From IMG/VR virus record IMGVR_UViG_3300027852_000005, positions 1-63,560 of that record: a stretch of DNA of 63,560 nt; one strand, written 5' to 3'. This DNA is from a virus. The position numbers were made by a program, and so were the translations under genes. Numbering within the stretch: the stretch's first letter is position 1; each line of letters starts with the position of its first letter. The notes under the pieces were generated by a model. The model saw only the letters and a program-made list of their open reading frames with translations. It searched no databases and was not told the origin of the DNA. Positions 1 to 63,560 of the stretch are shown piece after piece.

Positions 1-127
1 TAGTGTTCATCTGAATACCAGAGCCATCTAAGATAATACAAGTGGCAGTCGGCATGACAACCCAAGTGGGACCACCAATCTCTTCTCCTGATGCGGTATT
101 GAGAATTGCTCCATCTGCTTCAATTGA
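1..127. repeat. Left copy of a 127-bp terminal direct repeat (identical to 63434-63560). The contig closes on itself.
   Basis: Direct reading: tagtgttcatctgaatacca...ccatctgcttcaattga is present at both window ends. Confidence 0.95.
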
Positions 128-1027
128 GCTGACAACACCAAGGGATGATTGTTCACTAGCGGTGTTCACGACAGCAAGGAACTGTCCAACTCGAACGTTA
201 CATCTAGCAGGGTCGAAGAAGATCTTTGATCCGCCAATCGGTGTCGTACCTGTGGTCGGAGTGGAATACTGATACATCGGCACCAATGCCTGAACAGAGA
301 TGTTCTTATGCAAGAGAGCATACTGCTCACGACGTTGCCGTTCATCAACGATCTCTACATTGAATTCTTGGTCCAGACGTGGATAGAGACGCAGAGATGC
401 TCGTTGCTCACTGCCATCGTAGGCTGTGATGATGTCGGTCAGGAAGTTCCACCGCTCCGTGACTGGTACGTCAGGGATAAGATTGAAAGTAGATGAAACA
501 GCCGCGATAACTCTAAGTTGACCGTCCACCTCTGGGTAATCAAATGAGATAGTGGCGTCAATAGTTGGTTCTCCAGCGTCAATCTGCAAATTAGTCTCTA
601 GTAATTGGCTGTCATTAATAACGTCTGTCGGCACGAGATCAAATGTCAGGACCGAAGAGCCGCTGATTAGAATACTGTTCAAAGACTGAGGTGAAGTCCA
701 AGTATTCCAGAGTTTAAAAGGGATATTAGAATTCAATTGAGGATTTGTCAGTTGCAGAACTGGTGGAATAACCCAGATGCGAAGATAGAAATCTCCCCAA
801 TGACTTCCAGCGATGACTGGAGTTACAGGATCTCCCCAATTCTCAGTGAATTCACCTGAATTGTCACCAATAATCGGAGGGTGTTGCATTGAGATCCCAC
901 TCGCTACGTCCAAACCAGTTACGGCCTCCTGACGTGGTACGACAGAAGTTCGGTAGGAAATAGATAAGGGATCACCACCAGTTACATCATGAAGTGCCCC
1001 GATAGTTCCGTCTGTGATGAACGACAT
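1..1027 (-). CDS. Distal-tail/baseplate-like structural protein. This is the 5' part of a junction-spanning gene that continues 63433->62733 (575 aa in total).
   Basis: ATG 1027-1025 overlaps the stop of 1027..2088 (TAATG). Hand translation MSFITDGTIGALHDVTGGDPLSISY... has no stop down to base 1. It is in frame with ORF-track 62733..63488 (1027-55=972, a multiple of 3). It is missing from the ORF track only because its stop lies across the junction. Confidence 0.75.
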   Translation of the reverse strand, partial: MSFITDGTIGALHDVTGGDPLSISYRTSVVPRQEAVTGLDVASGISMQHPPIIGDNSGEFTENWGDPVTPVIAGSHWGDFYLRIWVIPPVLQLTNPQLNSNIPFKLWNTWTSPQSLNSILISGSSVLTFDLVPTDVINDSQLLETNLQIDAGEPTIDATISFDYPEVDGQLRVIAAVSSTFNLIPDVPVTERWNFLTDIITAYDGSEQRASLRLYPRLDQEFNVEIVDERQRREQYALLHKNISVQALVPMYQYSTPTTGTTPIGGSKIFFDPARCNVRVGQFLAVVNTASEQSSLGVVSSIEADGAILNTASGEEIGGPTWVVMPTATCIILDGSGIQMNT

Positions 1028-2088
1028 TAGACAACTCGCTTATGAGCGAACCCTGCGTAGCCAGAGCCTATATAATTAACAGTGTGAAGAAGATTTTCTT
1101 CGCAAATTCTCAATAGTGGCCAGACATTCCAATTTTCAGCTGAATAGGTGACTGTGTCTCCAGCAGCATAGGTTCTGAGATTACAGGACCTGATGTTTGG
1201 GAAGTCTCCAAGATACATGATCAGTCCAGTCGATGATCCGTTCTGCACCAACCAGAAGCCCAATGGAGACAAGGATATAGATCCAGAATATGGCTGAGGA
1301 GATGAGAAACAAGCAGAGGTCGCTGGTCCCCACGACGTAGCATTGGTTCGAAGACCTAGACTGTCTTGAGTAGAGGTGGAGGTATTGGTGAGAGACAATG
1401 TGTCCATAGCGTCATGAGGATCGAGAACAGTGTCTACAAGCGGCCATCCGACGAAGACAGGAGAAATTGTCCCATCTATCATGAAGCAACTTGGATTTGT
1501 GAAACTGTGATCTGCCCAAGACCAGCGTGTCTCGCCAGTGAAACCGTGTCCAGTCGTACCATAGGTGCCTCCGTTCCAATCTGCTGCATTATTACCAACG
1601 CGATCAGAGCTATTTGAGTAGGCTCGCTTCGCATGACAAGTAGCATAGGTAACAGCCGTGTGACCCATACCTTTCTTGTCTAACTCACCGAAGCCGAAGT
1701 GTATGTAGCAATCTCCATTTACACCATTGGAGAAGTTCGCTACGACGTGAATATAATCACAGAGAGATGGATCTGAATAGATAGTCCAAGATGTGAATGT
1801 GTATTCCATGTTCGGGCAATGGGCGGCTGTGCCGAGAGCAGCATTCACAGTGGCGTTGGCCGGAGATGTCCCAATGCCGATCCGCACATAACGGGCACTC
1901 TTGGTCGCTCCACCTAGAAGAGTGAAGTCAGCTTCACTTTGCGTGAACGTTGTCCAGTCAACTCCTCTTACGTTGCCCTTACTTATAGGCCAGAGACCAC
2001 CAGTGGTTGTCCATCCGTCAGTAGCAGCATGAGTTAGAATGGCACCCATCAATGCGATGTAGTTACCTGATCCAGTTGAGATAGTCAT
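1027..2088 (-). CDS. Tail fibre / receptor-binding-like protein (353 aa)
   Basis: ORF-track 1027..2166 trimmed to ATG 2088 (MTISTGSGNYIAL...), 1 nt after the stop of 2090..3577. It shares an N-terminal module (..TDGWT.., KSARYVRIGIG) with 2090..3577 and 58272..58952. Confidence 0.6.
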   Translation of the reverse strand: MTISTGSGNYIALMGAILTHAATDGWTTTGGLWPISKGNVRGVDWTTFTQSEADFTLLGGATKSARYVRIGIGTSPANATVNAALGTAAHCPNMEYTFTSWTIYSDPSLCDYIHVVANFSNGVNGDCYIHFGFGELDKKGMGHTAVTYATCHAKRAYSNSSDRVGNNAADWNGGTYGTTGHGFTGETRWSWADHSFTNPSCFMIDGTISPVFVGWPLVDTVLDPHDAMDTLSLTNTSTSTQDSLGLRTNATSWGPATSACFSSPQPYSGSISLSPLGFWLVQNGSSTGLIMYLGDFPNIRSCNLRTYAAGDTVTYSAENWNVWPLLRICEENLLHTVNYIGSGYAGFAHKRVV

Positions 2089-2089
2089 A

Positions 2090-3577
2090 TTAGTCCTCTC
2101 GAATAGCGAACCAGTTACTATCAGCACGTCGGTTCCTGTTTGGAAACACACGATAATTCTGACCACTGATACTGATAACTTGCGTTGGCGTTAGGCTACC
2201 TGCCCCAGGAACAGAAAACAACCCATCCAATACACCGATATTACCATAAACCTCATGCTGAATTGTAGCAGGAAAGAATGGAACGTCGTTTTGGGCTGTC
2301 TTTGAAACAAAGTTCCAGCCGTTAGGAGGATTATCATCGTAATAGTCACCACCCCATGTTCTTGGCCAATTTTCCCGTTGGGTATTCCCTAAATGCTTAG
2401 GCCAGACCCACGAGGTCACAGGATACTGAGCAGAAGCATTGGTAGTTGAACTAGAAATTCTGTTATTCGGATAGATCATGGTCGTATCCCAAAGACGAAC
2501 AACAGCAGAATCTAATCCTGGTTCATCAGGGACCGAGTACTGAGCATTAAAGTCAGTGATCGCAGGTGAGTCGCCTTCATACGCTGTTGAGAAGACGCAC
2601 AGAGGGAATGGATAATCATCAGGAACAGCGAACGCTGAATGGAAACCGATATAGGTGCAGGTATAATCCTGAGAACCAGTTCTCGTCACAAGGATTATCC
2701 GTTTAGAGTTAGAGTAGAGCCAATAGTCTACCTCACCTGATCCCAACAGATGCGCTCGTTTAAGAGCAGTTGTCCCGACTTGCTGGTTCCACGCTGGCTT
2801 CAGAATATCATGCTCAACAGCGAAATCCCATTCAATGAATGACTTCGAGGAAGAGGTGATGCTTTGACCACGAGCATGAATGAACACTCTACGACTTGCA
2901 TCAAATCCATCACCTTGCCAGACCCAATAGTCTTCACTCATTTCTCGTTGCCACGAAGTCGCCCAATTAGTATCCAATGGCATGTTCTCATCACGACCAT
3001 TACGACGAGGTTCAGTGGCAGAATTGTGCTGAGAGTAAAGAGCACCATCATCAAAAGTGAAAGTCTTGGTTTCGGCTACAACCCACGCTTGGTCGGTCCA
3101 TTCTGCCATAGTAGTCCAAGTAATATCGTCGTTGGACCACTGGATGCAGAAATCACTAGGAGCCTCGTTGTCGTCAATTGCTGTGAAATCAAACTCGCGA
3201 ATAATGATCGCGGAGCCGTGATCATACTTTATCCACCATGCCGCGTCATTGATATCAGCTGAACGGATGTTTGCACCACCAGTATCTAAGTCAGAAAGTG
3301 TTCCAGACTGTACGGATGAACAGGTATAGGTTCCTGTCCCAGATACGACAGTACCACCTACGGCTGTCTTGAGTGCCCACATATCGCACTCACGGAAGTC
3401 TTCGCTAACAGATTCGATTTCCCACACTAGGATACGCCAATAGCGAGCTGCCTTGGGCGAAGCAACAGCCATATCTGTTTCACCGCGGAGTTTTGTCCAG
3501 CCGTTTGCTGCGAGGTGCGTATTCATCGCATCCAGTAGCTTAGTCACAGTTTGTACTGTTCCAGAAGTAAAGGGCAT
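2090..3577 (-). CDS. Tail protein with a galactose-binding (discoidin/F5_F8 type C-like) module (495 aa)
   Basis: ATG overlaps the TMP stop (TAATG). Motifs KAARYWRILVWEIES and FCIQWSNDDITWTT recall carbohydrate-binding modules of phage adhesins. Confidence 0.6.
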   Translation of the reverse strand: MPFTSGTVQTVTKLLDAMNTHLAANGWTKLRGETDMAVASPKAARYWRILVWEIESVSEDFRECDMWALKTAVGGTVVSGTGTYTCSSVQSGTLSDLDTGGANIRSADINDAAWWIKYDHGSAIIIREFDFTAIDDNEAPSDFCIQWSNDDITWTTMAEWTDQAWVVAETKTFTFDDGALYSQHNSATEPRRNGRDENMPLDTNWATSWQREMSEDYWVWQGDGFDASRRVFIHARGQSITSSSKSFIEWDFAVEHDILKPAWNQQVGTTALKRAHLLGSGEVDYWLYSNSKRIILVTRTGSQDYTCTYIGFHSAFAVPDDYPFPLCVFSTAYEGDSPAITDFNAQYSVPDEPGLDSAVVRLWDTTMIYPNNRISSSTTNASAQYPVTSWVWPKHLGNTQRENWPRTWGGDYYDDNPPNGWNFVSKTAQNDVPFFPATIQHEVYGNIGVLDGLFSVPGAGSLTPTQVISISGQNYRVFPNRNRRADSNWFAIRED

Positions 3578-6500
3578 TATCCACCTATCAATTGACGAAC
3601 AGTTGAGACATTGCGCGAAAGAATATTAATCACCACAGTCTCACCGTCGGAGTTATCAAATGCACCAGTTATGTCACTAGGTGACAAGACTGCCGCAACG
3701 TTCACAGGGGGAGACTGAACCACGGTATTGCCGCCGCCTCCTCCATTCATATTGTCCCGTTGTGCTTTTTGCTGTCCAGGAGTAAGGATATCAACCCGTT
3801 CATCAGGACGTTTAGCGAACTGAACAATTTGACTATCTGTGGATCCAGGACCAGTGGCGTTAATAGAGCCACCACCAGCGAACCCAAGCCCAGAAGAGGG
3901 ACCTATCGAGCCTCCTCCAGCAAAGCCACCGAAGAGACCACCGAGAGCCTTGAGGATGAGTTGCTTGGCGATCAGCTTGGTGATCTGTGCGAACAGGTCG
4001 AAGAAGAAATCCCTGATATTGAGTTTACCAGTTTTAGCGAACTCTACGATTGCATCTGCTGCACTATCGGCCGCTCCCACAACGATGTCACCGAGGGCGG
4101 AGCCGAGTTCCTGAGTACTCATGATCGCACTGTTGATAGCTGCTCGGAACCCGCCGAAGAGAGTTCCTGAGGCTTCGTCCGCTGCGACCTGCATCTCTCG
4201 AATTGCCGTTGTGTAGTCATTCAAGCCGATACGTCCCTGCTCAAAGAGAGCGTTCAGCGCTTCTTGCTGTTCCGCGATCTCTTCACGAGGACCAATGATG
4301 CTTTGCAGAACTTCATTCTGTGTTTCCGCAGCATGTACCGACTCGATAGTCGCCGCCGCCAGATCACGTTCTGCTTGGGTAAGACCACGCTTGAGTTCCT
4401 TCTCAATTTCAAGAATACCTTCTTGGATGCGACGCTCCTTATTGGAGAGACGCAGCAATTCGATCTCTTGGTTCATACCTCTGATGACGCCAGCAAAGTC
4501 TGCTCGTTGTGCGCCACCTCCACCTCCACCTCCCCCTCCTGGAGGATCAGTCGGAGTTACTGGTGGAACAGCACTGATAACATCTTGAGCATGAAGAGCA
4601 TCCTCAGCAGCTTGATCAATGTTGCGACGAGCCTGACCAGTGATGGCTTCACCAATTGGTCTTAGAGCATTCGCCGCTGAATTAGCCAGTCCCTCGAAGC
4701 TATTAGCTTCAAAACTCTCACCGAAAGCAGTTTGGAATGCTTCTGCTGCGGTGTTGCCTGCTCCAGAATATTCACTTTCAAATCTACCTAGAGTTACTGA
4801 ATCAAGTTTACCGAGTTGACCTGAGAACCCAAAGAGCTCAGCCGCTTTGTCCGCTCCAACGAAAGAGAGTAGAGCATTCAGAGCGCCGATAACCTTATTG
4901 ATTGCATTGATCGCCCCGTTAGCGAATGCCTCAAATCCAGCAATCAGTACATTGGCTAGAGCAGTCGCTGATGTAGCGGCTCCCTCTGGTAGAGATTTGA
5001 AAGCTGCAACCACACCAGCGATTGCACCTAGAGCAACTCGTGGCCAGAAAGTAAACGCATCCACAGCAAGAGCCACAGTATCTGCAAAGACCTTCGCTAC
5101 TGTTGTTCCAAATCCTTCAAAGAAACCTCGGACAGCTGTGACTGCTCCCCCAACTTGCTCTCTGAGGAAAGTGGCGAATGGTGCGATCGCTTCACCCATC
5201 AACTGGAATGCTGCGACTACAAAGTCTTTAAGACCAACCACCCCGTCTGCGGTGACTTTGATCTCGTTGCCCCACAAGACGAATGCTGTTACGACTGCGC
5301 CGACCGCGATAGCGATGAGGCCAAGCGGACCGATAAATGCAGCCAAACCGCTGAGAGAAGCACCAACACGACCGATTGCACCAGCCAGCGTTGGAAATAG
5401 GGCGGTAAGCCGTGCTGTGGTTGCACCCTGTGCCGCCTGTGCTGCGGCTAGCCGCGTGTTAGCTGCTGCCGCGCTAGTGGTGGCGGCTGTCTGTGCTGCC
5501 TTTGCTGTAGCAAGTCTTCCAGCGGTCGTTAGTTCAACGTTCTCTATAATGGAAAGCTGCTGAGTTGCTCTTGTGAGCGCAGCTTTCGCAGATGTGAGTG
5601 AAACGAACTGACCAGTGGCGATATTGCGAGCTCGACCGTTGGCTACAGTGAACTGAGTATCGAGAACTGTTTGCTGGAGTTGCGCTTTCTGGATGCCCAA
5701 GAGAGACAGACGCTGAGTGAGTTCTACTTGTCTTTGGGCATTTGCTGCGACTGCGATCCCATTGTTCCGCACAGAGGAGGAAGCTCTTAGGTTCTCGATT
5801 TCCAACATGCGAGTTGAAGCCAATGCTGCTCCTCGCAAACCAACGATATAATTGGCGATACCTGTGATTGCCTTGCCGACGAATACTGCTGCCAGTGCTG
5901 CGGCGAGAGTACCGAGTGTGCCAAGGATGATACCAATGTTCTGAGACAGAACAATGATCGCCTTAGCCAGCTTGGCTGATCCGTTGGTTGCGTCATCCAA
6001 ACCATCTAAGAACTGAAGCCAGTTGGTATTCGCAACAGACAACGCTTGACTGATGGTCGGAACAGTGTTTGCGAACAGTTGATCAATTTCAACCTCCGCT
6101 TCACTGAAAGCGTCGAGAATTGTTTGCGCTGAAATTTTACCATCAGCACCAAGTTCGCGCAGTTCACCACGAGTGACCCCGAGGTGATCGGAGATGACGT
6201 CTGCAACAAATGGCAGTTGTTCCAGAACAGATCGAAGTTCGTCGCCTCTAAGTGTGTTGGACGCCATACCTTGTCCAAGCTGAATGAGCGCAGCATGTGC
6301 TTCTCGGGACGACGCACCAGAGATGATGGTCGCTTTGGAAAGACTTTCAGTAAATCGCAATGTTTCTTCTTGCGATACACCAAGTTCTCTAACGGACAAT
6401 GCAGTCCGACTATAGATGTCAGCTACCGCTTCAAAGCTGGTCCGACTATCACGCGCTACTTGGAACAAGCGAGATTGAACTTCTTCAAGATTTTCTGCAC

Positions 6501-6729
6501 TTGATGCAGTCAGTCGCAAGCGGTTCTCATAGTTAGTCAGTGTGTCAAGCTGACGTGTGAGCGCACGAAGGATCCCTGCTCCACCCAAGACGAAGAGAGC
6601 ACGTTGCATCAAGAAGATGCCGCGAGTGGCCGAGTTAGCCGCTGCCCCAATTTCATCGATCTTGCGCTTGATTACTCTTGCACCAGTTTCGCGCATTCTG
6701 ATGTCTACGTTATGTGTAGTCGTAGTCAT
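3577..6729 (-). CDS. Tail tape measure protein (1050 aa)
   Basis: Longest ORF in the window, following the G/G-T chaperones. It has long Ala/Gln/Leu-rich helical regions, a central Gly/Ala-rich hydrophobic block and a Gly8 hinge (PPGGGGGGGGAQ). Its ATG is ATGA-coupled to the upstream gene. Confidence 0.9.
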   Translation of the reverse strand: MTTTTHNVDIRMRETGARVIKRKIDEIGAAANSATRGIFLMQRALFVLGGAGILRALTRQLDTLTNYENRLRLTASSAENLEEVQSRLFQVARDSRTSFEAVADIYSRTALSVRELGVSQEETLRFTESLSKATIISGASSREAHAALIQLGQGMASNTLRGDELRSVLEQLPFVADVISDHLGVTRGELRELGADGKISAQTILDAFSEAEVEIDQLFANTVPTISQALSVANTNWLQFLDGLDDATNGSAKLAKAIIVLSQNIGIILGTLGTLAAALAAVFVGKAITGIANYIVGLRGAALASTRMLEIENLRASSSVRNNGIAVAANAQRQVELTQRLSLLGIQKAQLQQTVLDTQFTVANGRARNIATGQFVSLTSAKAALTRATQQLSIIENVELTTAGRLATAKAAQTAATTSAAAANTRLAAAQAAQGATTARLTALFPTLAGAIGRVGASLSGLAAFIGPLGLIAIAVGAVVTAFVLWGNEIKVTADGVVGLKDFVVAAFQLMGEAIAPFATFLREQVGGAVTAVRGFFEGFGTTVAKVFADTVALAVDAFTFWPRVALGAIAGVVAAFKSLPEGAATSATALANVLIAGFEAFANGAINAINKVIGALNALLSFVGADKAAELFGFSGQLGKLDSVTLGRFESEYSGAGNTAAEAFQTAFGESFEANSFEGLANSAANALRPIGEAITGQARRNIDQAAEDALHAQDVISAVPPVTPTDPPGGGGGGGGGAQRADFAGVIRGMNQEIELLRLSNKERRIQEGILEIEKELKRGLTQAERDLAAATIESVHAAETQNEVLQSIIGPREEIAEQQEALNALFEQGRIGLNDYTTAIREMQVAADEASGTLFGGFRAAINSAIMSTQELGSALGDIVVGAADSAADAIVEFAKTGKLNIRDFFFDLFAQITKLIAKQLILKALGGLFGGFAGGGSIGPSSGLGFAGGGSINATGPGSTDSQIVQFAKRPDERVDILTPGQQKAQRDNMNGGGGGNTVVQSPPVNVAAVLSPSDITGAFDNSDGETVVINILSRNVSTVRQLIGG

Positions 6730-7178
6730 CTTGAAAACAACCTAAATCCTGAGATTTCCGCTTGAGCTTCCAATAGAGCTGTCTCAACGAAACCTGATGG
6801 AGCCTGACCTGAATAGCCTGAGTTGAGCCGCCCGATGTAAGGGACAGCGTTGGTGATATAGATAGCGGTTGTCAGCCCAGAGGAAGTTCCCCGAACCGAT
6901 GCGATGCGAGCGCGACCTGCTCTCATAGCGGCAGAGGCGTTCGCTGTCTCACCGATGCCTAGTTTCTTTCCTGGAGCATATGCCCCGATGACTGCTCTGG
7001 TAGGTGCGCCGATACCGACACGCCAGTTAGAGCGAGCGACACCTTTGTCAACAGGTGTGTTCCGGACAAGACTCGTCAAGGCGCGTGTTGACACGGCCTT
7101 GACAAGACGGGTTCCGCCATTTTCAATGTCAGAACCTGTCTTTCTGATGTTTCGCGAGAATTGTGCCAGAGTGGCCAT
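6726..7178 (-). CDS. HK97 gp10-like neck/tail-completion family protein (150 aa)
   Basis: ...NTPVDKGVARSNW... and ...ITNAVPYIGRLNSGYSGQAPSGF match my memory of the HK97 gp10 family pattern. The ATG abuts the stop of the T frame. The position between G/T and TMP is unusual. Confidence 0.55.
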   Translation of the reverse strand: MATLAQFSRNIRKTGSDIENGGTRLVKAVSTRALTSLVRNTPVDKGVARSNWRVGIGAPTRAVIGAYAPGKKLGIGETANASAAMRAGRARIASVRGTSSGLTTAIYITNAVPYIGRLNSGYSGQAPSGFVETALLEAQAEISGFRLFSR

Positions 7179-7936
7179 TTACTTTTTCCCAATCTGCTTG
7201 AGATATGCTAAGTCCATATCTCTAACGTGTGTGTGCATGGCCTCTGTCTGGTCTTCATCTAAGCCGTGCTTGTCGCAATAATCCTGAACTGTTCCCCACC
7301 AGATAGGTCCTGCACTCATGCCCATTTGTCTAGAGGCGATAAGGTCCATGAACCCGATGTAATATAACTCAAGGCCAGCCAAAAGGCTAGGGGCATTGGC
7401 TATCTTTTCTGGTAGATCCCAACCAGTCCTAACGCACTGCTCGATGATCGCTTGTTCTGATGGTCCCTGAACTAACTGATAGGTCAGGAACTCTACGAGT
7501 TTTTTCCCTCCGTCTCCAATTCTCCCTTGCGGAAGTTGGCCAGAGAGGCGGCTTGTTCTTGCAGATCCATGAACAACCGAGGCAGGGCAATCAGCGCCTG
7601 TTCCACGTTCGCTTCATTGAAAGGCAGGATGGTGCCATCTTTGGCTTCGATGCCAGTCTTCATTTCAGCCTTGTCGCCTTTGCCCTGCATGGTTTCCCAC
7701 GCGAGGATAATGGTCTTGGCATAGATGTCCGCCATCAGAGACTGTGAACGTTCGTTGCTGAGAGCACCAGACTCAAGAGCGCGACGGACAGGCTTGAGTT
7801 TCTTCTCGGCGTAGCGGACATAGGACTTATTGCCTTGGCCAGCAGATGCAAGCAGAACACGGAAATCACCATAATCAAGCCAGACGCCGTTTGCTTCTAG
7901 TTCCTGATCGGTTTCAAAGGTGTCGTACATTCCCAT
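7179..7936 (-). CDS. Tail assembly chaperone G-T fusion, made by a -1 programmed frameshift at 7508-7499
   Basis: After the slip the -1 frame reads KKLVEFLTYQLVQGPSEQAIIEQCVRTGWDLPEKIANAPSLLAGLELYYIGF... with no stop until 7179. This frame is ORF-track 7179..7382 extended upstream. Confidence 0.7.
7493..7936 (-). CDS. Tail assembly chaperone (gpG-like, 147 aa)
   Basis: Acidic 147-aa ORF between the tube gene and TMP. It ends 2 codons after a slippery heptamer. Confidence 0.8.
   Translation of the reverse strand: MGMYDTFETDQELEANGVWLDYGDFRVLLASAGQGNKSYVRYAEKKLKPVRRALESGALSNERSQSLMADIYAKTIILAWETMQGKGDKAEMKTGIEAKDGTILPFNEANVEQALIALPRLFMDLQEQAASLANFRKGELETEGKNS
7499..7508 (-). promoter_or_regulatory. 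-1 ribosomal frameshift slippery sequence GGGAAAAAAC
   Basis: The zero frame reads GAG GGA AAA AAC TCG TAG. It contains two overlapping X_XXY_YYZ heptamers, G_GGA_AAA and A_AAA_AAC. The +1 coordinate phase change equals a -1 shift on the minus strand. Confidence 0.75.
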
Positions 7937-8010
7937 TTTTCATATTTCCTTCTTGGGTTATTTTGAAGGCGACTCCATCACAGAGCCGCCCTCAGGGGTG
8001 AGGTTATCGT

Positions 8011-9543
8011 TTACGCTACGGTTGGCAGGTAATTGAAGTATGTCACCAGCATGGTGTGATTGAGAGTCGCGTCAACGTCCTCGCCCGATGCCATGTCAGT
8101 AGACAGTGGAAGTGTGACAGGTTGGTCAACCTCGACGCTGAGACGACCGTCACCAAGTGCGATAAGCGGGAAGTCGAAGATCACACCTTGGTTGTCACGA
8201 ACAAAGCCCATATCCAAGGTGATATCGGAGTTGTTGCGAACTGCAAGAACCGCTGCCACGTTGGAGAAGTAAGCTGTGAGATTGCCCGAGACAGTGAACG
8301 TGCCAGCAGTCACGTCGAATGCGCCAAGAACACCGACCGCCTTGTTGGGCGTCACGTTGTTATTGATGCTGATCGTCGCTTCGGTAACGAATGCAAACAG
8401 TGCAGTCGGTGCCGCGTCAGTCTGACTGACAGCCGCCAAGCGGATACGGTTCACGTCGCTGGAAGTGTTGTATTCCTTAGCTACGAACGGCGCTAGAACG
8501 CTGGCTTGCTTGGGTCCAGTTGCTCCGTCACGTTGAGCGTTGTCTGTGGCCACGAAGGTGATGTCTGCATTGAGCAGGTCAGCCGATGGGACGTTCAGAG
8601 TAAACTCGTTTGGCACCGCGCCGATGAGAACCTCAGTTTGGATCTGAGCGGGTGACGCATCATCAGGAGCGCCCAAGAGACGTTCCACATTGTACGAGCG
8701 ACGCTGGATCAGCGAGCCAGTTTCGTTGCGAATGACATCACCGAAGAACAGGCGAATATCCAGACCAGTGCCAGTTTCAGCAACCATAGTTGCGTCAGAC
8801 TTATCAAAGGTCAGTGTGTTCGCAGCAATCGAGCGAACCCGCTTGAAGCCGTTGTTCGCAGCAGTTACAAAGCGACTGGATGTACCGTCGCCGCCGACGA
8901 AGACCCACTGGCCTTCCACGAGACCGAGAGTGGTGAAATCCAATACTGTAGAAGTCAGGGCAGGCAAGGTGCCTGAGACGTCCACGTCAATGTCTGTGGT
9001 TGCAGCCTCAAAGCCAACGACGCGAATGTTCGCACGATCGGCCGGAACAGCGTCAACAACAGTAGCAGCGCAAGCGATGGAAGTGTCTGCCACAACTGCG
9101 GTCACGACTTGCAGAGCATTGTTGCTAGCAGCAGCGAAGTTCTGACCCTTGATCAACGAACCGACAAGGAAGCCAGTGGTCGATGAGACAAGGAAGTCGG
9201 TAGCGTCAACAGTGTTCGGCTCTTCGTAACCCTTTTCACGAGTGTCAGCGAACATGACACCTTGCATCAGTTCGGCGAAGTTAGAGAACGTGAAGTTCTG
9301 GTTGATCCCGCCGGATGCGTTGAGGTCAGTGGTCACACCTTTACGGCGCTGACGTGAAGGGTTGATTGGGTTTGGTGCCACGGTGACGATCTCGCCGCCG
9401 AAGTCGTTGTAGCTGTTCGGTGCGAGCGAATGCCACACCGGAGTTCCTGGATTTCCATTCTCTCCGGGAAGACTACCAAGCACGGCTTCCTCGGCAAACG
9501 CGAGGCCAGTGATATTGGAGTCGATCTTATTGACCTGTGCCAT
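8011..9543 (-). CDS. Major tail (tube) protein, large form (510 aa)
   Basis: It lies immediately upstream of the G/G-T pair, the conserved position of the tube gene, and has a strong RBS (GGAGGCCTTAAATG). The size suggests extra decoration domains (compare T5 pb6-sized tubes). Confidence 0.7.
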   Translation of the reverse strand: MAQVNKIDSNITGLAFAEEAVLGSLPGENGNPGTPVWHSLAPNSYNDFGGEIVTVAPNPINPSRQRRKGVTTDLNASGGINQNFTFSNFAELMQGVMFADTREKGYEEPNTVDATDFLVSSTTGFLVGSLIKGQNFAAASNNALQVVTAVVADTSIACAATVVDAVPADRANIRVVGFEAATTDIDVDVSGTLPALTSTVLDFTTLGLVEGQWVFVGGDGTSSRFVTAANNGFKRVRSIAANTLTFDKSDATMVAETGTGLDIRLFFGDVIRNETGSLIQRRSYNVERLLGAPDDASPAQIQTEVLIGAVPNEFTLNVPSADLLNADITFVATDNAQRDGATGPKQASVLAPFVAKEYNTSSDVNRIRLAAVSQTDAAPTALFAFVTEATISINNNVTPNKAVGVLGAFDVTAGTFTVSGNLTAYFSNVAAVLAVRNNSDITLDMGFVRDNQGVIFDFPLIALGDGRLSVEVDQPVTLPLSTDMASGEDVDATLNHTMLVTYFNYLPTVA

Positions 9544-9554
9544 TTAAGGCCTCC

Positions 9555-9974
9555 TTACTTCGTTTCATAATATTCAAAATCAGCAAGCACATTGATCTGC
9601 ATGTACTCACCATCGCGACCTATCTCTTGTATCCGCACGTTTCTGAACCAGACACCATTAGGTGATGTCGCGCCCTCATACGCGGTTGCGGACAATCTAG
9701 CAATTTCGTATCCGCTTTGCAAGCCATTTCCTATTGGAGAGAAAATAGCAATAATCAAGGTTCCATTGCGGAGAAAGCTTCTGTTGCCAATTCCACCAAG
9801 TGATGCCTGATTTGCCCCTGCATGACGGATAGTGACCGAAGCCCAAGGGTCGTCAGAATTCAGGGAACTGTCGTCCCCCTTAACGCTTTCCCAATATAGC
9901 TTGCAGGGGTTAACGTCATTGATAATCTTGCTCATGTCATCGACAGCTTGCTGCATCGAGATAGAAGTACTCAT
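9555..9974 (-). CDS. Tail terminator-like protein (139 aa)
   Basis: It lies directly before the tube gene. The pattern ...RNGTLIIAIFSPIGNG...LADFEYYE resembles DUF4128/gpU-type terminators as I recall them. Confidence 0.5.
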   Translation of the reverse strand: MSTSISMQQAVDDMSKIINDVNPCKLYWESVKGDDSSLNSDDPWASVTIRHAGANQASLGGIGNRSFLRNGTLIIAIFSPIGNGLQSGYEIARLSATAYEGATSPNGVWFRNVRIQEIGRDGEYMQINVLADFEYYETK

Positions 9975-10369
9975 CGTCTGACTCCTATGAAAGCAAGAAG
10001 CTGAATATCAGCAGGTTTCAAGATTTGCAGACCGATGATGCCCCAACGAGTTCCATCAGCCTCTTGTAGATGGGAGAACTGTGCGAGTTCTCTTGTCTCT
10101 GGGTTTACGATAGCAATCTGCTCACTGCGATCAATCATGTCAATCATTTCGGTGCCTTTACCCAAGGAGGTAAGACCAAACTGACGAACTGTATTCGGAG
10201 GCACGAAGACGCCGGAAATGCTACTGATTGTCTCAGTTCCTGGAGTCGCACCTTTCCATGGCTCTGCCGCGCTGGCTGGAACCTTGTTGTCTTGTATAAG
10301 CGTGATCACACGACCGTTGGCTTCAATCAATCGCTTGGCCGTAGCTGAGAGTTTGACGTAATCGACCAT
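9971..10369 (-). CDS. Neck / head-tail joining protein (132 aa)
   Basis: ORF-track 9971..10483 trimmed to ATG 10369 (MVDYVKLSATAK...), which overlaps the upstream stop (TAATG). It sits in the neck-module position. Confidence 0.55.
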   Translation of the reverse strand: MVDYVKLSATAKRLIEANGRVITLIQDNKVPASAAEPWKGATPGTETISSISGVFVPPNTVRQFGLTSLGKGTEMIDMIDRSEQIAIVNPETRELAQFSHLQEADGTRWGIIGLQILKPADIQLLAFIGVRR

Positions 10370-10893
10370 TATCGGTAAACGCCTCCCTGATCTGAGCCAG
10401 TGGTGATCTGACGCATTAGGGCATCGGCTTTTGTGACAACAGGATGCTTCGCACCAACAGCACCAAGACCTGAGCCAGACCATTCGGTTTCTGTCTCAAT
10501 CGGGCCGACCTTTTCTTTGAGGAACTTAACTCCCGGACCACTTGAGCGATCATTGTCAATGAACAGGTCATCTGTGAGTGAATAACGCAGATATTCAGCG
10601 GTCGCACGTTGCAACTGAATAGGCAGAGCAACTGGATCAACGATGAAATAATCTGTCGGGAAGCACAAGGCTTGGTCTTCTGAGATCGGAAGTCCGGGAG
10701 CCTTCTTGCCCCAACGAATGTCGATGTATTCAGTGGTGAGACGCAGCTTCGGTTCAGTCGTGGCTTCGTCAGCCGTGCCAGCCTCTGCAGTGGTGTCTAC
10801 ACCACGAGCCAGCCAGTAAGCGACATAATCTTCATAGGAAAGATAAGACTCTGCGGTGGCGAGGCCTGTTGCGTCTTCTACGATGATGGCCAT
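10369..10893 (-). CDS. Head-tail connector (gp6-like / DnaT_2-like) protein (174 aa)
   Basis: MAIIVEDATGLATAESYLSYEDYVAYW...QALCFPTDYF resembles the head-tail connector family pattern. It is the first gene after the capsid accessory genes. Confidence 0.55.
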   Translation of the reverse strand: MAIIVEDATGLATAESYLSYEDYVAYWLARGVDTTAEAGTADEATTEPKLRLTTEYIDIRWGKKAPGLPISEDQALCFPTDYFIVDPVALPIQLQRATAEYLRYSLTDDLFIDNDRSSGPGVKFLKEKVGPIETETEWSGSGLGAVGAKHPVVTKADALMRQITTGSDQGGVYR

Positions 10894-10904
10894 AATGGTT
10901 TTCC

Positions 10905-10994
10905 TTAAGAGGCTGCAATCCGCGCCAGTCGCTTCTTACGAGCGTAGTAAAGCGCAGCCGCCAGTTTCCGTGTCTTCTTTCTGCGCTTTACCAT
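10905..10994 (-). CDS. Possible 29-aa highly basic peptide (MVKRRKKTRKLAAALYYARKKRLARIAAS)
   Basis: It fills the 107-nt gap between 11001..11558 and 10369..10893, with GGAG 9 nt upstream of the ATG. It falls below the ORF-track length cutoff. Confidence 0.3.
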   Translation of the reverse strand: MVKRRKKTRKLAAALYYARKKRLARIAAS

Positions 10995-11000
10995 TTTGTC

Positions 11001-11558
11001 TTACTCCATTTTAGGGCGAACTTTTTTCTCACCCTTCTTGGCCGCATCCAGTGGTGACTGAGGCGGTTGGTCCATCAGCAACGCACGGTTCGCATTGAAG
11101 CCAGCCACGCGAGCCGCTCGGGCTTCGCCGGACTTCTTGATGACGTCCATGATGCTCTTCTGATTGGCGTTCTTGTCCGAGGAGTCATTCATCAAACGAT
11201 TGGTGACTTCCGTCAGCTTGTCACCACGTCGTTGCTTCTCAGCTTTGAACTCAGCTTCGGCCGCGATGATTTCGTCGTAGGCTTCTTGGGCCTCAACGAT
11301 CTCAGGGTGATTGCGCCCTTGGGTATTCACCTCAGGCTCATCTTCGCCGCCAGCTTCGTCGTCCACAGCGGACACATCAGGGTTTTCGCGAGAGAACTTC
11401 GGGGCCGCATTGATGATGTCAGCACGTTTAATGTTTTCCAGATCACCGAGTTCGGCAACGGCATCAACCTTGGGCGCACCATCAGCAGTCCACTGATCGT
11501 CGTCCATGGCGTCCATCATGCCAAGTGCTTCGATGATTTTATCTTTCAGATCGTCCAT
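11001..11558 (-). CDS. Acidic coiled-coil protein in the head module (185 aa), function unknown
   Basis: Clean ORF in the same-strand gene train. It is Asp/Glu-rich and located between the capsid and connector genes. Confidence 0.6.
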   Translation of the reverse strand: MDDLKDKIIEALGMMDAMDDDQWTADGAPKVDAVAELGDLENIKRADIINAAPKFSRENPDVSAVDDEAGGEDEPEVNTQGRNHPEIVEAQEAYDEIIAAEAEFKAEKQRRGDKLTEVTNRLMNDSSDKNANQKSIMDVIKKSGEARAARVAGFNANRALLMDQPPQSPLDAAKKGEKKVRPKME

Positions 11559-11568
11559 TGGTTATCTC

Positions 11569-11769
11569 CTAGACAGGTTCAATAACTGCGGCGACGACCA
11601 CGGCTGGATCAGCCTTGAGAGCGGTCCATACATCAGCAGTTGTAGGGAATAGGGTTGGTGCCGTAGCCACACGTTCCGCAAGGAAGTCCGTGATGATCGG
11701 TTGGCGTTGAGCGCGGTCTTCAGCGCGATGGCGTAGATAGCGAAGTCGTGGAATTCCTGCGCGAGCCAT
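11569..11769 (-). CDS. Hypothetical protein (66 aa)
   Basis: ORF preceded by TAGGAGGTAATCATG. It lies just downstream of the post-capsid stem-loop. Confidence 0.55.
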   Translation of the reverse strand: MARAGIPRLRYLRHRAEDRAQRQPIITDFLAERVATAPTLFPTTADVWTALKADPAVVVAAVIEPV

Positions 11770-11794
11770 GATTACCTCCTAGCCCAAAGGGTGG

Positions 11795-11818
11795 AAGGGG
11801 CGACGTGAGCCGCCCCTT
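11795..11818 (-). terminator. Stem-loop immediately after the major capsid gene (AAGGGGCG-N8-CGCCCCTT)
   Basis: An 8-bp GC stem 6 nt after the capsid stop, followed on the sense strand by CCACCCTTTGGG. This is a typical attenuator position. Confidence 0.5.
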
Positions 11819-11823
11819 GAGGA

Positions 11824-12867
11824 TTATGCTTCGCGAGAGATCAGGCGAGCAATCTTGATTTGCTTCCGCTCAGGGAAGACACGCTGCCACGATGCGGCTG
11901 CGGCCAAGACTGCGTTGGAAGGACCACCAGAAGGAGTCGCACCAGTATACGCGTGACCTTTGGGGTGGAAGCCCCAACGGACGCGGTTGTAGAGGATCTC
12001 TTGACCAGCTCCGTTACCTGCTCCAGGCTGATTGTCAACCTCGGTAGGCTTGTCAGGAGAGCCCTGAGCAAACACGACTGCACCTGCGCCGAAGACCCAG
12101 CTTTCGTAGATAGTGCCCGAGACAGGCAGACCATCGTCCACGATAACTTCACGACCCAAGAAGGTCGGAACGGAAATCGCTTTGCCGTTCGCGCTGTCAG
12201 GGATGAAGTCGATCAGGTTGTTCTTCAGCATACGCGCATAAACGACCGAGTGAACCATGATCATGGACAGATCTTCCATGCTGTCGCCCATTGTCAACGT
12301 GGTGTCGACGAAGGCTTCGGCCGAGAAGTCAGTCACACCAGCAACATATGCGCCGCCGGAGATGTCATTGGTCATGTCGTTCTGAACGTGCTCAGTGCCA
12401 GCAGGAGCAGCGGCGTTATCTGCGAAGATACCGTTGACCACGTTGACGAAGCAGGCTTGCTGACGACGCACCCAATAGTCTGCGACGCGCGACTGGATAG
12501 CAGCAGCGGGGTCATCACCAGACATCAGCTTGGCCAGTTTCGTTGCAGTCCAGGAGTTGTTGCGTTCCAGACGAACAGCGACCTCGGTGAAGGTGCCGAT
12601 TTTGTTTGGAGTAGGATCGACCACACCACCAGCGAAGGTGTTGCGAACGCTCTCGTCAGCGACGCGCTCGGCGTCATTGTCCAAATCGTCATAGGTCGGC
12701 AGGTTGAAAGTCAGGCCACCACCATTCAGCTTGTCGGCCATGTCACTGTCAGAGACCACGGCACCAGAGCGGATGAGGCGAGATTTTTCTTCAGTTTCCT
12801 TAAGAGCATAAGGAGTGAAGATTTCTGGGACGATGATGTCCGAGATTGAAGTATGTCCAGAGGCCAT
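11824..12867 (-). CDS. Major capsid protein (HK97-fold type, 347 aa)
   Basis: It follows the scaffold gene. The N-terminus ...SISDIIVPEIFTPYALKETEEKSRLIRSGAV... is typical of capsid families. RBS AAGGA. Confidence 0.8.
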   Translation of the reverse strand: MASGHTSISDIIVPEIFTPYALKETEEKSRLIRSGAVVSDSDMADKLNGGGLTFNLPTYDDLDNDAERVADESVRNTFAGGVVDPTPNKIGTFTEVAVRLERNNSWTATKLAKLMSGDDPAAAIQSRVADYWVRRQQACFVNVVNGIFADNAAAPAGTEHVQNDMTNDISGGAYVAGVTDFSAEAFVDTTLTMGDSMEDLSMIMVHSVVYARMLKNNLIDFIPDSANGKAISVPTFLGREVIVDDGLPVSGTIYESWVFGAGAVVFAQGSPDKPTEVDNQPGAGNGAGQEILYNRVRWGFHPKGHAYTGATPSGGPSNAVLAAAASWQRVFPERKQIKIARLISREA

Positions 12868-12890
12868 GGAGTGTGTCCTTTCCTAAGAAT

Positions 12891-12962
12891 GTCATGGCAG
12901 AAGATTGCCAGTCCCATGACCAGCTTGAGGAATGTCAGGCGCGTCCCATGGAAGCGCATGAC
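12891..12962 (-). other. Two related stem-loops in the scaffold-capsid intergenic region
   Basis: GTCATGG(12891-97)/CCATGAC(12914-20) and GTCAGGCGC(12934-42)/GCGCATGAC(12954-62). Both loops contain GTCCCATG. Confidence 0.45.
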
Positions 12963-13005
12963 AAATTGTTTACATCAAGTTGCAGAAGATAGCAACAGGT
13001 TATTT

Positions 13006-13827
13006 CTACTGACTAGCAGCAGGGCGTTCACCGCCGATGGTCGTACCAGCAGCCGTTGCGAGTTGTGTGGCCAGATCACGGTCCGAGCGAAGCAGTGCGC
13101 CTTGCTCAGTGAGGTTCCAGCCATCACCAGAGAACGGGTTCTTGCCGCCGTTGACGCCATCGAGAGCGCCACCAGCGCCGCCACCAGTAGAAGCAGGCCA
13201 CCAGTGAGGGCGAATTTTCTGCATCTCTTTCATGAATTGCTTGATGTCCGTTCCAGGAGTTACTCCTTGGGCATCAGCCTTCACGATCCAAGCGCCGGTG
13301 GTTTCGTCCTTCTCGAGGAAGCTGGCCGCAACCAGTTCAACGTCTGCGATTGCAGTCCCATGGACCTTCATCTCAGCGGCAATCTTGCGAACAGCTTCAT
13401 TGCGCGAACCAGTGGTGATCGTGCCGTTCAGCTTGTCGTTGTCGGTGGTCAGTTCAGTGTTCTTTTCGGTAAGATCGTCGATCTGGCGTTGCAGTGGTGC
13501 AGTCTTCTGAGCGATGCGCCCTTCAACAATCTTGTTGATGGCTTCGTCATCCAGCTTGCCGCCGTTCGCAGCTTCCAGTTCGGCGATGCGGTCCAAAGTG
13601 GCCTGAGTTTCTTCAGGGTTCATGTCTTTGAACGGCTTGAATTTCGCTTTCAAAGCAGCGTGATCTTCACGCTCTTTGCGCAGACCTTCCTGGACACGAT
13701 CAATGTCACCTTGGGTCTTCATGCCGTTGATACCAGTCAACGTCGCTTTCCCGTCGGTAATCGTATACAGTTTTTCAAATCCCGCTGGGATCTTGGTCGC
13801 GTCTTCGTAAGTAAGTTCCAGTTCCAT
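13006..13827 (-). CDS. Scaffolding protein (273 aa)
   Basis: It lies between the portal and capsid genes and has charged coiled-coil sequence (..RQIDDLTEKNTELTTDNDKLNG..). RBS GGAGA. Confidence 0.75.
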   Translation of the reverse strand: MELELTYEDATKIPAGFEKLYTITDGKATLTGINGMKTQGDIDRVQEGLRKEREDHAALKAKFKPFKDMNPEETQATLDRIAELEAANGGKLDDEAINKIVEGRIAQKTAPLQRQIDDLTEKNTELTTDNDKLNGTITTGSRNEAVRKIAAEMKVHGTAIADVELVAASFLEKDETTGAWIVKADAQGVTPGTDIKQFMKEMQKIRPHWWPASTGGGAGGALDGVNGGKNPFSGDGWNLTEQGALLRSDRDLATQLATAAGTTIGGERPAASQ

Positions 13828-13874
13828 AACCGGTCTCCATTATATTGCGGTCCACGCCGCAGGTTAACTAAGGA

Positions 13875-15425
13875 TCATTCCTTAGTGGTCTTAGCTTTGT
13901 TACGAGCGGATTTATCATCATCCGTATCATCGCCATCTTCGTTTTGATCCGCACCAGCCATGTCGGGTTTCTCTGGTGTCGAGAATGGGTGATCCTCAGA
14001 CTCCTCCAGCTTTGCCGCTGCCTGCTCCTCTTCAAATGTGAGAGAAGTGATCTTACGCTTGCGAGCAAGATCATGGAGAGACTTGGCACTGATTGGGAAG
14101 CCCAAGGTGCGAGCAGTTGCCATTTCAACCATTGTCTGGCCTGTGAGTGGCGACTCGCCGAATTCTTTGTTGGGTGTGACCTTCACCTCGTCTGGGTTCT
14201 CACCCATCCAAATAGCACATGTCTTCAGGATGGCTTCGAGAGCCATTGCACCTGCATCAGCGACTTGGTTCAGGTCTGCTGTGCGGCTGGCCACACGGAT
14301 ACGCATACTGTCGCCGCTCTCACGCTCGCGGCTGGTGCTGTCTAGGGTCTGTGCACCCATCGTACCAGCACGGCTCTCAAGGCTGTTAATAGCCTCACGC
14401 TGTTCCTGGAGACCAGTGCTTTGAACACCGACATATTTCGCATCTGCGCCCGAAGGAAGATCAATTCTGGCACCAGCGCCAGTCCGGACCTTATCGTCCT
14501 CTTCGAAGTTACCACCAGTCGTTACGAAGGTATCTTGACCCTGCATGAACAAATTCTGGCGATAATCAGCATCTGCGCGATATAGCGTCAGGCAGAGGTT
14601 ACTGAGGTCCAAAAGAACCGGATCATCAGGCTCTGCGACTACATCAACCGAATTTACTATCACAAACGGGATTTGATCCAGTTCTCGGCCTTTATAGGAC
14701 GGTCTTATCATTCCAGTCTTCACAAAAGATGTATTCTGGAACAATCCCTGCTGATAGGTGCCGTTCGGCTCATTTTCATCCGGTTTGCCGAGAATTAGGA
14801 CACGATGCTGCGTTGTTCGGTCCCACATGAAGTTGTCTTTGCGAATGTGGGTTGTTTCGTCCAAAATCACCATATTTAGCGAGTCTTGAGTAAGATCAGT
14901 GGTTCCGACGTCCCAATTGATAATACGTTCGGCTCCATACAACGCCAAAATCGGTTGATCTGGACCATCTCCAGCAACAATCGGCAAATCAGCCATAAGA
15001 CCACAACGGCCGATGAGAAGCTGCTCTGCATTGATGCGTCGGAGGAAATCTTCCAGTTTTTCGCCTTTGGAGGAGCGAATCCCTTCCATTCCCTTGGGCA
15101 GTTCAATCTTCGGAGGCTGATTGTGCATCATGCCGACTGCCATCTGCACGGCTTCGCGCACAAAGTTGGAATATCGGGCTCTCATCTTGTATGCTTCGTA
15201 AGCAGCATATCCAAGGGCGTTCGAATCGTTCCCGCCATAGCCATCTTGATAGTGGCCGGACGTGGCTGGCAGATAAGTCGTGTTTTGCGACTTGATCCGC
15301 TTCTCACCTTTGTACGTATCGCGCATCTGCTTCCAATCAGGAAGGTGCTCGGTATACGACGGGTGAGTTTGAGCGAGAGAATTATCCATGAAGAAGAACA
15401 TACCTCTATCCAGCGCCTTTGACAA
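13875..15425 (-). CDS. Portal protein (516 aa; TTG start as listed, ATG at 15401 possible)
   Basis: It lies directly downstream of terL. The size and N-terminal pattern (..YTEHLPDWKQMRDTYKGEKRIKSQNTTYLP..) resemble DUF4055-type portals. Confidence 0.8.
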   Translation of the reverse strand: MSKALDRGMFFFMDNSLAQTHPSYTEHLPDWKQMRDTYKGEKRIKSQNTTYLPATSGHYQDGYGGNDSNALGYAAYEAYKMRARYSNFVREAVQMAVGMMHNQPPKIELPKGMEGIRSSKGEKLEDFLRRINAEQLLIGRCGLMADLPIVAGDGPDQPILALYGAERIINWDVGTTDLTQDSLNMVILDETTHIRKDNFMWDRTTQHRVLILGKPDENEPNGTYQQGLFQNTSFVKTGMIRPSYKGRELDQIPFVIVNSVDVVAEPDDPVLLDLSNLCLTLYRADADYRQNLFMQGQDTFVTTGGNFEEDDKVRTGAGARIDLPSGADAKYVGVQSTGLQEQREAINSLESRAGTMGAQTLDSTSRERESGDSMRIRVASRTADLNQVADAGAMALEAILKTCAIWMGENPDEVKVTPNKEFGESPLTGQTMVEMATARTLGFPISAKSLHDLARKRKITSLTFEEEQAAAKLEESEDHPFSTPEKPDMAGADQNEDGDDTDDDKSARNKAKTTKE

Positions 15426-15446
15426 TCATTTTTTGTCTCCTGACGC

Positions 15447-16976
15447 CTAGTGGGTGCCTGTCGTGGTTCCGGTGGTTCCGGTTTGCCCAACAGAGCGAAT
15501 AAAATAGCGAACCTCGTCAGCGACGTGGTCCTCTGCCTCAGTATTGATGTCATCGGGGTTCTTTTCATCCCGAGGGAGTACTGGCAAAGTCTCAATAAAT
15601 GCCGTGCAGTTACTGAAGACGTACAAAGCTGGCTTCTCCCGAGGGAAAATAGCGATAACTTCGTTGTCAGGTCCCAATTTTTGGTTTGGACCAGCGTTCC
15701 GAATGCGTTGTCGCACTTGGGTCCACCCTGTGACACGAGATCCGGGACGTTTATCGGCCGCAATCCACTGAATTCCGGGATATTTGTTCCCATCGCCCAG
15801 TCGTACCTTGATTTTCATATCCGTGGCGATACAATTTCCGTTTTCAGCTGCAAATATTTGCGAGTCAGCAACGCCTGCCTTGACACGACACCAAGTGGTT
15901 CCTCTTTCTCGCCATCCCCACTCCATTTCTCGCTGAACAATCCCTTCCGAGATCTCCGAGGCGAGAATATTAAGCCCTTCGTTCGGCTTATTGTTGTGAC
16001 AGCCGTACCATTCTCGAATGCGAAATACATCTCCCCGAATGGTGCTTCTCCAACTTCCATCCCGTAGCTGTACGTCTTCTCCATTGCTGATTGCCCACCA
16101 GCCCACAGAGAAAGGCTTTGACGCGCCCCAGTCAAAACTCCTCGTAATCTTCCAATTATCAGGAATATGGAACGGCTGGAGAACATTGTACTTAGGATCC
16201 CATACATCATCGAACATGCCGCCGGAGACGATATCCCAAGAGCCGTCCAGCCAAGCCTTCTTCTGGGCTTCGTTATCCGCTGACGCGGCGATTTTCTGTT
16301 TATATTCTGGATCCGCCTCAAGCAGCACGATATTCTCATCGATGTGCGACTTAATGCTCAACCGAGCAGGCTCACGAGCACCATCTTCGTCCATGATATC
16401 CTTGCGGACCACCATGTTCAGGCTCTGTGGCTTGAAACGATTCTTCACCCAATTGTGTCCCGGACCACTAGGGTTCGTTGTGGCCCGACACATACGTGGC
16501 ATCCCCTTTTGCGAGGAGCGGCAGGTGGACATCATCTTCTTATATCCCTTGTCGTTGGGCCAGTTGCAGAGTTCTTCCCATCCAATCCATGGATACTCGT
16601 GACCGTGATAGTTATCATAGTCACTTTCTTTGGCAAACTGACGGAGAAGCAATTGCTCTCCAGTAGCGAAAGTCCACGTATGTTCGGAGTGATTGAACTT
16701 TGCGTCAGGCCAAATCTGCGGGATCCATTTCTTCGTCTTGGAAATAACGTCGGTCAACTGTTTGTAGGTCTGCCGAAACAGAATTCCCTTCCACGCAGCG
16801 CCATATCCCTTGTCTACGTGCATACAGAAGGACATCAGCAAGCTATCAGTCTTGCCGCCGCCCCGCGTACCCTCAAAGAGGACCTCGAAGATCGGTGTGG
16901 AAGCGAGGAACGCCTCCTGAGATCCAGGCATTGGCCTCCAGATCACATTCTTTGGATATTGTTTCATAGATGTCAA
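15447..16976 (-). CDS. terL: Terminase large subunit (509 aa; TTG 16976 or ATG 16967)
   Basis: Walker A-like GTRGGGKTD, a downstream ...YPWIGWEEL... acidic motif and a C-terminal nuclease-type region. It is followed by the portal gene. Confidence 0.9.
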   Translation of the reverse strand: MTSMKQYPKNVIWRPMPGSQEAFLASTPIFEVLFEGTRGGGKTDSLLMSFCMHVDKGYGAAWKGILFRQTYKQLTDVISKTKKWIPQIWPDAKFNHSEHTWTFATGEQLLLRQFAKESDYDNYHGHEYPWIGWEELCNWPNDKGYKKMMSTCRSSQKGMPRMCRATTNPSGPGHNWVKNRFKPQSLNMVVRKDIMDEDGAREPARLSIKSHIDENIVLLEADPEYKQKIAASADNEAQKKAWLDGSWDIVSGGMFDDVWDPKYNVLQPFHIPDNWKITRSFDWGASKPFSVGWWAISNGEDVQLRDGSWRSTIRGDVFRIREWYGCHNNKPNEGLNILASEISEGIVQREMEWGWRERGTTWCRVKAGVADSQIFAAENGNCIATDMKIKVRLGDGNKYPGIQWIAADKRPGSRVTGWTQVRQRIRNAGPNQKLGPDNEVIAIFPREKPALYVFSNCTAFIETLPVLPRDEKNPDDINTEAEDHVADEVRYFIRSVGQTGTTGTTTGTH

Positions 16977-17404
16977 TGTAATTTAGATAAATCACATTGG
17001 CAAGCCTCAAACTCTGGCGATTTGTCGTGTATCGCCATGTAATGCCAGTTCGGACAGAAGTGTACGTCCTTCTTTCCTTGCTCCTTATAGAGATGGAGTA
17101 GTTTCGCTTCGTGATCGTGGTTCTCGGTCGTCATTATCGGCAAATCAGCCATCTTAAGTGACCTCGCTGGATTGTTATGAGCGTGGATCAATCTTACTAT
17201 GCTCTTCGGGCTGACATGTAAAGCATTTTGTTCAATGACTGTTCGCTTAGTGACTGGGATATCATAGTGGTCTCTATGGAACCAGTGCTTCCCGAGGCCG
17301 ATCTGCGCGGCCATCATGTGAAGGTGTGGAATTGAGTATGGAAGGCAGACAAGGTGGCGACGACCGTCACTCACTAGGTGCTGGATAGGTCTGTGAATTC
17401 TCAA
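16973..17404 (-). CDS. DUF4031-like protein (143 aa, non-ATG start)
   Basis: ...HLVCLPYSIPHLHMMAAQIGLGKHWFHRDHYDIPVTKRTVIEQNALHVSPKSIV... matches my memory of the DUF4031 signature (HYD.. and GA..VS). Confidence 0.5.
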   Translation of the reverse strand: MRIHRPIQHLVSDGRRHLVCLPYSIPHLHMMAAQIGLGKHWFHRDHYDIPVTKRTVIEQNALHVSPKSIVRLIHAHNNPARSLKMADLPIMTTENHDHEAKLLHLYKEQGKKDVHFCPNWHYMAIHDKSPEFEACQCDLSKLH

Positions 17405-17706
17405 TTGAGGGTCTCCATGCAGTGCTCACAGACCGTATCGCCTGTGGTGGCGCAGATTGTTGTTTCTTCATGAGGACACATGATGGGTCCATTCGTAAAT
17501 CTGATGTCTTCGATATTGATCCAGCGAACCGTCTTCTTTCTCTCAACATAGTGCGGCTGATATGAAGCCGTGGTCTCAACATTGAAATCCTTGTCTAGCC
17601 CAAGAAGGTGGCAGTATCCATAATCCGGATTTTGTGACAAAACGAGCCAGAAGCCGGTTCCTCTGCGACTGAACATCTTGCCGACTAGGCTACGTGTATC
17701 TGACAT
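17401..17706 (-). CDS. Hypothetical protein with a C-terminal Cys cluster (101 aa)
   Basis: ORF-track 17401..17715 trimmed to ATG 17706 behind GGAGG. The C-terminus CPHEETTICATTGDTVCEHC looks like a zinc ribbon. Confidence 0.55.
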   Translation of the reverse strand: MSDTRSLVGKMFSRRGTGFWLVLSQNPDYGYCHLLGLDKDFNVETTASYQPHYVERKKTVRWINIEDIRFTNGPIMCPHEETTICATTGDTVCEHCMETLN

Positions 17707-17766
17707 GCCGAGCAACCTCCTGATCTCGGATCTTGCTCGTTGCGTAGAACGTGACTGGAATGAGGC

Positions 17767-18015
17767 TCATAGCAGCGTCGCAATCCGGTCCAGCTTCGAC
17801 TGAGCCTCGCCTGCTGTTTCGAACTGCTCCGACAGGATACGCTGGATCTCCTCGGAGTTGTCCTGTACGGGTGTCTTCTTCACGGTATAGTCGTCGCTCG
17901 CATAGAATGCGTCATACCACTCGATCACCTCGTTGGCGTTCTTCTCGTTGTCCACGACCAACTCATGCTGGCGTCTCGCAGTCCCGTTTCGGAAATTAAG
18001 TTTAGTCTTCATCAT
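17767..18015 (-). CDS. Hypothetical protein (82 aa)
   Basis: Trimmed to ATG 18015 (MMKTKLNF...), which overlaps the stop of 18012..18380. Confidence 0.5.
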   Translation of the reverse strand: MMKTKLNFRNGTARRQHELVVDNEKNANEVIEWYDAFYASDDYTVKKTPVQDNSEEIQRILSEQFETAGEAQSKLDRIATLL

Positions 18016-18380
18016 ATGCACCTTTCGTCGTTGCCTTCCCAATCAATATAGCGATAGCGCCCGTTGTCCCGCTGCACATGCAGAGCCATGAAGTGCCACA
18101 TAGGGATTTCTGTCGTCGGGTGCTGCCCTTCCTTTATGAGCATCGCATTGTCAGAGATGGGCTGATAGATCACCTTCACAAGAAACGCTCCGCGAAAGTA
18201 AACCTTCCCACGGTCGTGATTCATGTTCCCATACCACCAATCGTGACACTGCTTCTGCAGAGACATATGCGTCTCCACGCTAATTTCGAGAACATGCGCT
18301 CCCTTCTTACTGTCCCAATCAATATCCTCCATGGCTTTGTTCCACAGATCATCGATAACTGTCGCAAAATTCACTTGCAT
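18012..18380 (-). CDS. Hypothetical protein (122 aa)
   Basis: ORF track, in the same-strand gene train. Confidence 0.55.
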   Translation of the reverse strand: MQVNFATVIDDLWNKAMEDIDWDSKKGAHVLEISVETHMSLQKQCHDWWYGNMNHDRGKVYFRGAFLVKVIYQPISDNAMLIKEGQHPTTEIPMWHFMALHVQRDNGRYRYIDWEGNDERCI

Positions 18381-18444
18381 CAGAATTTGATCTCCTCAAA
18401 GATTTGTAGGACATCTTTTCTCTGTGGCTCAAGATCCATAGACC

Positions 18445-18654
18445 TTATTCCCCACTCATAGACATGTCCAAGACAACTATCAGATAAAATCCTCGGTCAT
18501 CTAGATAAGTCACCTTGCGACGTATCCCACCTTCCATCACTTCGGAAACGACATCTAGGTGACTCGCTTCTTTCCATTTCATATTTTCTATCGATACCAC
18601 TGGGTTTTTCCTTTCATAATCGTACCCAAGGGCGGTCGCGCGCCATGGGTTCAA
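18445..18654 (-). CDS. Hypothetical protein (start uncertain; TTG as listed or GTG further in)
   Basis: ORF track. There is no clear RBS at the listed start. AAGGAA precedes an internal GTG. Confidence 0.35.
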   Translation of the reverse strand: MNPWRATALGYDYERKNPVVSIENMKWKEASHLDVVSEVMEGGIRRKVTYLDDRGFYLIVVLDMSMSGE

Positions 18655-18662
18655 AAATCTGT

Positions 18663-18833
18663 TTAGGCTGATTTTGTCAGGTCCACTTCTTCCTGCTCTT
18701 TAATCCACGCTTCCAGCATCGCATCATGCAGATTGTTGCCGAAAGCATTCAGGGGCGGGGTCGCAGTCTTCTTTCTGTCAATCATCGCGGCCAGTAGAAC
18801 TTTGAACTGCGTTCGTGTCATAGTTACTTGCAT
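18663..18833 (-). CDS. Hypothetical protein (56 aa, MQVTMTRTQFKVLLAAMIDRKK...)
   Basis: Hand-found ORF below the track cutoff. It fills the gap directly downstream of promoter 18875-18915. Confidence 0.45.
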   Translation of the reverse strand: MQVTMTRTQFKVLLAAMIDRKKTATPPLNAFGNNLHDAMLEAWIKEQEEVDLTKSA

Positions 18834-18874
18834 GTTACTAATCCAGATCCCTATTAGTTGTCTGATATGTTTTT

Positions 18875-18915
18875 ATTTTAGCGGGTTGGGTTTCGGGTGA
18901 CAAGTGTTTTGTGTC
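18875..18915 (-). promoter_or_regulatory. Dyad-type promoter P1
   Basis: Sense strand: GACACAAAACACTTGTCA-N17-TAAAAT. Confidence 0.55.
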
Positions 18916-18939
18916 TTTCTGGGGATTTGAGGAATGTGG

Positions 18940-19041
18940 TCTAACTCCCGCTACGCGGGGCGACATGTAGCGCAGTCTCTCTCGTGGCCGTTGGTGGGGT
19001 GGGGCCAGCTTGCGCTGGCCCTTGGTGCCTTGTGCCTTGTG
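18940..19041. repeat. G-rich dispersed element copy E1 (downstream of 19042..19437)
   Basis: Contains GCCGTTGGTGG (18987-97, shared with 23541-51 and 57006-18). Hairpins are CCCGC-TAC-GCGGG (18947-59) and GGCCAGC-TTGC-GCTGGCC (19003-20). Confidence 0.5.
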
Positions 19042-19437
19042 TTACTTGGTTGCCACGAGCCAACTTTGGTTAGTGTTGGCCATCCACGTAGGCATATTAT
19101 GCGCGGCCCATCCACCGCGTGGCGGCGCAACGCTGCTAGCCGCTGCACCCGCTACCAGCGCGGCCTTGAACTGTGCCAGCGTAAAGCCTTTGGGGTGCTC
19201 CTTGGTTAAGCTGTTGGCCACGGCCTGCGCGTAAGCACGGTGTGTACCGGGGCGCACAGGTGGCATGGTGCCAGCCACAAACAGGGGTGCTTGTGGTGCT
19301 GCTGCCTGCGCTGCCTTGGTGCCTGTTGCGGCCTTGGTGGTGGCCACTGTGCCGCTACCTGTTGCGGCTGTTGCGGCTGTTGCGGCTGGTGCCTTGCGCT
19401 TGGTTGTGGTGCGGGTGTTTGTTGCTGTGGTAGCCAT
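19042..19437 (-). CDS. Ala/Thr/Lys-rich protein (131 aa), possibly a histone H1-like DNA binder
   Basis: The ORF is much more GC-rich than its surroundings. The N-terminus is MATTATNTRTTTKRKAPAATAATAATGSG...KAATGTKAAQAAAP, and the C-terminal half is GTHRAYAQAVANSLTKEHPKGFTLAQFKAALVAG.... Confidence 0.55.
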   Translation of the reverse strand: MATTATNTRTTTKRKAPAATAATAATGSGTVATTKAATGTKAAQAAAPQAPLFVAGTMPPVRPGTHRAYAQAVANSLTKEHPKGFTLAQFKAALVAGAAASSVAPPRGGWAAHNMPTWMANTNQSWLVATK

Positions 19438-19637
19438 TTTAAATTTACCTTTTGGTGTGTGTGCTTGGCGTTAGTGCCTTGCTACACTTATTAACTTAGG
19501 ACCTGCCAAGGCATATGTAAAGTAAAAAATACACAAAATTCGTAAACAGTGTGTTTCCGCATTAGCGTGCAATCCGCCTTAGTGTTGCCGCATTTGTAGT
19601 GCATAACAATAATGCAACCAAAACAAAGGAACACAAA

Positions 19638-19799
19638 ATGTTTAACCGCTTGTTTAAGAAACCCGCCCCCGCTACTACTGCACCCGACCGCGCCTATGTA
19701 AAGGATAGTTATACGCAAAAGGTTATTTATACCGGAACCGTTGCTGCCTGCCAGCGTTACGTTAGTACCTTTGGGCTTTGCTATGTGGAGGCCTTTTAA
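19638..19799 (+). CDS. Hypothetical small protein (53 aa), plus strand
   Basis: ATG 19638 lies behind AAGGA (ORF-track 19599..19799 trimmed). It is divergent from 19042..19437. Confidence 0.45.
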   Translation: MFNRLFKKPAPATTAPDRAYVKDSYTQKVIYTGTVAACQRYVSTFGLCYVEAF

Positions 19800-19800
19800 T

Positions 19801-19977
19801 ATGGTGAAATTTGTATTACTGCTGACCCTTTGGAGCGCGGATACACCGGTGCCAGAGGTTTACGTTTTGGACAGTGGCATTACCGGACAGTATTGCATAG
19901 AGATGCTTTTGGAAAGCTATGCGCCGGACAGCATAGGGGTGCTGAGTTGTGAAGTTGACCAAGCATTTGAAAGCTGA
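19801..19977 (+). CDS. Hypothetical small protein with a signal-like N-terminus (58 aa), plus strand
   Basis: ATG 19801 lies 9 nt after GGAGG and 1 nt after the upstream TAA. The protein begins MVKFVLLLTLWSADTPVPE.... A terminator follows. Confidence 0.5.
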   Translation: MVKFVLLLTLWSADTPVPEVYVLDSGITGQYCIEMLLESYAPDSIGVLSCEVDQAFES

Positions 19978-19994
19978 CCAGCCCAAAGAGGGCA

Positions 19995-20021
19995 AGCCCT
20001 GCCGAGAGGCGGGGCTTTTTG
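19995..20021 (+). terminator. Rho-independent terminator of the plus-strand mini-operon
   Basis: AGCCCTGCC-GAGA-GGCGGGGCT (9-bp stem, one G-U pair) followed by TTTTT. Confidence 0.7.
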
Positions 20022-20201
20022 ACGACCGAGAGAAAGAGACGGAAAGAGAGAGACCAGTCTTCTTCTTCTTTCTCGGATTTACACTGTCGGCGAAAATCCG
20101 TCGGGGATAATCGGTGTCGGCGATTGACGAAAACGAAGACAGACCTATTCCTGCCGATACCCTCTCGGATACTGACAGTCGGCGATTTTTCCACCGGACG
20201 A
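20019..20201. repeat. Intergenic repeat unit R1 (purine-rich tract plus three TGTCGGCGA-type boxes)
   Basis: Boxes at 20085-93 and 20115-23 (within AATCGGTGTCGGCGATT), plus 20177-85 (AGTCGGCGA). The tract is gagagaaagagacggaaagagagag. Confidence 0.6.
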
Positions 20202-20516
20202 TTAATCTTGAGGATTATGCAGCAAATGGATAACGTCTTCTACCTTCTCGCAGCCCATGCCATCGTAATACTCTGCTTGCTCTATCGCAGTGCTCTCCCA
20301 ATCCAGATACGGTGAACCACCATCCCAGACCAGAAACTCTTGGTTGTTGTCGTCCCAAGCACAAAGCGTGTCCAGACCATAGACCTCTCCCGTCTGAGAG
20401 AGCAAGGCATAGGTGCGACCATTGTGATCGACGATAGCTGGTGGAGTGAACTGTAATGCAGGAGCCTCTTTTTTGAGTGCTTGCATTAAGTCGAGAAACT
20501 CTTGTGGGTGTGACAT
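20202..20516 (-). CDS. Hypothetical protein (104 aa), paralogue of 20717..21076
   Basis: Shares PQEF(L/M)DL ... (A/C)AWDD.N....(L/Y)(V/Y)WDG..P...WE....E.AE with its neighbour. RBS AAGGA. Confidence 0.6.
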   Translation of the reverse strand: MSHPQEFLDLMQALKKEAPALQFTPPAIVDHNGRTYALLSQTGEVYGLDTLCAWDDNNQEFLVWDGGSPYLDWESTAIEQAEYYDGMGCEKVEDVIHLLHNPQD

Positions 20517-20551
20517 TAGCTTATCCTTGGGTGGTAGTACGTTATATACTC

Positions 20552-20592
20552 AGAGTAGCATGTGGCTCCGAGTTAGACAAGTTTTACTTGTC
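20552..20592 (-). promoter_or_regulatory. Dyad-type promoter P2
   Basis: Sense: GACAAGTAAAACTTGTCT-N17-TACTCT. The dyad GACAAGT-N3-ACTTGTC is perfect. Confidence 0.6.
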
Positions 20593-20716
20593 ATCTAAAG
20601 ACAACTTTATTTCCAGTTATTTCCAGAAGAAAAGGAAGAAGAAGACGAATAACCATGCCGACAGCATCTCAGGGATAATCGGTGTCGGCGAAACCGACTA
20701 TCCCTTGGACGAATGC
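20593..20716. repeat. Intergenic repeat unit R2
   Basis: catctaaagacaactttatttccag..gaagaaaaggaagaagaagacga..ccgacag..gggataatcggtgtcggcga (box 20682-90). This parallels R1 and R3. Confidence 0.6.
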
Positions 20717-21076
20717 TTACTTAGGAAGTTCGCCTGTGGCGATGTAAGTGGTGAGCGCTGCGAGATCGGCGAATTTTATACCGCCTAAGACTTCTGCGTT
20801 TTCGAGGATGGAAATCTCCCAATTGTAGGCGGGATCCTCTCCGTCCCAATACAGGTAAACGCCATTGAGATCGTCCCATGCTACGAGCGCTGGCTGGCCT
20901 GACTGCGAGGGGCAATGGCCGAAGCTGAAGAAGTAGTACCAGCGACCCCCATTCTCTACGATGTGTGGGAATGAAGCATAGATCTTCTCGTTTGCTGCCC
21001 ATTGGGCAATAGTAACGCCGAGATCCATGAATTCTTGCGGGCGATAAGCCAGCGTGATATTTGTGTTTGTGGACAT
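20717..21076 (-). CDS. Hypothetical protein (119 aa), paralogue of 20202..20516
   Basis: ORF-track 20717..21136 trimmed to ATG 21076 (MSTNTNITLAYRPQEFMDL...), because the listed start lies inside promoter P3. Confidence 0.6.
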   Translation of the reverse strand: MSTNTNITLAYRPQEFMDLGVTIAQWAANEKIYASFPHIVENGGRWYYFFSFGHCPSQSGQPALVAWDDLNGVYLYWDGEDPAYNWEISILENAEVLGGIKFADLAALTTYIATGELPK

Positions 21077-21107
21077 GTTGGTAGCCTTTATATTAAGTTG
21101 TGAGTTA

Positions 21108-21148
21108 ATATAACATGTAGAAGGTCCGAGAGACAAGTTCTATTTGTC
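21108..21148 (-). promoter_or_regulatory. Dyad-type promoter P3
   Basis: Sense: GACAAATAGAACTTGTCT-N17-TTATAT. Confidence 0.55.
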
Positions 21149-21288
21149 ATCTAAAGACAAACAACTTTATTTCGAAGATGAGGAAGACAGAGAATCCTAC
21201 AGATCTTCAATCCGACAGATCGTGTCGGCGAATTCTGTAGATGGAGTCCGTCCTGGAGACCGAATCGGATTGATCGTGTCGGCGATTT
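21149..21288. repeat. Intergenic repeat unit R3
   Basis: catctaaagacaaacaactttatttcgaag..gaggaagacagagaa..CCGACAgatcgTGTCGGcgaa (hairpin; box 21223-31), plus gattgatcgTGTCGGCGAtttttag (box 21277-85). Confidence 0.6.
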
Positions 21289-21930
21289 TTAGCTTTCGTC
21301 ATCTGAGCCCAAGAGAGGAGCCTCCGGCGTCACATCCTTCGCCGCTCCAAAACGCTTCTCCCAATCGTCAATGTCTTCCATCTCGGCAGGTGCGATCATG
21401 ACACCGCCAGAGTGGTTCACTGCGATCTCCTGTTTATCTCGATATCCCTTGTCGTGCTTCTTCAGTTCGAGCTCGATGAGGCGGATAGGATAGATTGTCT
21501 CTTCGGAGACGAGGTTGCCGTTCCGGTCGTAACTCTTCTTTGTCGTCCCGTTGAACAACAGGTTTTGATGGTGTCCAATCAGCTTGTCTTGATATTCCTG
21601 CTCTTGCATGTAGAGGGCCTCGGCGAACTCTTCATCATCTTCCATCGCCTTGCGAACTGTCTGCGGCGAAACTCCGGCTGCGGCTGCGCTCTCACCCATC
21701 CGTCCCCATTTCGCATACTCCAACAAGAAGATCTCCTTGGCCTTATCGTCGAACTTTATACGAGACATTCTTATCTCGGTCCGCCACTCTCCAGTGACGT
21801 CGTCGTATATATCCAGTTTTTGGACTTTCGATCCTCGGCTGATCAAACTCCGTGGCCTTTCACGCATACGGAATTCTTCGTCGTATTTCTGAGCATAGTC
21901 TTCGATTTCGTCGGCCATCTGTTCTCTCAT
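21289..21930 (-). CDS. terS: Terminase small subunit-like HTH protein (213 aa)
   Basis: ...KAKEIFLLEYAKWGRMGESAAAAGVSPQTVRKAMEDDEEFAEALYMQEQEYQDKL...LIELELKKHDKGYRDK fits the HTH-type small terminase pattern I recall from alphaproteobacterial phages. It is the first gene of the late strand block. Confidence 0.6.
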   Translation of the reverse strand: MREQMADEIEDYAQKYDEEFRMRERPRSLISRGSKVQKLDIYDDVTGEWRTEIRMSRIKFDDKAKEIFLLEYAKWGRMGESAAAAGVSPQTVRKAMEDDEEFAEALYMQEQEYQDKLIGHHQNLLFNGTTKKSYDRNGNLVSEETIYPIRLIELELKKHDKGYRDKQEIAVNHSGGVMIAPAEMEDIDDWEKRFGAAKDVTPEAPLLGSDDES

Positions 21931-22319
21931 CTATGTGCGTGTGAGGGAAGAATGTGAAGATCCCTCCTTAAACAGTTAGCATCCCAGCCCAAGGAAAGCA
22001 AGCTAAACCTCTCAGTAGAGTCAAGTAGAGTCAGCCGTTATTTCCAGAATTTCCGTCAACCTGTTGTTCTAACTACCCTAATTCATAATATTTATTATAA
22101 TAAAATAATAAAATAACTGACTCCCCTAACTTTACCACCAAGTCCCAGCAGCTACGCTGAGCAACCCGCTTCTTGGGCTTCCAACCCGAATTATAACTTA
22201 CCCTTTTAATTCTCATGAGAAATACCTGTTGCAACAGGCACTTAAACCGATATATCATTAAGTTCGTTAAACACATAAAGGGCGCTTTTGCCTCCCCTTA
22301 GACTAAGGAAACATATCGA
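21931..22319. promoter_or_regulatory. Divergent control region between terS (minus) and 22320..23003 (plus)
   Basis: Tandem AGTAGAGTCA x2 (22014-22033); GTTATTTCCAGAA shared with R2; an AT tract ataatatttattataataaaataataaaataa (22085-22116); a perfect 14-bp palindrome CCTGTTGCAACAGG (22225-38) over a plus-strand TTGCAA-N16/17-TATATC. Confidence 0.45.
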
Positions 22320-23003
22320 ATGGCTCAATATCTAAATCAGTTTCAACCCCGTCGTGACCAGAAGGATATGATGTTCAGGACGCACCCAAGACTGGCCCAA
22401 CAGAGAGGAAGACTGTACCGCTCATGCGAATTACCGAACATGATCACACAGATCCAACTCTATAGATACACGTTCGATGACCATTTCGCTACACAGATTG
22501 CGATTTCGGACCTGCATAATTATCTGGTCGGAAGGGTTCCATTTATTTCCAAGAAACACCTTGGTGGAGCAGTGCTGAACGCGCTTGACTACGACCCTCG
22601 TAAATTGAAGGGAGTTACCAAAGAAAACGACAAGGCAACGATGACTTATATCTTTGCAGGTGGTCCGCTTGAATTGCGCTATGGTTTAGAATGGATGATC
22701 TGCGCATGGTATAGAAGATTTTTAATGAGCGAAGGCACGCACGAAAGCGATTTGGACACTCCAGAGAAGATGGCGTGGGAACTGGACCTCTTGGGTACAG
22801 AAAGCCATGAAGATTATATTCAGGATGTTCTTGGGCCTCTCCGACGGATGGAAGCGGTATATCCAGAGCCTGATTGGAAGACTTTGATGCGACAAGCTGC
22901 GATCGGTAATCACGACCGTAAAGCAGATTATGATCTAGTTATGGGAGACCCACCTAAGGATTTGTCTGACCGAGCAACAGGACTAACACTCATCTCGCAA
23001 TGA
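22320..23003 (+). CDS. Hypothetical protein (227 aa), the only sizeable plus-strand gene
   Basis: ATG 8 nt after AAGGAA. It is convergent with the early minus-strand genes, and a hairpin follows. No motif was recognised. Confidence 0.65.
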   Translation: MAQYLNQFQPRRDQKDMMFRTHPRLAQQRGRLYRSCELPNMITQIQLYRYTFDDHFATQIAISDLHNYLVGRVPFISKKHLGGAVLNALDYDPRKLKGVTKENDKATMTYIFAGGPLELRYGLEWMICAWYRRFLMSEGTHESDLDTPEKMAWELDLLGTESHEDYIQDVLGPLRRMEAVYPEPDWKTLMRQAAIGNHDRKADYDLVMGDPPKDLSDRATGLTLISQ

Positions 23004-23013
23004 TAACTCCATC

Positions 23014-23043
23014 CCGCGCTCGTGTCATACTCAACGAGCGCGG
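23014..23043. terminator. Hairpin between convergent genes (CCGCGCTCG-N12-CGAGCGCGG)
   Basis: A 9-bp GC stem 10 nt after the plus-gene stop, followed by TTCCATATTC on the plus strand. Confidence 0.5.
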
Positions 23044-23120
23044 TTCCATATTCATAGGCAGACGGGTAATACCCCAAGGGGACGACCCATTCTCTGGTGG
23101 GAGACAACGCGTCCACCACT

Positions 23121-23279
23121 TCATGGAGCAAGATAGTCACTGTCTCGCAGAACCTTCTCCACAAACTCAGTGACAGCCGGACCAGCCTTCTCTGGGATAT
23201 CTGCATCCGGATAGTCTTTCACCAGAGCATCACGCATCTGTGTCCACAGCACTGTTCGACGTATGTTATGAACTGACAT
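23121..23279 (-). CDS. Hypothetical protein (52 aa)
   Basis: Trimmed to ATG 23279 (MSVHNIRRTVLW...), which overlaps the upstream stop (TGATG). Confidence 0.5.
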   Translation of the reverse strand: MSVHNIRRTVLWTQMRDALVKDYPDADIPEKAGPAVTEFVEKVLRDSDYLAP

Positions 23280-23521
23280 CAGTTCAGCGCCTTGTTCAAG
23301 ATATCGGAGAGGCTGTCGCCAGCATCGATCTGCGTTTCCCATGAGGCTCGTTTCCGAAGGTCTGCAAGTATCTGCGTCGTCAACTCTGCGATACGGTCCT
23401 CACATTCCTGCGCCTTGTCACGGCGCTCCATCTTCAACTCCAGCTGAAACTGAACGAAGCGGAACTGGAGTTCCCCATGGGCCTTTTCGACCTTTTCACG
23501 TAAATCACACATTTCACACAT
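23279..23521 (-). CDS. Hypothetical coiled-coil protein (80 aa)
   Basis: ORF track, same-strand gene train. Confidence 0.55.
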   Translation of the reverse strand: MCEMCDLREKVEKAHGELQFRFVQFQLELKMERRDKAQECEDRIAELTTQILADLRKRASWETQIDAGDSLSDILNKALN

Positions 23522-23524
23522 ATT

Positions 23525-23749
23525 CTAGGACCCCTCTGGTGCCGTTGGTGGTGCAGTGGTGCGGGGCGCTGCATCCAGCGCGTCCGTAGAGCCTCTGTAA
23601 TGGTCCCTGACCATCACTTTGAGGGCGTTGTGCGCTATGCGTAGCGAGGCATCACTGCCTGAGATTAACTTTATCTCCAGACCAGTCGGTTGATGCACCA
23701 TCTTCACCTTATCGAACACAAAGTTCGGCACTTTATCTACCACGGTCAT
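23525..23749 (-). CDS. Small protein with a release-factor (RF-1 domain)-like core lacking GGQ (74 aa)
   Basis: VKMVHQPTGLEIKLISGSDASLRIAHNALKVM compares with RF2 [31 protein letters not shown]. The C-terminal tail GSTDALDAAPRTTAPPTAPEGS is encoded by G-rich element E2. Confidence 0.4.
   Translation of the reverse strand: MTVVDKVPNFVFDKVKMVHQPTGLEIKLISGSDASLRIAHNALKVMVRDHYRGSTDALDAAPRTTAPPTAPEGS
23531..23595. repeat. G-rich dispersed element copy E2 (translated as the C-terminal tail of 23525..23749)
   Basis: GCCGTTGGTGG at 23541-51. The 18-mer CCAGCGCGTCCGTAGAGC at 23575-92 is identical to 36359-76. Confidence 0.6.
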
Positions 23750-24030
23750 GTGTTCAGCATCCTTGTTATGTTGTTCGCCATGCCCTTGCAGAACATACGG
23801 AGGTCTTCCCGTTCACGACGCAGTATGTCATTCTCCAAAGTTATCTCGGCCATCATGACCATCCCTGCTCCTACTGCTTCTTTCAGCGTGGGGTAAGGAT
23901 TGAGAATTCCATCGTGATACACCTGACCGAGACCGGCGAGTGCCTCGTTCTTGGGTTTCTTGTGTTGATCCCACAGGTCCAAGGCAGCAGCGATCTCTTC
24001 ATGCGTTCTGCCCATATAGAGTTTAGTCAT
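23746..24030 (-). CDS. Hypothetical protein (94 aa)
   Basis: Trimmed to ATG 24030 (MTKLYMGRTHEE...) behind AGGAG. Confidence 0.5.
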   Translation of the reverse strand: MTKLYMGRTHEEIAAALDLWDQHKKPKNEALAGLGQVYHDGILNPYPTLKEAVGAGMVMMAEITLENDILRREREDLRMFCKGMANNITRMLNT

Positions 24031-24262
24031 CCAATTGCTCCTGTATCTTGGGAGCGAGGCTTTCAGACACCTCACGTTCCCATGCGTCACCCCATCCACA
24101 GTATTCGTGATGGTCAAGGCTTTCTTGTAGGACCTCCTTCAATTTGGATATCCTCCCAGCGGCGTATTCGAAGGCTCGCCTCGCTTGGGTTTCTGTATCT
24201 TCCGGAACGAAGCCTGCTTTCTTAGCCAGTTCAGCCCACGGTTCTCCGTCGTACAGTCCCAT
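24023..24262 (-). CDS. Hypothetical protein (79 aa)
   Basis: Trimmed to ATG 24262 (MGLYDGEPW...), overlapping the upstream stop. Confidence 0.5.
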   Translation of the reverse strand: MGLYDGEPWAELAKKAGFVPEDTETQARRAFEYAAGRISKLKEVLQESLDHHEYCGWGDAWEREVSESLAPKIQEQLDD

Positions 24263-24438
24263 CAGCGATGCTCCTTGAGGCGACGCCACAGGTAGTCTGC
24301 CCACATCCAGATGATTGCGGCATCAATGGACATAAGGAACCAGTCACCATTCTGCCAGTCGGTCCACAGCATATATGGCCCAATGACACAGGAGCAGGCG
24401 ATTGCGAATATGATCAGTGCGAATTTAGGCTTCCACAT
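24262..24438 (-). CDS. Small membrane protein (58 aa, MWKPKFALIIFAIACSCVIGPYMLW...)
   Basis: Hand-found ORF below the track cutoff. It has two hydrophobic segments and fills a gap. Confidence 0.45.
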   Translation of the reverse strand: MWKPKFALIIFAIACSCVIGPYMLWTDWQNGDWFLMSIDAAIIWMWADYLWRRLKEHR

Positions 24439-24721
24439 CATTAGTCTCCCATTTATACTTCTTGTCTTTACTTAGATCTTGCCAAAATTTAAGATCTTCT
24501 TCTGGTCTATTAGTGAGAAATTCTTCCCAACCAGTCCAGATCATTTCCCAGTCACTGGACGGAAAGCATCCGTTATAGCAGCGACGCTGAGATCCAGGAC
24601 GAGCGACACGTTCCAGCCTCTTACAGTAGATAGTCCCCAGGATTTCTTTCTTGGGTTCTGGAACGTGTCTTCCACTCATTTCCTTACGCCACTTGTCTAG
24701 TGCTGGAGTATCACTTAACAT
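24425..24721 (-). CDS. Hypothetical protein (98 aa)
   Basis: Trimmed to ATG 24721 (MLSDTPALDKW...). Confidence 0.5.
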   Translation of the reverse strand: MLSDTPALDKWRKEMSGRHVPEPKKEILGTIYCKRLERVARPGSQRRCYNGCFPSSDWEMIWTGWEEFLTNRPEEDLKFWQDLSKDKKYKWETNDVEA

Positions 24722-25088
24722 AGTGAGGCAACCTCTCTTCATCCACCTTGCCAGTGCTGACAATCGTTGTCCACGACGTGTAGACCTGCAAGTCCACGAG
24801 CGGGATCTTTGCAGAACACCATGTCGCTCCATCGTTATCGGACCCAAGGAAGAGGCCACACCCAACGAAGGCGACGCCGTTCAGTTTCCAGACTGGCCGT
24901 CCAGGCTTGAGAGCAGCTTCTTCATCGACCAGCAGGTTGTCACCCTGCGGGAGAATGAGGCCGACCTGTACGATCTCGACGCGATGTCCTAACCAGGACA
25001 TTGCATTGTAAACTGACTGGATATCATTCTTCTTGATGATAACCTCTTCGATGGTCTTGATATACGGATTGATCACTACTCCACGCAT
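24711..25088 (-). CDS. DUF3846-like protein (125 aa)
   Basis: ...VEIVQVGLILPQGDNLLVDEEAALKPGRP... resembles the DUF3846 pattern as I recall it. Confidence 0.4.
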   Translation of the reverse strand: MRGVVINPYIKTIEEVIIKKNDIQSVYNAMSWLGHRVEIVQVGLILPQGDNLLVDEEAALKPGRPVWKLNGVAFVGCGLFLGSDNDGATWCSAKIPLVDLQVYTSWTTIVSTGKVDEERLPHYVK

Positions 25089-25288
25089 GGGCGTATCTCC
25101 ATTCTGTTGTCGAACCCATCAGCATAGAATGCTGTCACGAACTCATTAGGGAATTTAGTGTTGACGAGGATCTCCTCGCAATTCTGCACAATGGTATCAT
25201 CGGCGCGAGAAATGCAGCCTTTGATCCGCTCGGTGGTGGCGCAGGCGACCCCGCGTCCACCGCATTTAATGATCAGCAAAAACATCAT
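25076..25288 (-). CDS. Hypothetical Cys-containing protein (70 aa)
   Basis: ORF track; ATGA-type overlap with the upstream gene. Confidence 0.5.
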   Translation of the reverse strand: MMFLLIIKCGGRGVACATTERIKGCISRADDTIVQNCEEILVNTKFPNEFVTAFYADGFDNRMEIRPCVE

Positions 25289-25545
25289 AATTCCACCTGC
25301 TCACCGTTGTGACCTAAGGCCTCGATCTCAAACATAGCATTCGGGTGGGGACCGTTGAATTTCCACCCGTCGCGCTGGTCTTTCGCAGCTTTAATCAGGT
25401 GTCCATCATTACAGTCGTTCAAGATATTGAACCACGGCATTGTCCTGAACTTCGACGTGGTGGTAATCGTGTTCAGCAAGCGACGGGGAGACTGTGCTCC
25501 TTTTTCACGGATCCACAATTTTACTTCTGAGATGTCATGTGTCAT
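25285..25545 (-). CDS. Hypothetical protein (86 aa)
   Basis: ATG lies behind AAAGGAC. Confidence 0.55.
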   Translation of the reverse strand: MTHDISEVKLWIREKGAQSPRRLLNTITTTSKFRTMPWFNILNDCNDGHLIKAAKDQRDGWKFNGPHPNAMFEIEALGHNGEQVEL

Positions 25546-25605
25546 GATAGTCCTTTCAGTCCGGTGTTACCATCGATCATGTCGTTGGCAAAGAATGCTG
25601 TCTTT

Positions 25606-25920
25606 TCAGCCAGTGCGACGGCCTGCTTCAACGTGAACCTGGATCTTTTTACACCAGCCTTTGAGTGTGGAGGCGCGTCCGAGATTAGGATCGAACGGAA
25701 GTTTCAAATCTGTGAGAATATTAATCTCATAATGTACCGCTTGAGTTTCCAATTCAGCGGCGAGATTACGGTCATCACACTGAATAATGTCGCGGACAGA
25801 ACGAGCGCCTGTGTCCTCGTCACGTCCAAAGATAATGATGCGGCAATCTGTAGAAAACTCCAACACTTCCAAAATAATCTGGTGGGGTTGGTCTGTATTG
25901 CAGAAAGTTATCTGTGTCAT
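25606..25920 (-). CDS. Hypothetical protein (104 aa)
   Basis: ORF-track 25606..25959 trimmed to ATG 25920 (MTQITFCNTDQ...), because the listed start lies inside promoter P4. Confidence 0.55.
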   Translation of the reverse strand: MTQITFCNTDQPHQIILEVLEFSTDCRIIIFGRDEDTGARSVRDIIQCDDRNLAAELETQAVHYEINILTDLKLPFDPNLGRASTLKGWCKKIQVHVEAGRRTG

Positions 25921-25947
25921 TTGGTAGCCTTTTGTTGCTATACTAAG

Positions 25948-25988
25948 AGTATAGCACAAGAAGCAGGGCGAGACAAATTCTACTTATC
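25948..25988 (-). promoter_or_regulatory. Dyad-type promoter P4 (second half-site copy at 25995-26005)
   Basis: Sense: GATAAGTAGAATTTGTCT-N17-TATACT. The dyad sits in the loop of CAGGGCG...CGCCCTG. Confidence 0.6.
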
Positions 25989-26001
25989 CCGCCCTGACAA
26001 G

Positions 26002-26400
26002 TTATTGTAGACGGTTCGCTTCCAGGATTGGAATCCCCGCTTCGGTCGGGATATAAATCACCTGTCCGGCGCTACCTTGCTCTTCCAGCATCCGGATGTA
26101 CAGATACCGCAGATAGGCTTCTGGACCGCCGAGACCTTCGGCCAGCGCAAGGTTCGACTTCGCCGCGTACTCAGCGCGAGTGAGCTCGGCCTGCCCTTCC
26201 AATTCAGCGGCATCTGCCTTCGCTTGGGCTTCCCGAACCCGCACTTGCCTAGAGAATTCTGCCTCAGCAAGGAAGGGTAGGCCAGACATTTCAGCGCCCC
26301 AGACTTGGACCGTCTTGTAGCCATACCAGACACCAGTAAGTCCAGCAACAAACATCACACTGACAATAAACACTGCGAAAGTCTCAAATACTTTTTCCAT
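26002..26400 (-). CDS. Membrane-anchored SPFH/band-7 (prohibitin-like) C-terminal-type protein (132 aa)
   Basis: It has an N-terminal TM (FAVFIVSVMFVAGLTGVWYGY). It continues ...REAQAKADAAELEGQAELTRAEYAAKSNLALAEGLGGPEAYLRYLYIRMLEE..., reminiscent of HflC/stomatin tails. Confidence 0.4.
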   Translation of the reverse strand: MEKVFETFAVFIVSVMFVAGLTGVWYGYKTVQVWGAEMSGLPFLAEAEFSRQVRVREAQAKADAAELEGQAELTRAEYAAKSNLALAEGLGGPEAYLRYLYIRMLEEQGSAGQVIYIPTEAGIPILEANRLQ

Positions 26401-26420
26401 CTTCTATCTCCGTTATTGCC

Positions 26421-26447
26421 CAAAGGGAAGCGGATGGTCCGCTTCCC
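26421..26447 (-). terminator. Rho-independent-type terminator (GGGAAGCGG-N5-CCGCTTCCC then TTTG)
   Basis: A 9-bp perfect stem between the stop of 26456..26977 and the ATG of 26002..26400. Confidence 0.6.
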
Positions 26448-26455
26448 TCGTTGTC

Positions 26456-26977
26456 TTACGACGCTGTTTCGATGTTGAACGCAGCAGGCCATTGATGACG
26501 CAGCGGCTTGTTCTCATCACTGGCATCATATAGCTGCATGAAATCGACCATCTTGCCTTCCTGACGACTACGCATAATCATCCGCGAAGTCGGGATCATC
26601 ATGCTGGCCAGAATGCGCTTCTCGAGGTTACCGAAATCTACACCAATCAACTGGTGATCGTACAGCCGTTCAATGAAATTTCCGGACACAGTGTCTTCCG
26701 GGACACCATTCTTGAACCGTTCGGCGAGATCCATGGGATCCATGTCCTCGAACTCTTTCATCCGGCGCTTGATCTTCTTGGCGCGGTGCTTGTGATTGCG
26801 CTTCGCAGCCTTGAGTTCATTGGCGTGGCGTTCCCTGATCGCTGCTAGTGAAGCATCGCGGTCACGATCTTGCTTTGCCATTGCGATGTCGGCTTGCGTG
26901 GCGATGTCGGCAAGGATGTCCTCGTTCATCGAGCACATTGCTTCCATGCCTTTCTTCGCGTTTGGTGTGTGACCCAT
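26456..26977 (-). CDS. Hypothetical protein (173 aa)
   Basis: ATG lies behind AGGAG. The central region is basic (KAAKRNHKHRAKKIKRRMK). Confidence 0.6.
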   Translation of the reverse strand: MGHTPNAKKGMEAMCSMNEDILADIATQADIAMAKQDRDRDASLAAIRERHANELKAAKRNHKHRAKKIKRRMKEFEDMDPMDLAERFKNGVPEDTVSGNFIERLYDHQLIGVDFGNLEKRILASMMIPTSRMIMRSRQEGKMVDFMQLYDASDENKPLRHQWPAAFNIETAS

Positions 26978-27001
26978 TTATCTCTCCTAGGTTATGGGTT
27001 T

Positions 27002-27244
27002 CTACTTTCCAGTCATCCGTTTCATGATGTCTGCGATGTTTGCGTCTTTGATACGCTTCACCTCGAGTTGCAGATCAAGCTGGTCGTCAACCAGTTGGTG
27101 CATCTTGACCCGGATCTCTTCCTGCTTCGCGGGATCGTCGGCCTCAACAGCCACATCGAATTCCATCAAAGCGATCTTGCTATGCTTAGAGATAGCCTCT
27201 CCTCGCTGTGCAATTTCCATCAGTTTCTCTACGTCTGTAGCCAT
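27002..27244 (-). CDS. Hypothetical coiled-coil protein (80 aa)
   Basis: ORF-track 27002..27469 trimmed to ATG 27244 (MATDVEKLMEIAQ...). The upstream part of the listed ORF runs through structured element E3. Confidence 0.55.
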   Translation of the reverse strand: MATDVEKLMEIAQRGEAISKHSKIALMEFDVAVEADDPAKQEEIRVKMHQLVDDQLDLQLEVKRIKDANIADIMKRMTGK

Positions 27245-27254
27245 CTTTAGTTCC

Positions 27255-27440
27255 TTTGCGGTAGCGTGGTGGTAATAGGTGGGCGGGGACACGTGGGAGG
27301 ACCAGTGTATGCACCGCCAGACGCGTCCCCCTTGCTGCCGTAGGCTACCACACCAGCCAGCAAGGGGAGACGGTCCCAGACCGCTAATAAGCGGTCCGCA
27401 ATAGCCGCGCTTTATAGTCCCGTGAGCACAAGCGCGGCTG
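27255..27440. repeat. G-rich element E3: four consecutive strong hairpins (candidate structured RNA or REP-like cluster)
   Basis: Plus-strand coordinates: GGGGACACGT(27285-94)/ACGCGTCCCC(27321-30); CCCCTTGCTG(27327-36)/CAGCAAGGGG(27358-67); GACCGCT-AATA-AGCGGTC(27379-96); AGCCGCGCT(27403-11)/AGCGCGGCT(27431-39). Confidence 0.55.
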
Positions 27441-27590
27441 TTCCGTTCTAGAAAGGGTAAAGCAATCAACTGTTTTCCACAGGACTTCCTTACCGTTCCT
27501 TAAATACTTACGTTGAACCTCCCCCGATGGGAGAACTCTTACGGTCTTGGGCCTGTTATAACGAACGCGGCTCCGAGACCATAGTTTCAT
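27384..27590 (-). CDS. Possible small basic protein (68 aa) whose 3' half runs into element E3
   Basis: The ATG is ATGA-coupled to the stop of 27587..27793. The sequence is MKLWSRSRVRYNRPKTVRVLPSGEVQRKYLRNGK.... Confidence 0.35.
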   Translation of the reverse strand: MKLWSRSRVRYNRPKTVRVLPSGEVQRKYLRNGKEVLWKTVDCFTLSRTEQPRLCSRDYKARLLRTAY

Positions 27591-27793
27591 TCAGTCACCA
27601 CTCTGCGAGCGCGGTTTTCATACGTTGCTCGCTTCCAGGATGGTTGCGTTTGGATTTCCACAACCTTAGGTTCAGTATAGGACTGGCCGTTGTAGACCCG
27701 CCAATCGAAATCGTAAGCTGGTGGTGGCGTAGGCACGAAGTCATTCGTAGCAGAACAGCCAGCAGCTAAAAACAGTATCGCTAATAAACGCAT
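27587..27793 (-). CDS. Small lipoprotein (68 aa)
   Basis: Signal peptide plus lipobox: MRLLAILFLAAGC|SATNDF. Confidence 0.6.
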   Translation of the reverse strand: MRLLAILFLAAGCSATNDFVPTPPPAYDFDWRVYNGQSYTEPKVVEIQTQPSWKRATYENRARRVVTE

Positions 27794-27959
27794 TGATGAT
27801 CACCGTTATTGTTCCTAGGACCATACAGCCCAAGGCAAGAGTTATGGCTCCACCTTCTGGAACCTGTCTACCGCGCCAAAGTACGATGCTCATTAAGACA
27901 ATGAACCAAATCCACGCAGTGATGAAAATCTCGAGTCCTACCCGTATGATGTCACACAA
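27741..27959 (-). CDS. Small two-TM membrane protein (72 aa, TTG start, start uncertain)
   Basis: TM segments are IIRVGLEIFITAWIWFIVLMSIVLW and GAITLALGCMVLGTITVIINAFI. Its 3' end overlaps the lipoprotein gene by 53 nt. Confidence 0.4.
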   Translation of the reverse strand: MCDIIRVGLEIFITAWIWFIVLMSIVLWRGRQVPEGGAITLALGCMVLGTITVIINAFISDTVFSCWLFCYE

Positions 27960-28464
27960 ATAATTCTGCTTTCTCTGGCCATCTTGAAAGGAATGGTTCC
28001 TCGGCGCAGGTTTTCAGCCAGCTTTCCGCTTCTCCAAGGAATATCTCTTGATGTTCGTAGCTCTCGAACAAGTGGCCGCTCACTGCTTCCACATAGTCGT
28101 TCAAATTCCACGGCCAGCGATCCGTATCCATACGCATCCAGTCTTGGACTTTATCCTTGGTCGGTGCTGGCTGGCCCATGTTTGTGTGACCCATGATAGC
28201 GGCGGCACAGAGAGTACGTTTGCGAAGGAGACCCTCATAGGTCTTCCGCATGTTGCGAACAGTAATCTTCCCACAGTTAGGAATGCGACCAAGCTGACCA
28301 TCTGTCTGATCATGCATGATTTCCATGAAGTTACTCAAGGTGATGGGATTGTCTTCTTTATACTTCACCCATTTAGCGTACGACATTACCTTGAGAACCT
28401 CGCAGTGATAGGTGTTGGTAAGACAATTCATGGCGCGAACGCCGAGGAGTGGTAACATATCCAT
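27952..28464 (-). CDS. Protein with RNA polymerase alpha-CTD-like helix-hairpin-helix motifs (170 aa)
   Basis: LGVRAMNCLTN (compare alpha-CTD LTVRSANCLK) and a later LGRIPNCGKITVRNMRKTYEGL (compare PNLGKKSLTEIKDVL..GL). Confidence 0.4.
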   Translation of the reverse strand: MDMLPLLGVRAMNCLTNTYHCEVLKVMSYAKWVKYKEDNPITLSNFMEIMHDQTDGQLGRIPNCGKITVRNMRKTYEGLLRKRTLCAAAIMGHTNMGQPAPTKDKVQDWMRMDTDRWPWNLNDYVEAVSGHLFESYEHQEIFLGEAESWLKTCAEEPFLSRWPEKAELFV

Positions 28465-28691
28465 TAGATCACTCCCGCCAAATCAAGGCAAGAACGGACA
28501 GTGTTCGTTGCGCATTCGTCGCACCAGTTGGCACGAGCATCTGGTTCGCAGTCCTGTGTTCCTTTGCAGCTTGTGCAAATTCCAGGAACGATACTATCGA
28601 AGACGTTATCTTCCAGCATCTGCATTGTGTCTGGGTATCCCTCAGCCTCAGCCAAGTCTTCCAGCAAGTTTTGGTCAGTGATGTTGTTCAT
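28464..28691 (-). CDS. Acidic Cys-rich small protein (75 aa)
   Basis: CTSCKGTQDC...WCDEC looks like a zinc ribbon. It lies directly downstream of promoter P5. Confidence 0.55.
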   Translation of the reverse strand: MNNITDQNLLEDLAEAEGYPDTMQMLEDNVFDSIVPGICTSCKGTQDCEPDARANWCDECATNTVRSCLDLAGVI

Positions 28692-28717
28692 GGTAGCCTC
28701 TTAATTAACCTGCAACC

Positions 28718-28759
28718 AGTATGCACTAAAGAGGCAAACAATGACCAGTTCTATTTATC
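28718..28759 (-). promoter_or_regulatory. Dyad-type promoter P5
   Basis: Sense: GATAAATAGAACTGGTCA-N18-CATACT. The upstream gene's TAA (28755-57) lies inside the element. Confidence 0.55.
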
Positions 28760-29054
28760 CAGAGACAACTGCTTCCCAATCTTCGTACTCAAACATCTCT
28801 TCGATGTAAGTCTCTAAGATCAGGATTGTTTCGAGACAGTTCTGCCTTCCAAGATCAGGACGGAATAGTACGCCAACTCGAAACTTGAGCGGTCCTTCCA
28901 TCAGTTCTTGTTCGCCACGCCATCCAGGAAGTTGATCACCCAAGGGAGGTCCATTGTAATGGCCGACACAGGTGAACGGCGTCTTCCCATATCCAGGAGA
29001 CTGGTTCCAAAAGCCGACACGTAGTCCAGCAGATATATGCACGTTGTTCACCAT
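28755..29054 (-). CDS. Hypothetical protein (99 aa)
   Basis: ORF track, downstream of promoter P6. Confidence 0.55.
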   Translation of the reverse strand: MVNNVHISAGLRVGFWNQSPGYGKTPFTCVGHYNGPPLGDQLPGWRGEQELMEGPLKFRVGVLFRPDLGRQNCLETILILETYIEEMFEYEDWEAVVSG

Positions 29055-29065
29055 GTTGATTTGAT

Positions 29066-29105
29066 AGTATCACCCACGCTAGGCGGGTGACAACTTCATT
29101 TTGCT
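29066..29105 (-). promoter_or_regulatory. Dyad-type promoter P6 (degenerate upstream half)
   Basis: Sense: AGCAAAATGAAGTTGTCA-N16-GATACT. The spacer forms CACCCGC/GTGGGTG. Confidence 0.45.
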
Positions 29106-29193
29106 ATGACTTTTTCCACAGCTGATTAATCGTAACTTCCGTGAAATCCGGAGGATTGAGTTCTTGCAGACCCGCTCTTTTTCGCAGTTAATC

Positions 29194-29538
29194 TTAGTCA
29201 TGGTCAACCTCTTGTTCAGCAGCCCATTCGAAAGCATTGTTCACCACGTCAGCGCCGCCAGGAAAGAACGTGGTGAATTGTGTCTCAGTGAGTTCCAGTC
29301 TCGTTTGGGTTCCGTCATCCGTTTCACCGTGATCGATATCAATAAGGATGATGCAGGTTATCTCAAACTCAGCAGGCCATCCCGGTTCTCCAGGATCATT
29401 AAGCGAGTGCATGACGGGAGCCTGTTCTGGCTCGGTCATCACCAAGTCCACATGACAGAGAAAGGCTTTACAGTCACCTTCCAATCCATCCTCGGTATAG
29501 ACCGTGAACTCTTCAAATTCAAAGGTAAAGGAACTCAA
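29194..29538 (-). CDS. Acidic hypothetical protein (114 aa, TTG start overlapping the upstream stop)
   Basis: ORF track; TTGA overlap. Confidence 0.5.
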   Translation of the reverse strand: MSSFTFEFEEFTVYTEDGLEGDCKAFLCHVDLVMTEPEQAPVMHSLNDPGEPGWPAEFEITCIILIDIDHGETDDGTQTRLELTETQFTTFFPGGADVVNNAFEWAAEQEVDHD

Positions 29539-29753
29539 TGGAAGTTCTCCTTCAAGTGAGCGGTGATGTCCTCGGCCGCCTGATGCAACTCGCTGACTTT
29601 GTACTTCTTACCAGTGATCGCACCAGCCATGTCAGCGGCCTTGCGCTTGGTCATCCCGCGCTGTGTCATGCCAGCATGGAGCAGGCGGCAGACGCCTCTC
29701 ACTTGGGCAATGTGGAAATGTTCGAACTGATGTGGTTCAATAATGGTCGTCAT
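29535..29753 (-). CDS. Hypothetical protein (72 aa)
   Basis: ATG lies behind AGGAGG. It is downstream of promoter P7. Confidence 0.55.
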   Translation of the reverse strand: MTTIIEPHQFEHFHIAQVRGVCRLLHAGMTQRGMTKRKAADMAGAITGKKYKVSELHQAAEDITAHLKENFH

Positions 29754-29777
29754 GGTAGCCTCCTAAGTTAATAGAAT

Positions 29778-29819
29778 AAGTATAGCCCAAAGAGGCTACC
29801 ATTGACCATCTCTTTTTAT
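29778..29819 (-). promoter_or_regulatory. Dyad-type promoter P7
   Basis: Sense: GATAAAAAGAGATGGTCA-N18-TATACT. Confidence 0.5.
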
Positions 29820-30073
29820 CGGTCGTTTAGATACTCGGTGTTGATCTCTTCATTTGGATCAACTTGCACAAAGCGAGCAATCTCGAAGAACTCGCTGCAA
29901 GGGCGGGTCCACGTAGGAAAGGACAACGGGCCATCATGTTTATACACCACGACAGGGATCAGGGTTGCCTCTTCAACAGCAAAGGCAATGATCTCGTATA
30001 GATCGTTGGTCTTCTTGTGTCGCCAGTAACCGAACTTCGGAACGTACTGTGAACTTGGATCAGGTATAGTCAT
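29816..30073 (-). CDS. DUF1653-like protein (85 aa)
   Basis: GYWRHKKTNDLYEIIAFAVEEATLIPVVVYKH...WTRPCSEF matches the DUF1653 pattern (Y.H.KG..Y...........VVY......W.RP...F). Confidence 0.55.
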   Translation of the reverse strand: MTIPDPSSQYVPKFGYWRHKKTNDLYEIIAFAVEEATLIPVVVYKHDGPLSFPTWTRPCSEFFEIARFVQVDPNEEINTEYLNDR

Positions 30074-30261
30074 GGCTTTCCCTTATCAATTTCTTTAAGT
30101 AGTTCTTGCGCAACTGCATCAGATATCTTCCATCGAACAGGTTCCATCGCGATTCTCTCATAACTTAGATACCATTGATCAAGATCATCCAATTCTATAC
30201 GTAGATGACGCCATGTATTTCTAGGATCTTCTATACTTCTTATAAATCCAACGTAACTCAA
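30070..30261 (-). CDS. Hypothetical protein (63 aa, TTG start)
   Basis: ORF track; TTGA overlap with the upstream gene. Confidence 0.45.
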   Translation of the reverse strand: MSYVGFIRSIEDPRNTWRHLRIELDDLDQWYLSYERIAMEPVRWKISDAVAQELLKEIDKGKP

Positions 30262-31307
30262 AACGGCGTCTCCAATTCACCAAGTTGTTCAAAGATCTGG
30301 CTATCAATATCCTTCTGACCAGTGTCCCGCAATGCTGAGACAATACGGTCGATCATTGGCTGCGACAACTTGACTTCCTTGAACTTCTCTTGGGTATCCT
30401 CCTCAACTCGACTGTCATAAAAGGATTTCATCCGCTTGGGCAATGCTCCGCCGGAGTGATAACGATAGCCCACCCGAGCGACGTAGGTCGTACCATACTC
30501 ACCATAGTCTGTATCCCAAGGAAGACCCACTTCCCAACAGCTATCGTCCTCGGCATCCATGATCTTGTCAAGCACGCTGACATCAGTGAGTGACTGAAGA
30601 GCCTGCATGACATTGATCTGATCAGAGTATGGCCATTTAGAAGTCCGGTCCTCGGTTAGCTGAACACGGCTTGTGAAGTTATAGGTGAACATCGCAGGCT
30701 TGTCCATATCGGTAACACGAAGTCCACGATAGAACACATGATTGGATGGAGCATCGTAGACTTCGCAGCCACCGAACTCAGCCAGCAGAGTGAGACCCTC
30801 AGGCATGAAGATCACCTCGTCGTTGTAGGCGTTCTCCATCTCTGGACATTCAATACAGATCAACGTCTTACCTTCGTGACCATAGTTGTCTTGGTTCAAC
30901 CAAGACATTCCAGAGGGTGTCTCATCATCAGGTATAAAGCTGTGACCTGCTTCGTCACGTGTGTTGCTCTCCAGTTCACGGACAGCCATCCACGGCTCCC
31001 AGTGCTTGCCGAGTTCTGTCGTGAAGGCCAGTTTCTGATAGGACCAGCGTTTCAGCGGAGAGTTGCGTTTCCGCATCCGGATAAAGCCGAATTCTTTGCC
31101 ACGGAAGTCGTCATCCTTGACGTAGAATTCATATTCGGTTTCGCCCAAGAAGAGGCGAAAGGTGCCACCTAGACGGAGTGTGACAGCGATAGCGTATTTG
31201 AGACCAGTTCCGAAAAACCCTATCGGCGATTCTCCAAGTTTCACGTTGATACCGAACGTGGTCGCCGCTTCCAGCGGCATAAGTCCGTCGTTTTGAAATA
31301 CTAGCAT
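30258..31307 (-). CDS. Hypothetical protein (349 aa), largest early-region ORF
   Basis: Clean ORF with TAATG coupling. It contains GFFGTGLKYAIA and ELESNTRDE, but not in GHKL order, so no confident family call was made. Confidence 0.6.
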   Translation of the reverse strand: MLVFQNDGLMPLEAATTFGINVKLGESPIGFFGTGLKYAIAVTLRLGGTFRLFLGETEYEFYVKDDDFRGKEFGFIRMRKRNSPLKRWSYQKLAFTTELGKHWEPWMAVRELESNTRDEAGHSFIPDDETPSGMSWLNQDNYGHEGKTLICIECPEMENAYNDEVIFMPEGLTLLAEFGGCEVYDAPSNHVFYRGLRVTDMDKPAMFTYNFTSRVQLTEDRTSKWPYSDQINVMQALQSLTDVSVLDKIMDAEDDSCWEVGLPWDTDYGEYGTTYVARVGYRYHSGGALPKRMKSFYDSRVEEDTQEKFKEVKLSQPMIDRIVSALRDTGQKDIDSQIFEQLGELETPF

Positions 31308-31603
31308 TAAGCTTCTCCCTTAATTGCTGCGGCGAGCATTGTCTGGCGGTTCTCAGTGGCCAGTGCAAAGGCTTCATCGCTGCGGCGTTTACGTTCAGTT
31401 ATCCAAGCATCCATGATCTTAGTTTGACCACGGACAATTTCTGCTGCTTCTGGGTCAACAATTTTGATATCCCAAACGAGATCACCAGACAGACGAACGG
31501 CGACTTCTTCAAACTGAAAGTCGAGAAGCCAGTTCTGTTCACCTTCGAACATACACTGGTCAGATCGGTAGGAGAAGCCTTCTTTCAGGTTCGGTTCATC
31601 CAT
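31307..31603 (-). CDS. Hypothetical protein (98 aa)
   Basis: Trimmed to ATG 31603 (MDEPNLKEGF...) behind GGAG. Confidence 0.5.
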   Translation of the reverse strand: MDEPNLKEGFSYRSDQCMFEGEQNWLLDFQFEEVAVRLSGDLVWDIKIVDPEAAEIVRGQTKIMDAWITERKRRSDEAFALATENRQTMLAAAIKGEA

Positions 31604-31817
31604 CGGTTGGCTCCGCTTCAAAGAACCGTTGACCTTCGCCAGTCGGTTGCACGGTCATGTGATCAAAGCCCATCTCATCACCGAGGGCTTTCCATGCGGC
31701 ATTCGCACGTTCCTGGAGAGAAGGAGGTTCACCACATTGGAGCATGATCATAGGGGGAGACTGACACGCAGTGAGGATCTTGTCCAGCTGCTCTTGGGTC
31801 ATTTCGAACTTCTTCAT
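31596..31817 (-). CDS. Hypothetical protein (73 aa)
   Basis: ATGA overlap with the upstream gene. Confidence 0.55.
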   Translation of the reverse strand: MKKFEMTQEQLDKILTACQSPPMIMLQCGEPPSLQERANAAWKALGDEMGFDHMTVQPTGEGQRFFEAEPTDG

Positions 31818-32077
31818 AGGGATGCTCCATCATATCCATGGTCCTGAACGCCTTCTGGGAACATGGTTGAGTTGATTTCACCAGAAGTCTTGGTCTCTTC
31901 GAACCAAATGTCATAGCTGTGAAAGGTGAAGTGTTTCACGTCAATGTGTGGTGTTCGCTCGCGCTGGCAAACTCGCATGACATAGTCGCCCTTGGTGGTC
32001 TTGAAGACATCACCATAAAGCCACTCACCAGTACAGACGAGGTGAACATGCGCTCCGGTCTTGATGCATTGTGTCAT
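31814..32077 (-). CDS. Hypothetical protein (87 aa)
   Basis: Trimmed to ATG 32077 (MTQCIKTGAHV...), ATGA-coupled. Confidence 0.5.
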   Translation of the reverse strand: MTQCIKTGAHVHLVCTGEWLYGDVFKTTKGDYVMRVCQRERTPHIDVKHFTFHSYDIWFEETKTSGEINSTMFPEGVQDHGYDGASL

Positions 32078-32262
32078 CCGAATGTCTCCTCCCATTGCTC
32101 TGGGGTAAAGCCAGAAATCAAGAATTCACGCTCTTCAGAACTTAAATTTGGCATAGCATCCTGAATGAGTACGCCGCTTTTCCAGGCTGAGATCTGCTCT
32201 AGAGTTACATCAATCTCCATGGTACTTTCGCCATAGAACGGGTTTGAATTGGTTATCTGCAT
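32074..32262 (-). CDS. Hypothetical protein (62 aa)
   Basis: ATG lies behind AGGAGG. It is downstream of promoter P8. Confidence 0.55.
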   Translation of the reverse strand: MQITNSNPFYGESTMEIDVTLEQISAWKSGVLIQDAMPNLSSEEREFLISGFTPEQWEETFG

Positions 32263-32284
32263 AGTAGCCTCCTAAGCTGCAACC

Positions 32285-32325
32285 AGTATGCACTCAGGAG
32301 GCTTTCGTGACAAGTTCTACTTATC
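32285..32325 (-). promoter_or_regulatory. Dyad-type promoter P8
   Basis: Sense: GATAAGTAGAACTTGTCA-N17-CATACT, followed by AGGAGG and ATG. Confidence 0.65.
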
Positions 32326-32657
32326 TATGCGTGAGCACCATGCTTCCGCGTATATTTGACAGTTTCGAGTTGACGATGCCGCTTGACTTCACGGCGAGCC
32401 AGCGCGCGTAATACTTGACGGCTCGGCTCCCTCTTGGGATACTTGATCTTAGCGTTGGCTTTACGCTTGGCAGTCATGCGGTTGATCGCACGGTAGAGGC
32501 CAGCGCGTTCTGGTTCCGCCGTCTTGTTGGAGATATTCCAGTTGTTGGCGATCAGCTTCTCGGCCTCAGTCATCCGGCTGGACGGGCTTTCAATGCGAGT
32601 TCCCTTCTTCCGGAAACTGCGGCGAATTTTCTTGGTGATACGTGACATCAATGACAT
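32325..32657 (-). CDS. Highly basic protein (110 aa)
   Basis: Arg/Lys-rich throughout (..KKIRRSFRKKGTR.., ..KRKANAKIKYPKREPSR..). TAATG coupling. Confidence 0.55.
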   Translation of the reverse strand: MSLMSRITKKIRRSFRKKGTRIESPSSRMTEAEKLIANNWNISNKTAEPERAGLYRAINRMTAKRKANAKIKYPKREPSRQVLRALARREVKRHRQLETVKYTRKHGAHA

Positions 32658-33382
32658 TATGTGATCCTTTTCACATTGGAGGTTTTCTTATCGAGCGGAC
32701 GTTGAAGGTTCACCTTATCACCAGCGACCTTCCCTTGACCATAGGCATCAAGGTTGACTTTGTTCCGCCCTGCTGTCTGCTTGCGAAACTTCATCGAAGG
32801 GAGCATGGCTTCCATACCTTGCTCAACGATTACTTCCTTGACTTCCACGAGATCATTACCTGTGCTGTCTACTTGGGCTACTCGTGCTTCTATAAGCTGA
32901 TCAATCTTCTCATTGATACGCTCGGCGAAGCCAATCATGAATGACCAGTATTGTGTATGACGCGACTGATCTGTCTTAACATTCAGCTTGAGGAATTCTT
33001 TCCAACCACGGTTCATGCTGTCGTGGATAAGCCCAAGGAGGAACTCATGCATCGCAACGTCACCGTCAAATCCGAAGATCTCTGTGGTCTTCTTTCCTCT
33101 CACAGTCTGAGATCGACCATTCCACGCCTTGGTTCCACAGTAGCGAGCAATCGTCGTATCGCAGTATTTTTGCGAGGGATGCTCCTGCTTCTGCTTCTGC
33201 TCGAACTCCCCCTGACGCATGTCACGGCTGAATTCAACTGCCTTGAGATCAGCCTCGGTGATACCGTGCTTCTCCATCAGCTTTTCAGCAATGGCCAGCG
33301 CAGCCATCGCCTCTTCTTCTGTTGCACCGTTCTCAGGGATCTTAGCCCTTAGCGCGGCGATCTTTTCAATCATATCGGTCAT
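32657..33382 (-). CDS. DUF2786-like protein (241 aa)
   Basis: The N-terminus IEKIAALRAKIPENGATEEEAMAALAIAEKLMEKHGITEADL matches the DUF2786 helix pattern. Confidence 0.5.
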   Translation of the reverse strand: MTDMIEKIAALRAKIPENGATEEEAMAALAIAEKLMEKHGITEADLKAVEFSRDMRQGEFEQKQKQEHPSQKYCDTTIARYCGTKAWNGRSQTVRGKKTTEIFGFDGDVAMHEFLLGLIHDSMNRGWKEFLKLNVKTDQSRHTQYWSFMIGFAERINEKIDQLIEARVAQVDSTGNDLVEVKEVIVEQGMEAMLPSMKFRKQTAGRNKVNLDAYGQGKVAGDKVNLQRPLDKKTSNVKRIT

Positions 33383-33388
33383 GGTAGC

Positions 33389-33505
33389 CTACTCTTCAGG
33401 TTGTTGTGCGAGCATCCCCTCCAAGTAGTGCGGAGGGGCAATTGCATATCCGAGTTGGATCAGCGCATCAGCCGCCCATGCTCGCAGAAAGTTAATAAAG
33501 TACAT
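33389..33505 (-). CDS. Possible 38-aa peptide (MYFINFLRAWAADALIQLGYAIAPPHYLEGMLAQQPEE)
   Basis: Hand-found. AAGGA is the RBS. It lies between promoter P9 and the next ATG. Confidence 0.35.
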   Translation of the reverse strand: MYFINFLRAWAADALIQLGYAIAPPHYLEGMLAQQPEE

Positions 33506-33531
33506 TGAGCGGTCCTTTGTTTGTGTAAGCC

Positions 33532-33572
33532 AGCCTAACTCAAGGACCACCCTATGACCAACTCTATTGTTC
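33532..33572 (-). promoter_or_regulatory. Dyad-type promoter P9
   Basis: Sense: GAACAATAGAGTTGGTCA-N17-TAGGCT. The upstream TAG (33564-66) lies inside the element. Confidence 0.5.
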
Positions 33573-34235
33573 GCCGAACGTCATGAGCTCAGCTGGAATT
33601 TTCATCCACTTGGACTTGTTGTCACGCGGAGACAGACACTTGCTGTTCAGATCAGTTACACGCCAGAGCAGGCCAGAATTGAGTTCCAGGAGAACATCGT
33701 CTTTCTCGGCTTGACCTTTCCTGGCGACCACGTGGATCGCATGGGCTTTCTCGCCATCGACCAGTTTCAGCTTCGTGAGTTCGATAGTATGAGGCGTTAC
33801 GATCTCGATGTCTTTCTCATCGAACGGTTCGCACTTTCCACCTTCACCTTTCATTTCCAGGACGAATTGACCCATGGAGTTAACGGTGAGGAATGTGCCG
33901 TAGCGAACAGGGTCTTCGCCAGTTTGATACAGCTTCTGCTTTTCTTGGAATGATGCCATCTCGGGCTCCTTCTCGGGTTGTGGGTCAAAGAACACGAAGT
34001 CATCTGCTTCGCGCCATTTTCTGGCTTCATCGCAGTTAAGGCTGCTGAGATATCTGAAGCTAATATACCAGCCAGCTTTCGGAGAATGCTTCCGTCCAGG
34101 AGATCCCCATTTATGCTTGGCATAATGAGGAAGCTTTTGTCCCTCATCGTAGTAACCGACTTCGACAACCTGTATCGGCGATTTGCCTGTCTTCAGGCGA
34201 ACCTTGTCGCCAGTTTTGAAGGGCGGGTCTGTCAT
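33564..34235 (-). CDS. Hypothetical protein (223 aa)
   Basis: ATG lies behind AGGAGG. It is downstream of promoter P10. Confidence 0.6.
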   Translation of the reverse strand: MTDPPFKTGDKVRLKTGKSPIQVVEVGYYDEGQKLPHYAKHKWGSPGRKHSPKAGWYISFRYLSSLNCDEARKWREADDFVFFDPQPEKEPEMASFQEKQKLYQTGEDPVRYGTFLTVNSMGQFVLEMKGEGGKCEPFDEKDIEIVTPHTIELTKLKLVDGEKAHAIHVVARKGQAEKDDVLLELNSGLLWRVTDLNSKCLSPRDNKSKWMKIPAELMTFGEQ

Positions 34236-34260
34236 GTAGCCTCCTAACTATTGAGCCTTT

Positions 34261-34301
34261 ACAATACAGCACTGAAACCCAAGAGAAAAGTTCTAATTGT
34301 C
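34261..34301 (-). promoter_or_regulatory. Dyad-type promoter P10
   Basis: Sense: GACAATTAGAACTTTTCT-N17-TATTGT. The upstream TAG (34293-95) lies inside the element. Confidence 0.5.
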
Positions 34302-34574
34302 TATCAGAGTACCTTTTAATCCCCCTAGTGGCCTGCCATTATCGGTGAATGGAACGTAGATCTCGATAGTAAGACCATTCGTACTGTCGTAGACTTCAAG
34401 ATCAGGATGATCTTCTGCCCATTTCTCAATCCGCATGTCTTTGATCCAGTCCCAGTTCATGAAGAATGAGTTCCCTTGTGTCTTTTGGAACTCACCCCAT
34501 GTTTCACGCGCTGGTATCGGAGGTTTTCCGCCCATCGCTTTGAGCAGCTTGCTCTTCAGCTCTTCGTGCGTCAT
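34293..34574 (-). CDS. Hypothetical protein (93 aa)
   Basis: ATG lies behind GAGGAG. Confidence 0.55.
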   Translation of the reverse strand: MTHEELKSKLLKAMGGKPPIPARETWGEFQKTQGNSFFMNWDWIKDMRIEKWAEDHPDLEVYDSTNGLTIEIYVPFTDNGRPLGGLKGTLIDN

Positions 34575-34692
34575 CGTTTCTCCTCATCTTAAGGATATTG
34601 CGTCTGATAGAACCCATGTCCTTTCCAAATTGATGTAGAAACACCATCATTTCAAGATGCGTGTCTACTTTCACTCTGCTGTGTTTGACCAT
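34504..34692 (-). CDS. Possible small basic protein (62 aa) overlapping the next gene by 70 nt
   Basis: ORF-track 34504..34752 trimmed to ATG 34692, 7 nt after GGAGG. Confidence 0.4.
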   Translation of the reverse strand: MVKHSRVKVDTHLEMMVFLHQFGKDMGSIRRNILKMRRNDDARRAEEQAAQSDGRKTSDTSA

Positions 34693-34705
34693 CACTGGCC
34701 TCCAT

Positions 34706-35086
34706 TCATTTGTTTCCGAACGTATCTTCCCAAGCCCACACGACATTCGCAACGAGTGACTGGATTGTATATGCCTCGAATTCTATTGAGGGATTATGTT
34801 CGCCAATTCTTTCGATCAGTTCTTGGAACACATGAACACATTCGTGCGCGATGATGCCTGCTCTCATGTACGGAGCCATTCCTTCGCAATTCACGGTTAC
34901 GATACAGACAGGGTCGTTCTTCTTTCCCTTTGGGTAAAAAGTGGCCATCTGTCCAGCCCCTTTGGAGTAGGGTTCATCCTTGATCTTCAGCTTCTTTAGA
35001 AGTCTATGCCACGACTTCTTACTCGGCGCATAATAAGCCTTAATTGGATACGGGCCTAGTTCGAGAGTGTAGTGCCATTTGCTCAT
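34706..35086 (-). CDS. Small HExxH-motif protein (126 aa), putative metallopeptidase-like
   Basis: IIAHECVHVFQELIERIGEHNP. ATGA-coupled to the ligase gene. Confidence 0.45.
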   Translation of the reverse strand: MSKWHYTLELGPYPIKAYYAPSKKSWHRLLKKLKIKDEPYSKGAGQMATFYPKGKKNDPVCIVTVNCEGMAPYMRAGIIAHECVHVFQELIERIGEHNPSIEFEAYTIQSLVANVVWAWEDTFGNK

Positions 35087-36027
35087 GAGAAGAGGTCCAT
35101 CTGTTCTTGATCCATATCGTCGGCGTCTCGGAAGCCCAAGAAGGTAGGAAAGCGAGGCTTGTCCTTGATACCGACAGTGAAATACTTCATCTTTACGATT
35201 TTATCAATATAGTCTTGTCGGCGATCCCAGACTTTTTGCCTGATCTCATCATCTAATCCTGTTCCAACTCTGCACGTGAAAGCAGTTCCGTCTGGGAAGC
35301 TTCCGCTAACGCTAAGAGCGCCGAGCGTGTCTTTGCCGATAAGGTTCTCTTTATGCCCTGAGCGTTCCGTGTGACCGAGATTGTCAATCGTGGCTTCATT
35401 GGCGTTGTGGAGTTGTTCATGGAAGTCGAGGATTTTACACTCTGTGTCAATCCAGCCACCTTCTTTCATTTTGATGCACTCACACTTCACAGGTGAGCCG
35501 CGTCCAAATTTATAGAAGGCATCAGGATCTCGGAGGATGATACCCTCCTGCCCTTGGGCAATCATTTCCTCATGAAACTCGTTCACTTCGTCCATGTTCA
35601 GTAATAACCGAGTTTCTGCTAGTTTTATATTTCCTGGACTTTTCATATTTCTTTGCCAAATACCTTGTTGATACTTAAGATATTCAAATCGCTGCTCAAA
35701 TATATCTGGTTCGTCCCATTTATCAAACACGTAGAATGTGAATGTATCAAGTTTATCGTAACTCATTACGAAGCTGCTGGTTCTCTGGAAGCATCCATCC
35801 GCTGTTGGATCACCGCAGATTATTTCCCCGTCCATACCTTCCAAGAAGTCACTGTTATTTCGAACCCATGATTGAATTTCAGCTGACCGGACTGGTTTCA
35901 GGCTGCGAGTGTAGGCATATCCATCTCGAACAAATACCCTGATCCCGTCGTACTTCAATTGACCCAAGAGAGGAAGCTTCTTTTCGACCTTAATGGGATC
36001 ATATTTCCCAGCGAGCATTGGTTTCAT
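35083..36027 (-). CDS. lig: ATP-dependent DNA ligase (314 aa)
   Basis: Adenylation motif I is KYDGIR in MKPMLAGKYDP...LLGQLKYDGIRVFV. The size is typical of minimal phage ligases. Confidence 0.85.
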   Translation of the reverse strand: MKPMLAGKYDPIKVEKKLPLLGQLKYDGIRVFVRDGYAYTRSLKPVRSAEIQSWVRNNSDFLEGMDGEIICGDPTADGCFQRTSSFVMSYDKLDTFTFYVFDKWDEPDIFEQRFEYLKYQQGIWQRNMKSPGNIKLAETRLLLNMDEVNEFHEEMIAQGQEGIILRDPDAFYKFGRGSPVKCECIKMKEGGWIDTECKILDFHEQLHNANEATIDNLGHTERSGHKENLIGKDTLGALSVSGSFPDGTAFTCRVGTGLDDEIRQKVWDRRQDYIDKIVKMKYFTVGIKDKPRFPTFLGFRDADDMDQEQMDLFS

Positions 36028-36200
36028 TGTTTATCTTCCGCATAGGAACCATCAGTTATTCCCTGCTCTTGTCTTAATCGTTGCTGCCTTGGAGATTTCT
36101 CAAGCCAATTCCAATCACCTTCCTGCAAGGCTATTTTATCATCATACTCTGCCTGTTCTTCGGAAGTTTCATTTCCCCATCCTCTGCCATAGTTAGCCAT
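36024..36200 (-). CDS. Hypothetical protein (58 aa, MANYGRGWGNETSEEQAEYDDK...)
   Basis: Hand-found. ATG lies behind AGGAG, and the stop is ATGA-coupled to the ligase start. It is downstream of promoter P11. Confidence 0.5.
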   Translation of the reverse strand: MANYGRGWGNETSEEQAEYDDKIALQEGDWNWLEKSPRQQRLRQEQGITDGSYAEDKQ

Positions 36201-36228
36201 GTTAAACTCCTAATTATGTTGATACCTT

Positions 36229-36269
36229 AGTATAGCAAAGTAACTGCAAATTGACTAAACCTTTATATC
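36229..36269 (-). promoter_or_regulatory. Dyad-type promoter P11 (degenerate dyad)
   Basis: Sense: GATATAAAGGTTTAGTCA-N17-TATACT. Confidence 0.5.
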
Positions 36270-36270
36270 C

Positions 36271-36380
36271 TACCCCACCGGAGGGCAGCCGTGGCAAGGC
36301 AGGGCATAGGGCGCGGCCTGTGGTGGTGCATGTGGTAGGGCAGGGCGCTAACGCTGCTCCAGCGCGTCCGTAGAGCTCCC
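36271..36380. repeat. G-rich dispersed element copy E4 (intergenic)
   Basis: CTGTGGTGGTGCATGTGGTAGGGCAGGGCGCTA is the core. The 18-mer CCAGCGCGTCCGTAGAGC (36359-76) is identical to 23575-92. Confidence 0.6.
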
Positions 36381-36382
36381 CA

Positions 36383-36694
36383 TTATTCCTCATGGTGGGT
36401 CATATACTCCCATGGGCCATGAAAATAGTCCTTGGTATTGGGAGACAGATCATAAGCTACCTCGCCAATCTCAGAGAAAGGGTCCAATCCAGTTTTCAGG
36501 CCATTCGCTATCATCTGTATCTGTCCAAAGCAAATGTCACCTTGCTCCTCACAGATATATGGATCGTATCCGCCACGGACTCCGTCCTCGGTGTGGTGTT
36601 CTACCACGAAATCGAATATGTCATTGTCGGCGATTTTTAGTTTCTCGCTGTCTCTTAGGTAAGGACAATCAAAACATGGAGATGCGCAAGCCAT
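36383..36694 (-). CDS. Cys-rich hypothetical protein (103 aa)
   Basis: TAATG-coupled to the primase-helicase gene. It contains the exact 16-mer TGTCGGCGATTTTTAG (36625-40), which is also present in repeat unit R3. Confidence 0.6.
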   Translation of the reverse strand: MACASPCFDCPYLRDSEKLKIADNDIFDFVVEHHTEDGVRGGYDPYICEEQGDICFGQIQMIANGLKTGLDPFSEIGEVAYDLSPNTKDYFHGPWEYMTHHEE

Positions 36695-39159
36695 TAGAAC
36701 GGAACCTTTATATCGCCGAGTTCGAGTTCAACTGGACTTGGCCATTCTCGATCACCGTAGACTTTGTCCCAACTGGCTCGGCATTGTTCCAGAGTTCCAA
36801 GGTCATAGTGATACATTCGCTTCTTGGTGCGATATGGTTGGTTAGTCTCGTTATCATATTCCTCAACTGTAACACGCTTTTGCATTTTGTTGATATGAGG
36901 AACAACTCTGTTTAGGAAACGGCCCAAGAGGGTAGCGTTGCCTCTCCGAGCAAATTTCCACTTATCTGCATACGATGTATAGTCCTGCTCCAGAGCGTCT
37001 GTTGGGACATCACGTATCCAGTCATCATGGTTCTGCAAAATGCGGCCATCCCATAGCTTGTGATACCACCATTCCTCTTCAACGCCCATGGACATAAGCT
37101 TCTGTTCTTGCAGAGCATCAGTTTGTGGTACGTTGCGAACTTCAAACTCACTTATATCCACGTTCTGAAGGTGATAGAGCAATGCTTCATATCCACCATT
37201 GTCCATTTGCTTGGTCAATGATTTAAAGAAGGTTGCGTCTTGCTTACGGTTTTCACCCATATCTAGAACAAAATAACGCCTTTCATCTCCAGTTGCCCTA
37301 ATGACATGCGGGTCGTTTGAGGCCATGATGAGGTGAACATAGTTGGGATAAGGTTCGGTGTCAATACCTTTGGCTTCAATCGGTATACTGTCCTCAGTGA
37401 TGAGCATTTTAAGCACTGACTCATGACGTTTATCTCCCGCAAAGAATGCCTCATCGGCAAACAGGCTGATAACATCTCTAAGGTGAGCGTTGAAGTTTCC
37501 GACAAGGTGGGATGGGTTGGCGACGTGAAGGTGATGTCTACCAAAGAGACGTCCGAAAGTTCTCGCAAAATAGCCTTTACCAGTACCTTTTCCACCTCTG
37601 AGGACAATGGCAACTTCACCTGGACTTGCTGGTGTTTGTACGACACGCGCCATCCATTGGATGAGATAATCATAGTGTTCTTGGACCCCACTGCACACAT
37701 TTTCTCTTAGGTGTTCGAGATATATGGAGCAGTCTCCGGGTATAGGTTCCACGTTAAATCCACGCCAGAGATTGTAGACTCCTGGCTGATCGCCCTGCGG
37801 CATGAATTTCATGGTATCGTATTGACGACGCATTCGGTGGTTAATCCAGTATTTACCCAAGGAAACATGCACTGGATCATTTTTGTCGGTCGTACCGATT
37901 TGGATCTGGATATTGCTGTAGCGGTTGCGGATATCTTCGAAGCTGGACATCGTGATCCGGCTCCTGTGTAGAACGTCATCCTCGATCTCCTCAATGACGC
38001 GACACTTCCCTCCGATATTGCCGATAATGGCATGGCGGTCGTTCATCTTGGTAAGGTGCGGGTCCTCACTGTATTCCTTGGCTCGCTTGATCTGGCGGAT
38101 TGCATATTTCTCAGCGCCACCTTTCAGTTCACAGACACTGCTGGCGATCCCCCATTCAGGGTCGGTCAAGATAGCGAATATGACACCGTCGGGGACATTG
38201 CAGCGAGCCAGCGCACAAACACAATCGAACAGCCAAGCTGACCGAGAATTGTCACCTCCCTTGGGTTGGTCAGGATGCTGCCCTTGGGCAATAATAACCT
38301 TGACTCTATCAGGGACGTCCCACACGTCCAGTTCGCTGAGGTCTTGGATGCGCTCTATATTACCGGGAATATCGACTTTAATGCCGTACTCGCCACCATC
38401 GTGGCGTCCAGGAGCGGAGGTCTGTACCGCTTGGGCTTTCTTGAATTGATCAATGCTGTAGACGTTCTTGGTGTCAAATTCAAGGAGGCGGGATAATTCC
38501 TTTGTGCGACCCTTTTTCAGCTTCTTGGCGTCAGGAACGTTGACTGTCCCAGGAAGGCGCATGATGCGGTCGACGTTGTGGCAATGATCGCCTCCGAACA
38601 CCTGCTCTAGCCGCTTGTTATAAAGTTCGAACTCAGACCACGCTGCTTCGGTCCCATCAATCTTGAAGGGCTTGTCCAGTTTCCAGAAGGCTTGATACCC
38701 ACCGCCTGAGAATAGGATAACTGTCGGCTTCTCGATGCCTTTTGGAAGGCGGTCGGTCAATACGCTGAGAACTCGTTCCCGTTCCATTTTCAGGAAACCT
38801 TGAATATCCTCCTCGTCTGCCGAAGCCTCTTCTGGATCAACGTCAACGTGCAGCCAATGGGCTTCGAACATATCTTCTTTGTTTGGCTTCTTGACTTTAT
38901 CTGATTTCAGAAAAGCGAGGTTCGGCTGGTTCACGGTAAAGTAGATGTTCCGTTCGCCGTTGTATCTGTCCAACCATTTAAGACAGGCATCTACAGACTT
39001 TGGTCCGAATGGCTTGGTGTCGATAGCTTTGCGGTCGGTTTGAATTGAAGTAAGAAGCCACGGCCCTTTCGGGTAAAACTTCATTAAGAAATCAATTGCT
39101 CTTTGGCTTTCACCGTTCATTCCAGAATGCCTCCAGTTTCCCTGACGGCACTTTGCCAT
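36694..39159 (-). CDS. Primase-polymerase / SF3 helicase fusion (821 aa; ATG 39120 is an alternative start)
   Basis: Walker A is VLRGGKGTGKGYFARTF, with a downstream ...VHLIMASND... Walker B-like segment. The N-terminal ~300 aa is AEP/prim-pol-like (..HVDVDPEE.., ..RLPGTVN..). Confidence 0.75.
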   Translation of the reverse strand: MAKCRQGNWRHSGMNGESQRAIDFLMKFYPKGPWLLTSIQTDRKAIDTKPFGPKSVDACLKWLDRYNGERNIYFTVNQPNLAFLKSDKVKKPNKEDMFEAHWLHVDVDPEEASADEEDIQGFLKMERERVLSVLTDRLPKGIEKPTVILFSGGGYQAFWKLDKPFKIDGTEAAWSEFELYNKRLEQVFGGDHCHNVDRIMRLPGTVNVPDAKKLKKGRTKELSRLLEFDTKNVYSIDQFKKAQAVQTSAPGRHDGGEYGIKVDIPGNIERIQDLSELDVWDVPDRVKVIIAQGQHPDQPKGGDNSRSAWLFDCVCALARCNVPDGVIFAILTDPEWGIASSVCELKGGAEKYAIRQIKRAKEYSEDPHLTKMNDRHAIIGNIGGKCRVIEEIEDDVLHRSRITMSSFEDIRNRYSNIQIQIGTTDKNDPVHVSLGKYWINHRMRRQYDTMKFMPQGDQPGVYNLWRGFNVEPIPGDCSIYLEHLRENVCSGVQEHYDYLIQWMARVVQTPASPGEVAIVLRGGKGTGKGYFARTFGRLFGRHHLHVANPSHLVGNFNAHLRDVISLFADEAFFAGDKRHESVLKMLITEDSIPIEAKGIDTEPYPNYVHLIMASNDPHVIRATGDERRYFVLDMGENRKQDATFFKSLTKQMDNGGYEALLYHLQNVDISEFEVRNVPQTDALQEQKLMSMGVEEEWWYHKLWDGRILQNHDDWIRDVPTDALEQDYTSYADKWKFARRGNATLLGRFLNRVVPHINKMQKRVTVEEYDNETNQPYRTKKRMYHYDLGTLEQCRASWDKVYGDREWPSPVELELGDIKVPF

Positions 39160-39499
39160 TTTCCATCAGATTGTACCAGTAGCGGGTGATCCCCATCAAA
39201 TCAGCGCAGGATTGCTGCGTCCAACCTGAACGGCGTCTCCAGATAAGGCATTGCTCCGCTCCTGTGAGCGGTTCTATTGATATGTTGCACTTGGCAGTCC
39301 CTTCGGTTTCCATCTCACTGTAGCGTCGGCGCTTAACGCCAGACAGAGCGGCCATCTGTTTTTGGCTGAACCCCATACGGCGGCGATAGATCAGGCTGCG
39401 TTCTCCTTCAGATAAGTCAAGAGTTTCTCCACTTGTAGGCCGTTCGGGAAATACAGTACCGCGTTCGCGATCATCTCCGGCCTCGTCATGTTGTCCCAT
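39110..39499 (-). CDS. Tandem-HTH (XRE-like) DNA-binding protein (start uncertain; ~129 aa from ATG 39499)
   Basis: There are two repeats: LIYRRRMGFSQKQMAALSGVKRRRYSEMETEG and LIWRRRSGWTQQSCADLMGITRYWYNLMENGK. It overlaps the 3' end of 39391..39813 in another frame. Confidence 0.5.
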   Translation of the reverse strand: MGQHDEAGDDRERGTVFPERPTSGETLDLSEGERSLIYRRRMGFSQKQMAALSGVKRRRYSEMETEGTAKCNISIEPLTGAEQCLIWRRRSGWTQQSCADLMGITRYWYNLMENGKVPSGKLEAFWNER

Positions 39500-39813
39500 A
39501 GGTTGTTTTCCTTGATGTGCTTTCCGGACCAAAAGAACCACGACTTGCTGACCTGAGCGCATACCAGCGCCAGACCTCCGCGTCTCTCCCGACGGTATAG
39601 CCATACTTGCTGCTCTTTGGAAAGAGGGTGTGTGAACTTCACTGGCTTGGTGTCTGCTGTCTTGGGCCAGTATCTCATCCATTTGCATTCTATCACACCG
39701 CCAATAAAAAAGACGTCCGGAATACCAAGTCCAGTCGAAGGGCTCTCAATACTCACTGCATCCAGTGGCTTGAGTTTCTTTACGAGGTTGGAACGGCTTG
39801 ATGCTTCGGACAT
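39391..39813 (-). CDS. VRR-NUC-like nuclease (140 aa)
   Basis: Trimmed to ATG 39813 (MSEASSRSNLVKK...). The motif GIPDVFFIGGVIECKW...LSKEQQVWL fits the PD-(D/E)xK VRR-NUC pattern. Confidence 0.5.
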   Translation of the reverse strand: MSEASSRSNLVKKLKPLDAVSIESPSTGLGIPDVFFIGGVIECKWMRYWPKTADTKPVKFTHPLSKEQQVWLYRRERRGGLALVCAQVSKSWFFWSGKHIKENNLWDNMTRPEMIANAVLYFPNGLQVEKLLTYLKENAA

Positions 39814-39826
39814 TTCATGAACCCTT

Positions 39827-39867
39827 ATACTAGTGGCGTGACAGGCAATTGACAAGTTCTACTTATC
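39827..39867 (-). promoter_or_regulatory. Dyad-type promoter P12
   Basis: Sense: GATAAGTAGAACTTGTCA-N17-TAGTAT. The dCMP deaminase TAA (39863-65) lies inside the element. Confidence 0.6.
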
Positions 39868-40315
39868 GGGGAATTTCAACTAATTCCACTCCCGCTTCTT
39901 CGAACATTGACTTGGAGATTTCAATCTGTTCTGCCCACCTTTGGGCATAATCGCTGCTAAGACACTGAGACACAACTCGCTTGATACCATGCTGGATAAT
40001 CAATCCACAACAGGTGCAGCAAGGGAACTCGGTGGTATAGAGGGTGGCACTCTCGAACCCAAGAAGAGGGCGTTCTCGCTGCATCATCCGCGCTCCAGCG
40101 ACCAGAGCGTCAGCTTCGGCATGGATCACACGTGGATACTTTTGGGTACGATCCTCCCACCGCTCGTCGCTGTCTACCACACCTTCTGGAAACTGGTTCC
40201 AGCCGATAGAGAACACCTTTCCCTCCAGAGTGATAACCGCCCCCACTTTCGTGGAGGGGTCAGGACTGAACGTACTGGCGTGGACAGCTTGCGACATGAA
40301 TTCTTGATGGTTCAT
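39863..40315 (-). CDS. dCMP deaminase (150 aa)
   Basis: Zinc motifs HAEADAL and PCCTCCGLIIQHGIKRV. Confidence 0.85.
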   Translation of the reverse strand: MNHQEFMSQAVHASTFSPDPSTKVGAVITLEGKVFSIGWNQFPEGVVDSDERWEDRTQKYPRVIHAEADALVAGARMMQRERPLLGFESATLYTTEFPCCTCCGLIIQHGIKRVVSQCLSSDYAQRWAEQIEISKSMFEEAGVELVEIPR

Positions 40316-40851
40316 CGCTTTTCCACCTTGTCGATCATCATGTACGACTTATAGACGCAGCGGACTTGATGCTTACAGTCGTCCAGAGAATAGTGGTAGA
40401 TACCCTGACGAGGAATGGTCTTGGTGTTCAGACCAGCCGCATCATAGATCGTACGGGTATCGCGGGTTTTGTAGAATTGCCACGGCGGTTTGACACCGAC
40501 AAATTTGCAGGTCGCTTCCCATAGAACACTGTCGAAGTTCGCGCCTTGAGACCAAACAAACTGGAGACGGTTCGCTTTCCAGAAATTGTTAAAGCCATTG
40601 ACCACGGTTTTCAGATCAGCTTGGTTCGGTTCAAGAACGTCCTTGGCTTCCTGACCTTGGCGTTCCCACCATTTGACCGTGTCTGGGTCTTTGAAGGCAC
40701 CAGCGGCAATCTGATCTTCTTCAGTGATGTTTTTGTAGAACTCTTCGCCCAAGGAGGGAGTTCGCGGATCAAAGGCGACCGCACCGATGGAGCGGATGAC
40801 GCAGCCTGCGCCAGTGCCAAAAGTCTCCAAGTCTAACATACAGTGTTTCAA
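40312..40851 (-). CDS. DnaQ-fold 3'-5' exonuclease (Rv2179c-like, 179 aa; TTG start)
   Basis: MLDLETFGT...IRSIGAVAFD...DTVKWW...GANFDSVLW...TRDTRT...HYSLDDCKHQ. Confidence 0.75.
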   Translation of the reverse strand: MKHCMLDLETFGTGAGCVIRSIGAVAFDPRTPSLGEEFYKNITEEDQIAAGAFKDPDTVKWWERQGQEAKDVLEPNQADLKTVVNGFNNFWKANRLQFVWSQGANFDSVLWEATCKFVGVKPPWQFYKTRDTRTIYDAAGLNTKTIPRQGIYHYSLDDCKHQVRCVYKSYMMIDKVEKR

Positions 40852-40852
40852 G

Positions 40853-41152
40853 TTATGTTCCTTCTACATGCTGATGGGAACCGTCTGAGGCAATAGTCCA
40901 TGCGCGCTTCCGGTTAATGACGAGTTTCTTGGCAACCTCTTCCATGAGGTCGAAGCCGTTCTTCTCGCAAATTTGAATGAGGAAGAAAGCCACGTCAGCG
41001 CATTCTTCGCCGATATCTTTCTTGCTCATGCTGTTGGAAATGGTGGAAACCAGTTCGGCCATCTCTTTGTTGCCTCGAATGGCGATTTTGAGTTCAGGAA
41101 TTTCACCGAACTCCCCTTCTGCCCAATCGAGGACTTCTTTCTGTAAACTCAT
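40853..41152 (-). CDS. MazG-like nucleotide pyrophosphohydrolase (99 aa)
   Basis: ...NKEMAELVS...IGEECADVAFFLIQICEKNGFDLMEEVAKKLVINRKR. Confidence 0.75.
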   Translation of the reverse strand: MSLQKEVLDWAEGEFGEIPELKIAIRGNKEMAELVSTISNSMSKKDIGEECADVAFFLIQICEKNGFDLMEEVAKKLVINRKRAWTIASDGSHQHVEGT

Positions 41153-41223
41153 AGCTTTCCCTTTTTGACTACTAATTCAGATCTAACATGACGCGAGCGC
41201 CGCAAAATTTTAGGATATTCTGA

Positions 41224-43299
41224 TTATTTGATTTCTCCCCAACTAGGTCCTGTCTCGGTGTCCACTTTGAATGGAACCAGAGGTCGGCACCGCTTGAGAA
41301 CACAGTCCCTCATAATATCACCAACTGCCACCGCTTCTGCGACTGAGCCATAGCTACCATCTGTCTCATCATGCACCTGCAATTGCAGATACGCATCAGT
41401 CTTATCAATCTCGACCAATGCAAGTTTCGTTTGGTCTGCAGATGACCCTTGGATCACCCTGTTCAATGCTTTGTGAGTATAGTCATAAGAACCATCATCA
41501 CGCTGCTCGAAATGAAGGTGGCGGTTAAAGATAGTCTTAACAAATCCCTTTCCTTCTGCTCTCGCCGTTGCCGCCTTTGCCAATGCTCCAACGAACGGAG
41601 CCTCTCTGTCGAACTTATCTAGGATCTCTTGTCCCTCTTCACCAGCCATCTCCTTATAGTAGCCAGTCCCCGCATCCATCCTTGCAGCCATCGCATCTTG
41701 CTTATCTTCGTAGTAATTAATGCGGCGTTTCTTGCCCCATCCTGAGATATGTGCCCAACGAGTAGGCTTGCCGATGTCCTCACAGAGTTTGGCTCCGCCT
41801 TCACCGTAGCATAGCCCAAGGTAGATCGCCTTGGAGAAGCCTCGCTCCAACTTAAATTGCTTTGGGTCAGTCGCCAACCATGCGTCAACCGCTGTATCAC
41901 CGTTAACGATACGGGTCATCATTTCATGGTTGTCTGTGCTTGGGTCGTCTCTGTATCGCTTGGCTGCGTCTCTGGCTTTTGGGAAGTCCATGAGGGCTGC
42001 GAAGTGTGTTGTCCATCGTGGTTCTTGCTGTGAGTAATCATTACAACCCCAGATGGCTCCTTCCTCGGGAATGAAGATCTTGCGCCATTCGCCAGCAATG
42101 ATCGGATCTCTATCGGGCGAAGGTTGCTGCTGGAGGTTCGGATCGACCGCCGAACACCTTCCATAGCGAACACCTTTCTGTATGCCTTGCTCGTTCTCGG
42201 CTGCGATTTGCTTAAACGAGCAGTGGATCTTGCCGTTAACTGCATACTTGCGAATAGACTCTGCAAAGGTGGTTCTAATCTTGTTTACTTTGCGAGCATG
42301 TAGGATTGCATCAGCGACAGGATGGTCAGCACCAGCGAGCAACGCTTTGTCAATTTGTGGATTGCCAGTAGACGTCTTATTTAGACGCATACCGATATCT
42401 TCCAGCGCAGGTGCGATGACGTTGGGTTTCCAGATATTACCGACGCCGATGTCAACACCAGTCGCTCGCTTAACTGTGTCCAGTGACTTGAGTTCCTCAT
42501 CCATTGACCACTTCTCAATAGACGATAGCTTGTCAAAGTCAATCCGCACACCACGGCGACGCATTCTTACGAGAACAGGAAGGACGTCCGTCTCGAGGTC
42601 CCAGATTTCACGGAGGCCAGCTTTCTCAATTTTTTCTTCTTGTATTCGTAGGATTTCAAGCGGCGAGGTGACGTCTTGTTCACCATACGCCCCGACGAAG
42701 CGAGCGGGTAGCCGCCATAGTCCTTTCTTTGCATCGAGACCGTGGGCTTGTGCTGCCTCGATGAGGAGTGTTTCATCTTTTGCTTCAACTCCGCATCGCT
42801 CACCAATCTTGGCAAGTGAATACGACCATTCGAGTTCGTTGAGCAAGGGATCCGCAATCTGAATATCGCGGAACTTAGCCTCGCGATGCCATTCAAAGCC
42901 ATCGTTATATCCATAGTCAACATCGTAGGCAAGGTTAGCTCCGACAAACTCTCCTGTGAAGTTTTTGATGTTGTCCCGGAGGTAGCGCAGGACTTCGGTT
43001 TCGTCCATGTTGTCTCCTCCTTCGTGTCTGAAGGGGAGGTAGTGTTTTGGTCCTCCGTCAATGGCGAAGGCCCATCCAACTGTATAACCGTCTCGCATTT
43101 GACCAGTCCCGAGACCATTCCCAATTGATGGATCCCTTGTCTCAGCATCGATAGCTATCCTTTTTGCATTAGCCCAAGAAGGAAGATCAGCGATCGCGGG
43201 AGGACGCCAGTCTGCTTTGGGCATGAACATAGACATCTGGAGAGGAGACTCTCCATTATTCCTCGCTTTCGCGGCTGCTTGTTTTGTCTGCTTTGCCAT
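41224..43299 (-). CDS. Family A DNA polymerase with 3'-5' exonuclease domain (691 aa)
   Basis: Exo I is IAIDAETRD. The DPNLQQQP region is also present. Motif B is KAIYLGLCYGEGG and motif C is LQVHDE. Confidence 0.9.
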   Translation of the reverse strand: MAKQTKQAAAKARNNGESPLQMSMFMPKADWRPPAIADLPSWANAKRIAIDAETRDPSIGNGLGTGQMRDGYTVGWAFAIDGGPKHYLPFRHEGGDNMDETEVLRYLRDNIKNFTGEFVGANLAYDVDYGYNDGFEWHREAKFRDIQIADPLLNELEWSYSLAKIGERCGVEAKDETLLIEAAQAHGLDAKKGLWRLPARFVGAYGEQDVTSPLEILRIQEEKIEKAGLREIWDLETDVLPVLVRMRRRGVRIDFDKLSSIEKWSMDEELKSLDTVKRATGVDIGVGNIWKPNVIAPALEDIGMRLNKTSTGNPQIDKALLAGADHPVADAILHARKVNKIRTTFAESIRKYAVNGKIHCSFKQIAAENEQGIQKGVRYGRCSAVDPNLQQQPSPDRDPIIAGEWRKIFIPEEGAIWGCNDYSQQEPRWTTHFAALMDFPKARDAAKRYRDDPSTDNHEMMTRIVNGDTAVDAWLATDPKQFKLERGFSKAIYLGLCYGEGGAKLCEDIGKPTRWAHISGWGKKRRINYYEDKQDAMAARMDAGTGYYKEMAGEEGQEILDKFDREAPFVGALAKAATARAEGKGFVKTIFNRHLHFEQRDDGSYDYTHKALNRVIQGSSADQTKLALVEIDKTDAYLQLQVHDETDGSYGSVAEAVAVGDIMRDCVLKRCRPLVPFKVDTETGPSWGEIK

Positions 43300-43913
43300 T
43301 ATCTTATGTCACCAGGATGCCAATCATCAGCTGAATCATAGCCGAATGGGTGTTCTTGGCCATCAACGCCCCTACTTGCGACCTCTGTGGACGTGCTGGA
43401 CGTTGTGGCTTGGGTGGTAGCACCACCAGCGCATCCGTTGCCCCCTGTTTTTGCCGCCTGTGGCGCGGTTAGAGGTGCCAATGGGCCAAGGGTGCCGCCA
43501 GCATCTAGCGTGGCCTGTGCGGCTTCTATGTGCGCCGAGATTTGGCCGATGATAAGGCTGATATCCGAATCATTGCGCCATTGTGCCATGGAGAGGCAGA
43601 GATCAGCTTCGATATCAGGCAAGTCTGCGCTATCAGCGAACGTACCGAACAGAGTTTCGGCCTTGTCACGAGCCAGCGGCCAGCTATCAACGTGCAGACA
43701 CTTGTTGTCCCAACGACCTTCAAGAAAACATTCCTTGGCTTTGAGCAGGTAGGACCGAGCCTTGTCCAGATCTTCAATGCCGTTCTTCTTGTACCAGCGG
43801 AAGGCATACTTGGAGGCAGCGCTCTCGAGATACCCAAGGCGAACATCGATCGCCCAGTCCCAGTGCTGATAGTCAGCTTCGTAGTGGCTTCCGCCAATTT
43901 GCGTAGATTTCAT
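43299..43913 (-). CDS. DUF3310 (SaV-like) protein with a long C-terminal extension (204 aa)
   Basis: GGSHYEADYQHWDWAIDVRLGYLESAASKYAFRWYKKNGIEDLDKARSYL is the DUF3310 signature. The extension ...TLGPLAPLTAPQAAKTGGNGCAGGATTQATTSSTSTE... is encoded by element E5. Confidence 0.65.
   Translation of the reverse strand: MKSTQIGGSHYEADYQHWDWAIDVRLGYLESAASKYAFRWYKKNGIEDLDKARSYLLKAKECFLEGRWDNKCLHVDSWPLARDKAETLFGTFADSADLPDIEADLCLSMAQWRNDSDISLIIGQISAHIEAAQATLDAGGTLGPLAPLTAPQAAKTGGNGCAGGATTQATTSSTSTEVASRGVDGQEHPFGYDSADDWHPGDIR
43380..43520. repeat. G-rich dispersed element copy E5 (translated inside 43299..43913)
   Basis: GACCTCTGTGGACGTGCTGG (43380-99) is homologous to GACCTCTACGGACGTGTTGG (56921-40), followed by a TTGTGGCTTGGGTGGTAGC core. 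Confidence 0.55.
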
Positions 43914-44467
43914 TACATATCTCCAAGGTCAGGACACATCTGCCAAGAATGGTCCTGTAGTGTGTAGTAGAAATTGAGAAGTTCTGGTGCGAACAAGTGC
44001 TTCTCCCGTTCAATGAACCACTCAATGCGATCCTTCATAGTTAGGACATTCTGGTTGCCAATCATAACCTGATCTTTGCAGAACAGATACAATTCCAAGA
44101 TGTCTAGCCCCCGAAGCCATTTGAGATCTTCTTCGGTCAGTTCCAATTCAGCGACCCATCCAAAGATTTCGTCATTGATTGCTATCTCTGCTTGGGTCAG
44201 ATGATCCTTGTCCACAATCTTGAACCACTTGGTCGGCGAAGGGATATCGCCTGTGAGGCGCTCCGGTACATCGTGTTCTTGGATAGCCCAAACAAGGCAG
44301 ATAGGTGGGTCTGGATGCAAGAGACGCAGCATCGAGAGCATGTTGTAAGAGTGACCACCGACAAAGTACTCACCGATGATCGGCAAGGTGTGACAGCGAC
44401 GCACTGCCGCTGCCTCCCGTGTGAATTTCACTTTGTTGACTATATCGTCCAGCTTATAGATACTCAT
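43913..44467 (-). CDS. HD-domain 5'-deoxynucleotidase (YfbR-like, 184 aa)
   Basis: Trimmed to ATG 44467 (ATGA-coupled to the ThyA-like gene). The sequence ...RRCHTLPIIGEYFVGGHSYNMLSMLRLL...VWAIQEHDVPERLTGDIPSPTKW parallels E. coli YfbR ..ENVSEHS...YHDASEVLTGDLPTPVK. Confidence 0.7.
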   Translation of the reverse strand: MSIYKLDDIVNKVKFTREAAAVRRCHTLPIIGEYFVGGHSYNMLSMLRLLHPDPPICLVWAIQEHDVPERLTGDIPSPTKWFKIVDKDHLTQAEIAINDEIFGWVAELELTEEDLKWLRGLDILELYLFCKDQVMIGNQNVLTMKDRIEWFIEREKHLFAPELLNFYYTLQDHSWQMCPDLGDM

Positions 44468-45462
44468 ACGCCCCGACGCTCCAACCATTCGATACAGGCT
44501 TTGCGCCAGTCAGTCGCGGCAATCTCGTTTGCCTTTTCAATCGCAGCTTCTTTATAGCCAGCGATATCACGGTTCTTCCATCGCATCCAGCTTTGAAGCA
44601 TCGGCACGGCCACCTTCTTGAAGAAAGGATCAGTGTATCCGATAATTGGACCTTCGTCCATGAACATCGCCAGTTCTGAATGCCATTTCTCGATGTCTAC
44701 ATTAACAATCGGGAACGGCTCAACTTCACCTGTTTGATAAGGTGTAAGTCCGCGATCTGTTTCCAGAAGTGGTTTCACCTTTTCATAGGTGTTGAGATAA
44801 GCGTGGAAGTTAGTGCTGATCTGCCAGTATTTACCGACAGGCACACCGATCCAAGTTGCCATGACTTCTTGTAGGAATGACATATGAACAGCGTTCGCTC
44901 CGTAAGCGCCCCAGACCATATCATTGCTACGATTGAACACCGTCATATCAAGCTCCCCGTTAGGGTTGATACGGAACGTGATAATCAGGTTGCAAGGGAA
45001 GTCTTTTCCCTCAAGCCCAAGGTCATCTGTCGCGCTCCACATCTGCAACACCGTGCGGCGATCGTCGGGGTTCTGTTTCAGCAGAGCAGCAATGGTTGCC
45101 AGTTGATCGAGAACACCACCCTGGACTTCGAAGTGGTTCCGCCAGCGATAACCGTAGGCACCATGGAAGTTGACTCCATCGTCGGTGTAATTGGCGATGT
45201 TGCTGCTGAACTGCGAGATCCAATCAACGTCTCGGCGACCAGCGATCATCCAGAGACATTCCATGAAGTGGAAGTATGGATTACAGTCCCGTTCTGGCAG
45301 GAACATAACCCGCTCTCTTGGGCTTCCATACACCGTAGTCAGAGGTTCTGGCATGACCATCACTGGACCATTGCGACTGTCGCGGCGAACACCTTCGGCT
45401 GTGACCAGTGCGGTCCCTTCCATAAGTGCCTCTTCCACATTGCGAACTGAGATAATATGCAT
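44464..45462 (-). CDS. Thymidylate synthase (ThyA)-family enzyme: either true TS or dUMP hydroxymethylase (332 aa)
   Basis: ...RDCNPYFHFMECLWMIAGRRD..., DQLATIAALLKQNPDDRRTVLQMW, the catalytic FPCN, and NRSNDMVWGAYGANAV (compare E. coli QRSCDVFLGLPFNIAS). The Asn suggests uracil specificity. Confidence 0.75.
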   Translation of the reverse strand: MHIISVRNVEEALMEGTALVTAEGVRRDSRNGPVMVMPEPLTTVYGSPRERVMFLPERDCNPYFHFMECLWMIAGRRDVDWISQFSSNIANYTDDGVNFHGAYGYRWRNHFEVQGGVLDQLATIAALLKQNPDDRRTVLQMWSATDDLGLEGKDFPCNLIITFRINPNGELDMTVFNRSNDMVWGAYGANAVHMSFLQEVMATWIGVPVGKYWQISTNFHAYLNTYEKVKPLLETDRGLTPYQTGEVEPFPIVNVDIEKWHSELAMFMDEGPIIGYTDPFFKKVAVPMLQSWMRWKNRDIAGYKEAAIEKANEIAATDWRKACIEWLERRGV

Positions 45463-46743
45463 CTAGCGTAGTACTCCGAAATGGTCGAACAGTTGATTTT
45501 CGACTTTGGTTTCAATTGCTTCGGAAACTGTCCCTTGGGTAGCCTCCGTTTCGATCTCACCGTGCGCCAGATCAATGACACGTTGCGCCACTGTCTTCCG
45601 GTCAAACATTGGTAAGAGTTCACGGTTAGCGTCAATCATATGCTGAGCCGTTTTCGGTGCGATGCCGCTGGCATACTCAATTAGGTCTGCATACTCTTGA
45701 GCATCAGCATCCTCCGGAATGGCCATATAATGTTCACCAGCTTGGAACACTTCAGAACCCATTCCTTTCTCCCTGGCGACGACACAGCATCCTCGCATCA
45801 TCGCGTCTACAGCCACACGGTTAAAGTGACCGCCGACCTTGGAATAATTCTTGGACCATGACGGATCAATCAGGATGCGCGCCTCGTTGAGATAGTTGTC
45901 AACTTGAGCCTTGTCCCAATAGTCATGGTGTGTCATACCGTTAGCGAGAGCAATGTCCCAGAACTTCGCGTGATTGAACCGTTCTCCATGGAAGTAGGCG
46001 TCCTTGCACTTTTCCTCGCTCGTCATGTAGCGGTACTCAATACCCAAGCCAGCAACTTCTCGCAGTTCATCTGCTTCCCTTGGGTTCATGTAGGCGATAG
46101 CTTCCACCAATTCGTGAACGTGCTTCCACGCTTTGAAGGTCTGCATGTTTACGAATCCAGGAGACTTCTGCTCCCATTTGGCGTAAGGACGCACAGGGTC
46201 TTTCTGTGGGTTGACAACCAATGTGCGAGGAACGTCGGCGAAGGCAGCACCGTTGAGAGCGCAGGGATGAACGCAGGCCAGCCCAGAGAGGCGGTCCTGA
46301 ATGGCCAGCAGATGTCCCGCTCCCTTTACTGCATTCCCATCGTGGATGAACGCAATCTGTTTAATGCTGTCTGGAAGGTCGTACAACTCTGGCCAGTCAT
46401 TATTACCGAGATTGTCTTTGTTCTTGCTTGGAACTGGCATGGTCCAAATGATGAGGTCGTACCGTTGGAGGATTTGTGATGCTCCACTAAGAGCAGCCCC
46501 ACCACGATAAGGAATACGATCTTTCCGGTCAAAGTTCCAGCCCTTTCCTTGGTGATGAGGGATACCGCTTGGGCCGATGCTCCAGTCTGCGGTCTTACGT
46601 TGGGCAGGTGCTTGAAACGCCCATACGAGTTCTTTGAGGTGAACATCATGACCGAGGTCTTTGAGACCGCCGATGAGTTGTTCTGTGTGGTCGATAATAC
46701 CACCGAGGTCCATGCACTTGTGAAGTGCGACTAATATCTTCAT
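45463..46743 (-). CDS. GT-B fold glycosyltransferase (GT4-like, 426 aa)
   Basis: The N-terminus is MKILVALHKCMDLGGIIDHTEQLIGGLKDLGHDVHL. The C-terminal FNRVAVDAMMRGCCVVAREKGMGSEVFQAGEHYMAI resembles the GT4 donor-binding region. Confidence 0.6.
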   Translation of the reverse strand: MKILVALHKCMDLGGIIDHTEQLIGGLKDLGHDVHLKELVWAFQAPAQRKTADWSIGPSGIPHHQGKGWNFDRKDRIPYRGGAALSGASQILQRYDLIIWTMPVPSKNKDNLGNNDWPELYDLPDSIKQIAFIHDGNAVKGAGHLLAIQDRLSGLACVHPCALNGAAFADVPRTLVVNPQKDPVRPYAKWEQKSPGFVNMQTFKAWKHVHELVEAIAYMNPREADELREVAGLGIEYRYMTSEEKCKDAYFHGERFNHAKFWDIALANGMTHHDYWDKAQVDNYLNEARILIDPSWSKNYSKVGGHFNRVAVDAMMRGCCVVAREKGMGSEVFQAGEHYMAIPEDADAQEYADLIEYASGIAPKTAQHMIDANRELLPMFDRKTVAQRVIDLAHGEIETEATQGTVSEAIETKVENQLFDHFGVLR

Positions 46744-46771
46744 TGGGCTGTCTCCAACAGGCTATAAAATA

Positions 46772-46812
46772 AACATAGCAGCAGAGGGCGCAAAAGACAA
46801 GTGCTAATTGTC
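46772..46812 (-). promoter_or_regulatory. Dyad-type promoter P13 (inside hairpin AGAGGGCG...CGCCCTCT, 46783-46819)
   Basis: Sense: GACAATTAGCACTTGTCT-N17-TATGTT. Confidence 0.55.
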
Positions 46813-46825
46813 GCCCTCTTCCAGA

Positions 46826-47737
46826 TTATTTCGGCGCTTTGTAGCGAGACCGTGGTCGTCCTTGGCCCAAGCGAACACGCTCATACTTGTCAAACTCACA
46901 AAGCTGGAACTGGATATCATGAGGCGCAAGGCGATCCCAATTATCAGGCCAGAACATGTCTTGTTGGAACATGAGGTCATCGATCATGTCGGCAGCAGCA
47001 GCTTCTTTGAGAGGCTTGGCTTCTTCATCACCGGCCACTCGGGCAGCACCACGTCGCGCTCCTGGACCAATGGGTGTCCAGCTGTCCCAGTCAATCGGGA
47101 AGCTGAACGTGCCATCCTTGGGGTGGCTTACCCAATTATCCCAGAAGGAAGTGTAAGTCGTGTCCAGGAGGATTTCCTTGGTCATGAAGCCAGAGCCTCC
47201 GAAACCTTGGATTTTCCTCATCTCAGTGGCGACGTCTTCCCATGACTCAGTGACAATGGTTAGATCACGAAGTTCCTCAGCCTGTTTCTGCAGAGCCTTG
47301 AGGAAGTACTCAACAACCACTTCTTGTTTGGGAGCAGATATACCTTGGTTCGTGATGACGTAGGCTCCAGTGAACACGCGCTCTTTGTTGGCCAGTCGGT
47401 CCTCAGCGAGATCTTTGACATAGTCCCAATGAAGTTCGTCCATTGCTTCGAAGTCAGTCCAGCCAATTTCAGTTGCAAATTCATGTGTTCCAAAGTAGCG
47501 GAAGGTAGCAGCGTTCATGAGGATAGTTTTCTTATCCGCATGGAAGTTGGGATTGTAGAATTGCTCCCGGAGTTCACGGCTTGTGCGATCGTGGTGCCGA
47601 TGAACGTTGGTGAATTTGAAGTCCCGCAGGATTTGATCTTCAGTCCATGGGTATGGCAAATCCGCCTCCTTTCGGAGACGGATCTGTTCGCGTTCCTCAA
47701 CAAAACTGAAGAACGCATTCACTTTGTCGAGTGCCAT
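46826..47737 (-). CDS. aGPT-Pplase-like protein (candidate DNA base hypermodification enzyme, 303 aa)
   Basis: FFSFVEEREQIRLRKEADLPYPWTEDQILRDFKFTNVHRHHDRTS and GFGGSGFMTKEILLD resemble my recollection of the alpha-glutamyl/putrescinyl thymine pyrophosphorylase family. This was not verified by search. Confidence 0.4.
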   Translation of the reverse strand: MALDKVNAFFSFVEEREQIRLRKEADLPYPWTEDQILRDFKFTNVHRHHDRTSRELREQFYNPNFHADKKTILMNAATFRYFGTHEFATEIGWTDFEAMDELHWDYVKDLAEDRLANKERVFTGAYVITNQGISAPKQEVVVEYFLKALQKQAEELRDLTIVTESWEDVATEMRKIQGFGGSGFMTKEILLDTTYTSFWDNWVSHPKDGTFSFPIDWDSWTPIGPGARRGAARVAGDEEAKPLKEAAAADMIDDLMFQQDMFWPDNWDRLAPHDIQFQLCEFDKYERVRLGQGRPRSRYKAPK

Positions 47738-48453
47738 TATTCGGCAGCGGCCTTCGCAGCAGCTTTCTCAGCAGCAGCTTTGTCTTTGGCAGCTTTCGCT
47801 TCGGCCCGTTCTTTGGCCTTGGCTTCCTTGGCAGCTTCGCGATCGGCCTTCTTGGTAGCGGCGGCTTCTTCCCGTTCAGCTTTCGCTTTCGCGCGCTCTT
47901 CGGCTTTCAGACGCTTGGCTTCCTCAGGGTCGGTGAGGCCGTGCTTCTTGTACCATGCCGCCTTGCGTTCAGCGAACTGTTCGTCAGTCGGTTCAGTCAC
48001 GGACATAATGCCAGCGCCGACCCAATTGTAAACGTCCCAAGGCTCGGTGCCTTCGGTCTCGATCACGTCAACGATGGTCATGCCATCCTTGTAGTTCGGC
48101 CAGCGATGGGTCCGGCCCTGAGTGCCGTCGTGTTCGCCAGTTTTCTCAATAGTCGAGAACATTTTATTGTTCGGACGCTTTACAGTTTTTGCTTCTGCCG
48201 ATTTGGCCAGACCGCGCTCTTTGGGCGGCTGTTTCGCCTTGGCTTCCTTGGCAGCAGCTTTGTCGACGCTCTTCGCGTGACGTTGCAGTGCCTTCCAAGT
48301 CTGGGAAGCGCCGGAGGCTTGATCTTTGAAACCTTTGACTTCCGCGACGCCGAGGCTGACAGCCACTTCGTTACGCAAGGTCAGAAGATCGTCAACAGAC
48401 ATTTCGGCCAGATAGGCCTCAGTATACGCGGTGTCGTTGAAGTTGATATCCAT
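47737..48453 (-). CDS. Protein with a Lys/Ala/Glu-rich histone-like C-terminal tail (238 aa)
   Basis: The C-terminal ~65 aa reads EEAKRLKAEERAKAKAEREEAAATKKADREAAKEAKAKERAEAKAAKDKAAAEKAAAKAAAE. Confidence 0.6.
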   Translation of the reverse strand: MDINFNDTAYTEAYLAEMSVDDLLTLRNEVAVSLGVAEVKGFKDQASGASQTWKALQRHAKSVDKAAAKEAKAKQPPKERGLAKSAEAKTVKRPNNKMFSTIEKTGEHDGTQGRTHRWPNYKDGMTIVDVIETEGTEPWDVYNWVGAGIMSVTEPTDEQFAERKAAWYKKHGLTDPEEAKRLKAEERAKAKAEREEAAATKKADREAAKEAKAKERAEAKAAKDKAAAEKAAAKAAAE

Positions 48454-48504
48454 TGGGTACTCGCTTTCTTTAATATGTTGTGGCCTCGGATTAAGGCATG
48501 TTTG

Positions 48505-48545
48505 ACCCTACCTTATTCCGATATCCGAGGCAACAGCTATTTGTC
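48505..48545 (-). promoter_or_regulatory. Dyad-type promoter P14 (degenerate)
   Basis: Sense: GACAAATAGCTGTTGCCT-N17-TAGGGT. Confidence 0.45.
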
Positions 48546-48560
48546 TTTCAGGGACAACTT

Positions 48561-50426
48561 TTAATCGGCGCAGGCACCTGTCTTGCGGCCGAATTCATCC
48601 AGAGCACAGGAGCCTCCATCTTCAACCTGCATAGAAGCAGCAGTTGCGATTTCTGCATCCTGATTTACTTCTTCGTCACTGTCGGCAGCTTTGATCGGTT
48701 CATCATAGTTACCAGCCGGACGATAGGTTGTCAGACCCTTGGCTCCGTTTTCCCACGCGGCCATGTAGATATTCTTGAAGTCTTCGTATGGGAAGTCAGT
48801 AGGAACATTGCATGTTTTCGAGACCGCGCTATCGCTCCACCTTTGGGCAGTACACAGAACCGAGACATGCTCATCAGCCGTGATGTTTCCATCAGTAACG
48901 GTGCGACCCTTATGCCCAAGAACAGCAACGCCATAGTCTGGGATAGTGACCGTCTCAACGCCAGCCTTCATGATCACATTTCGCTTCTGCTTGTATGCAA
49001 TCACAGGCTCAATGCCAGACGACACGTTGTCAGCGTAGAGTGAGATAGTGCCAGTTGGAGCAATGCTCGTCAGGTGGGAGTTGCGGATGCCGTGTTTCTT
49101 GATCAGCGCAATGGTATCTTCCCACAGACCACCGACGAACTTGGACGCAAGATAACGTGTCTCATCGTACAGTGGGAACGAACCTTTTTCAGCGGCCAGC
49201 AGAGCAGAAGCCTGATAGCAGTGGTTCGCAATGAATTCACCAAGTTGGTCTTGGAACTCGATAAATCCAGGAGTGCCGTATGGAAAGCCCATTGCTTCGA
49301 GAGCGTTGGCCAGACCAGTGATACCGAGACCCATGCGACGTTTCCGTTGGGCTTCCATGCGTTGTTCAGGAAGAGGGTAACGGCTCCGATCAATCACATT
49401 GTCCATAGCACGGACCACATGAGGGATATCAGCTTTCAGTTTGTCCCAATCAAATGACCAGACACCACTATCCAGCTTGACGAGATATTTCACTGCGTTG
49501 AATGAACCCAAGAGGCAGGCACCATATGGAGGGAGCGGTTGCTCGCCACAAGGATTGGTCGCCGCGATCTGTTCACAGTAGTAGAGATTATTCATCTCGT
49601 TGATGCGATCAATGAACAGGACTCCTGGCTCTGCCCAATCGTATGTTCCGCGCATGATCATGTCCCACAGGGCACGAGCGTTGACTTCACGATAATCGAC
49701 GCCGCCGAACTTCAAGGTGAACATACTATCGGACTTGACCGCTTCCATGAGTTCATCAGTGACTGCGACTGACATATTGAAGCCACGCAGAGGGCGCATT
49801 TCCCAAGGAACGCTTTCGTCTGAAACCTGCTTGGCTCGGATGAATTCCTCGATGTCAGGGTGGTCGCAGCGCATCACCATCATCTGTGCGCCCCGTCGGT
49901 TGCCTGCTGAGGCAGTGCATCCACACACCTTGTCAAATATACCAGCAAAGGCAAGGGGACCATCTGTGGTGCTGTCTACGCCCTTAATGATGTCACCAGA
50001 GGGGCGCAGGGTTGAGAAGTCGTAGCCAACACCACCGCCTTGACGCATAGTCGTTGCAGCCAGCTTGGCGACGTCCATAATGCTTTCAGGAGGATGGGTC
50101 AGTGCCGTGGTACACATGAGGCGCTCAGCTTCCGTGGGACCATCGACAAAACTGTCATGAATGGTAGGCATGACAAAACAGTTGTAGAGCGTCACGTTCT
50201 TGAGAGAACCCGCTCCAGCTTGAACTCGTCCAGGTGGCATGAACCGTTGATCCATGGTACATTCGCGGAATGCCATGTAGTGTTCGTGACTGTCCTGTAA
50301 GAAACCAGCTACCCGATTTGATGCCTCTCGGTGATCTTCGTTCTTGCCTCGGTATTTCTCTGCACCGATTGCATCACAGTGTGGATTTTGTGGACCAACC
50401 ATCCGTCGCTTCTCCTGATGTCTCAT
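48561..50426 (-). CDS. nrdJ: Class II (B12-dependent) ribonucleotide reductase (621 aa from ATG 50426)
   Basis: The active-site region is ATNPCGEQPLPPYGACLLGSFN, and there is a C-terminal Cys pair ...GGSCALDEFGRKTGACAD. No NrdB/NrdG partner is present. ATG 50426 lies behind AAGGA, 10 nt after the helicase stop. Confidence 0.8.
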   Translation of the reverse strand: MRHQEKRRMVGPQNPHCDAIGAEKYRGKNEDHREASNRVAGFLQDSHEHYMAFRECTMDQRFMPPGRVQAGAGSLKNVTLYNCFVMPTIHDSFVDGPTEAERLMCTTALTHPPESIMDVAKLAATTMRQGGGVGYDFSTLRPSGDIIKGVDSTTDGPLAFAGIFDKVCGCTASAGNRRGAQMMVMRCDHPDIEEFIRAKQVSDESVPWEMRPLRGFNMSVAVTDELMEAVKSDSMFTLKFGGVDYREVNARALWDMIMRGTYDWAEPGVLFIDRINEMNNLYYCEQIAATNPCGEQPLPPYGACLLGSFNAVKYLVKLDSGVWSFDWDKLKADIPHVVRAMDNVIDRSRYPLPEQRMEAQRKRRMGLGITGLANALEAMGFPYGTPGFIEFQDQLGEFIANHCYQASALLAAEKGSFPLYDETRYLASKFVGGLWEDTIALIKKHGIRNSHLTSIAPTGTISLYADNVSSGIEPVIAYKQKRNVIMKAGVETVTIPDYGVAVLGHKGRTVTDGNITADEHVSVLCTAQRWSDSAVSKTCNVPTDFPYEDFKNIYMAAWENGAKGLTTYRPAGNYDEPIKAADSDEEVNQDAEIATAASMQVEDGGSCALDEFGRKTGACAD

Positions 50427-50436
50427 TTGTTTCCTT

Positions 50437-51675
50437 TCACATTCTAACGACGGTGACATTGTCAGCCGCTCTGGTTATGGCGGTATAGAGCCACCGCCAC
50501 CGGTCTTTACGGAAGCAGAAGCTTTCATCAAAAACACAGACACTGCGCCATTGAGACCCTTGGGCCTTATGACACGTCAGTCCATATCCATATGCAAATT
50601 CTTGGGCCTCCCGCTTTTCATACCACTGGAGGTTCTCTTCCGTTCCAAGGAAGTGATGCTCGTGGGCAGCAATTTCAATCGAGGCCATGCTGTCTTCTGG
50701 GTGGATGGACATAAATACTTTCTGGTCCATCTTAGCCGTAACGTCAGACACTTCAAAGATTGCCCCGTTTAGCAACCCTAGTTCACTATTGTTTCTAAGG
50801 CAAACTAATCTGTCGCCGATCACAGGGTATTGATCTTCTATGCCTTTCAACTTGCGAAGCTTCATATTAGTGAGACGTCGCGTCTTGTTCTTACCGACCA
50901 ATATCTGATCAAACGACAGCATTGTATCAGTATCCAGTTTTGTCCCTTCTGGGTGAACAACGCAGTTATCGCCGTAGTCACCAACAGTCAAAGCAATCTG
51001 GTTCCGTGTTTCGGTTGCCATGCGAATGATAGGACTTTCACCTGCCTGCCTGTGAATGTCTGTAAGCATGACATCAGGCTTTACGTTTTCAGTGAAGAAC
51101 CCAGCACCGCCGACAGGTGGTAATTGAGCAGGATCACCCAAGACGAGGACAGGCACTCCGAAACTGAGTAGGTCCCGACCCATGCGGTCATCAACCATGG
51201 AGCATTCGTCAATGATGACCAGTGCGGCATCGAGAATAATACTGTCAGTGTTTAGAACAAAGAATGGCTGTTCGGAGTTGTCACTCTCCGTTTGAATATC
51301 CGCTCGCAGGCGTCGTACCTTTGGGTGATCATCAATATATTCAGCCTTCATGTTAGCGGCTGAAAGTTCCTTGATCAAGGACTCTAGTTCAAATTCCAGT
51401 TCAACGAGTTTAACACGACTTTTGTCTCGAGAATGGTAAATCAAACTGTGGATAGTACAGGCGTTTTCGCAGCCTTTAGAGCGTAGGACGTGGGCGGCTT
51501 TGCCAGTGTAAGCGGCGAATATGACCTCGCCTCCGATACCTTCTGCTAGGTGTCTTGCGAGTGTTGTCTTGCCTGTGCCAGCGAACCCAAAGAAGCGGAA
51601 CACCTGTTGGTCCCCGTATTTGAGCCAGTCGTCAACTTGTTTTAAGGCTGCTTCCTGTTGTGGTGAGAATTTCAT
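50437..51675 (-). CDS. RecD/Dda-like SF1 DNA helicase (412 aa)
   Basis: Walker A is FGFAGTGKTT, Walker B is LVIIDECSMV, and the C-terminal motif is LTCHKAQGSQWRSVCVFDE. Confidence 0.8.
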   Translation of the reverse strand: MKFSPQQEAALKQVDDWLKYGDQQVFRFFGFAGTGKTTLARHLAEGIGGEVIFAAYTGKAAHVLRSKGCENACTIHSLIYHSRDKSRVKLVELEFELESLIKELSAANMKAEYIDDHPKVRRLRADIQTESDNSEQPFFVLNTDSIILDAALVIIDECSMVDDRMGRDLLSFGVPVLVLGDPAQLPPVGGAGFFTENVKPDVMLTDIHRQAGESPIIRMATETRNQIALTVGDYGDNCVVHPEGTKLDTDTMLSFDQILVGKNKTRRLTNMKLRKLKGIEDQYPVIGDRLVCLRNNSELGLLNGAIFEVSDVTAKMDQKVFMSIHPEDSMASIEIAAHEHHFLGTEENLQWYEKREAQEFAYGYGLTCHKAQGSQWRSVCVFDESFCFRKDRWRWLYTAITRAADNVTVVRM

Positions 51676-51689
51676 TTGTGGGCCTCCAT

Positions 51690-51729
51690 AAAAAATGTTA
51701 GGGAGCGACTGATTGGTTCAGCCGCTCCC
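51690..51729 (-). terminator. Rho-independent-type terminator after the SSB-like gene
   Basis: Sense: GGGAGCG-N15-CGCTCCC, then TAACATTTTTTA. Confidence 0.55.
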
Positions 51730-51756
51730 CGTTGAGATCCGTTCAGTCAGCCCAAC

Positions 51757-52620
51757 TTAGAACGGAATCTCATCGCCGCCGTCGCCATCACCCGAACCGC
51801 CGCTCGAGGAGTCGCCGCCCGACCCTGTTTCCGAGACCTTCCCTTCGGTTTCAACAGCCGCTTTGGCCAATCCACCTTCGATCATTTCACGGAATTTACG
51901 CGCCGCAGTCAGCATCACCTTACCAGCCTCATCAGGCTTGATCAGCGAGCCAATCCAGGTTTCGCCGAACGGACGGATCGACAAGTTGTAGAACGTCTTG
52001 CCTTTCGCAGTCTGCTTGGTAGTTGAAATCTTGGCACGGTTAGCCATCAAAGGCGGAGCGCCCTTGATCATGTACATCGAAGTCCACCAGTCCTTCTGCA
52101 CCTTGATCTTGGTGCTGCTGAATGGAAGAACGCAGTAACCGATGCTCTCGGTGCCAGTTTCGTCCAGGATCAAACAGTAGACATAGTGTGTTTCGATGAG
52201 GTCCATACCGTCCGGAGTTTTGAACGGCATACGCTGGCCATCTGCGTTCTCAGGCGGAATGCGGGAACCGCCGTTCGCATTGAGGATGTCCAGTACCAGC
52301 GGGGAACCATCTTCGTGGGAGTCGCCGCGTCCGCCGCCTTTTGAGCGAGGAACCCATTCGGCCCAGAGGTGGTCCTTGTGGATCGGTTGTACGATGATGG
52401 GCTGCGGTACGATTTCGCCTGTCACAGAGTTAACCAGATCACCAGATTTGGCAGGGTGATCTTCGTCCTCGACCAGCACCGAGTTGCTCTGCATCACAGA
52501 GATAAACGGAATTGAGAGGTCTGTAACTTTGACGTCTTCAAATCCCTCGTGCTTGTGATCACCGTAGTCATAGTTCCCGACTTCGGTGGTGTCGGCTTTC
52601 GCCATTGCTTTTCCAGCCAT
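51757..52620 (-). CDS. ssDNA-binding-like protein with an SSB-type acidic tail (287 aa from ATG 52620)
   Basis: The C-terminus ...GSGGDSSSGGSGDGDGGDEIPF mimics the bacterial SSB tip DDDIPF. ATG 52620 lies behind AAGGA, whereas the listed ATG 52644 lacks an RBS. Confidence 0.5.
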   Translation of the reverse strand: MAGKAMAKADTTEVGNYDYGDHKHEGFEDVKVTDLSIPFISVMQSNSVLVEDEDHPAKSGDLVNSVTGEIVPQPIIVQPIHKDHLWAEWVPRSKGGGRGDSHEDGSPLVLDILNANGGSRIPPENADGQRMPFKTPDGMDLIETHYVYCLILDETGTESIGYCVLPFSSTKIKVQKDWWTSMYMIKGAPPLMANRAKISTTKQTAKGKTFYNLSIRPFGETWIGSLIKPDEAGKVMLTAARKFREMIEGGLAKAAVETEGKVSETGSGGDSSSGGSGDGDGGDEIPF

Positions 52621-52772
52621 AAGGCATTCCTTCAAAGTTATCATGTTACGATTTTGATGGGACTTTATAGACTGGCAGTCCCTGGACCAGTATAGTTGAG
52701 AGGACGGTTAACCCTCCATGCTTCACGGTTTATTCTGGAGAAACTGCCGCGACTGCATCCTTCATGCTCCAA

Positions 52773-53321
52773 CTACTCCTTCACCTTGGCGACGCGCTGT
52801 CGGAAAATACCGAACGTCTCCTTGGGTAACTCCACGCCTTCACCAAGCTGTTCCTTCACCCATGCGTTGAGTGTAGCGTGGTGAACGCTAAATTCTTCTT
52901 TCATGACCAGCGGCATTTTGAGTTTCTGAACGGCCTTCTGGAATTTCGCAAAGGCTTTGTCGTCACCTTTTGCAAATGAGAACACCAGTTGCCGCTTGAC
53001 AATGTGACCATAGTCATGTTGATCCAACCATGCGATAGCAGGGATACGTTTATCACCTGCAATTGATGAGCGGATATCTTCCTTGACTTCTAAGGTGCGG
53101 CCATCTTTCAAGAGCAGCTTGCCGTTCATGCCCTCTGTGGCAGCGGGTATGCGAACCTCGGCGATGTCCTTACGCGCGTCCTTGGCTTTCTCCAGCGCCT
53201 CCTCGCGCTCAAGTATAAGTGCATCGGCGGCTTGCAGTTCGTCAGCAAGCTGGATCAACACAACTTCAAGGTTTCCGGGAATCGCTTCGTCCTTGAACGC
53301 GGCGTATGGGTCATCTGTCAT
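52773..53321 (-). CDS. Hypothetical replication-module protein (182 aa)
   Basis: ORF track, downstream of promoter P15. The N-terminus is coiled-coil. Confidence 0.55.
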   Translation of the reverse strand: MTDDPYAAFKDEAIPGNLEVVLIQLADELQAADALILEREEALEKAKDARKDIAEVRIPAATEGMNGKLLLKDGRTLEVKEDIRSSIAGDKRIPAIAWLDQHDYGHIVKRQLVFSFAKGDDKAFAKFQKAVQKLKMPLVMKEEFSVHHATLNAWVKEQLGEGVELPKETFGIFRQRVAKVKE

Positions 53322-53350
53322 GGTTATTTCCCTGGGCTATCTGTTTGCTC

Positions 53351-53391
53351 AACCTACCGCATCCAGCGGCAGGTGACAACCTCAAAATATC
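53351..53391 (-). promoter_or_regulatory. Dyad-type promoter P15 (degenerate dyad)
   Basis: Sense: GATATTTTGAGGTTGTCA-N17-TAGGTT. The upstream TGA (53382-84) lies inside the element. Confidence 0.5.
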
Positions 53392-53720
53392 TTCGCGACA
53401 ATCTCAGTGTACTCTCCATGTCTTCCGCTCCACTGAAGAAACTTCACTTTCCCATCATTATAGTTAGCAGCGACAGCAGTGGACATTCCAATCAATCCGG
53501 GATTTCCGATGAGTAGAAGATAGTCATCGTCGTTGAACCCAGACAGCCTGTCGTGAATGTCGCCGAGGATGAGTTCAGGGTCGAAAGGGTGAGCGGATGG
53601 GGAGAGGACATAGACGATCGGTCCCCACCTCTCAGCTTTGTGGATTGATGGGAAGCGTGGAACCAGTTCACGCTTGCCTGCATCAAATTTCATTTGTTGC
53701 TGAATAGCATAGACGGTCAT
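53382..53720 (-). CDS. Hypothetical protein (112 aa)
   Basis: Trimmed to ATG 53720 (MTVYAIQQQ...), ATGA-coupled to the SNF2 gene. Confidence 0.55.
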   Translation of the reverse strand: MTVYAIQQQMKFDAGKRELVPRFPSIHKAERWGPIVYVLSPSAHPFDPELILGDIHDRLSGFNDDDYLLLIGNPGLIGMSTAVAANYNDGKVKFLQWSGRHGEYTEIVAKIF

Positions 53721-55186
53721 ATCCATTCCTTCCATGGATCACCTTGGATTTCCACCGCGATGTCCTTTTTGTTTCGGAGGTTGCTAACGATATGCTCGTC
53801 CACAGTATCATTCGCAACGATGTCGATGTAGTTGACAGGATGCTCGTCCATACCAGCACGGTGACAACGGTCTTCTGATTGCAGACGATCCACCAGTCGG
53901 AAACTATTGGAGTAGTAGATCATCGTCTTTGCTTCGGTCAGGGTAAGTCCAGGACCTCCCTTTTGGGCAGTTCCTACGAACCACTGTGCATCACCAGCTT
54001 GGAAGGCCAGTTTGTTTCTTTCGGCGGTATCACCATCGACTGAGCCATCATAGCGCACGGCGTCCTTGCCCAAGAGGTCCATCAGTTGGTCTACGTCGTG
54101 GGTGAAACGCGCCCATACAATTGTGGGATTGTTAGTTGTGTCACGGATATCTTCCATGACTGTCATGCGTGGGTTCTTACTGCTGAACATATGCACAGGC
54201 TCGTCTTCGCCGACGGGCACATAGTTACATGCGATCTGCTGACAGCGAAGCAGCTTGACAATTGGGAGTTCTGCGGTGATGATCTCGTCGCCGATCTCCA
54301 ACATGAGTTCTTCTTCAAGTTCTGAGTAAGCGGCCTTCTGCTCTCGACTCATGTCGAAGTAACGCTTAGAGTATAGTTTCGGAGGTAGATCAAGGACCTC
54401 GTCTTTCAAGACACGGTCAGTAATTTCAGAAAGCCACTCTTGAAGGATATCGAGGTTCTGATACTCAAGCAGCTTATCGTATCCAGGATCGTAGCCGTGA
54501 AGTTTCTGGCAGTCATCACGTGTGAACCAGCGCCCAAAGAACTGACGGAATTCTACGCTTCCGTGGATACCTTTGTTTTTCCAGAAGAATTCGTCAAGGA
54601 AACGAACTTGACTATAGAGGTCGAATGGTCCGACAGCCACCGGGGTTCCGGTAAGGATACGACGATATTCAGCATATTTGCCAGACGCGACAATTGACTT
54701 GGTCCGCTTGGCATTGGGTGTCTTAATGTTATGGGCTTCGTCGAGTACATACAAGCACCGCCGCTTCTTGAGAAATTTCCAAATGAAGTCCTTTCCCTCT
54801 TTGGTCATGAACGCATTGTAACTGATAAGTAGTATAGCAAGACCGTCCCACTCGAGCAAGGCGTTCATGTTGCGCTTGTGTGCTTTGGTGTTCTTTTTGG
54901 CTGTGAGGAACACGGATACCATAGTATCGAACGTGAAGTCAGGCGGCATGTGTTTTGGAATTTCGTCGGTGTTCCAGTTGCGCTCAACTCCTGGAGGAGC
55001 GACAACGACTAAGGCATCAATCTTACCTTCGTCATAGAGATAGCAGGTTGTGTCAATAATAGGCTTTGTCTTGGCTGTTCCCTGTTCCCACAGTAGACCC
55101 CATGAGCGTTCTTCGACGTGCTCGGCTAGGTGGCTCAGCTGATGATCAAATGGTTTGATCGTATGAGGGTATTCTTGTATATCCAT
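53717..55186 (-). CDS. SNF2/DEAD-like helicase (489 aa)
   Basis: The DEAH box is YVLDEAHNIK, with a helicase C-terminal region ...QSEDRCHRAG. RBS AAGGA. Confidence 0.8.
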   Translation of the reverse strand: MDIQEYPHTIKPFDHQLSHLAEHVEERSWGLLWEQGTAKTKPIIDTTCYLYDEGKIDALVVVAPPGVERNWNTDEIPKHMPPDFTFDTMVSVFLTAKKNTKAHKRNMNALLEWDGLAILLISYNAFMTKEGKDFIWKFLKKRRCLYVLDEAHNIKTPNAKRTKSIVASGKYAEYRRILTGTPVAVGPFDLYSQVRFLDEFFWKNKGIHGSVEFRQFFGRWFTRDDCQKLHGYDPGYDKLLEYQNLDILQEWLSEITDRVLKDEVLDLPPKLYSKRYFDMSREQKAAYSELEEELMLEIGDEIITAELPIVKLLRCQQIACNYVPVGEDEPVHMFSSKNPRMTVMEDIRDTTNNPTIVWARFTHDVDQLMDLLGKDAVRYDGSVDGDTAERNKLAFQAGDAQWFVGTAQKGGPGLTLTEAKTMIYYSNSFRLVDRLQSEDRCHRAGMDEHPVNYIDIVANDTVDEHIVSNLRNKKDIAVEIQGDPWKEWI

Positions 55187-55209
55187 GGTTATATCCTTTA
55201 TCTATTTGC

Positions 55210-55250
55210 ACCTTAACTCAAACAGGTTACTGTGACAACATCACTGACTC
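55210..55250 (-). promoter_or_regulatory. Promoter P16 for the replication block
   Basis: Sense: GAGTCAGTGATGTTGTCA-N17-TAAGGT. Confidence 0.45.
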
Positions 55251-55331
55251 CACTGACTTCACTCGTGAAACGTCCCTTGCGCCCAAGTGAGGGCATCTCA
55301 AGCCGTTGTTTTTATTTACTTTATTTATCAC

Positions 55332-55360
55332 TGACTTTACTTACTTTACTTACTTTACTA
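55332..55360. repeat. Tandem 9-mer repeat (TGACTTTAC TTACTTTAC TTACTTTAC) in the 331-bp noncoding region
   Basis: Read directly at 55332-55358. It is flanked by A/T-rich sequence. Confidence 0.8.
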
Positions 55361-55517
55361 AAAACCATAGCCAGCTAAACCCGCCAGCCCTAGCAATTGG
55401 AAATTTAGGGGTGCCAGTAGTGCAAGTGAAGTCAGGCGATAATCTTTGCAGCAATAACAACGCTGTAAGACTTTAGGGATGACTTCACCTGCCTCTACTT
55501 GCCCTCACTAAAAGGCG

Positions 55518-56024
55518 CTAATGCAGCATCTCATAATGCGGCCCATCAATAAAGTCAGGTCCAGGATGACGGATGGTGTAGTCACGAACAGCCTTCTGCA
55601 TCGCTGCTGCGTATGCTTCTGGGCTGTTTAGGCTCTTGGGCGCATACTCGTCAAGTTCCTTGTCCCATACACCGCCCCACCGCAACTCCAGATCCATCTC
55701 GCGGCTTAGATAAGCCATGCAACCTGCGATCGGATAGATCAGTGGCCATTCCCAACGTGGAGACCCAACGTAAGGGACGAGGTCCACCGCTTCGCCGTAC
55801 CCACTGGTCTGCTTCTGGTGCTTTGACTTGCGACGACGACCATCCAACTTTGATGCTCCGCGATCGTAGAGTTTCTTCTGCATAGAAGCGGTTCGCAGGC
55901 CACCGTCGGCGAGAATTGTGAAATCAACAGGAGTGATCTTGATGCACTCTTTAACCAGAGCGACTAGCTTCGGATGAACGCCTTTCAGGTTCTTCTTTGA
56001 GTTTGTACCGAGTACATATTTCAT
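55518..56024 (-). CDS. Endolysin, M15-family (VanY/L-alanyl-D-glutamate peptidase-like, 168 aa)
   Basis: ...GGLRTASMQKKLYDRGAS...SKHQKQTSGYGEAVDLVPY... fits the zinc-peptidase M15 pattern (compare T5 endolysin). Confidence 0.65.
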   Translation of the reverse strand: MKYVLGTNSKKNLKGVHPKLVALVKECIKITPVDFTILADGGLRTASMQKKLYDRGASKLDGRRRKSKHQKQTSGYGEAVDLVPYVGSPRWEWPLIYPIAGCMAYLSREMDLELRWGGVWDKELDEYAPKSLNSPEAYAAAMQKAVRDYTIRHPGPDFIDGPHYEMLH

Positions 56025-56344
56025 TATGATTTCTCCATTCTTTCGAGCATCCTATCAATCCGTGAGGTTAGATTACCCATAGTTGAAATTAGCCTCTCCT
56101 CACTGAGAAGCATTTTCTGCTCCATGTCAGCAAGACGATTTCCACTGACATATTTCTCTGCGACCTGCAATTTGAATTCATGCAGTTCATCTGTTATCTG
56201 CTGGTGATGAACAGCATCGGTCAGTGAATTAGCCATAACTTTTCTCCATAGGTTCCAGAGAATTGTTCCGAAGATACCAGAAGTAGTGATCGCCAAGCCT
56301 AATATACTAAGCAATTCTGGGAGTGATATTGTAATTCCGGTCAT
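56024..56344 (-). CDS. TM plus coiled-coil protein in the lysis cassette (106 aa), possibly a holin/antiholin or lysis regulator
   Basis: It has an N-terminal TM (LSILGLAITTSGIFGTILWNLW) and is coupled on both sides (ATGA, TAATG). Confidence 0.5.
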   Translation of the reverse strand: MTGITISLPELLSILGLAITTSGIFGTILWNLWRKVMANSLTDAVHHQQITDELHEFKLQVAEKYVSGNRLADMEQKMLLSEERLISTMGNLTSRIDRMLERMEKS

Positions 56345-56655
56345 GTGTCTGTGATCCTTTGGTCTCGCTTCTTATAGAAGTCTATAAGGGCCTGTAGTTG
56401 CAATCCACAACTGATTAAGTTAGATCTATCGCGGATCCAAAAGGCTTCCACTTCCACTTGGGTCATGGATCTAGATGGCAGCAGAGCAGGCCGCTCACAA
56501 TCAGCAATCAACCCAGAAGGAGGATCAGAAAGAATCGGTGGCTCAACGGATCCTATTGATTCTGAACACGCTGTCGTCGCCAATGGCGCGGCGATCAGCA
56601 TTAGGATCTTTAGAACCTTGAAGCAATAATTCTTCAATTTCTGAGTTACGTTCAT
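56341..56655 (-). CDS. o-spanin-like lipoprotein (104 aa from ATG 56655)
   Basis: The signal is ...LKILMLIAAPLATTAC|SES. The gene overlaps the 3' end of the i-spanin gene by ~113 nt, an overlapped spanin architecture. Confidence 0.6.
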   Translation of the reverse strand: MNVTQKLKNYCFKVLKILMLIAAPLATTACSESIGSVEPPILSDPPSGLIADCERPALLPSRSMTQVEVEAFWIRDRSNLISCGLQLQALIDFYKKRDQRITDT

Positions 56656-56914
56656 CAAGTAGTCTCTCGAGTTCTAACTGTCTTAATCTCGCTTCTTCGA
56701 GTGCCTCGTTGTTGGCCTCAGTTTGACGATGACGTTCCTCTTGAACGGCGGTTTGATATTTTTGTTCGGTTACTTCGACACCACGGTCGTAGCCGCTATC
56801 ATAGACCCACCACACGGCAAAGATGATAGCTAGTGCGACCAAGATGTAGGGTAAAAACTTCGCTAATGCAACCCCAGCGCGTTTTCCGAACAGTGAAATT
56901 AGAAGTGATACCAT
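56543..56914 (-). CDS. i-spanin-like protein (123 aa)
   Basis: It has an N-terminal TM (FLPYILVALAIIFAVWWVY), a coiled-coil periplasmic part and the tail ...IGDDSVFRINRIR. Confidence 0.65.
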   Translation of the reverse strand: MVSLLISLFGKRAGVALAKFLPYILVALAIIFAVWWVYDSGYDRGVEVTEQKYQTAVQEERHRQTEANNEALEEARLRQLELERLLDERNSEIEELLLQGSKDPNADRRAIGDDSVFRINRIR

Positions 56915-56920
56915 AGTGTT

Positions 56921-57036
56921 GACCTCTACGGACGTGTTGGTGTGGGTTGGGTGGGCGGTAGGGTAAGCGGCGGCAACGCAGGGCGTCCGCCTGCGCCTAT
57001 TGTGGCCCGTTGGTGGGGCATAGGGGCAGGGCGCTA
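56921..57036. repeat. G-rich dispersed element copy E6 (intergenic, holin to spanin)
   Basis: CCTCTACGGACGTGTTGG (56923-40) is the inverted form of the 18-mer at 23575/36359. Also present are the core TGTGGGTTGGGTGGGCGGTAGGG, CCCGTTGGTGGGG (57006-18) and GGCAGGGCGCTA (shared with 36339-50). Confidence 0.6.
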
Positions 57037-57306
57037 TTGCACGGCATCTGGTGGCTCCTTTTGGCTCCCAAACTTAGTGTCATTCATCTGTGTCATAGTG
57101 GAAGATGTGAAGTAACTGACGATTATAGTCGTACACATGCCGAACACTGAGCCCAAGAGGAAACTCAGCTTCTCAATCCGAGTTGCCATTCCTTCTTGGG
57201 TCGTTCCAAGTAGAAGCATTGATCCACCAACGAAAAGCATGAACCAGAAGCTGATCCATGCCATTCGCCTACGATTGCGAAAACGTATGTCGTCTTGCTT
57301 ACTCAC
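57034..57306 (-). CDS. Holin candidate (90 aa, two TM; GTG start overlapping the upstream stop)
   Basis: TM segments are MAWISFWFMLFVGGSMLLLG and LSFLLGSVFGMCTTIIVSYF. It is the first gene of the lysis region. Confidence 0.5.
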   Translation of the reverse strand: MSKQDDIRFRNRRRMAWISFWFMLFVGGSMLLLGTTQEGMATRIEKLSFLLGSVFGMCTTIIVSYFTSSTMTQMNDTKFGSQKEPPDAVQ

Positions 57307-58268
57307 GCGACAGACTCGACACCGATCTCCAGTGAAGCGAAATCAGCAGCCACCCAATCAACAGCAGTGTTCGGGTTCGTTGCCCATTCACCGATAACAG
57401 GCACTGAGTAATCAGGAGATACGTTGCCTGCATCATAGTTCACAGAAGAGATGCGAATGAAAGGATCAATGCTTTGCGGTCCAGTCGTACCTTTGCTCGC
57501 CCATGATTGTGTGAAGACGCCACGGACAGCAGTTGGTGAAGCTGGTCCACCATAAGCAGTGATGTTGAATGAAGAACGCTCGGCTGCTGTACCAGACTTG
57601 ATACCAAGACCGTTGTTCCGTTCAATGATGTCGCTGAATGCTCCAGAGAAGTCAGTCTCGCCTCCGACCGCATCAGGAGTAAGAGTTGCTAGACGAAGAC
57701 CACGAGTGTCTTCATCTGCGACCATCATTTCGGAGATATACAAACGATCTCCACCACCTTGACCAATATCATAGACGTTCAAGATCATATTGAAAGCACC
57801 AGTCGAGTCTATCCATGGCTCACTGGCAGTTGCAACTTGAACACCGTTATGGTAAGCGGTGATGATATTGTTTCCACCAGAGTTAACCTGAATGTGAATA
57901 TCCACGTCTGTTTGAATACCAATACCTGGAGACGAAATGTATGAAGAGTAAGTTGATCCACCATTCCCATCAAAGACACCATATGCAGTTTCCCCATCAG
58001 AGATATCTGCTCTGGCTAGAGACTGACCGTTGCCATCAAGAATAGTCCACCAATATCCATCGGCGTTGATGTTGTGAGTACCAGTAAAATATTGACGCCA
58101 GTGGATCCAGACATCAGTTAGGGCAGTTCCCCAAGAGACAGCACCCGCTCTTTCATTCGTGAACTGAACTGCACGATCTGTATAATCAGGATCATGATAA
58201 GTTACGGTTAGATTGTCGACGCCACCAGAGAAGTCTGCGGCTCGTGTAAAAAATCCATAGAATGCCAT
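57303..58268 (-). CDS. Tail fibre-associated protein (321 aa)
   Basis: ORF in the fibre cluster. It is Gly/Thr/Ser-rich and beta-type, with no specific motif. Confidence 0.5.
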   Translation of the reverse strand: MAFYGFFTRAADFSGGVDNLTVTYHDPDYTDRAVQFTNERAGAVSWGTALTDVWIHWRQYFTGTHNINADGYWWTILDGNGQSLARADISDGETAYGVFDGNGGSTYSSYISSPGIGIQTDVDIHIQVNSGGNNIITAYHNGVQVATASEPWIDSTGAFNMILNVYDIGQGGGDRLYISEMMVADEDTRGLRLATLTPDAVGGETDFSGAFSDIIERNNGLGIKSGTAAERSSFNITAYGGPASPTAVRGVFTQSWASKGTTGPQSIDPFIRISSVNYDAGNVSPDYSVPVIGEWATNPNTAVDWVAADFASLEIGVESVA

Positions 58269-58271
58269 TGT

Positions 58272-58952
58272 TTAGGGCTCCACTACTACGTGAGCGGCCA
58301 TACCATAGACGCCCACTTTGCTTCCTGTTGGGTCCAACCTGCCGATGAGAACATGGGCAAGATGAGCATTTACAACGACTCCGGTATCTGAGCCGCCCAT
58401 CGGTATAAATGCTCTCAATTCATTAATCAGAACTACGTCCTGATCTCCGACTGCTGAACCAGTATAAGTTCTGACTTCCGCTGATGAGAAATCAGCTTCT
58501 CCGGTTACCGTGAATTCGTTTGTCCAACCAATTCCGTCGTCTGACCATTGCAGAGAGAAATCTTTAATTGTATAGTTCGCATCAGAGATACTAGCAGAGA
58601 TCATAATCTTACCGACTTTCACGGCATTACCTACTCCGGTGTCAATCTGAATATATTGTGAAGACTCGCTAATAGTACCGCGCCATGTTTCACCTAACCA
58701 CGGGATCATTGCGAAGTCTTTTTCATTATTTTGATTTTTATCTTCGTCACCGACATCAACTTGATCTACATTCGCTGTCTGGAAGAAATTAGCTGTGCCA
58801 TCATCGTATTCAAAGAAGCCGATCTGACCTGCACCAGTATATGATGGGTTGCCGGAATTCTGGATACTTTGTATTCTCCAAAATCGGTGTGCTTCTCCGC
58901 CTACCGCAGTCGCCGTTGCGCCAGAAGCTGATATGATGCCAAAGAGGATCAT
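58272..58952 (-). CDS. Discoidin-like carbohydrate-binding fibre protein (226 aa)
   Basis: EAHRFWRIQSIQNSG and DFSLQWSDDGIGWTNEF parallel the motifs in 2090..3577. Confidence 0.55.
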   Translation of the reverse strand: MILFGIISASGATATAVGGEAHRFWRIQSIQNSGNPSYTGAGQIGFFEYDDGTANFFQTANVDQVDVGDEDKNQNNEKDFAMIPWLGETWRGTISESSQYIQIDTGVGNAVKVGKIMISASISDANYTIKDFSLQWSDDGIGWTNEFTVTGEADFSSAEVRTYTGSAVGDQDVVLINELRAFIPMGGSDTGVVVNAHLAHVLIGRLDPTGSKVGVYGMAAHVVVEP

Positions 58953-59368
58953 ACGAGATTACCAAACAGAGTTGCTGTTGTTGCAGAAAGGAATTTGAGA
59001 CCTTGAACAGATCGAGATCCGTTTGAGATAATCAGTGAACCTGCCGAGCCCAAGGTAAAACCACCGCCTGCTGTGAACGTGACTGCACCTGATCCGAACT
59101 GTTCGAAAGCAATCTCATCGCCAGCGACGAAGATACCAGTGTTGATCGTACAGATAATAGCTCCGCTGTTTGTGAATGAAATCCACTTGCCTACATCAGC
59201 AACTGTCAAGACACGTGCTGTCGTAGCATCAGTGACAATACTGGAGCCTATCTCTGTTATCTGTCGAGCCGTGAGACCACGAGAGTTTGCACCTTGTAGG
59301 GCGTGGAGGGTTTCTGTACCGTCTGGCTTTGTAGCAGCGGTTAGGTCTCCAATTGCTTTATCAGCCAT
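58949..59368 (-). CDS. Small tail fibre protein (139 aa)
   Basis: TAATG-coupled to the J-like gene. It is Gly/Ala/Thr-rich. Confidence 0.5.
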   Translation of the reverse strand: MADKAIGDLTAATKPDGTETLHALQGANSRGLTARQITEIGSSIVTDATTARVLTVADVGKWISFTNSGAIICTINTGIFVAGDEIAFEQFGSGAVTFTAGGGFTLGSAGSLIISNGSRSVQGLKFLSATTATLFGNLV

Positions 59369-61926
59369 TACGCTTCATCTCCTGAGAATTCAATTACATC
59401 AGTTCCACTCTGGGCGTCACCTGATAGAAGTAGTTTGTCTGTTCCACTTTGCTCGTCACCTGAGAGCAGTAATTTGTCAGCGGCGATTGTGAACGCAAGC
59501 ATAGCGTAACCAGAGGAAACACGCAAGTCACCAACGGTACGACGTGCAAACACTCTGATTTCACCATCAACAGTCGGTCCTGGATAATTCGCTGCAAGAG
59601 GCAACGTGTGAGGTGAAGTCACGCCGAGGGCAGTCAGTCCTGGAATAGCAACTCCACTTTGGGTAACATAGACATCATAGGTTTCTGCTTGGTCTGGTGT
59701 CTGAGTTGCATCAGTTTCGATAGCTACGTCATTCTCGTCACGATTACTGGAAACCCAAGTGAGGGAGACATCATCGGCTGTAACGACTGGTGTTCGTGAT
59801 CCACCGAAGGACAGGTTCCTTGGACGTAGAGGACGATTGGCGATGTTGTTGTTAAGAATAGCATTCTGCTCAATGATATCATCAATGCCTTGAACCACTG
59901 CCCCAACTCTATCCAGAGGCGTAAAGTAGACAGTGCCTCCTTCAAGAATTGACAAGTCTCCATTAGACATATGATCGAAGTTGAACTCCCAGACCTTAGT
60001 GCCGATAGGGTGTGTCCGAGGCGTGGTGCCAAACAATCCACGATAGACATTCTCAATAGTCCACTGATTACCACCATCATCAGTCGCTGATGTATAGCCC
60101 ATCCACTCACCGTCAACATAGAGCAGACCGAACTCAGCCGCCCTGATCTCTGCAAGGCTTGGTGATACAGTGAAGCCTTTCCAGTTCACACTGTCCACTG
60201 ACATTCCGACAGTTGTGTCTTGACCAGTTTCTTGACCTTCTATCTTGTTATACTCTACGTCCAGTTGTCCCGCTCCAAGGTAAGGACCATACTCTGGTTC
60301 ATACACTTGGCTTGGATCAGCGGCTGAGTCAGAGCCTGCAATCATGAAAGCATCAGACACAGACGAAGGTTGCTTCGCTATGATGATAGGTGTCACTTCA
60401 CCATCTGGCAGTGGGAACTCAATTGCCCGAGCCATAACGTATGGAGCCTCCACTTGCTCTGTGAGAACGATGTTCGAAGGTGTGGTGACAGGTGCAACCC
60501 AACCGGAACCAGTTGGAGCAGCGAAGACAGTTGAGCTCAAAGCAAAGCTATCTTGCAGACACTTAACTACGATGCGACCATCCAGTAATTCACCGAGATC
60601 AAACTCTTGGACACGTAGAACAAGGTTCGTGAAGCCATACTCAGGCCAGTCCATCCTGAACACTGATCCAGGACGGAGAACAGAAGCGTTGCGGTTCATC
60701 TCGAGTGTGATACGGAACAGTGGGATAGACATCTGCGCTCGCTCACGAGAAGCGATGTCATTAGCCAAGTCAGGATTATAGACGAATGGCATGGACAAAG
60801 TGGTTGAACGGAGACGTCCAATCGTGGCGACAGTCGCCAAGTCTTGTGATATAGCAACCGCATTGCTTTCCTTGTCGCGTTGCGGGAAGCTGATCTTAAC
60901 TTGGGCCATTACCTCATCCCAACCGGAACGAGCAAACTCTTTCACTTTAACAATGTCATTAGCATCGTAGAGTGGAGTAGCGTCTACATCATAGTCATCA
61001 CGGATCAGAATGAATCTGATCTTACCAGTGGCAGGATCTTGATAAGCTACACCATCCACTTGACGGAGGATCTCAGTAATCAGACCTTTGCCGTTTGTCT
61101 CTGCAGTGACCAACACAGAACAACCATTTCCTTCAGTGTATAGAGTTTCACCGAACTCTTGAAGTGCAGGAATATCGATCTCTGAAGTGCTAATACCCAT
61201 GCCGCGCCATGTGTTTGTCATGATCTGGAAGATTGCCTCCGCTGGGTTCATGTCTTCGCCGACCTTACCTGCGCCAGTCAGACCAAGACCATTGGTGTAA
61301 CTTTCCAGAACGAAGGCCATCTTGCGAAGCTGTGCGCTTTCACCAAGCCAGAGATCTCCATATAGGTGAGCAGTGCCCAAGTAAGCAGGAACATTACCAA
61401 CTCCGACGTGTATCTCAAGATCCGTGTTCACAGGTTGCTGAGCGATGTCCAGTGATCCAGGATAGTAAACACCACTGATACTGAAACCACCACCTGACTT
61501 ATAGCCTCCGAAGAAAGAACTATCACTGGCAGATACAGCAGTCACAGAGGTAGAGTTTGTTGTACCAGTCCAGAACTCTTTGTCGTCAACATAGATAGCT
61601 GTCATCACCGTTTCTGGACCCATTGCTAGGGCGAGATCTATTGACAAATAATAATTGTGACCAACGACGATAGTTTTCTTTTTTAAGGGACTGACCCTGA
61701 CACGCTCAGTGATAGCAACTGATCTGAAATTTCCCCACCAAGTTGTGTTCGGTGCTTTCATTCGGACCTTACCGAGGACCAGTGGGATAGGTGCGTCTTC
61801 TGTCGCCCTTGGGAACTGCTCAGGATTAAGTTCTCGAGGACGGGCATTCTCAATGTTTGGTGACGGAGCCAGTAGGGCTGTCAACACAAACGATACGACG
61901 AATAGGGCAAGAGTAAACCAAATCAT
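59368..61926 (-). CDS. Host-specificity / central tail fibre protein (gpJ / RcGTA g15-like, 852 aa)
   Basis: It follows the BR0599-like gene. It has an N-terminal hydrophobic segment, and the conserved start ...FPRATEDAPIPLVLGKVRM... is typical of Phage-tail_3-type proteins. The C-terminus carries tandem repeats. Confidence 0.65.
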   Translation of the reverse strand: MIWFTLALFVVSFVLTALLAPSPNIENARPRELNPEQFPRATEDAPIPLVLGKVRMKAPNTTWWGNFRSVAITERVRVSPLKKKTIVVGHNYYLSIDLALAMGPETVMTAIYVDDKEFWTGTTNSTSVTAVSASDSSFFGGYKSGGGFSISGVYYPGSLDIAQQPVNTDLEIHVGVGNVPAYLGTAHLYGDLWLGESAQLRKMAFVLESYTNGLGLTGAGKVGEDMNPAEAIFQIMTNTWRGMGISTSEIDIPALQEFGETLYTEGNGCSVLVTAETNGKGLITEILRQVDGVAYQDPATGKIRFILIRDDYDVDATPLYDANDIVKVKEFARSGWDEVMAQVKISFPQRDKESNAVAISQDLATVATIGRLRSTTLSMPFVYNPDLANDIASRERAQMSIPLFRITLEMNRNASVLRPGSVFRMDWPEYGFTNLVLRVQEFDLGELLDGRIVVKCLQDSFALSSTVFAAPTGSGWVAPVTTPSNIVLTEQVEAPYVMARAIEFPLPDGEVTPIIIAKQPSSVSDAFMIAGSDSAADPSQVYEPEYGPYLGAGQLDVEYNKIEGQETGQDTTVGMSVDSVNWKGFTVSPSLAEIRAAEFGLLYVDGEWMGYTSATDDGGNQWTIENVYRGLFGTTPRTHPIGTKVWEFNFDHMSNGDLSILEGGTVYFTPLDRVGAVVQGIDDIIEQNAILNNNIANRPLRPRNLSFGGSRTPVVTADDVSLTWVSSNRDENDVAIETDATQTPDQAETYDVYVTQSGVAIPGLTALGVTSPHTLPLAANYPGPTVDGEIRVFARRTVGDLRVSSGYAMLAFTIAADKLLLSGDEQSGTDKLLLSGDAQSGTDVIEFSGDEA
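59371..59479. repeat. About 2.7 tandem copies of a 39-bp unit at the 3' end of the J-like gene
   Basis: Units at 59402-59440 and 59441-59479, plus a degenerate copy at 59371-59401. They encode DKLLLSGDEQSGT / DKLLLSGDAQSGT / DVIEFSGDEA. Confidence 0.8.
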
Positions 61927-62732
61927 GTGATTGTGCTCGTGAATGGGTTACGGTCCGGAACCAGTGGAAATCCACCGAACCGAGCTCCGTTGTTAAATCT
62001 GTTGATGCAGTGTCCTTGTAGTGAGTGATCACAACCTTTCCGCAATGTGATTGCGTCTCCGTTGCTAAGATTGGAGAACGCATAACTAACTTGGACTGCT
62101 GTCCCTACATTACTGATGATCATTCTGGCTTCACCTCCAGGAGCAATTATGATGCCAGCGGCACCTTCGTTATCAAGCCAAGGGAGATCAGCTACATTTA
62201 GATTGAAACCACTGAAACTGTCTACTGTGGTGATATACTGAAACAGAGCAGGATCAGCACCGCATTGTGTGCTGTATAGGACATGATTACAGGGAGCCTG
62301 AAAACGAGGAGTCGGCGTGTTGCCTTCCAACACATGGCTGAACGTTGCAGGGACGCGCAACTTGGCAGTGCGGCCCGATACAGATACCCCTGTGACCCTG
62401 CCAGACCATAGCAGAACAGTATCGTCGAAGTCTTGCTGGTGTGCCCTGATCAGTTCCAAGGTGAGGTCAGGTGGTGCGCTTTCGTAAGCATATTCCTGAA
62501 CCAGAGGATGGTCAAATGGCAGTGTGATTTCGAGAGCGCGTTCACCGCCGTTCTCTTGGGTTCCTATATTCAATTTGTTCCGTGAGATTGGGGCCAGATC
62601 AAACAACTGTCCATTTGAAGTAACAGTCGTAGCGAAACTGGTTAGTCTGTACGTGTTGAAAGTCCCAGTGAACCGATAGAGTTCAACTGGCTTCGCTGTG
62701 TCTGCACCTGTCTCATAGTCGTTATATGCCAT
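61923..62732 (-). CDS. DUF2163 / BR0599-like distal tail (hub) protein, RcGTA g13-like (269 aa)
   Basis: ...KPVELYRFTG...TSNGQLFDLAPISR... plus a C-terminal Cys-rich CNHVLYSTQCGAD...CDHSLQGHCINRFNNGARFGGFP. Confidence 0.6.
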   Translation of the reverse strand: MAYNDYETGADTAKPVELYRFTGTFNTYRLTSFATTVTSNGQLFDLAPISRNKLNIGTQENGGERALEITLPFDHPLVQEYAYESAPPDLTLELIRAHQQDFDDTVLLWSGRVTGVSVSGRTAKLRVPATFSHVLEGNTPTPRFQAPCNHVLYSTQCGADPALFQYITTVDSFSGFNLNVADLPWLDNEGAAGIIIAPGGEARMIISNVGTAVQVSYAFSNLSNGDAITLRKGCDHSLQGHCINRFNNGARFGGFPLVPDRNPFTSTIT

Positions 62733-63560
62733 TTATTCATCCGTTGATTTGATACCAAAGCTGACCACACTATAGTTCGCAAAGTGCCGCCATGCAATAG
62801 TATCTGTGGCTCGACAACGCATCAGGAAAGAAATCTTGACTATTTGGTTTTCATATTCAGGACCAGAAGGTATCTCAGGGGTGAAGCCCAAGGTGGCAGT
62901 TCCATCCTCATTGATCGTGGCTGATGTTATTCTGTGCTGAGTTCTGAGACTGTCACCCTTCTTAGCTTCGCCGAACGTCAACTCAATATTGTCCCATGTC
63001 TTGTAGGAATTAAACTGATTTACGAATTCACCTTCCTCAATTATGAATTGGGAAGCACCGTCTGGAACAGTCTGTGTTCCTTCCAGAGTAAGATCTGGGA
63101 AGTAAGTCGATAGAAGGAACGTGCCATGAGCGCCGCGAACAGTGTCAAACAGAGAACGCCAGTAATCCATTTCATCAGGATCACTGATTCGCTGGATCAA
63201 GAAGGAGCGATTTCCTACCACTCTTGGGTGAAGATGACTGCTGTTCAGATCTCGTTGACCAGTGCTGTTGTCGATGAGTTCCCGTTCAAACTCGAAGCCC
63301 TCATTCGCACCAGCCAGAGGTCTCCGATTAAGAAGCGGTATATCACCGAGCATATCTATTGTGCGAGTTGCTCCCGGACGTAGCAGGGAGTCTTCTTGAA
63401 GGGACTTCGCCCTGATAGAAAGAACACCTGTGATAGTGTTCATCTGAATACCAGAGCCATCTAAGATAATACAAGTGGCAGTCGGCATGACAACCCAAGT
63501 GGGACCACCAATCTCTTCTCCTGATGCGGTATTGAGAATTGCTCCATCTGCTTCAATTGA
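62733..63560 (-). CDS. 3' part of the junction-spanning tail gene (see 1..1027). Bases 63434-63560 duplicate 1-127.
   Basis: ORF-track 62733..63488 begins at an internal Met only because the window ends. The frame remains open to 63560 and continues at base 128 of the left end. Confidence 0.75.
   Translation of the reverse strand, partial: SIEADGAILNTASGEEIGGPTWVVMPTATCIILDGSGIQMNTITGVLSIRAKSLQEDSLLRPGATRTIDMLGDIPLLNRRPLAGANEGFEFERELIDNSTGQRDLNSSHLHPRVVGNRSFLIQRISDPDEMDYWRSLFDTVRGAHGTFLLSTYFPDLTLEGTQTVPDGASQFIIEEGEFVNQFNSYKTWDNIELTFGEAKKGDSLRTQHRITSATINEDGTATLGFTPEIPSGPEYENQIVKISFLMRCRATDTIAWRHFANYSVVSFGIKSTDE
63434..63560. repeat. Right copy of the 127-bp terminal direct repeat
   Basis: Identical to 1-127. 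Confidence 0.95.

Follow-up and report, generated by a model that had tools for sequence, protein, structure and literature searches.

In a phage whose early and replication genes are driven by about a dozen promoters of the bacterial type, all with a common 17-bp near-palindrome, how are these genes coordinated? The locus that raises this question lies in a 63,560-nucleotide stretch of viral DNA from IMG/VR, analysed as a whole and called the window below. The window is essentially the complete genome of an uncultured virulent siphophage (tailed phage), a distant relative of Mesyanzhinovviridae, with neither an integrase nor an immunity cassette, and the minus strand is the coding strand for nearly all of its genes. 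Searches of ca. 80 of its about 120 predicted proteins, among them every large open reading frame and most of the early region, detected neither a phage RNA polymerase nor a sigma factor. A sequence-only reading of the window had proposed sixteen σ70-like promoters with a shared dyad over the -35 region, read by a single regulator.

The motif was searched for in the window and in shuffled sequence. With the originally proposed pattern, GAYAANTAGAACTTGTCW, at three mismatches or fewer, 9 matches were obtained versus 0.54 expected, and none of 100 shuffles reached this number; the matches represent 8 sites, one of which is palindromic and was therefore matched on both strands. When the clade consensus GAYAARTAGARYTKGTCW, rebuilt from relatives, was used at two mismatches or fewer, 10 minus-strand sites and no plus-strand sites were revealed, all 10 in gene junctions (shuffles: mean 0.13, maximum 2). 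At four mismatches, 32 sites were found, which is close to noise (shuffle mean 11.7, maximum 26), so that the sixteen promoters could not be reproduced as a significant set. Thus, the motif itself is real, but the count was too high: 10 sites are robust, one variant is supported by orthologues, and four are weak candidates with promoter geometry but degenerate upstream halves (Table 1). Site 15437, where the match coincides with the Shine-Dalgarno sequence and start codon (ATG) of the portal gene, probably arose by chance.

Table 1. Promoters and putative promoter-operators of the window, and the candidate regulator gene. The number in each site name is the 5' end of the site.
Feature	Coordinates	Strand	Element	Spacer (nt)	-10 region	Remarks
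P46812, putative promoter-operator	46772..46812	-	GACAATTAGCACTTGTCT	17	TATGTT	upstream of operon with glycosyltransferase, thymidylate-synthase-like and DNA polymerase genes; orthologues in L050, L051, L053, L054, L056
P39867, putative promoter-operator	39827..39867	-	GATAAGTAGAACTTGTCA	17	TAGTAT	downstream: orfX (39391..39813), tandem-HTH gene, primase; motif contains the TAA stop codon of the dCMP deaminase gene; orthologues in all clade-A relatives, degenerate form in clade B
P34301, putative promoter-operator	34261..34301	-	GACAATTAGAACTTTTCT	17	TATTGT	central TAG is the stop codon of ORF 34293..34574
P33572, putative promoter-operator	33532..33572	-	GAACAATAGAGTTGGTCA	17	TAGGCT	position 4 and mirror position 14 both altered (C4, G14); orthologues GAACAGTAGAACTGGTCW in L051, L069, L075
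P32325, putative promoter-operator	32285..32325	-	GATAAGTAGAACTTGTCA	17	CATACT, then TAGGAGGCTACTATG	orthologues in L049, L054, L068, L069, L073, L074
P29820, putative promoter-operator	29779..29820	-	GATAAAAAGAGATGGTCA	18	TATACT	
P28759, putative promoter-operator	28718..28759	-	GATAAATAGAACTGGTCA	18	CATACT	orthologues in L068, L069
P25988, putative promoter-operator	25948..25988	-	GATAAGTAGAATTTGTCT	17	TGcTATACT	listed both as promoter and as terminator-like
P21148, putative promoter-operator	21107..21148	-	GACAAATAGAACTTGTCT	18	TGtTATATT	additional TTGTC 7 nt upstream
P20592, putative promoter-operator	20552..20592	-	GACAAGTAAAACTTGTCT	17	TGcTACTCT	perfect 7-3-7 palindrome; additional TTGTC 7 nt upstream
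P48545, orthologue-supported variant	48505..48545	-	GACAAATAGCTGTTGCCT	17	TAGGGT	left half and TAG retained, right arm TTGCC instead of TTGTC; orthologues in six relatives (L053, L055, L056, L057, L061, L066), clade B included
53391, weak candidate	53351..53391	-	GATATTTTGAGGTTGTCA	17	TAGGTT	noise level on motif alone
36269, weak candidate	36229..36269	-	GATATAAAGGTTTAGTCA	17	TGcTATACT	
18915, weak candidate	18875..18915	-	GACACAAAACACTTGTCA	17	TAAAAT	immediately upstream of packaging and structural genes
55250, weak candidate	55210..55250	-	TTGTCA	17	TAAGGT	in 331-bp gap before helicase gene; upstream half matches only ca. 6/12 positions
Tandem Xre-type HTH gene, candidate regulator	39110..39499	-				129 aa; Pfam HTH_3 and HTH_31

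Each of the 10 robust sites is followed, 17 or 18 nt downstream, by a TAnnnT-type hexamer on the minus strand and then, within 25 to 45 nt, by a Shine-Dalgarno sequence and an ATG. In a set of 57 non-redundant sites, drawn from the window and from metagenomic relatives, the TAnnnT hexamer lies exactly 17 nt downstream; positions 36, 37 and 41 are T, A and T (0.88, 1.21 and 1.41 bits, respectively), while spacer and flanks carry only ca. 0 to 0.4 bits. The -10 signal persisted under a looser selection of 81 sites. Since the hexamer was not a criterion for selecting sites, we conclude that the sites are σ70-type promoters. TGn often precedes the -10 hexamer, and several promoters, TGn extensions included, score 9 to 10 of 12 against the σ70 consensus. 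The motif was never found apart from a -10 hexamer, and the spacing between the two is constant.

The right arm of the element also looks like a -35 box. TTGTC matches TTGAC at four of five positions and stands at the canonical 17-nt spacing. G15 is conserved in 96% of the 57 sites while its mirror, position 3, is split about equally between C and T, an asymmetry indicating a second reading of the right arm, as a -35 box. The fourth -35 position is always T and never the A preferred by σ70. TGGTCA occurs in 26% of the sites, and CATGGT and TAGGCT are examples of poor -10 hexamers.

The element is at the same time a genuine pseudo-dyad, with seven of eight mirrored consensus positions complementary. 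The palindromes quoted in the sequence-only reading are accurate: 20576-92 is a perfect GACAAGT-N3-ACTTGTC, and 32309-25, 39851-67, 46796-812 and 21132-48 are 6/7 dyads. Among exact dyads, GACAA-N7-TTGTC alone is enriched in the genome (67 times expectation). Within the 57 sites, G1, A2, A5, A8, T13 and C17 never vary, and T16 is kept in 98%. The centre is conserved as strongly as the arms (T7 95%, A8 100%, G9 84%), with the symmetry broken by A8/A10, a pattern not usually expected of a simple symmetric HTH dimer. In P48545 and the clade-B promoters, the left half is retained with non-palindromic right arms, so the dyad is not strictly required.

A dyad could also act as a nucleic-acid hairpin: in RNA, as a stem-loop of read-through transcripts that serves termination, processing or stabilisation, or in DNA, as an extruded hairpin of the kind found in N4 virion-polymerase promoters. 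The geometry, a 7-bp stem with a 3-nt loop, is suitable, and on the sense strand, but not on the other, Y3 can pair with G15 as C-G or U-G. GC clamps extend two sites into strong hairpins: P25988 lies within a 15-bp hairpin, CAGGGCGG...TCGCCCTG (25964..25996; RNA fold -22.8 kcal/mol, z = -6.4), and P46812 is enclosed by the GC-rich clamp AGAGGGCG...CGCCCTCT (-17.8 kcal/mol), in an orthologue of which one compensatory change is seen. Without clamps, however, folding is weak (-5 to -7 kcal/mol) or fails; the stem is not formed at 28759, 34301 and 21148, 14 of the 57 sites lack pair 4-14 and 26 lack pair 6-12, and a consistent U-tract is absent. Neither an N4-like virion RNA polymerase gene nor a match in Rfam was found, and a hairpin would leave the invariant loop and the fixed -10 spacing unexplained. 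We therefore regard this explanation as highly improbable.

With six invariant positions, the element contains ca. 24 bits of information. Contacts with RNA polymerase alone do not seem to account for conservation of such strength and specificity, which well exceeds what a -35 box plus an UP element would call for; information content and conservation pattern together point to a dedicated sequence-specific protein, as had been proposed. An intrinsic promoter element or an activator site would explain the constant -10 spacing no less well than an operator does, and the promoters could be imagined to need no regulator at all: they would be extended by an upstream element that alpha-CTD or sigma contacts, and tuned to host RNA polymerase, with the dyad a by-product. 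The element indeed always lies within a promoter, and its upstream part coincides with the position of the proximal UP element, ca. -47 to -38. Furthermore, phages without the motif also carry the only HTH candidate. Yet 24 bits with seven-of-eight symmetry is unlike A-tract UP elements, and the fourth -35 position is held at T, contrary to σ70 preference. Turnover of the motif among related phages also seems more typical of a phage-specific factor than of a host polymerase preference, and we consider a regulator-free design distinctly unlikely.

The search of related phage genomes, suggested at the outset, yielded 52 sites on the coding strand and one on the opposite strand. Orthologous promoters have kept motif and -10 hexamer while their spacers diverged, which argues for selection rather than shared ancestry; the element is thus under purifying selection across relatives. 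In some related phages the motif is altered or absent, and Epa5 and phage Simon have no comparable multi-copy motif. In IMG/VR, the motif is confined to one phage clade, other exact matches being at chance level. This distribution bears on whether a host transcription factor binds the dyad and makes early phage transcription depend on host physiology. The symmetry of the dyad and its high information content are compatible with such a factor, and Spo0A, a host regulator acting on phi29 early promoters, provides a precedent (PMC2731898). On the other hand, the element is not known to match any of the well-known boxes (LexA, Fur, CRP, FNR, PhoB, DnaA, IHF, Fis), and the confinement to one clade also counts against this possibility, which we judge quite improbable.

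The reading that we favour, with a probability of roughly 0.45, is that of a composite promoter-operator to which a regulator encoded by the phage binds, most likely as a repressor. Host σ70 RNA polymerase would transcribe the replication and small-gene regions (ca. 48.5 kb to 20.5 kb) from about 11 promoters built on a common plan: a 17-bp pseudo-palindrome, G-A-Y-A-A-R-T-A-G-A-R-Y-T-K-G-T-C, followed by a 17-nt (occasionally 18-nt) spacer and a TAnnnT -10 hexamer. Assuming a start about 7 nt past the hexamer, the 17-mer would occupy ca. -47 to -31, and its promoter-proximal arm, TTGTCW, would double as the -35 hexamer. We infer that a phage protein reads the entire 17-mer. Because the right half-site consists of base pairs read by sigma region 4, this protein would most likely compete with RNA polymerase and lower the output of all units together, as negative feedback or as an early/middle shut-off.

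The same protein might instead be an activator, of class II or similar to Mu Mor/C, made early and recruiting or remodelling σ70 RNA polymerase from the 17-mer; the promoters would then form a middle class, silent until it is made. In all 57 to 81 sites, the element keeps one position relative to the -10, and the motif never occurs without the hexamer. Many -10 hexamers are weak and TGGTCA is a poor -35, which would suit an activator-dependent design, and the most deeply conserved part, the upstream half GACAAWTAG retained in P48545 and clade B, lies where a class II activator would sit. But the right arm resembles TTGACA at four to five of six positions at canonical spacing, and G15 is tighter than its mirror, which argues that sigma region 4 reads this arm directly. 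The best-scoring promoters with TGn extensions should fire unaided, the gaps inspected revealed no distinct set of consensus early promoters from which an activator could be made first, and the centre of the element, ca. -39, departs from the canonical -41.5 or -43.5. An activator is therefore possible but, in our view, unlikely.

As the regulator of the putative promoter-operators, two proteins had been nominated. The tandem-HTH gene is real and is predicted to be transcribed from P39867, one of the best-matching sites, in an operon where it overlaps orfX by ca. 109 nt. Its product matches PHROG 'transcriptional repressor' families, an AF2 model contains two three-helix units (pLDDT 80), and it is the sole recognisable sequence-specific DNA-binding protein detected. 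Its second recognition helix, ITRYWYNLMENG, is invariant in 22 homologues; this helix and the GACAA half-site are both invariant across both clades. Two non-identical HTH units could account for a dyad-like but imperfectly symmetric site. Its role as the regulator is less secure: the gene is a core gene of the entire Mesyanzhinovviridae-like supergroup, adjoining primase in M6, Ab18, PaMx11, PhiJL001, Bordetella phages, Epa5 and Simon, and its presence in relatives without the motif (Epa5, Simon) weakens the link. It is the best candidate, still a weak one. The second nominee, an "alpha-CTD-like" protein (27952..28464), found no support in Pfam, PHROG or PDB, and its N-terminal half is absent from homologues in motif-carrying relatives.

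Regulation of this type is already familiar in phages, while the operator sequence itself is new. Multi-copy repressor operators include those of P1 C1 and the conserved inverted repeats of phiC31, which, like those of mycobacteriophage L5, belong to temperate phages, unlike the one studied here. At the middle and late promoters of Mu, Mor/C sites are centred near -43.5 and no -35 box is recognisable. As in Mu, several promoters here share an imperfect dyad over the -35 region with a σ70-type -10, and the regulator, in Mu and as predicted here, is a small phage HTH protein of ca. 130 to 140 aa; the proximal arm, however, is a good -35 box, the centre lies near -39, and the candidate is an Xre-type tandem HTH without a match to the Mor/C family. 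Operators of the 434, P22 and lambda Cro-CI type are bound by Xre-family HTH dimers. They resemble the present element in dyad symmetry, in promoter-hexamer overlap and in the fold of the candidate, and the half-site ACAAG recalls the 434 ACAA...TTGT operators. Here, though, 7 rather than 6 nt separate the 5-bp arms, the centre is strongly conserved, about 11 dispersed promoters replace a tripartite switch, and the candidate has two HTH units per chain.

T4 middle promoters combine a MotA box with a TAnnnT -10; the box is 9 bp long, asymmetric, centred at -30 and dependent on AsiA (PMC2988021). There too a phage-specific element replaces or overlaps the -35 of many promoters retaining a σ70 -10, but the present element is 17 bp long, dyad-like and still -35-like, and no MotA or AsiA homologues were detected in the phage. 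In L5 and other cluster A phages, the gp71 repressor acts at multi-copy 'stoperators', and the cluster A repressor is a monomer whose two domains read an asymmetric site (PMC9283540, PMC6550527), a parallel to the tandem-HTH idea. Both systems have many near-identical sites in intergenic junctions in one orientation relative to transcription, with one phage-encoded protein (predicted here), and the early-promoter operator of L5 likewise overlaps the -35 box. Stoperators, however, are 13-bp asymmetric sites and mostly not promoters, whereas a -10 hexamer at constant distance accompanies every 17-bp pseudo-dyad described here.

Scanning of the window with a consensus rebuilt from it and from its relatives (GAYAARTAGARYTKGTCW, at most two mismatches) revealed ten minus-strand sites and none on the plus strand, with a mean of 0.13 in shuffled sequence. 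The sequence-only reading had proposed sixteen sigma70-like promoters that share a dyad over the -35 box. Its pattern is enriched over chance (nine matches at up to three mismatches, versus 0.54 expected), and the palindromes that it quoted are all correct. The element is thus real and highly non-random, with ten robust sites, but the count was inflated: at four mismatches the number of matches nears noise, so the sixteen are not a defensible set. Site 48545 was accepted because its orthologues are kept in six relatives. Sites 53391, 36269, 18915 and 55250 have a TTGTCA-like box in TAnnnT geometry and degenerate upstream halves, and site 15437, which overlaps the ribosome-binding site and start codon of the portal gene, looks accidental. 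A search of related phage genomes bore the element out, with 52 sites on the coding strand versus a single, perfectly palindromic one on the opposite strand. An exact-motif search of IMG/VR returned 46 loci: 13 are relatives of this phage, ca. 12 are one unrelated conserved region, and the remainder are singletons, about as frequent as chance would give with a pattern of 16 bases. We conclude that only this phage clade has the motif as a promoter element in multiple copies. No account of it was found in the literature searched. Two of the IMG/VR relatives (L076 and L077; 349-aa protein 41-45% identical) carry another palindrome, CGTTTAAACG, in five and eight copies, some directly 5' of TTGACA-type promoters and others within genes.

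The window is one entire metagenomic contig of 63,560 bp from a tailed phage, whose genes are almost all on the minus strand (see table). Its DNA polymerase is only ca. 48 to 54% identical to those of the nearest GenBank phages, which are Simon and members of the Mesyanzhinovviridae (Ab18, PaMx11, ZC01, Bordetella CN1); closer relatives, with polymerase identity of 69 to 93%, are present in IMG/VR. A host search found no relatives of the phage in GTDB genomes, and the phage lacks tRNA genes. The phage is not temperate. Comparison of ca. 80 predicted proteins with Pfam or PHROGs detected neither an integrase nor an immunity cassette; "integrase" labels in this phage group are misannotated primase-helicases (PMC11946847), and "repressor/integrase" annotations are held unreliable in the literature on this phage family (PMC11946847; compare PMC8471281). 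The sole plausible plus-strand gene, 22320-23003 (227 aa), has its own Shine-Dalgarno sequence and no ORF opposite it, and a Pfam search of its product was negative. The largest non-coding stretch, 55187-55517 (331 bp), contains a short tandem repeat (AGTAAAGTA, ca. three copies, near 55330-55356). GAAGTCA or TGACTTC is also repeated there several times, in both orientations, and the stretch may represent a genome end, packaging site or origin.

Coordinates of promoter-operator features and gene blocks in the window
Feature	Coordinates	Strand	Details
Ten robust sites (5' ends)	46812, 39867, 34301, 33572, 32325, 29820, 28759, 25988, 21148, 20592	minus	
Stop codons overlapped or supplied by the motif	39863-39865, 29816-29818, 28755-28757, 34293-34295, 33564-33566, 32325-32327		
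Extra TTGTC 5' of the motif	~20593-20604, 21149-21160, 25989-26000		in relatives: loci L068-L075
Promoter-operators inside GC-rich inverted repeats	25964-25996, 46780-46819	minus	
Structural and packaging genes	~17.7 kb down to 1, then 63.5 kb down to ~55.5 kb		terminase, portal, major head, tape measure, tail proteins
Replication and nucleotide-metabolism block	55.2 to 36.4 kb		helicases, ribonucleotide reductase, 5-hmdU DNA kinase, glycosyltransferase, thymidylate-synthase-like enzyme, DNA polymerase A, dCMP deaminase, primase, ligase
Small genes	36.2 to 18 kb		~50, mostly ORFan
Thymidine-hypermodification gene set	43299-47737, 51757-53735	minus	
5-hmdU DNA kinase helical domain	46826..47737	minus	Pfam E = 5e-33
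Group-1 glycosyltransferase	45463..46743	minus	
Thymidylate-synthase-like gene	44464..45462	minus	
HD-domain protein	43913..44488	minus	

Promoter architecture was analyzed in 57 contexts, comprising every site that scored more than 14 bits, from the window and relative loci L049 to L080, with near-duplicates dropped. In this alignment a TAnnnT hexamer lies exactly 17 nt past TTGTCW: positions 36, 37 and 41, which were outside the selection, are T, A and T (0.88, 1.21 and 1.41 bits, respectively), while information is almost nil in the spacer and flanks. The TAnnnT signal persisted in 81 contexts obtained by looser selection. All ten robust sites satisfy sigma70 criteria (TTGTCW or TGGTCW, 17 or 18 nt, TAnnnT or CATACT) and lie at gene junctions on the coding strand, with a Shine-Dalgarno sequence and ATG 25 to 45 nt further on; the Shine-Dalgarno sequence is strong, and often reads AGGAGGCTACC-ATG. 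Judged by the sequence, through -10 geometry and strand bias, the sites appear to be sigma70-type promoters on the minus strand, as had been proposed. Among the ca. 80 predicted proteins compared with Pfam or PHROGs, neither a phage RNA polymerase nor a sigma factor was detected, and the host sigma70 holoenzyme is therefore the expected enzyme. A promoter for an ECF sigma factor was rejected: GAACTT, at motif positions 9 to 14, is not followed at 16 to 17 nt by a matching TCTGA- or CGTC-type -10, positions 31 to 35 carry at most 0.43 bits, and the hexamer that is conserved, TAnnnT, occupies 36 to 41. An antisense promoter with the left arm as its -35 box was also discarded, with nothing conserved within 50 nt upstream.

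Two further features of these junctions were observed. The ribosome-binding leaders of P32325, P29820, P28759, P34301, P25988 and P21148 (promoter-operators named by their 5' ends) are near-identical, AGGAGGCTACC-ATG, so promoter and leader may have spread as one cassette. At six of the ten robust sites, the stop codon of the upstream gene lies in the motif or overlaps it (TAA at positions 3-5, TAG at 7-9, or TAG ending on position 1), which may explain T over C at position 3 in those junctions.

A dyad of this kind might act in RNA. When eight strong window sites were folded as RNA, however, four formed only a weak stem of 7 bp with a 3-nt loop (-5 to -7 kcal/mol), and in three no stem formed; strong folds were obtained only at 25988 (-22.8 kcal/mol) and 46812 (-17.8 kcal/mol), owing to additional GC-rich clamps around the motif. 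Stem pairs 4-14 and 6-12 are lost at many of the 57 sites, and an Rfam search gave no match. With strong hairpins at two of eight sites, broken pairs and the negative Rfam result, an intrinsic terminator or structured RNA, expected to show a stable GC-rich stem-loop, a U-tract and covarying pairs, was rejected, and the element is unlikely to work generally as a hairpin. The pair of clamps at 25988 and 46812 may serve as local terminators or attenuators around a promoter, with the operator as the loop. The clamp at 46812 is kept in orthologues, with one compensatory change. N4-type promoters combine a 5 to 7 bp stem and a 3-nt loop, and go with a giant virion RNA polymerase gene. Some sites here have that stem-loop geometry, but an RNA polymerase gene was not found, the largest ORFs being those for tape measure, tail protein, primase, DNA polymerase and ribonucleotide reductase, and a sigma70-type -10 is present; this reading was also rejected.

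The consensus of the 17-mer is G1 A2 Y3 A4 A5 R6 T7 A8 G9 A10 R11 Y12 T13 K14 G15 T16 C17. Seven of its eight mirrored pairs are complementary, the exception being A8/A10, and the centres of the arms, GAYAA and TKGTC, are 12 bp apart. Genome-wide, GACAA-N7-TTGTC is the sole enriched exact 5-bp dyad (four copies, 67 times expectation). With a symmetric consensus and half-sites about one helical turn apart, as in an operator, the dyad over the -35 box appears genuine, in agreement with the sequence-only reading. Six positions are invariant, and the total information far exceeds that of a -35 box plus UP element. At the fourth position of the -35 box sigma70 prefers A; here, T is found in 56 of 57 sites and A in none, and T is what the mirror of A2 demands. 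The upstream half (ca. -47 to -38) is not an A-tract. We argue from the invariant positions, the fixed T and the nature of the upstream half that the element has a reader besides RNA polymerase. Sigma region 4 would also read the right arm, since TTGTC equals TTGAC at four of five positions at canonical spacing, and G15 is kept in 96% of sites, versus an about even split of C and T at its mirror, position 3, which points to an extra TTG-type constraint on this arm. An additional TTGTC exactly 7 nt 5' of the motif was observed at seven of 81 non-redundant sites (versus ca. 0.08 expected), giving three half-sites with a 12-bp period.

If a regulator and sigma70 region 4 require the same base pairs, the simplest expectation is that they compete, which would mean repression, and on the sequence evidence we lean towards a repressor. 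Several features complicate a simple dimeric HTH operator, and an activator site is therefore kept as a strong rival. The profile is not symmetric with a looser centre: T7 (95%), A8 (100%) and G9 (84%) match the arms in conservation, and the inner positions on the left vary less than those on the right. TGGTC is found in ca. 26% of sites. P48545 and the promoters of clade B, the relatives with a degenerate form of the motif, retain GACAAWTAG despite a right side changed to TTGCC, TGTTCA or TAGTCA, which makes the left half and centre the evolutionarily deepest part. The element was never seen apart from a -10 hexamer. The conserved centre, the TGGTC sites, the drift of the right arm and the constant -10 pairing fit an activator or an asymmetric two-domain reader. 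Class II activator sites centre at -41.5 or -43.5, in promoters that have no functional -35 box. Here, the G9 centre is 26 nt before the first -10 base, at ca. -39, in disagreement with a class II site of the CRP/FNR or Mu Mor/C type, and the proximal arm matches TTGACA at four to five of six positions. It is plausible that, as had been suggested, one factor coordinates the early/middle regulon through the dyad over the -35 box.

Two proteins had been named as candidates for this factor. The "alpha-CTD-like" protein (27952..28464) does not hold up: Pfam and PHROGs are blank, PDB matches up to E = 10 do not include RNA polymerase alpha, and its N-terminal half is missing from homologues in motif-bearing relatives. 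The tandem-HTH protein (39110..39499; 129 aa) is a reasonable candidate, with two Xre-type HTH units, but its link to the motif is weak. It matches Pfam HTH_3 and HTH_31 and "transcriptional repressor" families of PHROGs, and an AlphaFold2 model contains two three-helix units (mean pLDDT 80) and a disordered N-terminus. Foldseek matches of the model are generic Xre proteins only (HipB, Aca10, C-proteins, ClgR; E > 0.4), and a PDB profile search likewise returned generic Xre proteins. The gene lies between a nuclease-like ORF and the primase in the operon of P39867, which is one of two window sites with a perfect consensus match and ranks fourth of 24 by PWM. It overlaps the preceding nuclease-like ORF (39391..39813) by ca. 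109 nt in another frame (39391-39499). Homologues share the N-terminal stretch encoded in the overlap (MGQHDE...), although it is predicted to be disordered.

A tandem Xre-HTH protein was found in every motif-bearing relative. It is also a core gene of the wider group (M6, PaMx11, Ab18 ORF21 "putative repressor", PhiJL001 gp31, Bordetella CN1, Epa5) and is present in Simon. Simon and Epa5, both with the HTH protein, contained no convincing multi-copy motif or repeated dyad of their own; CCCTGGGC, considered as such a dyad in Simon, is just a common GC-rich word. Across 22 homologues the second recognition helix, ITRYWYNLMENG, is invariant and the first HTH unit variable, loosely paralleling the invariant GACAA half and variable right arm of the motif. 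In clade A, whose members carry the motif, HTH proteins are 62 to 90% identical and the motif is the same throughout, while clade B has too few sites for covariation. Beyond the tandem HTH, no convincing DNA-binding protein was found among the ca. 80 predicted proteins by Pfam or PHROGs. That the 39110..39499 protein binds the motif is a tentative proposal, and we think it rather unlikely.

The genome carries a thymidine-hypermodification gene set, to which proteins similar to Pam3 gp32, gp33 and gp34 also belong, and virion DNA probably contains modified 5-hmdU, possibly glycosylated. A further scheme, which we regard as a long shot, has the tandem-HTH protein lying on the 17-mer as a single-chain pseudo-dimer and competing with sigma70 region 4 at every early/middle promoter, with binding of the regulator or of sigma70 depending on the modification state of DNA. 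Conserved positions of the element are mostly A:T pairs, and, given the hypermodification pathway, binding would in this scheme be modification-dependent. If true, the element would act as a temporal switch coupled to replication and would tell apart injected, newly replicated and mature phage DNA.

The analysis provides a regulatory map for an uncultured Mesyanzhinovviridae-like clade, with ca. 11 transcription units, one 17-bp element and one candidate regulator. If confirmed, this would be a compact case of an operator fused base-for-base with the -35 box and reused over a whole early/middle regulon, and the promoters could find use as a portable set under common control. The element does not challenge the prevailing view of phage gene regulation.

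Multi-copy phage operators include the P1 C1 operators and the phiC31 conserved inverted repeats, and the Mu Mor/C sites are analogues on the activator side. The first two are functional analogues of the element described here, as are the stoperators of cluster-A mycobacteriophages (PMC9283540); if the element is an activator site, Mor/C sites and T4 MotA boxes (PMC2988021) are nearest. The stoperator is an asymmetric 13-bp site, located mostly away from promoters, in temperate phages with an immunity repressor (PMC9283540). Membership in that class was rejected, as the site here is a 17-bp pseudo-dyad always accompanied by a -10 hexamer, and an integrase/immunity cassette was not found. The pseudo-dyad is invariably fused to the -10, is centred at ca. 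-39, has a proximal arm that is a good -35 box, and belongs to a phage that is not temperate. The closest functional analogues are multi-copy phage operators, and the element itself stands outside all the families compared.

Follow-up and report, generated by a model that had tools for sequence, protein, structure and literature searches.

Lytic phages of the T7 type carry related imperfect hairpins at gene junctions, near the next ribosome-binding site, which RNase III processes. Cluster K mycobacteriophages carry start-associated sequences (SAS) and extended SAS, asymmetric ribosome-binding-site motifs with the consensus GGGATAGGAGCCC that lie 3–8 bp before start codons, along the direction of transcription; about half of them have imperfect 17-bp inverted repeats upstream, with a spacer of 4–13 bp, and each genome holds 11–19 copies, with rare copies on the other strand (Pope et al. 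2011, PMC3203893). Localized nick sites (T5, phiKMV-like phages and tf) occur between a few and 14 times per genome, have an asymmetric 9–20-bp consensus, in phiKMV with an unconstrained central stretch (CGACxxxxxCCTA/CTCCGG), keep their positions among relatives, lie all on one strand and are recognised on DNA whatever the coding context (PMC3517423).

We analysed a stretch of 63,560 nt (the window), a complete ~63.4-kb siphovirus genome whose minus strand carries nearly all genes. A first-pass annotation had proposed that six GC-rich patches (p1 to p6, by position) form one family of dispersed elements. The patches do stand out, being among the few 60-nt intervals with G ≥ 0.42 on the plus strand. 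We found that four of the six (p2, p4, p5 and p6) are copies of one two-armed repeat unit, with a 17-nt 5′ arm (CCCTGTGGYGGCGCTGG), a 26-nt spacer and an 18–20-nt 3′ arm (CCAGCRCGTCC-NN-AGAGGTC), the last being the same thing as the 18-mer flagged earlier. Two copies lie on the plus strand and two on the minus strand (Table 1). The data show that the unit is a clade-specific cis-element of 62–68 nt, present in four copies per genome and fixed at four cistron boundaries.

Table 1. Coordinates of the unit copies and neighbouring features in the window. Profile matches are full-length and come from a model that excludes the window.
Feature	Coordinates	Strand	Profile match	5′ arm	Spacer	3′ arm	Setting
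Unit copy p2	23527..23594	+	23532–23591, 30.8 bits, model positions 6–65	23532–23548 (CCCTCTGGTGCCGTTGG)	23549–23574	23575–23592 (CCAGCGCGTCCGTAGAGC)	antisense to genes
Unit copy p4	36311..36378	+	36315–36378, 20.6 bits	36316–36332	36333–36358	36359–36376 (exact 18-mer)	antisense to genes
Unit copy p5	43380..43447	-	43435–43380, 27.5 bits	43442–43426	43425–43400	43399–43382 (CCAGCACGTCCACAGAGG)	sense
Unit copy p6	56921..56988	-	56986–56921, 17.4 bits	56983–56967 (degenerate in window)	56966–56941	56940–56923 (CCAACACGTCCGTAGAGG)	sense, intergenic
Patch 1	18940..19041	-					GC-rich intergenic stretch following gene 19437..19042
Sigma-70-like promoter	18875..18903	-					TTGTCA-17-TAAAAT; directly downstream of patch 1; kept in L001
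Patch 3 element	27300..27445	-					three-hairpin structured RNA candidate, upstream of gene starting at 27244
Sigma-70-like promoter	36229..36257	-					TAGTCA-17-TATACT, TG-extended; downstream of p4

We compared local alignments between patches with 200 dinucleotide shuffles, which p2–p4, p2–p6, p5–p6 and p1–p2 beat (z-scores 10.7, 6.7, 5.9 and 4.6); p1–p6 scored 2.9. A profile built from the relatives' copies alone, with the window left out, recovered p2, p4, p5 and p6 at 17–31 bits, compared to at most 8.8 bits when the window was shuffled 50 times within 70-nt blocks. The proposed family of six is thus reduced to these four, with patch 3 unrelated and the membership of patch 1 unproven. 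The shared words largely held up: CCAGCGCGTCCGTAGAGC matches exactly at 23575 and 36359, where a preceding T extends it to a common 19-mer (blastn-short E 1.5e-5), the 18-mer recurs in reverse complement at 56923 (three mismatches) and 43382 (four mismatches), and GGCAGGGCGCTA is present at both 36339 and 57025. GCCGTTGGTGG, reported at three places, is found at 18987 and 23541, but position 57006 reads CCCGTTGGTGG, one mismatch away.

Patch 1 has only 11–12-mers in common with the units, gives no profile match at E < 10, and has an orthologous counterpart in L001 that does not resemble the unit. It holds two small hairpins (GGCCAGC-GCAA-GCTGGCC and CCCGCGUAGCGGG) and may be a decayed copy. 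Patch 3 (27255–27440) was rejected as a family member (z-scores of −0.1 to 1.7 against the other patches). Its predicted fold has an MFE of −77.7 kcal/mol (z −5.19; 0 of 200 shuffles equally stable), and compared to two relatives seven base pairs are preserved through two-sided changes. Rfam gave no match for it with a cut-off as loose as E ≤ 5. Across the whole window, Rfam at gathering thresholds gave no match, and there was no tRNA or tmRNA.

Apart from this phage itself, only its relatives carried the unit, at orthologous places and in one orientation per place, over relatives sharing 36–75% protein identity. No counterpart was found in unrelated viral contigs, the unit is missing from the nearest cultured phage, and no cultured member of the unit-bearing clade is known. 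In 185,579 bacterial genomes (596 Gb), the exact 18-mer gave 14 single hits, compared to ~17 expected by chance, with at most one match per locus returned. Its retention by this uncultivated tailed-phage group at four shared gene boundaries marks the unit as a real signal under selection, and makes a jumping element or a Rho site unlikely. The spacer is exactly 26 nt long in all 41 distinct copies, whereas its composition differs, being C-rich in some copies and G/T-rich on the mRNA strand in others (L043, L044, L049 and L055); the G-richness of the plus strand is therefore a property of this genome and not of the family. At p5, the constancy of spacer length could in part be coding constraint. 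The inverted-repeat ends suggested earlier are real, although not as a single end motif on either side of a core: each copy has both arms, the second being diverged and nearly lost at 56967–56983.

The four copies occupy different coding contexts. Copy p2 lies within the 3′ end of a 74-aa ORF (23749..23525, minus strand) and encodes its last ~22 residues; ORF and frame are kept in three relatives (L001/L108 and L003). Copy p4 starts on the mRNA 7 nt past the stop codon (36385–36383) of a 103-aa gene, adjoins a P4-alpha-like primase-helicase gene, and is followed by a C-rich stretch and a promoter. Its orthologues are in L002/L020, L027 and L028, the 18-mer is kept with 1–4 changes in L021–L029, and in relatives unit and promoter stay together despite extra genes inserted upstream. 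Copy p5 lies in frame inside the linker of a 204-aa DUF3310-like ORF (43913..43299), where it encodes GGNGCAGGATTQATTSSTSTEV, a segment conserved as protein down to 36–39% identity; we found 12 distinct orthologous copies, with as little as 36% amino-acid identity in the N-terminal domain. Copy p6 separates a 90-aa membrane-protein gene (stop at 57034) from an Rz-like spanin gene (AUG 56914), has 19 distinct orthologous copies carrying both arms, and is non-coding (pairwise differences per codon position 490/548/514). The placement at gene 3′ ends claimed earlier stands for the dispersed family; of the two supposed C-terminal tails, p2 is the end of an ORF and p5 an internal linker of a conserved protein, and p5 alone has the 18-mer within a conserved coding domain.

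At two places the AGAGG of the unit is the next gene's ribosome-binding site. It lies 8 nt upstream of the spanin AUG in the 3′ arm of p6, while the mRNA-side end of p2, the opposite end of the unit, reads AGAGGGG 9 nt upstream of an AUG at 23521. Among orthologues, AGAGG(G) stands 4–9 nt before the start codon in 9 of 13 cases for p6 (spacing 4–8 nt) and in 3 of 3 for p2. No start codon follows p4 or p5, and AGAGG is still kept there.

Comparison of copies across these contexts shows purifying selection on the 18–20-nt arm at the nucleotide level, as judged from sequence variation. The same positions are fixed or free in intergenic, in-ORF and antisense copies, and the per-column variability of the 18-mer in antisense p4 correlates with that in sense p6 (Spearman 0.61, p 0.007) and in coding p5 (0.63, p 0.005). 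Entropy by codon position in p5 is 0.65/0.35/0.32 for the 3′ arm versus 0.72/0.42/1.15 for the spacer; within the arm, third positions are the least variable, and the residue encoded by the NN-A codon changes (T/V/S/R). The p5 pattern points to nucleotide constraint rather than protein constraint. The arms are complementary (standard pairs in 74–83% of cells, compared to 31–52% with the partner slid), and covariance analysis of the copies, proposed in the first-pass annotation, found no covariation between them (463–498 of 500 shuffles do equally well). Mid-arm changes occur without compensation, for example in L205. Therefore, the arms are kept as sequences and not as pairs. On the antisense mRNA of p4, they pair at ~10 of 18 positions (manual count), and the predicted fold leaves them unpaired.

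Our preferred reading, with a probability of roughly 0.4, is that the unit is recognised by its sequence as a bipartite site, probably in duplex DNA. It is favoured by the constant 26-nt spacer, by units that lie in both orientations relative to transcription with correlated arm constraint, and by the p5 copy of L002/L020, which follows the p2 sequence although its encoded residues change (see below). The reader of the site would be a sequence-specific protein, most plausibly phage-encoded, and the half-sites, ~44 bp apart centre to centre or roughly four helical turns, would then be on the same DNA face. The sites would mark boundaries between gene blocks (tail/lysis, nucleotide metabolism/DNA polymerase, primase/ligase and one within the early region), with the outer AGAGG additionally taken over as the next gene's Shine-Dalgarno sequence at two of them. 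Candidate roles are to bound or block transcription, to bind the P4-alpha-like primase-helicase as a replication initiator, or to be nicked site-specifically. Against a DNA site stand the use of the unit's outer end as a ribosome-binding site and the absence of a uniform tie between units and promoters.

The main rival, which is possible but on the unlikely side, is an RNA hairpin at cistron junctions that gates the next gene's ribosome-binding site. An anti-SD-like 5′ arm (CCCU/CUCU...) would pair with the AGAGG 3′ arm on the mRNA and sequester the site until it is freed by cleavage, or by ribosomes translating the upstream ORF across or beside the stem; in a variant, the stem would serve RNase III or as an exonuclease barrier, as in T7 processing sites and bacterial REPs. 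The AGAGG(G) spacing at p6 and p2 and the complementary arms agree with this mechanism, and two observations favour RNA over DNA: the CUGUGG/CCGUAG imperfections of sense copies are G–U wobbles, pairs that can form only in the mRNA strand, and both arms are paired in most relatives' p6 MFE folds (−17 to −36 kcal/mol). L097 has 15 perfectly complementary arm positions around the same 26-nt spacer, 3 nt past a stop codon, and in some relatives an arm overlaps the stop codon of the upstream gene. However, covariation is absent, the consensus fold reaches only −1.8 kcal/mol, fold z-scores are weak (−3.6 to +0.9), and pairing is lost in the window's own p6 (−7.6 kcal/mol). It is also unusual for an RNA hairpin to have a loop held at 26 nt whose sequence is free to vary, and p4 and p5 keep AGAGG with no start codon to gate. 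Moreover, the antisense copies retain the wobble pattern of the unit strand, and thus pair worse on the mRNA, with an unchanged constraint profile.

We consider it improbable that the unit is left over from a small, palindromic selfish element (MITE/REP/RPE-like) that spread ancestrally to four sites, is now immobile and persisted at gene ends, where it was harmless, with copy similarity upheld by occasional gene conversion. The imperfect 17- and 18-nt arms around a 26-nt core resemble the terminal inverted repeats of MITEs, and both orientations, gene-end sites and gene gain at unit flanks in relatives would fit. Copies p2 and p5 are read in frame, as are Rickettsia palindromic elements, and no homologue lacking the element was found. 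In L002/L020, the p5 copy equals the p2 copy in reverse complement over 22 of 22 nt, even though this alters the encoded residues (STSTEV to SASVEL); the identity suggests conversion between copies. The mobility proposed earlier is nevertheless not supported, since placement is orthologous clade-wide, without presence/absence polymorphism at the conserved loci. No direct repeat flanks the four window copies or the relatives' copies as a target-site duplication, 50 distinct ORFs (about half of ~96 candidates) gave no transposase, RAYT, integrase or HNH hit in PHROGs/Pfam, and the chance-level 18-mer counts in bacteria do not agree with the host multicopy trait of REP/BIME. Conservation across such divergent proteins, suppressed third-codon-position variation and the shared constraint profile all argue for function rather than neutrality. 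The suggestion that C-rich, G-poor transcript segments load Rho at operon ends, as utilisation sites or insulators, is highly improbable. A Rho-utilisation site is a run of ~70–80 nt of C-rich, G-poor RNA that is neither structured nor translated. In the window, the mRNA is C-rich over the spacer and its neighbouring sequence (p6 patch C 0.45, G 0.22), shuffles fold as stably as p1, p2, p4, p5 and p6, and promoters follow p1 and p4. Yet G is not depleted on the mRNA over the whole p1, p2 and p4 patches (0.29–0.31), at the same place several relatives have G/T-rich spacers, and the selected parts are the GC-balanced arms. Copy p6 apparently belongs to a single late transcription unit and lies right at the ribosome-binding site of the following gene, and translation of p2 and p5 rules out Rho loading there.

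Within the DNA-site reading, a distinctly improbable narrower form would make the unit the target of a clade-specific, site-specific DNA transaction, either localized nicking or iteron-like binding by the primase-helicase. The arms carry GCGCTGG, similar to the T5 major-nick core R/GCGCRGG, and site polarity follows the genome halves (plus at 23.5 and 36.3 kb, minus at 43.4 and 56.9 kb; four sites only). If this were true, the opposite polarities would imply an origin or terminus located between the primase and polymerase genes.

The unit resembles T7-type RNase III hairpins in its gene junctions and closeness to the next ribosome-binding site, and differs in its lack of covariation, long unstructured 26-nt loop, antisense copies and a p6 copy that does not fold in the window. 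With REP/BIME, MITEs and Rickettsia palindromic elements it shares a short GC-rich imperfect palindrome at gene 3′ ends, in either orientation and sometimes translated in frame; unlike these elements, it is low in copy number, phage-restricted and long orthologously fixed, and selection on one arm acts on its sequence, not on pairing. Like Cluster K SAS, it is a phage-clade-specific short repeat kept at orthologous genes, with imperfect inverted repeats and copies on both strands; AGAGG stands a few bases before a start codon at p6 and p2, but not at p4 and p5. Compared to SAS, its inverted repeat includes the SD-bearing motif itself, its spacer is fixed rather than variable, its copies number four rather than 11–19, half of them are antisense or in-ORF with no start codon behind, and its sequence is not similar to the SAS consensus. 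The unit also shares with localized nick sites few copies per genome, conserved positions among relatives and an unconstrained centre, and is set apart by its 2+2 strand split and a second arm at fixed distance, nicks themselves not being visible in sequence alone. If the unit were the target of a clade-specific DNA transaction as outlined above, it would be the first system of this kind with a two-strand, replication-symmetric polarity and with a site kept inside a protein-coding linker.

The GC-rich patches 2, 4, 5 and 6 of the window each carry a two-armed repeat of 62–68 nt (the unit), consisting of a 17-nt 5′ arm, a 26-nt spacer and an 18–20-nt 3′ arm (CCAGCRCGTCC-NN-AGAGGTC). In related uncultivated phages, the locus orthologous to patch 6 has the 5′ arm CCCTGTGGCSGCGCTGG exactly 26 nt upstream of the sense-orientation 18-mer CCAGCRCGTCCGTAGAGG. 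We built a profile from 13 of these relatives' patch 6 copies, leaving out the window sequence, and found a full-length match in each of the four patches (see table); under within-block shuffling the best score was 8.8 bits (50 windows, 70-nt blocks). The spacer is 26 nt long in 41 of 41 distinct copies, its sequence being free except at two positions, and the 18-mer holds two free positions of its own (NN). The 18-mer that the first-pass annotation reported in two orientations is indeed present, and is recast here as one arm of a whole unit that occurs twice on each strand with both arms in every copy, save for the 5′ arm lost from the window's patch 6 copy.

Unit matches, the patch 3 element and genes of the window's functional blocks
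Feature	Coordinates	Strand	Remarks
Patch 2 unit match	23532-23591	+	full-length, 30.8 bits
Patch 5 unit match	43435-43380	-	full-length, 27.5 bits
Patch 4 unit match	36315-36378	+	full-length, 20.6 bits
Patch 6 unit match	56986-56921	-	full-length, 17.4 bits
Patch 3 three-hairpin element	27300-27445	-	upstream of gene starting at 27244
Terminase	16976..15447	-	structural block, with portal, tape measure and tail proteins
Rz-like spanin	56914..56543	-	lysis block, with endolysin
DNA polymerase	43299..41224	-	replication/nucleotide metabolism block (the replication block below), with helicases, ribonucleotide reductase and thymidylate synthase
P4-alpha-like primase	39159..36694	-	replication block
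ATP-dependent ligase	36027..35083	-	replication block

All strings quoted in that annotation were found in the window, the sole deviation being one mismatch at 57006, and the patches are among the few strongly G-rich 60-nt windows of the + strand; a further such window (19239-19435) is the Ala/Thr-rich N-terminus of a protein. The proposed six-member family stands only in part, as local alignments set against dinucleotide shuffles reveal genuine similarity between patches 1, 2, 4, 5 and 6 and none for patch 3. Patch 1 went undetected by the relatives' profile and is at most a decayed copy. Patch 3 is an object distinct from the unit, a conserved element with three strong hairpins on the mRNA strand (minimum free energy −77.7 kcal/mol, z −5.19). 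Its third stem has been rewritten in two relatives while seven pairs were kept through changes on both sides, and the loop GGCUGGUGUGGUAGCCUACGGC is invariant in the window and both relatives. Rfam holds no match to it, and a 21-mer scan for further orthologues returned just the two already known. We regard patch 3 as a candidate for a new structured RNA or leader.

An identical 127-nt sequence opens and closes the window (1-127 and 63434-63560). The window is a circularly closed assembly of a siphovirus-type genome of ~63.4 kb, and the duplication most likely reflects assembler overlap at the closure of a circular or permuted genome rather than a biological terminal repeat. The minus strand carries almost all genes. 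At the DNA level the window has no close match among phage records. Of the cultured phages, Janthinobacterium phage Donnerlittchen, Bordetella phages CN1/FP1 and Pseudomonas PaMx74 come nearest (TerL ~55% identical), while IMG/VR as well as marine, mat and other metagenomes contain many uncultivated relatives. One related contig (JGI24723J26617_10000032, 197,896 bp) contains the helicase-to-unit region three times, identically and ~64.8 kb apart, and was apparently assembled as a three-fold concatemer of a ~65-kb genome. In the window, a small-terminase family match (phrog_4044, E 1.7e-20) lies in the ORF 21289-21930 (-), 4.3 kb upstream of the large terminase gene, with about 10 small genes and patch 1 in between. 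The sole sizeable + strand ORF (22320-23003, 227 aa), which has no match in PHROG, occupies a stretch free of minus-strand ORFs, with a promoter-like site at 22229-22258, and is probably a genuine gene, convergent with the early genes on the minus strand.

When all fetched loci were scanned, the unit was confined to relatives of the window phage, where it occupies the orthologues of patches 2, 4, 5 and 6 in an orientation constant at each place; one more distant relative (L097) has it at one additional place. Donnerlittchen is without it (top match 8 bits). An IMG/VR census with the inner-arm pattern returned 50 stretches, 18 of which pass the full profile and are all window-related; the other 32 failed it and are chance matches in unrelated high-GC contigs. 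The MITE- or REP-type mobility suggested at first finds no support in these comparisons. We found no target-site duplication at unit copies, no match to a transposase, RAYT, integrase or HNH protein among 50 distinct ORFs, and no relative that has the conserved locus but lacks the unit. In relative L028 two inserted genes displace the unit, which remains with its downstream promoter. Bacterial genomes (596 Gb) contain 14 exact matches to the 18-mer, roughly as many as expected by chance, which also speaks against a host REP origin. Consequently, the data argue against an element that is currently mobile or host-derived.

The flanks of the unit seem to be gene-gain hot spots. In relative IMGVR_UViG_3300017698_000019 (locus L002 1957-2985, equal to L020), a DUF3310-like protein has an in-frame insertion of ~40 aa directly after the patch 5 unit, and two extra genes (161 and 137 aa) separate its gene from the DNA polymerase. 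Extra genes also lie just upstream of the patch 4 unit in L024/L029 and L028, one of them in L028 being response-regulator-like. Six relatives (L050, L051, L052, L055, L061 and L069) have an extra motif TAGGGACGTCCAGG (CCTCTACGGACGTCCAGG in L069) ~110 nt upstream of the patch 6 unit, which resembles an inverted 18-mer and overlaps the upstream stop codon. After it comes a G-rich stretch that resembles the unit's spacer in reverse complement; therefore, inverted motif copies bracket the whole patch 6 intergenic region in that subclade.

We compared the arms as potential stems and as sequences. They are complementary in 83% of cells across 14 patch 6 copies and 74% across 28 copies from all places (31–52% in slid controls), and single relatives' copies usually fold arm-to-arm (−17 to −36 kcal/mol) with modest z-scores; the consensus folding energy is −1.8 kcal/mol. 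Covariation between the arms is absent, the paired fraction being as high in 463–498 of 500 shuffles, and shuffles contain compensatory changes at least as often. New metagenomic copies have mid-arm changes without compensation. Per-column variability of the 18-mer arm in the antisense patch 4 copies correlates with that in the sense copies of patches 6 and 5 (Spearman 0.61 and 0.63). Because covariation is missing, changes are uncompensated, the 26-nt spacer is invariant and variability is shared between orientations, the comparisons argue that what is preserved in the arms, and in the 18-mer above all, is their sequence and their fixed separation, regardless of the direction of transcription. 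A long hairpin across the relatives' whole intergenic regions was rejected (z just 0.3 to −2.0), as was the idea that the spacer had undergone a minute inversion between copies (reverse-complement identity at best 16/26, the 95th percentile of shuffles; not significant).

The coding context differs between places. Patch 6 is non-coding, with pairwise differences flat over codon positions (490/548/514); a small hydrophobic-looking ORF there, ending PARP*, has no consistent start or codon periodicity, and its frame relation to the upstream gene shifts between relatives. The patch 5 unit lies in the linker of the DUF3310-like protein, which is conserved down to 36–39% identity. Its spacer has the codon-position entropies expected of coding sequence (0.72/0.42/1.15), while in its 18-mer arm third positions are the least variable (0.65/0.35/0.32); the NN alters the encoded residue (T, V, S or R) and the next A is constant. 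The L002/L020 copy is the reverse complement of patch 2 over 22 nt, changing STSTEV to SASVEL. Patch 2 encodes the C-terminal ~22 residues of a 74-aa ORF, whose frame and terminal PEGS are kept in three relatives.

Whichever its orientation, the unit ends on the mRNA with AGAGG(G). At patch 6 the spanin-like gene has it as its Shine-Dalgarno sequence in 9 of 13 orthologues (spacing 4–8 nt), the rest using a second GGAGG further on, and at patch 2 the gene that follows uses it in 3 of 3 relatives; no start codon follows it at patches 4 and 5. The patch 4 unit starts 7 nt past the upstream stop codon, overlapping it in some relatives, and sigma-70-like promoters follow patches 1 and 4. Other signals were considered and set aside. 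The Chi octamer GCTGGTGG appears at the arm/spacer junction of several copies, but only one of the window's seven lies in a unit, and its counts (2 on +, 5 on -) are near the expectation of ~1 per strand. A G-quadruplex reading of GGGTTGGGTGGGCGGTAGGG (patch 6, + strand) was dropped because the relatives' spacers are unconserved and lack a consistent G-rich strand. On inspection, a sigma-54-like TGGCAC at the spacer start has no TTGC at the required distance, and the hairpin of a lambda nut-like boxA/boxB (GCTCTAC plus hairpin) is missing in L021-type relatives, with the motif in both orientations. Separately, an 18-nt small palindrome, TGACAAGTTCTACTTATC (+), occurs six times at gene junctions (20575, 21131, 25971, 28742, 32308 and 39850). 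On the minus strand it reads GATAAGTAGAACTTGTCA, its TTGTCA/TTGTCT coincides with a predicted promoter −35 at 21136, 25976 and 32313, and one copy (25996-25964) is part of a 15-bp hairpin. The palindrome resembles a cassette of stem-loop plus promoter, or else an operator to which the HTH protein 39688..39110 would bind.

We tentatively favor, with a probability of about 0.4, a reading in which the unit would be a bipartite site at gene-block boundaries, recognized by a protein on duplex DNA, with a secondary use as a ribosome-binding site. Its main rival, an RNA hairpin gating or processing the cistron junction, accounts for the Shine-Dalgarno/anti-Shine-Dalgarno ends and the G-U-type imperfections but leaves unexplained the antisense copies, the invariant long 'loop' and the missing covariation; we regard it as possible but rather unlikely. 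The constraint data conflict with a neutral relic of a selfish palindrome, making that origin improbable, while Rho sites, the other suggestion of the first-pass annotation, are contradicted by the relatives' composition and the translation of two copies, leaving them with very little probability.

The analysis corrects the tempting MITE and Rho readings and gives the unit a sharp, testable anatomy: a pair of half-sites, separated by an invariant 26-nt gap, and an 18-mer with two free positions. The unit marks the main gene-block borders and is maintained even at the expense of the amino-acid sequence. A protein-binding site would point to a regulator or DNA-processing enzyme not yet recognized in these phages, a widespread aquatic group; an RNA gate would be a compact case of one element supplying both anti-Shine-Dalgarno and Shine-Dalgarno sequences in either orientation. 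Clade-specific short repeats of phages (stoperators, SAS/ESAS, nick sites, promoter-stem-loop cassettes) are among the few regulatory handles in viruses known from metagenomes only. Among described features, the SAS/ESAS repeats of Cluster K mycobacteriophages (Pope et al. 2011, PMC3203893) come closest, and the nick-site consensus sequences of phages T5, phiKMV and tf (PMC3517423) bear a looser likeness. Because some defining features of each are absent from the unit, it is a new variant rather than a member of either.
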